From IMG/VR virus record IMGVR_UViG_3300037420_001448, positions 1 to 25,495 of that record: a stretch of DNA of 25,495 nucleotides. The stretch is one strand, 5' to 3'. Position 1 is the first letter of the stretch, and every line of letters starts with the position of its first letter. The translations under genes were made by a program, and so were the position numbers. Shown here in pieces: positions 1-25,495 of the stretch. The DNA comes from a virus. Lineage: Duplodnaviria; Caudoviricetes. The notes beneath the pieces were generated by a model. It was given only the letters and a program-made list of their open reading frames with translations. It had not been told where the DNA came from and made no database searches.

Positions 1-111
1 GGCAAAGACCGTTGGAGAGGCGATCTTGCGGGACAAAAAAATCGAGAAGGAGCGACGATGGAACAACGTACGTTCGCGTGGTAAGCACGTGACGTCGAGA
101 CAGGAGACAAA

Positions 112-495
112 ATGGCTTGGGACAGGGATCGGGCGGCCGCGCTGGCGCCCTCAGAGGAGCCTCAAATGCGACCGCTGATCGAAATGCCGAAATGGGACGG
201 CAAGCTCGTCCTGGGCGCATTCTTTACGGCCGGCTATTTCGCCGTCGCCGCCTGGATCATCAGATTCGCGGGTTTGAACCCGCAGCAAAAAGAGCTCGCG
301 ATGATCGTGCTCGCAGCGCTCGGGCCCCAGCTGGGCCAGATCTACGGCGCCATCTTCCGTACGACCGGAGCCGAAGAGCGAAATTCTGCCCGCCAGGCCG
401 AGACTCTAAAAACCGCGATCGAGACCCCGACGACGGTCGTGCAGCCGGCACCCACAAACGAACAGCCGGACGAAGATCCGGAGATCCTGAAGTGA
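112..495 (+). CDS. Holin-like membrane protein (two hydrophobic segments)
   Basis: Hydrophobic stretches LVLGAFFTAGYFAVAAWII and LAMIVLAALGPQLGQIYGAIF, hydrophilic C-tail; SD CAGGAG before ATG112 and GAGGAG before in-frame ATG166; stop overlaps hydrolase start (GTGA 492-495). Confidence 0.6.
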   Translation: MAWDRDRAAALAPSEEPQMRPLIEMPKWDGKLVLGAFFTAGYFAVAAWIIRFAGLNPQQKELAMIVLAALGPQLGQIYGAIFRTTGAEERNSARQAETLKTAIETPTTVVQPAPTNEQPDEDPEILK

Positions 496-1235
496 CGAAG
501 TTAGCCGCCGCGGCCACGCTTCAGCGTTTCCAAGCGCTCGAGCAGCGTCTGAAGAACGCCGGTCTCTACAACGGCCCGATCGACGACGATTGGGCTGACG
601 GCGTCGACTCGGGGCTCGATGAGTTGTTTGCGAAGGCTGGCTTCAAAGCGCCGGCGCCAGGAGCGGACACCGCTGACCACGCCGGACTCATCGTACCATC
701 GTCTTACGCTTGGCTAGCGCTCGAAACCCCGCTGCCACGGCTAGTTGTCGCCGGAATCAGCCTTCTTGGGACGAAAGAAACACCTGGTGCCGGATCGAGC
801 CCGACAATCATGGGCTGGAAGAGGGAGCTCGCTGCGATCGGCAAGGACGTCGCAGGGTACACGTCCGATGCAGTGCCGTGGTGCGGCTTGGGCATGGGGA
901 AAATCGCCCTCGAGGCAGGATATGAAGCGGAAATCCCAGCGCATCCACTCTGGGCGCTGAATTGGGGCGATTTCGGCGTCGCCGCGAAACAGCCCTGCCT
1001 CGGATCCATCCTGACCTTCGTCCGCGATGCCGGTGGGCACGTCGCTCTCTACATCGCTGAGGATTCGGCCGCGTACCATGTGCTCGGCTGCAACCAATCC
1101 GACAGCGTCACGATCACGCGGATCGCCAAATCGCGTCTGCATGCGTGCCGCGAGCCGGCATACAACGTACGACCAGCGAGCGCGCGGCCGTTCGTCGTCT
1201 CACCCGTCGGCGCGCTCTCCACGAACGAAAGGTAG
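492..1235 (+). CDS. Endolysin: peptidoglycan-binding-like N-terminus + TIGR02594 (NlpC/P60/CHAP-like) hydrolase domain
   Basis: GTG492 in frame with ORF 117..1235; motifs LKNAGLYNGPIDDDW, GTKETPG, VPWCGL (catalytic Cys), GGHVALY (His), LGCNQSDSV. Confidence 0.85.
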   Translation: MTKLAAAATLQRFQALEQRLKNAGLYNGPIDDDWADGVDSGLDELFAKAGFKAPAPGADTADHAGLIVPSSYAWLALETPLPRLVVAGISLLGTKETPGAGSSPTIMGWKRELAAIGKDVAGYTSDAVPWCGLGMGKIALEAGYEAEIPAHPLWALNWGDFGVAAKQPCLGSILTFVRDAGGHVALYIAEDSAAYHVLGCNQSDSVTITRIAKSRLHACREPAYNVRPASARPFVVSPVGALSTNER

Positions 1236-1239
1236 GAAC

Positions 1240-1671
1240 ATGCGACATTTGATCCTTGTCGCCGGCGCTTGTCTCGCTCTCTGCGCGTGCACGCCCGCCG
1301 GAACGACCAGCGTCCATAGTGCGGCCGACAGCGCGTTATCCGTCGCCCAATCGAGCATCGATGCAGCGGCTAACAGCTTCGACGCCGCGCTCTATGGGCT
1401 GGATTTTGCGATGGACGCGAAACTGATCGTGCCCGGCTCAGCTCCCGCGAAGCAGATCGCGTCGATCGGCCGCCAGGTGCAAGCGGCGCTCAACAAGGCC
1501 GACACGCTCCTGAAGGCCGGCAATTCGGCCGGCGCCAAGGCTGCGCTCGACGAAGCCGATGCGCTGGTGAGCCAGTTCAAGTCGCTGCTGCCGCACAAGA
1601 CGACAGGGCTCGCCGCCCCGCCGTTAATGCCCGGCGAGAGATCCGCGGTCCTGGCGCGAGCTGCGGCCTAG
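1240..1671 (+). CDS. Lipoprotein, candidate spanin/lysis accessory
   Basis: ATG1240 after AGGTAGGA; signal peptide MRHLILVAGACLALCA-C with lipobox-like LCAC; Ala-rich helical body; directly follows the endolysin. Confidence 0.65.
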   Translation: MRHLILVAGACLALCACTPAGTTSVHSAADSALSVAQSSIDAAANSFDAALYGLDFAMDAKLIVPGSAPAKQIASIGRQVQAALNKADTLLKAGNSAGAKAALDEADALVSQFKSLLPHKTTGLAAPPLMPGERSAVLARAAA

Positions 1672-1698
1672 TCTGAAACGAGATCGAGGAGAGCAACT

Positions 1699-1950
1699 AT
1701 GAACCTGACGTCCGTTCTTTCGTCGCTTGGGTCGCTTGCCGGCTCAATTGCGACCTCGATCATCCCGGGAGCGGGAGCGATCGAAGACCTGGTCAAAGCC
1801 GGCAAGGCCGTGAGTGACGCCTACAGCAACGTGAAGGTGCTCAATGGGGGTACGGCGCCGGCCGATGCCGACGCGTCGCACGCGGCCCTGATGGAAAAAA
1901 TGAACGCGCATGCCAATGGCACGCTCGGGCGTCTCGAGGGTGGCGACTAG
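1699..1950 (+). CDS. Small Gly/Ala/Ser-rich protein, last gene of lysis cassette
   Basis: SD GAGGAG, ATG1699; amphipathic N-terminus; stop TAG shares the CTAG at 1947-1950 with the convergent gene. Confidence 0.65.
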   Translation: MNLTSVLSSLGSLAGSIATSIIPGAGAIEDLVKAGKAVSDAYSNVKVLNGGTAPADADASHAALMEKMNAHANGTLGRLEGGD

Positions 1951-2156
1951 AGGAGCGATCCTTCGGTCGGTCTGTCACCAACAACCGGCGGAGGCGAGGC
2001 TGGATTCTCCCGAATTCGTTCGGGAAGGATCCAGCCTCTTCCTTTGCAGCCCCCGCATTGGGGCTCTTTCTCGCCGCGATAGCCGCTTCCGTGGCACCAA
2101 CCGCATTTCCACGCCTCGGGATGAGGAGAGGGCAGGATCTGGTGCTGGACGACCAA
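1947..2156 (-). CDS. Small zinc-finger protein (two CxxCxGxG motifs, DnaJ central-domain type)
   Basis: CGWCHGSG and CGGCKGRG; TTG start 9 nt after the stop of 2166..2396. Confidence 0.65.
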   Translation of the reverse strand: MVVQHQILPSPHPEAWKCGWCHGSGYRGEKEPQCGGCKGRGWILPERIRENPASPPPVVGDRPTEGSLL

Positions 2157-2165
2157 TCGATACGC

Positions 2166-2396
2166 CTATTTCCCGCCGACAAGACGCGCGAGGAAGCCGC
2201 GATCGTCCTTGGACGAGAGGATGCTGCCCGCGAGTTTCTTTCCGTCGCCTAGCAGCTCCATGTAGAGCTCCATCGGCACGTACTCGCGATCATCGTTTGC
2301 GGGTATGTCCGCGCGCTTCACGCCCTGGACGTTGCGAATATGCAGGATCTTCCCCGCGACTTGCCGGCGGCGATCCAATGACTTCTTTGACGGCAT
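2166..2396 (-). CDS. Hypothetical basic protein (76 aa)
   Basis: Strong SD AAAGGAG 7 nt before ATG2396; preceded by a structured intergenic region. Confidence 0.7.
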   Translation of the reverse strand: MPSKKSLDRRRQVAGKILHIRNVQGVKRADIPANDDREYVPMELYMELLGDGKKLAGSILSSKDDRGFLARLVGGK

Positions 2397-2572
2397 GGCC
2401 TGTCTCCTTTCCGTCGTTACCGAGCTGCGGGATCGTCGAGACGTTCGGCAACGTCTGCCACTTCCCCCGCGGGAGGGCCGTTAGCACAAAACAAGGCGTG
2501 AGAAACTAAACTTAAGTTCACGTACGTCCCAAAATCCGTTGGGCCCCAACGACGAAACGACGTTAATCGTGT

Positions 2573-2827
2573 CTAATCAGGCTCGCACGCTGTCCGGTTT
2601 TTCGCCACAAATCTAAGCTCTTGGGGTGTTAATCCTGTCGTATTTCCGTCTGGATAACGAACGAGCACAAATTTTCGGCAGACTGTGCACGTACGGGACA
2701 AAGCACGTATGCCGGTCGCCGCATCGAGCGTACTGAATTGCTGCCATCGCCGAGTCGCGAGGTTGGGGAAGCTCCAAAACTTCCGCTCTGGCTGTTCTTC
2801 GCGCAGCGATTCGTCGTCACGTGCCAC
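2573..2827 (-). CDS. Hypothetical protein with CxxC
   Basis: GTG2827 with GGAGG 5 nt upstream (better than TTG2845); CTVC motif; follows 2839..3066. Confidence 0.55.
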   Translation of the reverse strand: MARDDESLREEQPERKFWSFPNLATRRWQQFSTLDAATGIRALSRTCTVCRKFVLVRYPDGNTTGLTPQELRFVAKNRTACEPD

Positions 2828-2838
2828 ATGCGCCTCCG

Positions 2839-3066
2839 TCAGCAATCGGTCCGCAGATCCCAGCCGGTTTTAGGATCTCGAAGGTTGAGGGGATTGACCA
2901 GGGCGACGACTTGTCCGGTGTCGACGTCGACGACGCGTAGATCGCCCTGTTTCCAGTGCTGACTGCCGGCTTCGGCGCGCTCGAGGCGCAGAGGGCGGTC
3001 CATGATAGTCGAGAGAGCCTTCCGGCCGGCGTATTTCGCCGGATCCCATTTCATCCGGCGCATCAC
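2839..3066 (-). CDS. Hypothetical protein
   Basis: SD AGGAGG; start overlaps stop of the upstream gene (GTGA/TGATG at 3061-3066). Confidence 0.65.
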   Translation of the reverse strand: MMRRMKWDPAKYAGRKALSTIMDRPLRLERAEAGSQHWKQGDLRVVDVDTGQVVALVNPLNLRDPKTGWDLRTDC

Positions 3067-3581
3067 TCCCCTCCTGTCTGTAGGGCGGCGCTACCATGCT
3101 CAATCGCTTGGATTTGTGCGACTGTGGCCGTGTTGAGTTCGCCTGCGAGATATTCTTTCGCGAAGTTCAATGCGCTTCGCAACCTCTCTCGTTCTTGCGT
3201 TAGAGGGGCTATGACTTTGGCTTCGATTGCGCGGGCGTCGTCTCGAAACTTTGCGGCCATTTCGGCGGGCATAAGATGCAGACAGCCTCGGATCGGCGGC
3301 GCTCCATTTCGCATTCCGATCTGATTTGCCAAAGCCTCCGCAACCCGCTCAACAACATCGTCAGTCACTACGGTAGGGCGGCGGTTCCAGAGGAGCGCGG
3401 CTTCGGCTTTTTCGGCATCCGACGCTTTTTCACTAGCGAGCGTCACATACGGTCCAGCACAGCCGCAGTCCGAGCAAGCGCCGCGAACGAAGCCGAAGTC
3501 CTCGGTGTCGATTTCCAGAAAGACGCCGCGCTTAACTTCATGCGGAAACGGACACGCGTCCAACTTCACTTCACCTGACAT
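3063..3581 (-). CDS. Lar-like (restriction alleviation) zinc-ribbon protein with C-terminal extension
   Basis: KLDACPFPH...CSDCGCAGP...AEAALLWNRR matches the Lar-family pattern (LxxCPFC...CxxCG.GP...A...WNRR), with the second Cys of CPFC missing (CPFPH). Confidence 0.6.
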   Translation of the reverse strand: MSGEVKLDACPFPHEVKRGVFLEIDTEDFGFVRGACSDCGCAGPYVTLASEKASDAEKAEAALLWNRRPTVVTDDVVERVAEALANQIGMRNGAPPIRGCLHLMPAEMAAKFRDDARAIEAKVIAPLTQERERLRSALNFAKEYLAGELNTATVAQIQAIEHGSAALQTGGE

Positions 3582-3777
3582 TGCTTGAGCCTTCCTGTGA
3601 TCTGGCGCGGAGGGCGTTCTGAAGGGCAGCGAGCGCAGTTGTCGTCTCTACCCACATGACGCCCTGCCTGCCGACATTGCCGGTGCGAATGTCGATTGCG
3701 ATCCACGGCTTCCGCACTGCTTCGTGCGCTGCCGCAAGATATTCAGACGCTTCCTCCAACAGCTTATCGCTTGTCAT
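3571..3777 (-). CDS. Hypothetical protein (68 aa)
   Basis: ATG3777 with SD AAGGA; overlaps start of the Lar-like gene; the longer 4086 start crosses attP and is unlikely. Confidence 0.6.
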   Translation of the reverse strand: MTSDKLLEEASEYLAAAHEAVRKPWIAIDIRTGNVGRQGVMWVETTTALAALQNALRARSQEGSSNVR

Positions 3778-3827
3778 ATCGTCAGTCCTTGTTCTGGGCG
3801 TCATGCTGCGATCTCTGCAGCTTGGTA

Positions 3828-3850
3828 GTGTACCAAAAGTGTCCCAAAAA
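3828..3850 (+). repeat. Left arm-type integrase-binding repeats (GTGTACCAAAA, GTGTCCCAAAA)
   Basis: Two 11-bp direct repeats about 90 bp left of the att core, same unit and orientation as at 4051-4072. Confidence 0.7.
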
Positions 3851-3941
3851 ATTAGCGATCCAGCGTTCGCTGACGTCTGCATTTGGCATGCAAACGTTAC
3901 GTGCAACCGCGATTTTCCGGGAAAATTGGCCGGTGTACCAG

Positions 3942-3988
3942 CCTTCACACGGGTGGGGTCACAGGTTCGATCCCTGTCGCGCCCACCA
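3942..3988 (+). mobile_element. attP: attP core: 3' half of tRNA-Val(CAC)
   Basis: CC-TTCACAC-GGGTG-GGGTC-ACAGG-TTCGATC-CCTGT-CGCGCCC-A-CCA: anticodon loop (CAC), T-arm, acceptor 3' strand and CCA; no 5' acceptor strand or D-arm upstream; 18 nt from the integrase stop. Confidence 0.9.
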
Positions 3989-4006
3989 GCGCAAAAGCGT
4001 TGGTAT

Positions 4007-5299
4007 TCAAACACTTTTACCGCCAGTGATGCTGACGACATTGTGCCCATGTGTCCCAAAAGTGTCCGAAAAAGCGCCTGGGGCAAGCTTTTCGATCTCC
4101 CCGACGATGCCCGTCGTGACCGCGAGCACGCGGCCCAGGTGAGATCCGTCCGTCAGGGCGTAAATGTCGCTGATATCGGGCTGGACGTGCCCAAGCATGA
4201 TCTTCCCTTGGATCCAGTGCGCCTCGCCGAGCCTTTTGCGCGCGATTGTAGCGATCGAGCGGCGAATGAGCTTCATCCCGGCCTGTCCTTCGCCCGGAAG
4301 CCCCAGATCCTGCCTCATGCGGCTCCACGTGGCCTTTGAGAGGCCCTGAGGGACGACCGGACCAACGAAACTGTCGAGCCACCACGCGCAGACCTCAGGA
4401 ACGACGATTGTCGCCCGGAATTTGCGGGTCTGGCGCCTGCTGATTGGGTTGAGGTTGAAAACCCGGGCCTTGGAGTACCATTGCTTGCGCTCCGGTGCCG
4501 TCGACGCGTCCATAATCGCGTCCGGCCGGGCCCAGCTGATGACCGCGAAGCGCAAATAGGCGAGTAAATTGGCCCTGGAATCCACGATTCGGGCACGATC
4601 TTTGTCCGTTCGCGCCGGCGGATTGAGGCAATAATTGAACATTCTCGCCATCGTTTCGACGCTGGCTCGGTACTCCGGCGAGCGGCTGAGCTCACGGAGC
4701 TGCCGCGGTTTGAAGAGGATCGGCGATTTATCCCAGCTGAGAGCGGCCCGCAGCTGCATTACCGGCCCCTCGATCGTCGATGGAGAGCGGAATCTTGGCT
4801 CAAAACCCTCCTCTTCGAGCGATTCTGCCTCTTCCGGCGTCACTCCGATGCGATATCGGCCCTTCACGACGAAATAGGGGTCTGCAGCGAGCCAATCGCG
4901 GAATTCTTGGATCCAGCGTTCGTCGACGGTCTCTGGGTAGACGGCGGGGTCGGGCAGCTGCGCGATGAAACGCAAGACGTGGTCGAGTCGGTCGGAAATA
5001 GAACCTTCAGTGTCCCGAGTAGACGCGTGCGCGAGGAGGTAGTCTGCAATTATCGAGGCGACGAGGCGCTTTTCCTCGCCTTCCCAGGGCCGGTGGCACG
5101 TCGGGCACCGCCTCTCGTTGAGGTAGATCCTGTCGAGCTCGAGCTTCGCCGCTTCGAGATCCCGCGTGCCCGCACTAAGGCGTCGTTCGCACTTTCCGGC
5201 ATCGTCGTACCAGATGATTTGGTGGTGGCGCCCTTCCTTTGCGTAGAGGGCGTATTTTCCCCGTTGATAGAGTGGTTTCTTGCGACGTGTTCGCGGCAT
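4007..5299 (-). CDS. int: Tyrosine recombinase / phage integrase
   Basis: WARPDAI (Arg I), KLIRR (HxxR position, Lys for His), MLGH, SDIYA (Tyr); N-terminal basic arm-binding-like region; ends beside the att core. Confidence 0.9.
   Translation of the reverse strand: MPRTRRKKPLYQRGKYALYAKEGRHHQIIWYDDAGKCERRLSAGTRDLEAAKLELDRIYLNERRCPTCHRPWEGEEKRLVASIIADYLLAHASTRDTEGSISDRLDHVLRFIAQLPDPAVYPETVDERWIQEFRDWLAADPYFVVKGRYRIGVTPEEAESLEEEGFEPRFRSPSTIEGPVMQLRAALSWDKSPILFKPRQLRELSRSPEYRASVETMARMFNYCLNPPARTDKDRARIVDSRANLLAYLRFAVISWARPDAIMDASTAPERKQWYSKARVFNLNPISRRQTRKFRATIVVPEVCAWWLDSFVGPVVPQGLSKATWSRMRQDLGLPGEGQAGMKLIRRSIATIARKRLGEAHWIQGKIMLGHVQPDISDIYALTDGSHLGRVLAVTTGIVGEIEKLAPGAFSDTFGTHGHNVVSITGGKSV
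4051..4072 (+). repeat. Right arm-type repeats (GTGTCCCAAAA, GTGTCCGAAAA) inside the 3' end of int
   Basis: 11-bp direct repeats matching 3828-3850, preceded by partial GTGCCCAT. Confidence 0.7.
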
Positions 5300-5451
5300 T
5301 GTCTTTCCCGTGCGTCCAGGGCTGCCGCTTGAAGTTTCGCGTAGGCGCCGCAGTCCACGAGCAGCGCCAGGTCGTCGTAAGTCAGTTGCAGCCCGCGGCC
5401 GATATCTAACTTACGCTCCATCCGGCGCAATAGGTCTTGCAGCGCAAGCAT
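5050..5451 (-). CDS. Hypothetical protein directly upstream of and overlapping int (excisionase position)
   Basis: ATG 1 nt after the upstream stop; ordered N-terminal ~50 aa, then a low-complexity tail overlapping int by 250 nt in another frame. Confidence 0.55.
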   Translation of the reverse strand: MLALQDLLRRMERKLDIGRGLQLTYDDLALLVDCGAYAKLQAAALDARERQCREHVARNHSINGENTPSTQRKGATTKSSGTTMPESANDALVRARGISKRRSSSSTGSTSTRGGARRATGPGKARKSASSPR

Positions 5452-5452
5452 T

Positions 5453-6385
5453 TCAGTGCCTCACGAACGAAATGCTGACGTTGGACTGCATGCAGAGCCC
5501 ACAGCTCGCGCAGCAGCGCTCAGGATCGGTCTCAGCCGGACAACGGACGAAATTCGCGTCTTCCGGCTTGTCTACGACCTCCGAGCAGTCGGTTTTGTGC
5601 CCAGCGCCGCTGAAACGCATCCGAAAGCGATCGTAGAAGGTCGCTGTGAGCTCCACGAGCGAAACACCGATAGGATCCGGCGGAATCCGGGCCGTGAAGC
5701 CGAAAATGTTGAGTTTCGGGAAGTCGCGAAGCGCCTGGCGCCAGAACTCGACATATTCGAGGCTGTAGAAGTCGCCCAGGACGTGCAAACGGACGATAAA
5801 ACCGCCCGGATGCTCTGCTGAGAGGGCCCCGAGTTCCCCCCAGAGACGCTTCGTCAGCGTGCCGTCATCGTGGATTCGGCGCGCGAAGTGCATGTTATTG
5901 CCGTAGCAAGTCGCGAATTCCTTGCAGCTGCGGGGGCACGTGTCGCGCTCCTCGAGCGTCAGCGTGTAGATCGGCTGCCCTTTCCATGCCCCTTTCTCGA
6001 GCACCGCGCCGATTTTGCGGCTGTTGTGGCCCGATTTCAGCATCCGGACCTCGCTCGATGCGGGAATTACGGTGCTGGGAAAGAAGGTCGTTGCCTTGCG
6101 GACGGCCGGATGATGGTCCGTGAGGACGATCTTCGGCCCCGCGCTGTTCTCGACGCCGGCAAACCGTCGCTGAGTGCCGCCGTGCTTTCGTTCCGGCCGC
6201 TTCTTTTCCTTCCAGTGCTCTCCCCGGGGGATGCGTCGCGGGAGCTTCAGCTGGTTCGCCCAAGAGTAGACATTCGCCCGCGACGTCTGAAGCTTTTCGG
6301 CCAATTCCTCGGCGGGAATTGGCGGCTTCACGAACCAGAGCTCTTTCAGCCGGTCCTTGCGTGGATCGTGGCGCGCGGTCCTCAT
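5453..6385 (-). CDS. N-terminal HTH fused to a Gp88-like Cys-rich (radical-SAM-like) domain
   Basis: ATG6385 (ATGA overlap); LKELW...AEELAEKLQTSRANVYSWANQLKL (HTH); TCPRSCKEFATCYG, FIVRLHVLGDFYS, FGFT, CPAETDPERCCASCGLC. Confidence 0.7.
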   Translation of the reverse strand: MRTARHDPRKDRLKELWFVKPPIPAEELAEKLQTSRANVYSWANQLKLPRRIPRGEHWKEKKRPERKHGGTQRRFAGVENSAGPKIVLTDHHPAVRKATTFFPSTVIPASSEVRMLKSGHNSRKIGAVLEKGAWKGQPIYTLTLEERDTCPRSCKEFATCYGNNMHFARRIHDDGTLTKRLWGELGALSAEHPGGFIVRLHVLGDFYSLEYVEFWRQALRDFPKLNIFGFTARIPPDPIGVSLVELTATFYDRFRMRFSGAGHKTDCSEVVDKPEDANFVRCPAETDPERCCASCGLCMQSNVSISFVRH

Positions 6386-7002
6386 GCGGTTAGAAGCTTC
6401 AGCCCTTCGTCGCGCGCCGCGTTGACGTCGGACATGCGATCGTGTGAACCGCCCGGCCGGTCCGGATGAGCTGCGGAGCTCGCCTTGCGATAGGCAGCGT
6501 TGATTTCTTCCCGTGATCGCGTCGGTCCGCTCAGCCCGAGCCGCTTCCACCAAGGATCCGGCGCCGGCAGCGCCCGGTAGCCGGTAAAGGCTTGCTCGAG
6601 CGTGCCAACGCCCCATCGGTCCATGCCTCGCATCGCCTCGATGTGCTTGGCGAGCGCGTTGATATTGTCCGGAACGCGGTCCCACTTATCGCAGGCGAGC
6701 ACCATCGGCTTGCCTTTGTAGTCGAAGTAGATCGCTACGCCGGGATCGGCCGGCGGAGAGCGATCCGACCGCGGCTGGCCGTCCAAGCGCAATTCTACGT
6801 TCGTCGACAGAACCGGATTACGGGCACCGAGCCGCTCGAGCTCTTGTTGAAGCCGGCTTCGTGCGGTGGCGACGGTGAGAGCCTTCGTCGACGACCACGA
6901 TGACGAATAGTCTTTTTGCCCGAACCGAGCGCGCTGACGATTGACATTGCGCTTCCAGCCGAAGGGCCAGGAAAGGGGATATGCTTGCGGCGTGTCGCTC
7001 AT
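6382..7002 (-). CDS. Phage J-domain (DnaJ-like) protein
   Basis: ATG7002 (ATGA overlap); QAYPLSWPFGW N-terminus, ACDKWDRVPDNINA; C-terminal LGL...INAAYRKASSAAHPDRPGGS...VNAARD with HPD. Confidence 0.85.
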   Translation of the reverse strand: MSDTPQAYPLSWPFGWKRNVNRQRARFGQKDYSSSWSSTKALTVATARSRLQQELERLGARNPVLSTNVELRLDGQPRSDRSPPADPGVAIYFDYKGKPMVLACDKWDRVPDNINALAKHIEAMRGMDRWGVGTLEQAFTGYRALPAPDPWWKRLGLSGPTRSREEINAAYRKASSAAHPDRPGGSHDRMSDVNAARDEGLKLLTA

Positions 7003-7583
7003 TGAGTGACCTCCGGCCGCGTGAGGTCGTTGAATCGCTCGTCGGCGAGGATCGCGCTCTTCATGGCCCAGACAGCGCCGCCAACATCGCGATTGTCCGG
7101 CCAAGGCACTTGCAGGAAGACGGACGAAGGCCGCGCCGGCGTATCTCCCGTCGGAAAGCTCGTGATTGCGTGGAAGGCCCTGGCGACGTCGAAATGGATG
7201 GCGCGGCCGGGCCAGAGCTCAACCGCCCCGAAACCCATCGTCGGGACTTGGGATTCCTCCGGCTTGTAGATACAACCCGCCTCGCGCTGCCCAGCGGGCG
7301 CGAACAGTAAAACTGGACGCTCCTCCGCTTCGAGCACGAACGTGAACATCGTCGAGCATGACTCGGCAGCGTTCGGCGGCTCGATATGCACGGGTACGGA
7401 ACCGCAGCAGACGCACATGAAAAGCGGAACGGTCCCATCCGCGGCCTTCAGGGCCGTGCGAGCGAGTGGATATGCTTCGCTCGTCGGCGGACAAATCTCC
7501 CGGATCCTGTCACAGAAGGCCGCGACGTCGCCGATCTCTACTGCCGGGCTGAAATAGCCAATGCTCAGACCGACCGGGCTCAT
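6999..7583 (-). CDS. Putative 2-oxoglutarate/Fe(II) dioxygenase-like (DSBH) protein
   Basis: VPVHIE (HxE), FTFVL, ELWPGRAIHFD..AFHAI (distal His), then RPS (RxS); ATGA-coupled on both sides. Confidence 0.5.
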   Translation of the reverse strand: MSPVGLSIGYFSPAVEIGDVAAFCDRIREICPPTSEAYPLARTALKAADGTVPLFMCVCCGSVPVHIEPPNAAESCSTMFTFVLEAEERPVLLFAPAGQREAGCIYKPEESQVPTMGFGAVELWPGRAIHFDVARAFHAITSFPTGDTPARPSSVFLQVPWPDNRDVGGAVWAMKSAILADERFNDLTRPEVTQ

Positions 7584-7924
7584 CGCGGCACCAGAGTCTT
7601 GAAGGCACGGTCGTGCGGAGCGCCCTTATCGAACGCGACGAGCTCCACGACGTCGCCGAGCGCGACGATCTCAACGTCGGCGCCCCACATCGTCTCCGGC
7701 CGTTCGTACGCTTCATTCGAGAAATCTGGATTCCGCGCACGTAAGACGTCACGCATGTTAACGACCCCGAGCCGCCACTTGTGCGGCTCGAGGTTCGTCC
7801 TCGTGGCATGCGCGAAGAGCTCAGCCATGACGCGGCCGGTCCAGGTAGGATCTCGAGCGTCCATAATGAACATTGCCGCGCCTCCACGTACGTCGAGGCA
7901 ATTCTGACGTACGTCTTCAGTCAT
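7580..7924 (-). CDS. Hypothetical protein
   Basis: Start and stop overlap neighbours in a tightly packed operon. Confidence 0.6.
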   Translation of the reverse strand: MTEDVRQNCLDVRGGAAMFIMDARDPTWTGRVMAELFAHATRTNLEPHKWRLGVVNMRDVLRARNPDFSNEAYERPETMWGADVEIVALGDVVELVAFDKGAPHDRAFKTLVPR

Positions 7925-8123
7925 TGGTAGTGCGCGCCAGGCCGAAGCGAAGATCGATGTGCGAAAGGGTTGCCCAGATGAAGAGCGAGACCACCAACCA
8001 GATCACAATCGCGATGGCGAACGTAACGAGCGGTGCGTTACTCCCAGCGAGGTACGCCAGGGCGAATGCTCCGTCGTATGCTTTGAAAATGGCAACTGCA
8101 GCCAGGATCTGCCCGAATTTCAT
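7917..8123 (-). CDS. Small membrane protein (2 hydrophobic segments)
   Basis: SD GAAGGAG; LVTFAIAIVIWLVVSLFIWATL. Confidence 0.7.
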   Translation of the reverse strand: MKFGQILAAVAIFKAYDGAFALAYLAGSNAPLVTFAIAIVIWLVVSLFIWATLSHIDLRFGLARTTND

Positions 8124-8145
8124 GCCCGTGCTCCTTCTGATGGTT

Positions 8146-8168
8146 GGCCGACGCCTGTCCCGCCGGCC
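8146..8168 (-). other. GC-rich stem-loop just downstream of hup
   Basis: Minus strand GGCCGGCG-GGACAGG-CGTCGGCC, 8-bp stem with one G-U; no U-tract. Confidence 0.4.
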
Positions 8169-8173
8169 GTCTC

Positions 8174-8428
8174 TTACTTCGATTCCTTGAACGTCAGCAC
8201 GTCACGTGCGGCGATCGTCACTTGCTCGCCGGTCCGCGGATTGCGGCCGACGCGCTGGTTGCGGTGCGTCTGCTTGAACGTGCCAAAACCACGGATCGTG
8301 ACGCGGTCGCCGTTGGAGACCACGCGCTTGATCGCCGTGGTGACGGCGTCGATCGCTCGTTCGGCGGCGGCGTTCGTCCCGAACCCGTCGCCGTAGAGCT
8401 TCACTTCATCAATCAGTTTCTTGCTCAT
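8174..8428 (-). CDS. hup: HU-family histone-like DNA-binding protein
   Basis: GDRVTIRGFGTF...RVGRNPRTGEQVTIAA signature; SD GAGGAGG. Confidence 0.95.
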   Translation of the reverse strand: MSKKLIDEVKLYGDGFGTNAAAERAIDAVTTAIKRVVSNGDRVTIRGFGTFKQTHRNQRVGRNPRTGEQVTIAARDVLTFKESK

Positions 8429-9428
8429 TGTCTTCCTCCTCTTGGTTTTGTGGTTCTACCTCACCGCCTAGTTTGATGATCGCTGTGTCGAAGCGGCATC
8501 CGAGTTCCTTCAACGCAGCTTCCGGCCAATCGGCGTATTCCTTCAGGTAGTGCTGCTTTCCGCGTTGGAGCCCGACGAGCGCGGAGCCAGGATCGTCGAT
8601 CATGCCCTGTATGGCATCGATCTCCTCCTGGATCTCGTCGGACCAGCCGCGAGTCGACTCGCGTGTTGGCTTGGTCTCTTCCGGGATCGGAGCGGCATGC
8701 CGCTCACGGGATGCCTCGACCGTATCGCCGCCGTAGACCTTCCCCTCCATTTCCTCAGCGGTGTAGTCGCTGCCGATCTCTTCTGGGAATGCGCGGCGGA
8801 GCGCAGCTGCTTCGGCGCATTTCTCGATCATCCCGATAGGCGACTGCCGCCACTTGGCGTTCGGAACGCGCAGTCCCTTTTCGCCGGAGAAGATTTCCTT
8901 GAAATAGACCTTGGGCCCGACGAACGCGACGCGCTGCCCAGCCATGATCTTGTAGACCGTGACCTGGGCCCATTCCGGGAAATCGAAAGGTGCACATTCG
9001 GCTTCGCGGACCTGAGCGTTCTGTCCACGGCCTACTTGTCTGTCCTTGAAACCCTCTTTCAGCGTCGGCCCGAAGACGCATTGGTCATTGCCAGCCCACA
9101 TGCCGGTGCGGCTCGCCGTCGTGCGGTAGTCAGCGATGCCGGGCCAAACTGTCTCAACCTCTCGCCCCAGCGCTGAATTCCACATCGGAACGACGTGCAC
9201 ACAGCGCTTAAAGATATCGAGTTTGCGCGCCTTGCAATAGCGGATCGCCAGCATAACGCCGTCGACGGTCTTGGCCGACGGGAAGACAGCATCGACCAAT
9301 GCCTTCCATTCACCCGGGCTGACGCCTTCGGGCGCCGCCTCCGCCGGCATCGGCAACCGTGGCGGCTGGACGACCAGGTCTTTCCCCGTGTCGTTGTTTC
9401 GTTCGTTCCTGCGAGCTGCCTGCGCCAT
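8409..9428 (-). CDS. bet: Bet/RecT-family single-strand annealing protein
   Basis: YCKARKLDIFKRCVHVVPMW, GIADYRTTASRTG, MIEKCAEAAALRRAFPEEIGSDYTAEEM. Confidence 0.9.
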   Translation of the reverse strand: MAQAARRNERNNDTGKDLVVQPPRLPMPAEAAPEGVSPGEWKALVDAVFPSAKTVDGVMLAIRYCKARKLDIFKRCVHVVPMWNSALGREVETVWPGIADYRTTASRTGMWAGNDQCVFGPTLKEGFKDRQVGRGQNAQVREAECAPFDFPEWAQVTVYKIMAGQRVAFVGPKVYFKEIFSGEKGLRVPNAKWRQSPIGMIEKCAEAAALRRAFPEEIGSDYTAEEMEGKVYGGDTVEASRERHAAPIPEETKPTRESTRGWSDEIQEEIDAIQGMIDDPGSALVGLQRGKQHYLKEYADWPEAALKELGCRFDTAIIKLGGEVEPQNQEEEDNEQETD

Positions 9429-10084
9429 TATGCCTTCACCCTCGATTGAGCGCCCCGATGGGCGGTGATTCCCTCGATCTCGTCGCCCTTCCTCGCGTCC
9501 GGCGTCATTTCGGTAATGAGCGCTTTCCTGACGGATGGCCGGTTGAGGTAGCGGAGCGGGATCTTCGTCACGTCGTCGATGACGATGTGCACGACGTCCG
9601 TCAGATGCGCGCTGGCGCCCTCCACGGAGCGAACGCGAGCACGCCGGCGGTCGGTTTCCCTATGCGGAACGAATGACGGTTCCGGATCCTCTTCCTCCCG
9701 CCGGCGCTCAGCGGCACGCTGATCTTCAATCATCTTCTGCTTCCGGACCTGATAGGCCGTCAGCGCGTCTTCGAGTTTGCGTTTCGCCGCCCGGATCGGG
9801 TCGCGTAGCGCGTTTGTGATGTTGTCGACTGTCCTTCCCGCAGCAAGGTACGGATCCTTGACGTCGTCGTGCGCTTGATCGACCCGCTTCAGCAGCGCCT
9901 GGATATGCGCGACGACCGTCGTGAAATCTTCAGCCTGGGTTTCGGTAGTGACGTCGGCAGGCGCGTTCTCGATCGCTTTTTCGATTTGTGCCCATCGCTC
10001 GCGGCAGCCCTCGAGCGCCGTTTGGAGCTCGAGCCGTGCCCGCTCGTCGAGCGACAGGCCAGCGAAGTTGTGATCGTGATTCAT
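9428..10084 (-). CDS. Coiled-coil phage protein of the recombination module
   Basis: ATG10084 (ATGA overlap); VKDPYLAAGRTVD, IDDVTKIPLRYL, IEGI; stop/start overlap TAATG with bet. Confidence 0.7.
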   Translation of the reverse strand: MNHDHNFAGLSLDERARLELQTALEGCRERWAQIEKAIENAPADVTTETQAEDFTTVVAHIQALLKRVDQAHDDVKDPYLAAGRTVDNITNALRDPIRAAKRKLEDALTAYQVRKQKMIEDQRAAERRREEEDPEPSFVPHRETDRRRARVRSVEGASAHLTDVVHIVIDDVTKIPLRYLNRPSVRKALITEMTPDARKGDEIEGITAHRGAQSRVKA

Positions 10085-10320
10085 GTGGCCTTGCCCGTCT
10101 GAACGAAGTCGACCATTTCCTCGCAGCGGACCGCGATGTGCGCGTTCTTGTCCGCCTTCTCGGTGCCTTCCGGCGTGCCCTTCTCTCGGTGCAGCGCTTC
10201 GTACTGGCGGAAAACACGGCCGAGTTGGCGAATTAACTCGAGCATCTGAGGCGCCAGGTGCTGCATCCGCGCCTGCCGCTCGGCTTCGCGGGTTGTCTTC
10301 ACGCGATAGCTGTTGAGCAT
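10081..10320 (-). CDS. Hypothetical protein (79 aa)
   Basis: ATG10320 overlaps the upstream stop (TGATG); LAPQMLELIRQL...HREKGTPEG. Confidence 0.65.
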   Translation of the reverse strand: MLNSYRVKTTREAERQARMQHLAPQMLELIRQLGRVFRQYEALHREKGTPEGTEKADKNAHIAVRCEEMVDFVQTGKAT

Positions 10321-11441
10321 CAGGCGGCAACCTCCGGATATTCGTTCCACTCACGGCCATCGATCTCGCGGCCGGCAATTTTCTTACCGACGCGGTTGAT
10401 TTGAATCGGCTGTATGCCCGGCGTGCCGTAAACCTTGTGCCCGTTAGACCATGCACCGAAGACGGTCTGTTTTCCGTTGCCCGTACGGTTGGATTCAATC
10501 GTCGTTCGGCTAACCGCCTCGCGCTGTTCTTTTGTCCTGCACTGCGTGAAGGGTAGCCAGTCACCCCATTGTTTGAAATGGAATGCGACACCCGCCTGGA
10601 CGCACTGGTCGCGTAACGAGATCGCCCAGGCGGGGTGCATCGGCCGCGAGTTGGGGCCGGACTCGCCTCCGACAACGACCCAATCGACGAGCGGAAGGCC
10701 TTCGAAACCGGCAATGCCCGTGAAATCACATTTAGCGCAGCATTCCCGAAGCCCCGTCGTCATATCCATCGGTATGTCGTCGGACCAATTCGGGCAGACA
10801 AACCATTCGTCGAGGTCGACCGGCCCCAGCAGTGGTTCGCAGGATAACCAGCGCACCGCCGCCGGCGTTTCGAGCAGCAGCGGAATTCGTTCATCCGCAC
10901 GCCTCTGGTCTTCGACGCTCGTCCCGAGCCAGACATTCCGCGGCGGCCAGTGAATGTCGACCTGGTCGGCCGGCGTGTCCTGCTTTCCGCCGTGGTGCAT
11001 CGCATTAGCGAAGCGCGCAGCGGTCACATGCTCAGGTTCGTCCAGAACCTCACGCATGTAGTCGCGCATCCGCTCGGTCCGCTTGGTGAGGATCTGGAAC
11101 GTGTGCCTCGGGTTGAGCAGCGCGACCATGAAGACATAGTCGATCCATTCCTCCGGCACCTTTTCGTGGAAGAGGTCGCCATGCGCGCAGACGAAGATCC
11201 GGCGAGGGGTCTCCCACTGGAAAGGCTCGAGCGCCACGCGCCGGTTGAACAGAACCTCGCCGGTCCAGACCGGGTTGCCGTTGACGGTCTTGGTCAGACC
11301 CTCGCGGCTCGGGCTGTTGCGGAGCCGCGTGCCCGCCAGGCGCATCGCATAGCAGTTGGTGCACCCAGGGCTTAGGACCGTGCATCCGTTGATGACGTTC
11401 CACGTTGCGTCGGTCCATTCGATGTGCGTGCCGTCAGCCAT
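10320..11441 (-). CDS. Phage Gp37/Gp68 (DUF5131) family protein
   Basis: TxIEWTDATWN, GCTVLSPGCTNCYA, GDLFHE, HTFQILTKR, NVWLGTSVEDQ, LSCEPLLGP, WVVVGGESG, FHFKQWG. Confidence 0.92.
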   Translation of the reverse strand: MADGTHIEWTDATWNVINGCTVLSPGCTNCYAMRLAGTRLRNSPSREGLTKTVNGNPVWTGEVLFNRRVALEPFQWETPRRIFVCAHGDLFHEKVPEEWIDYVFMVALLNPRHTFQILTKRTERMRDYMREVLDEPEHVTAARFANAMHHGGKQDTPADQVDIHWPPRNVWLGTSVEDQRRADERIPLLLETPAAVRWLSCEPLLGPVDLDEWFVCPNWSDDIPMDMTTGLRECCAKCDFTGIAGFEGLPLVDWVVVGGESGPNSRPMHPAWAISLRDQCVQAGVAFHFKQWGDWLPFTQCRTKEQREAVSRTTIESNRTGNGKQTVFGAWSNGHKVYGTPGIQPIQINRVGKKIAGREIDGREWNEYPEVAA

Positions 11442-11670
11442 TGGCTTCGTCCCTGCCGAGCAGCTTCCTCAGCTCCCGCAGCTCTTCCTCCTCGTGCGGA
11501 ACGAGCCCGAAAGTTTCGGCGTCGGATTCCAGAGCTTCGATCCGGCCCTCAGCCTTCGCTCGCCAGTACCAGGCGTCGATGGGATGCTGCAGCCCGATCT
11601 CGATATCGGAGACTCGCGCCTTGCTACGCTCGGCATCCCACAGATTGAGAGGATGGACCGCTTCAGCCAC
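11434..11670 (-). CDS. Hypothetical protein (78 aa)
   Basis: GTG11670 overlaps the stop of the upstream gene; C-terminal acidic/basic helix. Confidence 0.55.
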   Translation of the reverse strand: MAEAVHPLNLWDAERSKARVSDIEIGLQHPIDAWYWRAKAEGRIEALESDAETFGLVPHEEEELRELRKLLGRDEANG

Positions 11671-11968
11671 GGACGGCGCGCTCGTTGCCGGCGTCTTCCA
11701 TGTAGGAGTCCGCCCAGCCCATGCGCTTCGCGCGAGACCAATCGCTTTGGAAATAGACGCCGCGCTGATGTGCCTTGTATCCACGTACGTATTCGCGACG
11801 TGCGACGAAGATCCACGCCGCGACGAGCGCGACGACGACCGACGCGAGCCATAGCTCGTGAACCAGACTGAGCCGCAGGACCGCGCTTACCGCGGCGATG
11901 ACCAGGAGCGCCGCCAGCAGCGTCATGACCGAGAAGAAAAAGCGCTGCCCGAAATTCTTGTTCAACAT
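11663..11968 (-). CDS. Two-TM membrane protein with C-terminal Rmf-like motif
   Basis: ATG11968 after GGGGA; two hydrophobic helices then EYVRGYKAHQRG...RMGWAD. Confidence 0.6.
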   Translation of the reverse strand: MLNKNFGQRFFFSVMTLLAALLVIAAVSAVLRLSLVHELWLASVVVALVAAWIFVARREYVRGYKAHQRGVYFQSDWSRAKRMGWADSYMEDAGNERAVRG

Positions 11969-11984
11969 GAAACTTTCCCCTGCC

Positions 11985-12323
11985 TTATCCCAGACGCGGG
12001 ACGCTTGAATCGTCCCAATCGGTTTTCCTTCGGGGAGTCGCCTTCGGGTCGTACGCATCGTTGCGTCGTGCCCAGCGGGACCTTTCGACGAGGAAGGTAT
12101 ATTCCTTCTCATCGATCGGATCGCTCAGACACACCGGCCAAACACGGTCGAGCTCGATGAGCTCGCCATCAGCCTCCGCCTGCCAGCGCCAGACACGATC
12201 CATGACGTCACGTGTCCAAGGCTCGAGCGGTGGGCCATGCCAGATCCGAATTCCGACGAGGGGACCGCCGCGGACCAGCCGCATTCGATAGTACCCCTCG
12301 GTCGGTTCATCAGCCTTCAGCAT
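11985..12323 (-). CDS. Hypothetical phage protein, first gene of the leftward operon (not a repressor)
   Basis: PTEGYYRMRLVRGGPLVGIRIW...WP...PIDEKEY; no HTH; start could alternatively be 12374. Confidence 0.7.
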   Translation of the reverse strand: MLKADEPTEGYYRMRLVRGGPLVGIRIWHGPPLEPWTRDVMDRVWRWQAEADGELIELDRVWPVCLSDPIDEKEYTFLVERSRWARRNDAYDPKATPRRKTDWDDSSVPRLG

Positions 12324-12513
12324 GTGCCCGTGCGTTAAGCGACGAATCGCCGATGCCCCATTGGGTAAAGCCATTATCCATTGGGGCGCAATACCACGTC
12401 GAAAAAAAAACGTGCACGTCACGTGCCAGCGTCTAGTCGCCGACGTTAGGCGCCGCGAAAAAACGTGAGTCGTAACGTTGACGAACGTCGTTTTTTTAAC
12501 CTAGCCATAGGAA
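12324..12513. promoter_or_regulatory. Divergent early control region
   Basis: Strand switch; dyad GCCCCATTGG-N13-CCATTGGGGC (12355-12387); A/T tracts; TTGACG at 12478-12483; 8 ACGT in 12396-12488. Confidence 0.75.
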
Positions 12514-12765
12514 ATGACAGGTGGACGGGCAGCGCCGAACCAGGCGCGACACATCATCAATTTGCTAGGCGGCAGGAAGCCGGCGGAGCGCGTTTTGGGT
12601 TGGCCGAGAACGAAGGTCGACTCGGCGATTCGCGCCGGTTTCATCCGCTGCCAGGATCAACGCCACGTGCTCGAGCGGGCATGGGACGCCGGCATTCACA
12701 TCAACCCTGCGGACTTCATCGTTCATCTGGACGGGCTGACCCGGCGAATCACCACGGACGCCTGA
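12514..12765 (+). CDS. Cro-like HTH protein (carph-isopro/YdaS-like)
   Basis: IINLLGG...VLGW.RTKV...GFI...VLERAWDAGIHINPADF pattern; first rightward gene. Confidence 0.65.
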   Translation: MTGGRAAPNQARHIINLLGGRKPAERVLGWPRTKVDSAIRAGFIRCQDQRHVLERAWDAGIHINPADFIVHLDGLTRRITTDA

Positions 12766-12766
12766 C

Positions 12767-13534
12767 GTGCCGAGCCTCCAACTTGAACGGTTCTTCCAGC
12801 TGCGCGCGAACGGCGTCTTCGTCGACGATGCCGCCGAGCAAGCCGGTCTTGGCATCGCGGAAGCGCGACTCTGGGAACGCGAGATCGCCGCCGGGGAAAT
12901 CATCTTGCCCGAACCATCAACGAAGGAGACGACCATGCCAGTTGGAAAGACGAACGAAGAAGAGGAGCTAGAAACCCCTCAGCCGCACATTGCAGCGGAT
13001 ATCGGCAAGATCGCGGAGCTCATCAAAAAGGATGGGCCGATGGACAAGCTGCTCGAGAAGCTAGCGACGGCCCGCGGCGCCCTCGCCCAGAAGTACCAGC
13101 ACATCGAGAACGACCTTCACGGCAACCGCAAGGCGGTGAAGCTCGTCATCACATTGCTTAACGGCACGACGGACGCCGCCTACGATTTCATGCGGACGTT
13201 CATGCGGCTGGCCGCTGTCTTCGATCTCCTGCCGGCTGACGATCTCGTCGACCTGGCGGAGAAGGTAGACCAGGCGAAGCCGAAGGATGAGGATTCCGGC
13301 GTCTCGACGGCCGACATGGCGCCAAAGAGCGCAGAGGTCGTGGATCACCCAAGCCGCGAGAATGCGATCGACCGGCACAAGAAAGCGCTGGCAGGCGGAG
13401 AGAAACCGCCGGCGCCGGACGGTCCGGAAGGAGACACGGATTTCATCGAAGCGGCGGACGCCGTTGCGGCTGAGATCGAGCAACAGCGTTCCGAGGACGC
13501 GCAAGCGTTCGAACAGACGTCCCCGGCCGCCTGA
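12767..13534 (+). CDS. HTH + GapR(DUF2312)-like helical DNA-binding protein with acidic tail
   Basis: N-terminal HTH-like GVFVDDAAEQAGLGIAEARLWE; central helices ARGALAQKYQHIENDLHGNRKAVKLVITL resemble GapR by eye; second in-frame ATG12935 with SD AAGGAG. Confidence 0.5.
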   Translation: MPSLQLERFFQLRANGVFVDDAAEQAGLGIAEARLWEREIAAGEIILPEPSTKETTMPVGKTNEEEELETPQPHIAADIGKIAELIKKDGPMDKLLEKLATARGALAQKYQHIENDLHGNRKAVKLVITLLNGTTDAAYDFMRTFMRLAAVFDLLPADDLVDLAEKVDQAKPKDEDSGVSTADMAPKSAEVVDHPSRENAIDRHKKALAGGEKPPAPDGPEGDTDFIEAADAVAAEIEQQRSEDAQAFEQTSPAA

Positions 13535-14124
13535 TGGGATCGGTGGCAGTCTATGATTTGTCGCGGAATGCGGGCTGGGCGGTATGGACGCCGAAGCTCG
13601 ATCGTCCGCGATCGGGCATTCTCAGGCTGCCACCACCCCGAACGAACGGGAGCGTCGGCCCGGCGCTGAAGCTCCTCTTCGAGCATATTGGCTGGATCGA
13701 CCGCAATTACGGTCCGATCGCTCACTTGGGCTCTGAAACATTCATTTCAGCAACCGGCGGCCGAAAGGACGACCAGACGTCGTTCGTGACGTCGCCGAAA
13801 ACGCAAAAACTTCTCATCGGCATGGCTGGAGTCGCGGAGCTCGCCGCCGAGATCCTGAAGGAAGGCGGCCGCGCCGACTGCGAGCCTCATTCGATCCACA
13901 ACATGTCCTGGCGCCGGTTCTGGTTGGGGAAGCAACCCCGCGGGACGAAACGCGAGCAATGGAAAGCGCTCAGCGTTCAGAAGGCAACGCGGCTGGGTTG
14001 GGACCCGAAAGGCGACGACGAAGCCGACGGCATCGGGCAGCTCCACTACCTTCTCAGCAAGCTTCGCATCATCCCTCAGTGGCAGTCTGAGGTCGACCGC
14101 GTCGACGGGTTGCTCGGGCTATGA
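13534..14124 (+). CDS. RuvC-like Holliday junction resolvase/nuclease
   Basis: VYDLSRNAGWA (Asp), GSET (Glu), DDEADGIG acidic motif. Confidence 0.7.
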   Translation: MGSVAVYDLSRNAGWAVWTPKLDRPRSGILRLPPPRTNGSVGPALKLLFEHIGWIDRNYGPIAHLGSETFISATGGRKDDQTSFVTSPKTQKLLIGMAGVAELAAEILKEGGRADCEPHSIHNMSWRRFWLGKQPRGTKREQWKALSVQKATRLGWDPKGDDEADGIGQLHYLLSKLRIIPQWQSEVDRVDGLLGL

Positions 14125-14759
14125 ACGCGCCACCACCGCTCCATCCCGCCCTGGAAGACACGCTGCCCAAAACAAACGGAGGATTTAAAGCGATCGTTGC
14201 CGACCCCCCTTGGTCGTTCAGATCTTATGCGCCGGCGCGTAATCTCACCAGTTCGCGCGCGATCGAGTGTCACTATCGAACGATGCGGTTGGACGAGATC
14301 ACGGCCCTTCCCGTGAAGAGCATCGCAGCTCCCGACGCGCACTTGTTCCTTTGGGCTACAGGTCCGCAGCTACCAGCCGCGTTCGAAGTCATCCGGGCGT
14401 GGGGGTTTCGATACTCAGGGATGGCTTTCACATGGGTGAAGCTTCGTCGCTCCTATGATTCTCGCCAGCTGCGGCTCGTTGCGACCGCCGAGCACGACTT
14501 GCATGTGGGACTAGGTTTCACGACGCGGAAGAACGCGGAGTTTTGTCTGCTTGCCCGAAGGGGCAACGCGAAGCGAATCGCGAAAAATGTTCGCGAAATC
14601 ATCCTGTCCCCGGTCCGTGAGCACAGTCGAAAGCCAGACGAGGCTTATGAGCGCGTCCGTAACTACTGCGAGGGGCCGTACCTCGATCTCTTCAGCCGTG
14701 AGGACCGCGAAGGCTGGACCACGTGGGGCAACGAAACCGGCAAACTGAACGGGACCTAA
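14121..14759 (+). CDS. MT-A70 family adenine methyltransferase
   Basis: IVADPPW, HLFLWAT, AWGFRY..FTWVK, TRKNAEFCL, REHSRKP, DLFSR, GWTTWGNE. Confidence 0.92.
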   Translation: MNAPPPLHPALEDTLPKTNGGFKAIVADPPWSFRSYAPARNLTSSRAIECHYRTMRLDEITALPVKSIAAPDAHLFLWATGPQLPAAFEVIRAWGFRYSGMAFTWVKLRRSYDSRQLRLVATAEHDLHVGLGFTTRKNAEFCLLARRGNAKRIAKNVREIILSPVREHSRKPDEAYERVRNYCEGPYLDLFSREDREGWTTWGNETGKLNGT

Positions 14760-14760
14760 G

Positions 14761-16245
14761 GTGGCGCGCGGGGACCCAACAGATACGGACCGGATGCCGC
14801 ACAACGTCGAAGCGGAGGCGGCGCTGCTTGGTGCGCTGATGATCGACAATCGTTTGATCGACAATCTGCCGCCGATCCAGCCGACGCATTTCTTCGAACC
14901 TTTGCATGGCGAAATCTTCGACGCGATTCGAATGAAAGTAGGCCGGTCCGAATTAGCCAACCCGGTCACTCTGAAACCCTATTTCGACTCGCATGAGGCG
15001 ATGCAGGAAGTCGGCGGGGTCGCTTATCTGGCCCAACTGACAGGATCCGGCGCAGCGGTCATCGGTGCACGCGATTTTGCCGACCAGATCCTGCAGTTAG
15101 CCAATCTCCGCGCGCTCATCTGCATATCGCGCAAGACGATCGAGCGCTGCGAACGGACGGATATCGAAGACGCCGACGCCGCGGCCATCGCCGGCGACAT
15201 GGAGACGGTGATCTCCGAAACGCTGGTTTCGAGCGAGATTCGCAAGAGCACGGTCACGTTCGCGCAAGCCTTCGACGAATTGGGCGAGGAATACCGCGCC
15301 ATCGAGAACGGCGCGGCCCAGCCTGGCTTCACGATCAACAGATATCACGACTGGAACGCCGCTTGCGGCCGCATGGAGCCTCAGGATTTCATTCTCCTGG
15401 GCGCCCGGCCGAGCATGGGCAAGACGGGCGTCGGTTGCACCGTGGCGTTGGGAGCTGCTGAGGCAGGCGTCGGCACCGATTTCCTCAGCCTCGAAATGGA
15501 TCGGCGCAAGGCGAGCCGGCGAATCATCGCTGAGCTTCTGTACGACGTCGACGATCCGATTCCATACGAAGCGCTTACCGCCGGTAAGCTGAGCATGGCG
15601 CAGTGGCGGCGATTCGAAGCCGCCAAGGACGCGATCGCCAATCTCCCGCTTACGGTCTCCGACCCGCCGGTCATGTACGTCGAGGACGTCGCTCCGCACA
15701 TTCGCAAGCGGCAGCGGGAATTCGACAAGCGCGGATCCAAACTGCAGCTCGTCGTGCTCGATTATCTTGGTCGGCTCGATACACGCCGCAAGTTCAACGG
15801 CGCAACGGAGACCGTCAGTCATATCTCGAAGACGCTGAAGGCCGCGGCGAAGGAAACGAATGTCGCGCTCGTTGCCCTGGCGCAGCTCAGTCGAGCGTTG
15901 GAGCAGCGCGAGAACAAGCGGCCGATGCTGGCCGACCTCAGGGATTCGGGATCGCTCGAGCAGGACGCCGATACGGTCGTCTTCCTCTACCGCGAGGAAT
16001 ACTACCTCGAGCGCGCCGAGCCCAAGCACGGCACCGAGAAATGGGACAAGTGGTCGGACGAGATATCGTCCGTTCGCGACGACCTCGAGATCTTCTCCGC
16101 CAAGAAGCGGGAAGGGGCACTCACCAAGCGCGTCAGCAAGTTCCTGACACGATTCCAGGCGGTGCTGGACAGCAACGATCCGCGCGTCGTCGGCGCGCCG
16201 GGTCTCTTCAACGACGACCAAGGGTTTCCGGAAGCGAGAGGGTGA
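14761..16245 (+). CDS. dnaB: Replicative DNA helicase, DnaB family
   Basis: PHNVEAEAALLGALM, GARPSMGKT, SLEM, VVLDYL, AQLSRALEQRENKRPMLADLRDSGSLEQDAD. Confidence 0.95.
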   Translation: MARGDPTDTDRMPHNVEAEAALLGALMIDNRLIDNLPPIQPTHFFEPLHGEIFDAIRMKVGRSELANPVTLKPYFDSHEAMQEVGGVAYLAQLTGSGAAVIGARDFADQILQLANLRALICISRKTIERCERTDIEDADAAAIAGDMETVISETLVSSEIRKSTVTFAQAFDELGEEYRAIENGAAQPGFTINRYHDWNAACGRMEPQDFILLGARPSMGKTGVGCTVALGAAEAGVGTDFLSLEMDRRKASRRIIAELLYDVDDPIPYEALTAGKLSMAQWRRFEAAKDAIANLPLTVSDPPVMYVEDVAPHIRKRQREFDKRGSKLQLVVLDYLGRLDTRRKFNGATETVSHISKTLKAAAKETNVALVALAQLSRALEQRENKRPMLADLRDSGSLEQDADTVVFLYREEYYLERAEPKHGTEKWDKWSDEISSVRDDLEIFSAKKREGALTKRVSKFLTRFQAVLDSNDPRVVGAPGLFNDDQGFPEARG

Positions 16246-16246
16246 A

Positions 16247-17221
16247 ATGGCGATTGAGTTGATGAACCGGATCTGGTGGCGCGAGGATCTGGACTCGAGT
16301 GAGAAGATGGTTCTCCTCGCGCTCGCTGACCGTGCGGACGACGAAGGCGTCTGTTGGTACGCCGTCGAGACCATCTGCCGGAAGAGCAGCCTCTCGCGAC
16401 GCGGAGTGCAGAAGATCATCGGTCGGCTCTGTGACCGGCAGCTGCTCCGGAGGGTCCGGCGGCACGATCTATCCAACTATTATGTGATCCCCGTTGACAA
16501 GTTTCCGGAGGTCGAAAACCGCTCGCGGCCGAGCAAAGAAAAGGGTTCGCTTCAATATCTCGAAGAGGAACCGGACCTGTTTGGAGAGCGGGGCGAACGT
16601 GGTTCGCATCGGCGTAGCGCACTCGGTTCCGAGCGAGGCGCACGTGGGACCAAACGAGGCGAACCTGGTGCGCCCGATTCCCTGAGTGATTCCCTGATAG
16701 ATACAAAGGGGGGGACGCGCGCGCGAGAGACAATTCCCGAAATGGTAGTTCGGCGATGGAACGAGCTCGCATTCCTGCATCCGGCGCTGAAGCCATTCCA
16801 CGGACAGCTGACGCCTGAGCGCATCAGCAAAATTGAGACCCGCACGAGTGAATGGTCGGAGCGCCTGCCGCAGTGGAGCCGGGCGTTGACGCTCGAAATG
16901 CAATCCCAGCCAACCCGTGAGGAGGAGGTCTGGGTAGCCGTCTTCTTCGTCATCGGCACGTCACGGCTGCTGACCGGACAAAAGATCGATTGGGCGCCGA
17001 GCTTCGATTGGATGCTCGGCCCGAAGAATTTCACGAAAATCATGGAGGGCAATTATGGACACGGCCCAGACCGCATTGGCGCACCGTCGAACGACCCCCG
17101 CGACCGTAGCGCGGTTGCGGCAGGACGGACGGCTTTGGAGCGCGTTAAACGCGCTCGACTGCAACGCCCCGGTCAATCTTCCGGCGGAGATCCGCGTCGC
17201 GCTGCCGGCGCTCATCGCTGA
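16247..17221 (+). CDS. Replication initiator (N-terminal winged HTH, lambda O-like layout)
   Basis: EKMVLLALADRADDEGVCWYAVETICRKSSLSRRGVQKII; internal iterons; C-terminal FDWML...NFTKIMEGNY. Confidence 0.85.
   Translation: MAIELMNRIWWREDLDSSEKMVLLALADRADDEGVCWYAVETICRKSSLSRRGVQKIIGRLCDRQLLRRVRRHDLSNYYVIPVDKFPEVENRSRPSKEKGSLQYLEEEPDLFGERGERGSHRRSALGSERGARGTKRGEPGAPDSLSDSLIDTKGGTRARETIPEMVVRRWNELAFLHPALKPFHGQLTPERISKIETRTSEWSERLPQWSRALTLEMQSQPTREEEVWVAVFFVIGTSRLLTGQKIDWAPSFDWMLGPKNFTKIMEGNYGHGPDRIGAPSNDPRDRSAVAAGRTALERVKRARLQRPGQSSGGDPRRAAGAHR
16592..16697 (+). repeat. Putative replication origin: four iterons plus a 10-bp direct repeat
   Basis: GGCGAACGTGGTTCGC (16592), AGCGCACTCGGTTCCG (16616), GGCGCACGTGGGACCA (16637), GGCGAACCTGGTGCGC (16658); GATTCCCTGA at 16676 and 16688. 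Confidence 0.7.
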
Positions 17222-17537
17222 TGCCGAAGCCAAGCTCGCGCCGATGGACGACGAGTCCACGCAATTCGAGCTCGCCGCGGTGATGGCCGCCTTGGGCATG
17301 GGGCTGCCGCAATCCGAGAAAGAGGAGTTCATGACGGCCGCCCATATCCTCCTGGGCCAGTTTCCCGCCGGGCTCGCCCGCGAAGCGCTCCACGAATCGC
17401 TGACGAACGTGGACTCGCTCCGCAAGGTGCTGCCGTTCGTGAAGGCATATTGCGAGGACTACCCGCAGCGCCTCGCCCGTCATCGCGATCGGCTGGTGGC
17501 GCTTCAGGCGCACGTTCAGGGCCGCGGCAATGTATGA
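17055..17537 (+). CDS. Hypothetical helical protein downstream of the initiator (helicase-loader position)
   Basis: SD GGAGG, ATG17055; overlaps the initiator tail by 167 nt; LGQFPAGLAREAL. Confidence 0.65.
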   Translation: MDTAQTALAHRRTTPATVARLRQDGRLWSALNALDCNAPVNLPAEIRVALPALIADAEAKLAPMDDESTQFELAAVMAALGMGLPQSEKEEFMTAAHILLGQFPAGLAREALHESLTNVDSLRKVLPFVKAYCEDYPQRLARHRDRLVALQAHVQGRGNV

Positions 17538-17763
17538 GAGTTGCTTCATCGGCGCCGACCAGGTGCTCGAGCTCATCGCCGCAATCTCAATGCTGGCCGC
17601 GCTGGCACTCATCGCCGCGGTCGACCGACAGACGCGATCCGCGCGTCATTACCGCAACCTCTACCAGACCGCGCTTCGCGACATGCGGACGCTGAAAATC
17701 GAGCGCGACGATGCGCGCAGTGAGCTGATGTTCCCGGATCGGAAGGAGTTGCGTCATGGCTGA
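17530..17763 (+). CDS. Small protein with one hydrophobic segment
   Basis: LIAAISMLAALALIAAV; 8-nt overlaps with both neighbours. Confidence 0.6.
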   Translation: MYESCFIGADQVLELIAAISMLAALALIAAVDRQTRSARHYRNLYQTALRDMRTLKIERDDARSELMFPDRKELRHG

Positions 17764-17947
17764 TTTCGAGCGCTGCCCGATTGGCACGAAGACATACCTC
17801 GAGGACGCCGCGAAGCGTTTCCGAGAGTACGAAACGCATCATCGGGATATTGCTCAACGGACAGGCGCCAAAACCGGCCGAGAGGAAAAGGCCGCACGAA
17901 ACGCTGAAATGGCCGAGCGAGCGGAGCAGCTGCTTCGTGATTTCTGA
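17756..17947 (+). CDS. Hypothetical protein (63 aa)
   Basis: SD AAGGAG; FREYETHHR...KTGREEKAARNAEMAER resembles 10081..10320. Confidence 0.65.
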   Translation: MADFERCPIGTKTYLEDAAKRFREYETHHRDIAQRTGAKTGREEKAARNAEMAERAEQLLRDF

Positions 17948-18851
17948 TCCAAAAAGGAAGAAGCGGGCCCGGCCGCTGGTCCGCTGGCACGGCGGCAAGT
18001 GGATGATCTCGCAATGGATCCTGGGCTTCCTGCCGCCCCATGACACGTACGTCGAGCCTTTCGGCGGGGGAGCATCGATCCTGCTTCGCAAGGAGCGCGC
18101 GCGGAAGGCGGAAATCTATAACGACCTGGACGAGACGCTCGTTCGATTGTTCAAAGTGCTGCAAGATCCCGACAAGTCTCTGCGCCTGCTCGAGCTGCTG
18201 CGCCTGACGCCATACGCGCGAAAGGAATTCGATTGGGCGTACCGGCCGACGAAGGACGACGTCGAGGGGGCCAGGCGAACGCTCGTACGTTCGTGGATGG
18301 GTTATGGCAGCGACGGCACCGCCGGCGTTTACAAGACCGGCTTTCGGTCGATCGTGAACCACGCCGGGAAGACGCCGGCCGGGGAATGGGTTAACTATTG
18401 CGCGACGCTGCCGGCGACGATCGAACGTCTGCAAGGTGTGAACATCGAATGCCGCGACGCGTTCAAGGTTGCGAAGCAATATGACACGCCGGAGACTCTC
18501 TTCTACTTCGACCCGCCCTATCTTCCGGAGACCAGGTCAGTTGGGAATCGCCGGCGCGGCGCTGGCTACCATGTCTACCAGCACGAGCTCACGACCGAGG
18601 ACCACGTACGTCTCCTCGATTTTCTCGAAGGTCTGCAGGGGATGGTGATCCTGTCCGGATATCCGTCGGCGCTCTATGAACAGCGCCTGGCGAAGTGGAA
18701 GAGGCACTCCCGAAAAGCGTACGCCGATGGTGCCATGCCAAGGACGGAGGTTGTCTGGATCAATCCCCGTTGCGCGGCCAGGCTGCGCGAGGAGGAGCGT
18801 CAGCGGCAGACACCGCCGCAACTTTCGCTGTTGGCAGGAGCGCTCGCGTGA
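17937..18851 (+). CDS. Dam-like (D12 class) DNA adenine methyltransferase
   Basis: GTG17937 after GGAG; RWHGGK, YVEPFGGGASI, YNDLD, YFDPPY, ILSGY, RTEVVWIN. Confidence 0.92.
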   Translation: MISDPKRKKRARPLVRWHGGKWMISQWILGFLPPHDTYVEPFGGGASILLRKERARKAEIYNDLDETLVRLFKVLQDPDKSLRLLELLRLTPYARKEFDWAYRPTKDDVEGARRTLVRSWMGYGSDGTAGVYKTGFRSIVNHAGKTPAGEWVNYCATLPATIERLQGVNIECRDAFKVAKQYDTPETLFYFDPPYLPETRSVGNRRRGAGYHVYQHELTTEDHVRLLDFLEGLQGMVILSGYPSALYEQRLAKWKRHSRKAYADGAMPRTEVVWINPRCAARLREEERQRQTPPQLSLLAGALA

Positions 18852-19222
18852 CCGACCTCACCGTTTCCAAACCAACGTTCCTCGAATTGTCTAACGCGCT
18901 CGCGAAAGCCGGCCGGCTGGATCTTCTCAACGAAGATGGGGCGGTCGAGTGTGGCAACCTGACGATCACTACTGCTGATGCCATTCCCCAGGCGTCTCGC
19001 CTCGCTGCAGCGATGGATGACGCTGCGGCCAAATACACGGCGCCATGCGAGGCAGCCTATGCGGACGAGGACGTCGAGGTCCATGTACGGCACAAGGCCG
19101 ACGGAATTCATGTGATCGAGCGCCGGCCCGGTCTGGAACAGCGCGTCGTCACCATGCCGACCCTTGCCGTGCCCGGGGTCATCGAAGGTTTGGTCGAGTC
19201 GTTGGTGAAGCCCGCGATCTGA
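18848..19222 (+). CDS. Hypothetical protein
   Basis: GTG18848 (GTGA overlap) with SD AGGAG. Confidence 0.6.
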   Translation: MTDLTVSKPTFLELSNALAKAGRLDLLNEDGAVECGNLTITTADAIPQASRLAAAMDDAAAKYTAPCEAAYADEDVEVHVRHKADGIHVIERRPGLEQRVVTMPTLAVPGVIEGLVESLVKPAI

Positions 19223-19226
19223 CGTT

Positions 19227-19262
19227 TCGTTTTGTCTCATTTTGCAACGTGAGACGAAACGA
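19227..19262. promoter_or_regulatory. Inverted repeat upstream of the terminase genes (late promoter operator or cos candidate)
   Basis: TCGTTTTGTCTCA-N10-TGAGACGAAACGA, 12/13 match; TTGCAA-N16-TATCAA overlaps it. Confidence 0.5.
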
Positions 19263-19280
19263 TTATCAACGTGCGCGGGT

Positions 19281-19901
19281 ATGCCGACTCCAATTGATCC
19301 TAAGAGACTGCCGACGCTCCGTGCGGCGCTGAAGCGTTTCAAGCCCGGGGAGAAGGTGCCCCAACAGAATTTGGCGAAGATCTACGGCGTCACGAATGCG
19401 CGGTTCACCACGCTCGCCAAGCAACGATTTGAGAATTTTCCTCCGGCCGAACGTCACGAGGACAAGACGCATTGGTACGAGGCGGTGCCGGCCATCCAGT
19501 CGATGATCGCCTACCTCACGAACGCAGGAGCGAAGAAGCGCGCGTCTGCGCGTCGGGCCGCGGCGATCCTGGGTGAAGCGAGCGAAGAAGCCCAGACAAC
19601 CCCCGAGCCCCAGGAGCTGCCGCCGCCGACGCCCGCCGAGCTGGACAAGCTGGCATCAGCCGAGACGCGCACGTTCCGGCTCGAGCAGGAGAAGAAGCAG
19701 TTCGTCCGCGCGGACGTCGCGCGCGCGTTCATCCGTGATCTGTTCAATGCCGTCCAGCGCCAGGTTGGCGGGCTGGCGACGGAGATCGATCCCAACGGCG
19801 AGCTGCCGCCGGAGCATCGGCAGCGCCTCGAATCGTCCGTTCGTTTCGCGATGGTCAAGATCCACGAGACAGTGAAGGCGATCGTGGACGATGCCGCTTG
19901 A
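19281..19901 (+). CDS. terS: Terminase small subunit (Nu1-like)
   Basis: wHTH-like QQNLAKIYGVT...FP...WYEA, coiled coil with LEQEKKQFVRAD; directly upstream of TerL. Confidence 0.75.
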   Translation: MPTPIDPKRLPTLRAALKRFKPGEKVPQQNLAKIYGVTNARFTTLAKQRFENFPPAERHEDKTHWYEAVPAIQSMIAYLTNAGAKKRASARRAAAILGEASEEAQTTPEPQELPPPTPAELDKLASAETRTFRLEQEKKQFVRADVARAFIRDLFNAVQRQVGGLATEIDPNGELPPEHRQRLESSVRFAMVKIHETVKAIVDDAA

Positions 19902-22056
19902 TGGCGTAGCCGGCTATTACGCGCGCTGCCGCGCACTCGAGGTAGAGCTTCGTCACGCTGCCAGCGAGGACGTCTACCCGAAAATGGGTGAGTTGGCGGC
20001 GACGGAGATCGATGCTCTCCTTCCCATTGAGCTCATCAGCACGGACGAGGTCGCGAGGAAATATCGCAAGCTGCCGAAGATCGGCGGCGGCAGCATGGAT
20101 TTCGACGAGAAGAAGACGCCGTACGTGAAGGATATCCACGGCGCGCTCGATGATCCATCGAAGCGGATTGTGCTCGTCCAGGGCAACGCACGCGGCGTGA
20201 AGACGACCGCAGCTGAAAACAAACTCCTGAAGATCGCCAAGTTCGGACCGGCCCAGGGCGTGCTCTGGTACATGCACTCCGAGCCGGATCTTCGCCGCTA
20301 CGTCGAGGAACGCGTCGAATTCTTCTTCCAGGAGCATGAGCTGGAACACAAGATCTCCGGCCGCGGCGGACGATCCAAATGGAACATCAAACGCGTTGAC
20401 GGGATGGTCTGGGAGTGGCTCGCTGCGAACGCATCGACGACGCGCGCTCGTTCGGCCGCTTTCATCGTCGGCGATGAGGTCGACGCGATGCGGCCGGCAA
20501 TCGCCAATGCTCTTGTAACTCTCTTCCGCAACCGCCAGCGCGAATATGGAAACCTCGCGAAAGCCTACCTGTCATCGCACCCTGACCGCGGCCCGACGGC
20601 CGGTATTTCGTCACTGCTCCTCGATTCGGATCGCCGGCTTCGGTACTGGACGTGCCCCGACTGCGCGCACCTGATAAGCCCATGCAAGGAGGCACCGAAG
20701 GACAGGCGCGTTACGTGGAACGTGCCGGAGCTGCTCAAAGAGGCGGGGGAGACAATGGACCGCGACGAGCTGCTGGACCTAGTTGAAGCTAACGTCTTCC
20801 TCGTTTGCCCGCACTGCAAGCGGAAGATCGCGAACGAAGAAAGATTGCAGCTCGAGCGCGACACCGGACAGTGGATCGGCAAGGGGCAGGAGATCGACGA
20901 GCACGAGAACGTCGTCGGCGAGCTCATCAAACACGATACGGCCGGCTTCATCATCCATGCGTTCATGACGCCGTTCGTGACGCTCGGCGGGCTGGCTCGG
21001 GAATGGACAGGCGCCTACCTCAACTATCTCAACGAGGGCGGCCAGGCGAAGGCCAAGGTCGGCAAGAAATCGAAGGAGCAGGATAAGAACGCTGCCGCGC
21101 TCTTGAAAGAGGTCAACGTCAAGTCGCTCGGTGAGGTTCACGAGGACCCTGACAATTCGGCCGGAAAGGTGCGCGACTGGAAGGAAACCAAGGCGGCGCA
21201 TCTGGACACTGGATACCGGATGAAGACCGTGCCCCGAGGGGTCGATTTCCTGACTATGATGGTCGACGTCCAGGGCAACCGCTTCGAAGCCGGCGTCTGG
21301 GGTTGGTCGCGTAGTCGCGAATGCTGGCTTGTCGATCGCTTCGCCATCAAACAGCGGATGGGTCTGAAGGATATCAATCCTGGTGAGAACATCGACGATT
21401 GGAACGTCCTCGAGGCGGCCCTGAGTTTCACCTATCCGACGCAAGAGGATCCGTCGAAGCATCTGATGATCGCGAAGATGGCGGTCGACACTGGCGGTGT
21501 GCCAGGCGTCACCAACAATGCGCGGATCTGGGCCGCGAACATGCTTGCCGCCGGCAAGTGTCCGTCGTGGCGGCTGATGCTCTCGAAGGGCGATCGACAT
21601 TTGCTCGGCGATCTCTACGGCAAGCCCAATCGCATTAGCGAGGACGACGGCGGCCGTCCGTTGCCTGTCACGGTCATCGAGCGAATCGTCAACGTGTCGG
21701 CCGTCAAACGCGTGATGGCGCGCCGGCTGGACATTCCCGAGCCCGGCCCTGGCTTCGTCCATCTGCCGTCCGATATCGAGGATCGGTATATCCGCGAGCT
21801 CGTCGCCGAAGTCGAAGTCAATGGAGAATGGATCCGGCGCGGCGCGAACGAAACGTGGGACACGCTCATAATGTGCGAGGTCGCGCGTGCGTTGCTGGCG
21901 CCGGAAAACAAAGCGATCGACTGGCTCAACGACCGGCCGGTCTGGGCAACGCCGTTCACTCCATCGCAAAACTCACGTAACGATGATAACAGACCACGTG
22001 ACGTCGATTTCTTCGATCGGCTGGGCCGACTGAATAGGGGTGAGACGAGAAAATGA
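19891..22056 (+). CDS. terL: Terminase large subunit, lambda GpA family
   Basis: TPYVKDI, Walker A-like NARGVKTT, Walker B FIVGDEVD, CPDC/CPHC, MVDVQGNR, AVDTGG, NETWDT. Confidence 0.9.
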   Translation: MPLDGVAGYYARCRALEVELRHAASEDVYPKMGELAATEIDALLPIELISTDEVARKYRKLPKIGGGSMDFDEKKTPYVKDIHGALDDPSKRIVLVQGNARGVKTTAAENKLLKIAKFGPAQGVLWYMHSEPDLRRYVEERVEFFFQEHELEHKISGRGGRSKWNIKRVDGMVWEWLAANASTTRARSAAFIVGDEVDAMRPAIANALVTLFRNRQREYGNLAKAYLSSHPDRGPTAGISSLLLDSDRRLRYWTCPDCAHLISPCKEAPKDRRVTWNVPELLKEAGETMDRDELLDLVEANVFLVCPHCKRKIANEERLQLERDTGQWIGKGQEIDEHENVVGELIKHDTAGFIIHAFMTPFVTLGGLAREWTGAYLNYLNEGGQAKAKVGKKSKEQDKNAAALLKEVNVKSLGEVHEDPDNSAGKVRDWKETKAAHLDTGYRMKTVPRGVDFLTMMVDVQGNRFEAGVWGWSRSRECWLVDRFAIKQRMGLKDINPGENIDDWNVLEAALSFTYPTQEDPSKHLMIAKMAVDTGGVPGVTNNARIWAANMLAAGKCPSWRLMLSKGDRHLLGDLYGKPNRISEDDGGRPLPVTVIERIVNVSAVKRVMARRLDIPEPGPGFVHLPSDIEDRYIRELVAEVEVNGEWIRRGANETWDTLIMCEVARALLAPENKAIDWLNDRPVWATPFTPSQNSRNDDNRPRDVDFFDRLGRLNRGETRK

Positions 22057-22313
22057 GCCTCTACGGTAGCTACTCCGACGACGATCTTGCCGCCGAGATC
22101 ACCGACCTCAAAGCGCGCATCATCGCGGCCGGCAAGGCTGACGACGCCGGCGTTTCCGTTGTCGCCGGAGAACGCCGCCGCATCGAATGGACTCGCACCC
22201 AGGGCCGCGGCGTCCAGCAACTCGCCAATCTGCGAGAGCTGCTGCGCGAGGCTGAGGCCGAAATGACGCGCCGCACCAGCTGCGGCGGCGGTGCAATTGG
22301 AGTTGTCTTCTGA
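22053..22313 (+). CDS. gpW-like head-tail joining protein
   Basis: Small protein between TerL and portal; GERRRIEWT...LANLRELL. Confidence 0.7.
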   Translation: MSLYGSYSDDDLAAEITDLKARIIAAGKADDAGVSVVAGERRRIEWTRTQGRGVQQLANLRELLREAEAEMTRRTSCGGGAIGVVF

Positions 22314-24139
22314 TGGCTACGCGTCGCCAGCCGCCGAAAGGCGCTATCACCACATCGCTGAAGCCGCCGAAGAAATTCGCGATGCCGACTGGCGCACGAC
22401 CATCCGCACTGCGTGATCCGGCGTTCGACTATGGCATGACGCCGTACGGACGGCAGGCGTACCGCGACGCCAATCCGGCGCTATGGGGCAATGGCGGCCG
22501 TGCGATCTTCTCACCGTCCAGCCCGAATCGGGAGATCAACCCGAGCCGTGCGAGCGGCGTCAAGAACGCCCGCGAGGCGGACCGGAACCAGCCGCTCATC
22601 AACGCCGGGATCTCGAAGCGCGCCGCCAACGCCGTCGGTGCCAACCTCCGCCTGCAGTATCTCCCGAATTGGGAAGCGCTCGGTATCGATCCCAACAGCG
22701 ATGAGGCGGTTTCGTTCGTCCAGACGATCGAGAACCATTTCTCGCTATGGGGCGAGGACTTCCGATTCCTTTGCGACGCGCAGCGCCAGGGGCAATTCGG
22801 CGCTCTCATGTTCCTTGCATGCCGGGAATGCTTTGGCGCGGAAGGCGAGACGCTGGTTATCGCGCGCTACGACGAGGACCGCATGGTCCGCTATCAGGGC
22901 CAGTACGCGACGTTCATCGAGGTCGTCAGCGTCGATCGCCTCAGCAATCCGTCCGATTACGCGCTCGGCGATCCGAACAAGCCCGTGATCTGGATGGGCA
23001 AGGAGGTCGACGAGTACGGCGCCGCGGTAGCGTACCACGTCGAGACCGTGCACCCGTCCGATTCGCTCACCGGCGAACGTAAGTGGGAACGCATCGTTCG
23101 CGAGACCGATTGGGGCCGCCCCGTCGGCATCCATTATTTCTCACGCACCCGGGCGGGAATGCAGCGCGCCATGCCGGCGATCATCCAGTCGCTCCGCACG
23201 GTGAAGATGCTGGATCGGCTGGACGACGCTCAGCTGCAGTCGGCGATCATCAACGCGATCCTCAGCGTCTACATCGAGTCGCCGGGCACGACCGCCGAAA
23301 TGATCCAGAAGCTGACGGCCGGCACTCCATCCGGCGCGTCGGATCCGCTGTCCAACTTCTTCGACAAGCGCTTCGACTATTATGAGAACGAGGACAATTC
23401 GCTGACGGCCGACGGCGTCCGCATTCCGGTTTTGCCGCCCGGCGACAAGATCTCGATGGAGGCGGTCAACCGTGCCGCCGACGATCCGACGGACTTTCGT
23501 TCGTCGTTCCTCCGCGTGCTCGCCGCGCAGCTCAACCTCACGTACGAGCAATTCAGCGGCGACTATTCGAAGACGACCTTCTCGAGCGCCCGCGCGGCGA
23601 TCATCGATATCTGGCGGCTGGTCACGCTGGACAGGATCTTCTTCACCCAGCACGTCGCCTATCCGATCTTCGCCGCCTGGCTCGAAGAGTGCTACGTCCG
23701 CGCCGACGAGCTCGGGATCGACTGGCCGTCGACATGGCCGGACTTCCACGAGAATATGGCCGCGTTCACGCAATGCGAATTCCGCGGTCCTGGCATGGGC
23801 TGGGTCGATCCGCAGAAGGACGTTACCGCGGCCGGTCTGCGCGTCGAGCAGGGGTTGACGTCCCCGACGTTCGAAGCCTCGCAGCAAGGCCAGGACTTTC
23901 GCGACAACGTCGATCAGACTGCCCGCGACTATGCGTACGCGCGCTCTAAAGGCGTCGCGATTCCCGGCATGCCCGAATATACCGCGATGCAGAACCCGGT
24001 GCCGCCGGCCGATCCCAACGCGGACCCCAACGCGAGCGACGGCAGCAACTCAGGCCAAGATCCTTCGGGCTCGCAGCCACCGGCGAATGAGGATCAGGCG
24101 CGAGCTGAAGAGCTCGAGCGTCAGGAGAACCGACTGTGA
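22313..24139 (+). CDS. Portal protein, lambda family
   Basis: AREADRN, GKEVDEYGAAVAYHV, LTYEQFSGDYSKTTFSSARA, GMGWVDPQKDV. Confidence 0.92.
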   Translation: MATRRQPPKGAITTSLKPPKKFAMPTGARPSALRDPAFDYGMTPYGRQAYRDANPALWGNGGRAIFSPSSPNREINPSRASGVKNAREADRNQPLINAGISKRAANAVGANLRLQYLPNWEALGIDPNSDEAVSFVQTIENHFSLWGEDFRFLCDAQRQGQFGALMFLACRECFGAEGETLVIARYDEDRMVRYQGQYATFIEVVSVDRLSNPSDYALGDPNKPVIWMGKEVDEYGAAVAYHVETVHPSDSLTGERKWERIVRETDWGRPVGIHYFSRTRAGMQRAMPAIIQSLRTVKMLDRLDDAQLQSAIINAILSVYIESPGTTAEMIQKLTAGTPSGASDPLSNFFDKRFDYYENEDNSLTADGVRIPVLPPGDKISMEAVNRAADDPTDFRSSFLRVLAAQLNLTYEQFSGDYSKTTFSSARAAIIDIWRLVTLDRIFFTQHVAYPIFAAWLEECYVRADELGIDWPSTWPDFHENMAAFTQCEFRGPGMGWVDPQKDVTAAGLRVEQGLTSPTFEASQQGQDFRDNVDQTARDYAYARSKGVAIPGMPEYTAMQNPVPPADPNADPNASDGSNSGQDPSGSQPPANEDQARAEELERQENRL

Positions 24140-25074
24140 CCCGCAACCGTTCGCTCGTCCGCGTCTCGCAGCAGCTCTTCAATCAACCCGCGTTCGTCAC
24201 GGAGAAATGGGCGTCCGTGCTCCTGTCCGCCGTCCGGAGCGAGCTCAACATCGACCTCATCACGCGAACGGACGGATCGACGCTCGATCGCGTCGGCATG
24301 GACCGGCTGGCAAGGGACGCCCGCGAAGCCGTGGATATTCGCGACGACCGCCGCGCGCAATATCGCGTCTACGAGGTCAACGACGGTGTCGCTGTGATTC
24401 CGATCGAGGGCACTCTGACGCGCACGTGGGGACTCGATCCGTACAGCGGTTTCACCGGCTATGACGGCATCAAGACGAAGCTCGTCGCCGCGATGGAAGA
24501 CGAGGACGTCAAGGCCATCATGCTCGATATCGATAGCCCTGGCGGCGCAGTCAGCGGTTGCTTCGACCTGGTCGACCTCATCTACGCGCTGCGCGAGGAC
24601 AACGTGAAGCCCATCGGGGCGATCGCGAACGAAATGGCGTGCTCGGCGGCCTACGCGATCTTTTCGGCCGCGACGCCCGGCTATCGGTTCGTGCCGCGCA
24701 CCGGCGAGGTTGGATCGATCGGTGTGCTCATGATGCACACGGACGTACAGAAGGCGCTCGCGCTGGATGGAATCGGCGTGACGATATTCCGCGCCGGCAA
24801 GTGGAAGGCTGAAGGGAATCCGTACGAAAACCTGAAGGAACCGACCATCGAGCGGATCCAGCAAACGCTCGACGAAATGCGGGATCTCTTCATCGATACG
24901 GTGGCACGTAATTTGACGTCACGTGGCGGCGACGTGGACGCGATGAAAAAAACTGTTCGCGAAACGGAAGGCTTGACGTATATCGGGCGTCACGCACGGG
25001 ACATAGGGCTGGTCGACGAGGTCGGGTCCGAGGATCAACTTTGGGCACGGCTGCAGGAGCTGCCGACACGGTAA
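24136..25074 (+). CDS. S49 family prohead protease (lambda gpC-like)
   Basis: VAVIPIEGTL, LDIDSPGGAVSG, MACSAAYAI, VGSIGV, GKWKAEGNPY, GLVDEV. Confidence 0.92.
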   Translation: MTRNRSLVRVSQQLFNQPAFVTEKWASVLLSAVRSELNIDLITRTDGSTLDRVGMDRLARDAREAVDIRDDRRAQYRVYEVNDGVAVIPIEGTLTRTWGLDPYSGFTGYDGIKTKLVAAMEDEDVKAIMLDIDSPGGAVSGCFDLVDLIYALREDNVKPIGAIANEMACSAAYAIFSAATPGYRFVPRTGEVGSIGVLMMHTDVQKALALDGIGVTIFRAGKWKAEGNPYENLKEPTIERIQQTLDEMRDLFIDTVARNLTSRGGDVDAMKKTVRETEGLTYIGRHARDIGLVDEVGSEDQLWARLQELPTR

Positions 25075-25084
25075 CGTGACGTCT

Positions 25085-25104
25085 CCTCCTGCCGAAACAG
25101 GAGG
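25085..25104 (+). promoter_or_regulatory. Hairpin occluding the Shine-Dalgarno of the scaffold gene
   Basis: CCTCCTG-CCGAAA-CAGGAGG perfect 7-bp stem, 4 nt before ATG25109. Confidence 0.65.
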
Positions 25105-25108
25105 TTCT

Positions 25109-25495
25109 ATGTCGCGGAAGGCTGCTGGTTTCCTTTCAAGCTCGATGCCGACCGTCGCTCGCCTGCTTGGCTTGAGCGCGGAGGCGAACGCCGACGACCC
25201 GCGCGACCCGGGCGACGAAGATCCTGAAACCCCGGAAGATCCTCAGGATCCGGAAGATCCACAGGACCCGCCGGCCGACCCGCCCGCGGACCCCGTTGAT
25301 CCCGATGACGCTGGCGGCGCTGACGCGTCGGCAACGCTCGCCGAGCTTCCGACTGACGCACGCAATCAGCTCGCAGCTGCATTCGAACGCGACGCTTCGG
25401 CGCTCGTCGCCGCGGAACGCGAGCGCTGCATTGCGGTCTTCACGTCCGACGCCGGCAAGCGCAATCCGAACGGCTGCGCCTCGCTTCTCCGCGAC
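25109..25495 (+). CDS. Probable capsid scaffolding protein (Nu3-like), truncated at window end
   Basis: Not in the ORF track; open to the window end: MSRKAAGFLSSSMPTVARLLGLSAEANADDPRDPGDEDPETPEDPQDPEDPQD...AAERERCIAVF; strong SD; acidic Pro-rich linker then AERER helix. Confidence 0.75.
   Translation, partial: MSRKAAGFLSSSMPTVARLLGLSAEANADDPRDPGDEDPETPEDPQDPEDPQDPPADPPADPVDPDDAGGADASATLAELPTDARNQLAAAFERDASALVAAERERCIAVFTSDAGKRNPNGCASLLRD
25232..25267 (+). repeat. 18-bp tandem repeat encoding PEDPQD x2
   Basis: CCGGAAGATCCTCAGGAT / CCGGAAGATCCACAGGAC. Confidence 0.8.

Follow-up and report, generated by a model that had tools for sequence, protein, structure and literature searches.

Short palindromes scattered through a viral genome can reflect composition, DNA modification or recognition by a protein, and the stretch of soil-phage DNA analysed here (25,495 nt, referred to as the window) raises this question with the tetranucleotide ACGT. 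The word occurs 142 times, and at 15 places two copies abut directly (N0, ACGTACGT) or across one nucleotide (N1, ACGTNACGT). These sites are enriched, are lacking in related phages and probable hosts, occupy codons beyond what the encoded proteins need, and sit on conserved promoter-like elements. Tandem and clustered copies, which concentrate on predicted promoters and gene junctions, probably make up a phage-specific code, likely a network of dispersed operators serving a single repressor made by the phage, a reading drawn from sequence comparison to which we give a probability of roughly 0.6.

Abundance and arrangement of tandem ACGT sites

The N0 form occurs seven times (66, 2520, 7886, 7907, 11783, 18045 and 18604) and the N1 form eight times (87, 3894, 8199, 12205, 12416, 21996, 24916 and 25074). 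The first-pass annotation had placed all 15 correctly and missed none in the window, while its GC content of about 64% is corrected here to 61.8%. It had also named disappearance of the enrichment under tetranucleotide or codon-aware nulls as a refutation, and the enrichment did not disappear. Among 1500 shuffled sequences (300 for each order), expected numbers were 0.34, 0.83, 1.37, 2.26 and 3.93 when 2-, 3-, 4-, 5- and 6-mers, respectively, were preserved; the maximum was nine, and 15 was reached in 0/1500. Tandem sites are thus about ten times above chance in the 4-mer shuffles (15 vs ~1.4). Synonymous-codon shuffling gave 0.58 expected intragenic sites against nine observed with the original gene starts, and 0.57 against seven once a start codon was moved to 7873 in a gene whose homologue aligns from residue 18; none of 2000 such shuffles reached seven. 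The synonymous null over-calls unrelated words too, e.g., CCGGC (242 vs 155). Several hexamers are avoided by the phage, which distorts its codon pairs.

As a background set, 56 viral loci (1.006 Mb) chosen by an unrelated cos-end pattern were used; scanning with that pattern had been tried as a way of finding relatives and was abandoned, its matches being too widespread. These loci hold 18 ACGT-N(0-1)-ACGT sites in total, at most two per locus, and in none does a tandem 4-bp palindrome come near the window's p of 2e-10. Within the window, ACGT density is 23.6/kb in non-coding DNA (24 seen vs 6.5 expected) and 4.8/kb in genes. A start codon is no more than 130 bp away from 12 of the 15 tandem sites (p = 0.002), or from 10 of 13 with pairs merged (p = 0.007); seven sites are intragenic, their codons including the rare GTA and CGT, and three are more than 150 bp from any start. 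The longest enriched word, CACGTGACGTC, has four copies; the core is 8–9 bp and palindromic save for its centre, and a longer hidden consensus was rejected, as flank tallies reveal none. Orientation is even for CACGTACG (3 vs 4), while the N1 sites lean one way in six of the seven that we could assign by our own reading, and CACGTGACG is found 4 vs 1. A total of 33 one-mismatch tandem sites is a raw count without null comparison. An assembly artefact was rejected, since two runs other than the probable source contain long stretches that match without a single difference. Over the left half of the window, X2 and X3 are almost the same sequence and so carry no conservation signal; X4 and X5 contain small shares.

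The description of the sites as often helically phased holds in part. The four 21-bp pairs that had been reported (66/87, 7886/7907, 3873/3894 and 21975/21996) are present and make up four of 15 neighbour distances, with modest support (p = 0.007 that some distance is seen four times). For 10.5-bp phasing of ACGT pairs, the control-region cluster gives p = 0.02, and the genome-wide test is not significant (p = 0.27). No excess at 31–32 bp was found in the window, and most tandem sites have no partner inside 60 bp.

Predicted promoters and candidate reader proteins

Position 1 is probably a cos end. Homologous start points are found in the window and in two relatives (G001:C66 and G002), one contig of run X2 begins at position 1 too, and G001:C66 has 9 nt common to both its ends, flanked by AACG/CGTT. 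The phage is probably temperate, with an integrase and a tRNA-Val attP whose core matches 46 of 401 Sphingomonadaceae genomes with a single mismatch and whose edges are tRNA-like loose ends; no integrase homologue was found in the related phage contigs. Roughly 40 kb of the genome lies outside the window.

Table 1. Coordinates of sites, genes and predicted elements in the window
Feature	Position	Strand	Remarks
Probable cos left end of virion genome	1..62	+	9-nt end, then conserved block without ACGT
Tandem sites 66 (N0) and 87 (N1)	66..95	+	Spacer / just past -10 of predicted lysis promoter (-35 59-64, -10 82-87)
Orphan 76-aa gene	2166..2396	-	Own ACGT-rich upstream region
Five ACGT including tandem site 2520	2441..2563		Overlap predicted minus-strand -35 (2532-2527) upstream of gene 2166-2396
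Single ACGT 3873 and tandem site 3894	3873..3902		21 bp apart, between arm-type repeat (3828-3850) and attP core
attP core	3942..3988	+	Matches tRNA 3' end (tRNA-Val by eye)
Tyrosine integrase	4007..5299	-	46% identity to annotated tyrosine recombinases
Conserved 52-aa gene	5296-5451		Precedes integrase; co-conserved upstream
N0 pair	7886..7914		21 bp apart; probably intergenic; abuts GGAGG ribosome site of gene starting 7873
N1 site	8199..8207	-	Close to 3' end of HU/IHF-like gene; codons R-D-V
N0 site	11783..11790		Overlaps GTG start of ORF 11434-11784
N1 site	12205..12213	-	Within first leftward gene; R-D-V
Control region	12396..12488		Eight ACGT in 93 bp, including tandem site 12416; overlap predicted leftward -35 (12402-12397) and conserved rightward -35 TTGACG (12478-12483)
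Cro-like HTH gene	12514..12765	+	No CI gene opposite
HTH-GapR-like fusion	12767..13534	+	HTH residues 1-50 in frame with GapR-like protein; internal start 12935
N0 site	18045..18052		D12 adenine methyltransferase gene
N0 site	18604..18611		D12 methyltransferase gene; CAC GTA CGT vs G001 CAT GTT CGG, both H-V-R
Three single ACGT	19222..19272	+	Flank conserved terS promoter (-35 19242-19247)
Promoter-like element	21964..22004	+	Inside terL 3' end; conserved in 5/5 genomes; near-site 21975 in spacer, tandem site 21996 over predicted start
ACGT cluster with tandem site 24916	24906..24935		Inside S49 protease gene
N1 site	25074..25082	+	At protease stop; next start 26 bp on

Five predicted early and late promoters carry ACGT over the -35, spacer or start region (Table 1). 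Their 100-bp windows contain 4, 4, 5, 3 and 3 copies (19), and the 12 orthologous windows in relatives have 2 in all; all five are predictions, the rightward, terS and terL-internal promoters being defined by conservation and the leftward and lysis promoters only weakly conserved. Some of these copies stem from the -35 boxes themselves (TTGACG+T), and that at 12396 is common to G005. Because relatives share the predicted promoters without the sites, an unusually short binding code is likely.

In such a network, the protein would recognise loosely spaced ACG(T) half-sites, binding cooperatively where these abut (N0-1) or cluster. By covering -35, spacer and start regions, the protein would keep RNA polymerase off the two early promoters as well as the terS, head and lysis promoters in the lysogen, and the copies inside genes would be weaker sites, for loading or as road-blocks. 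The 21-bp pairs, which straddle the predicted -10 box at two promoters, would place a pair of protein units on the same face of the helix. It counts against this reading that an 8–9-bp near-palindrome contains little information for a repressor and that part of the signal is diffuse, with ACG-N-ACG found 66 times in genes vs 27 expected and without strand bias (33 sense, 33 antisense).

No CI family member was found among the 40 window proteins, and with CI missing beside Cro, a different component is required for repression. The earlier labels Cro-like and HTH-GapR-like were supported. The predicted recognition helix of Cro is almost the same in the motif-free G001 (PRTKVDS vs PLTKIDS), which speaks against Cro as the reader. 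The HTH-GapR-like fusion is the best, if unproven, candidate reader in the window; it is lineage-specific, and distant members of its HTH family lack the motif (four regions, 160 kb, 0 tandem sites). The fusion family is uncharacterised in the libraries searched and would be easy to assay. The orphan gene at 2166-2396 is a weak candidate regulator, with no family, homologue or match in relatives and a helical model of low confidence (pLDDT 54). A two-domain repressor (HTH plus Stoperator domain) is likewise not among the families of the 40 proteins. The repressor may be encoded in the ~40 kb outside the window, or may be the fusion itself.

Origin of the motif and competing explanations

Related phages at 36–67% TerL identity, one apparently complete and the rest fragments, hold four tandem sites in 322,656 bp, and the syntenic 65.6-kb G001:C66 holds none. 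The sites are therefore not kept at this distance, contrary to what the first-pass annotation expected of a functional code, and their absence there suits an operator particular to this phage better than a signal for packaging or partition common to the family. In G001, no dispersed motif was found to take its place; this genome has a word excess of its own, ACGAACG (38 vs 16.6). The probable hosts, Sphingomonadaceae, do not match the density of the window either: ACGTACGT occurs 168 times in 61 genomes (about 0.9/Mb vs 275/Mb, ~300-fold rarer), and CACGTGACGT, with 6 copies in the window, 209 times in 201 genomes. These counts reject a family-wide or host-wide motif, and the dispersed binding code first proposed stands as a selected code that neither chance nor host density refuted. 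The motif co-occurs with the integrase and attP, both missing from the apparently complete relative, a link that depends on that one motif-free genome. Since the 21 integrase-sharing loci of at least 9 kb (of 22) carry 0–1 tandem sites each, the motif did not arrive with the integrase. A search of 401 Sphingomonadaceae genomes for close prophages gave three distant TerL matches only (29–31%). Paired-site scans of viral contigs returned 15 and 3 loci, not recognised as relatives; the best two, L015 and L005, have 5 and 4 tandem sites, two in each forced by the query.

That ACGT is a methylation target, its pairs forming an epigenetic switch or arising from methylation-driven enrichment, is improbable. 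Two adenine methyltransferases (MT-A70 and D12) are encoded, ACGT is 1.23-fold over third-order expectation, and the eight control-region copies resemble the GATC cluster at oriC. Nevertheless, MT-A70 (61%), D12 (73%) and TerS (64%) are kept in G001, which lacks tandem sites and has an ACGT ratio of 1.08, so that both the SeqA-like and the TerS ideas of the earlier annotation are weakened; moreover, L019 encodes both methyltransferases with one site in 15.8 kb, no SeqA-like family was found among the 40 proteins, and general phasing is not significant. Loading of an architectural, packaging or self-recognition protein (TerS, HU-like or GapR-like) that marks phage DNA has a similarly small chance. 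It would fit sites that span the entire window, the first 66 bp from the probable cos end and one pair in attP, the rarity of the motif in hosts, and the encoded HU-like and GapR-like proteins; but the conserved cos-proximal block stops before 66, motif-free G001 keeps both TerS and HU, and such a role would not require a seat on promoter elements. Sites of cosB type for terminase are at odds with a genome-wide motif that is missing from the aligned left ends of G001 and G002.

Binding by a host transcription factor, as with CtrA, LexA or Spo0A in other phages, appears no less doubtful. The window lacks CI, co-option of host factors is documented for alphaproteobacterial phages (PMC9437464), and a small host regulon would likewise be rare genome-wide. 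The 60 motif loci in probable hosts (one per genome per motif), however, are mostly in ORFs and share neighbours in two pairwise matches only, the CtrA box TTAA-N7-TTAA has 0 matches at ≤1 mismatch, and the motif is missing from relatives. A lineage-specific mutational or codon-context bias without a bound protein is very improbable: the even-stranded ACG-N-ACG excess, the ACGAACG excess of G001 and the hexamer avoidance favour it, against which stand the five-fold non-coding concentration, closeness to starts, the rare codons, survival of 6-mer shuffles and the 56 control loci without a comparable tandem palindrome. Least credible is action on RNA, through self-complementary stems or translational-regulator targets. 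Sites 87, 7886, 11783 and 25074 each lie next to a start codon or ribosome site, and sites 7886 and 7907 together form a 9-bp inverted repeat, yet many sites lie in -35 boxes or spacers, upstream of any predicted transcript, and most are unpaired within 60 bp.

A bolder form of the operator network, itself unlikely, is that a lytic cos-phage lineage turned temperate without CI via an integrase module and rewrote its promoters and codons with abutting ACGT, which the HTH-GapR-like fusion would read as a sequence-guided, chromatin-like silencer of the whole genome with a 4-bp code and flexible spacing.

Comparison with known systems

A literature search, for which subscription papers were mostly beyond reach, found no description of a tandem ACGT motif in phages. 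In the Dam/SeqA system, tandem GATC pairs lie about one turn apart. The window resembles it in having 4-bp palindromes in pairs, some of them spaced by two helical turns, a dense control region and a Dam-family methyltransferase, but differs in its tetramer, its abutting units, a SeqA-like gene that was not found, and methyltransferases that do not track the motif. P2 Cox and 186 Apl use short repeated sites at the lysis-lysogeny control region and attP. Here too both places carry sites, suggesting cooperative low-specificity binding, whereas the sites extend to late and lysis promoters and genes, and no Cox/Apl family match was found.

Host-factor sites are described for CtrA in phiCbK-like phages and Sphingomonas phage MMDA13, and for LexA (PMC9437464). 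Judged by that account, short-site clusters in promoter regions with no phage CI nearby are a shared trait, while the window has no CtrA box and there is no trace of a conserved host regulon with the motif. Cluster A mycobacteriophages (L5 gp71, Bxb1, TipsytheTRex) have 20–30 dispersed repressor sites, and their stoperators are 13-bp asymmetric sequences aligned with the direction of transcription, to which a two-domain monomeric repressor binds and, once bound, blocks elongation (PMC6550527, PMC9283540). Set against these accounts, the 25.5-kb window is alike in that its probably temperate phage has numerous copies (15 exact sites, plus 33 with one mismatch), among them copies at promoters and in short gaps between genes, and in that the repressor would lie outside the lambda-type cI/cro switch. 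Site sequence varies among related cluster A phages; the relatives here lack the motif. The earlier comparison with stoperators probably holds for the mode of action, an operator network, but not for strict identity, since the sites are 8–9-bp near-palindromes of 4-bp units with 0/1 spacing in loose clusters, are not orientation-locked, lie about half in codons, and have no repressor of such a family among the 40 window proteins. Known genome-wide operator networks in mycobacteriophages use long, specific sites; if the reading given here is true, abutting 4-bp palindromes with variable spacing would amount to genome silencing by a very low-information cooperative code, and a comparison of this phage with its motif-free relatives would make the origin of a repressor network open to test, with operators placed on conserved promoters.

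Abundance and lineage specificity of the ACGT motif

The first-pass annotation described a dispersed tandem ACGT motif, and its coordinates were exact: the window contains seven ACGTACGT sites, in which the two units abut (N0), and eight ACGTNACGT sites, in which one nucleotide separates them (N1), among 142 ACGT in total. Shuffles preserving 2- to 6-mers predicted 0.3 to 3.9 tandem sites, and the highest count in any of 1500 shuffles was 9 vs. 15 in the window. When proteins were held fixed and synonymous codons shuffled, ~0.6 tandem sites were expected in genes, vs. 9 observed, or 7 if ORF 7580-7924 is taken to begin at 7873, just after a GGAGG (0 of 2000 shuffles). Seven of the eight N1 sites have the form ACGTGACGT on one strand, and six copies of CACGTGACGT are present (0.13 expected). 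A diffuse halo of ACG-N-ACG also occurs in genes (66 observed vs. 27 expected; z of 7.8, with a maximum of 1.7 among nine relatives), under a synonymous null that over-calls unrelated words too. Other words are strongly avoided in window coding DNA, including CTCCAG (1 observed vs. 22 expected), CATCTC and GACATC (each 0 vs. 17), GAGGCC (2 vs. 26) and AGTTC (13 vs. 48), and are probably host restriction sites.

Comparison with other genomes indicated that the motif is real and phage-specific. A control set of 56 viral loci, none shorter than 12 kb and totaling 1.006 Mb, contained 18 tandem sites, with at most two in any locus, while eleven related contigs (TerL 36-67%) carried four in 322,656 bp and the syntenic relative G001:C66 carried none. 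Nor is the density shared by the probable hosts, where ACGTACGT occurs at ~0.9 per Mb (168 in 61 genomes) vs. 275 per Mb in the window, and CACGTGACGT at 0-5 copies per genome across 201 genomes. The expectation of conservation at coding sites was not borne out, as relatives carry different codons or residues there; G001 also encodes H-V-R at site 18604, without the motif. The nearest relatives are represented by the TerL proteins P0001-P0003 (75%), the Cro-like proteins P0061/P0062 and the fusion protein P0187; in P0002, S-R-N-V aligned to P-R-D-V of the window could encode the N1 form (ACGTAACGT), which hints that a relative closer than the contigs above may keep the site. GTAC is nearly absent (0-2 copies), or CGTACG missing from genes, in several relatives (G001:C66, L043, L046, L047; G002, G003), whereas the window contains 54 GTAC and 20 CGTACG, and an N0 site could therefore not be maintained in such relatives. 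G001:C66 has short (ACGA)n runs near 3140, 45300 and 65490, and 27 copies of ACGAACGA (7 expected). Three Sphingomonadaceae regions, L313, L307 and L308, possess their own dispersed motif, GACGGCG(G/C)TA (7, 4 and 3 copies, respectively), which is confined to a single strand within each region and could serve in antitermination or as an operator.

Placement and spacing at predicted promoters

ACGT density is five-fold higher outside genes (23.6 per kb) than inside (4.8 per kb), and a start lies within 130 bp of 12 of the 15 tandem sites (p=0.002). Alignments with relatives revealed conserved promoter-like elements at three places. One precedes the Cro-like gene and has an invariant TTGAC, another precedes terS, and the third, within the 3' end of terL, has an invariant TCGCA followed by TG-N-TA and probably drives the head genes. 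Five promoters, which are predictions in regions picked with site positions already known, contain 19 ACGT in 100-bp windows, vs. 2 in 12 orthologous windows of relatives.

The proposed 21-bp pairing stood, in that 4 of the 15 distances between neighbors no more than 60 bp apart equal 21 bp (p=0.007, the chance of any single distance recurring as often as four times). General helical phasing did not: a 10.5-bp period gave p=0.27 for all ACGT pairs, with a weak signal among the eight control-region sites (p=0.02). The pairs spaced by 21 bp in the lysis promoter and the terL-internal promoter each have one site in the spacer and the other just past the -10 box, and two single ACGT located 22 bp apart are likewise positioned in the terS promoter.

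Genome layout and candidate readers

The window encodes lysis genes, an integrase, HU-like, RecT, Cro-like, MT-A70, DnaB and O-like initiator proteins, a D12 methyltransferase, lambda-type TerS/TerL, a portal and an S49 protease; no CI was found opposite Cro. The attP core has a one-mismatch match in 46 of 401 Sphingomonadaceae genomes, an assignment of host that is tentative because other families are barely sampled. The window shares its starting point with G001:C66 (65.6 kb, TerL 67%) and G002, and the G001:C66 termini have a 9-nt overlap with inverted flanks. From this comparison we infer a cos left end at window position 1, with ~40 kb of the genome missing; the probable cos ends lie ~19 kb from terS. 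G001:C66 has no match to the window integrase and no repressor family among 30 proteins scanned.

Features of the window and related sequences
Feature	Position	Remarks
Promoter-like element in terL 3' end	21964-21992	DNA-level conservation, 5/5 genomes
Small HTH domain without Pfam match, fused to GapR or GapR-like	12767-12934	P0187, P0199, P0201-P0207, P0210, P0217, P0218
Conserved starting point just before lysis genes	1-62	L067 1-62; L071 1-62; L070 end
attP core	3942-3988	
attP arm-type repeats	3828-3850, 4011-4018, 4051-4073	Flank core; right-hand ones inside integrase 3' end
Orphan 76-aa gene, putative moron-like insertion	2166-2572	Has a promoter-like region and a ribosome site of its own; not in syntenic relative
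Perfect 7-bp hairpin, CCTCCTG/CAGGAGG	25083-25104	Directly after tandem site 25074; covers ribosome site of gene starting 25109

Most proteins proposed earlier to read or write the sites lost ground, since MT-A70 (61%), TerS (64%), HTH-Gp88-like (60%) and Cro (52%) are all kept in motif-free G001. The HTH-GapR-like protein (ORF 12767-13534), with a predicted short form starting at 12935, is a candidate reader. Its residues 1-50 form a three-helix HTH in a single-sequence fold prediction (pLDDT 79-90), which is missing from the N-terminus in 8/8 relatives examined, one of which (G003) has a weakly matching C-terminal copy. The HTH belongs to a family of fusions with Pfam GapR in 5 of 14 aligned members, and the protein itself has no Pfam match. 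Against this candidate, four genomic regions with distant family members contain no tandem sites in 160 kb.

Regulatory readings and known networks

The motif is probably regulatory. Sites that cover the -35, spacer and start regions of early and late promoters alike have the arrangement typical of repression, not activation. A phage-encoded lysogenic repressor, which would bind these promoter regions, is suggested by the lineage specificity of the motif and by its co-occurrence with an integrase and attP; the probability of this reading is roughly 0.58. A role in methylation is unlikely, as MT-A70 and the D12 enzyme (73%) are conserved in motif-free G001. Binding by a host factor is similarly improbable, as 60 host loci with the motif have almost no neighboring genes in common, and an architectural role has an equally small chance. 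Sequence bias, the reading addressed by the shuffled controls, is very unlikely to produce the motif, and action at the RNA level is the least probable of these alternatives.

Co-option of CtrA (cf. PMC9437464) was excluded for CtrA itself, with no CtrA box found in the window at up to one mismatch, and the literature searched contained no description of this ACGT motif in a phage. As repressor targets, the sites would resemble in function the operator/stoperator networks of cluster A mycobacteriophages, which have been described as 20-30 oriented sites (PMC6550527), with stoperators being asymmetric 13-mers bound by a monomer (PMC9283540). The ACGT sites differ from these stoperators in length, asymmetry and orientation and are not a member of that class; their unusual trait among such networks is a very short, flexibly spaced unit.
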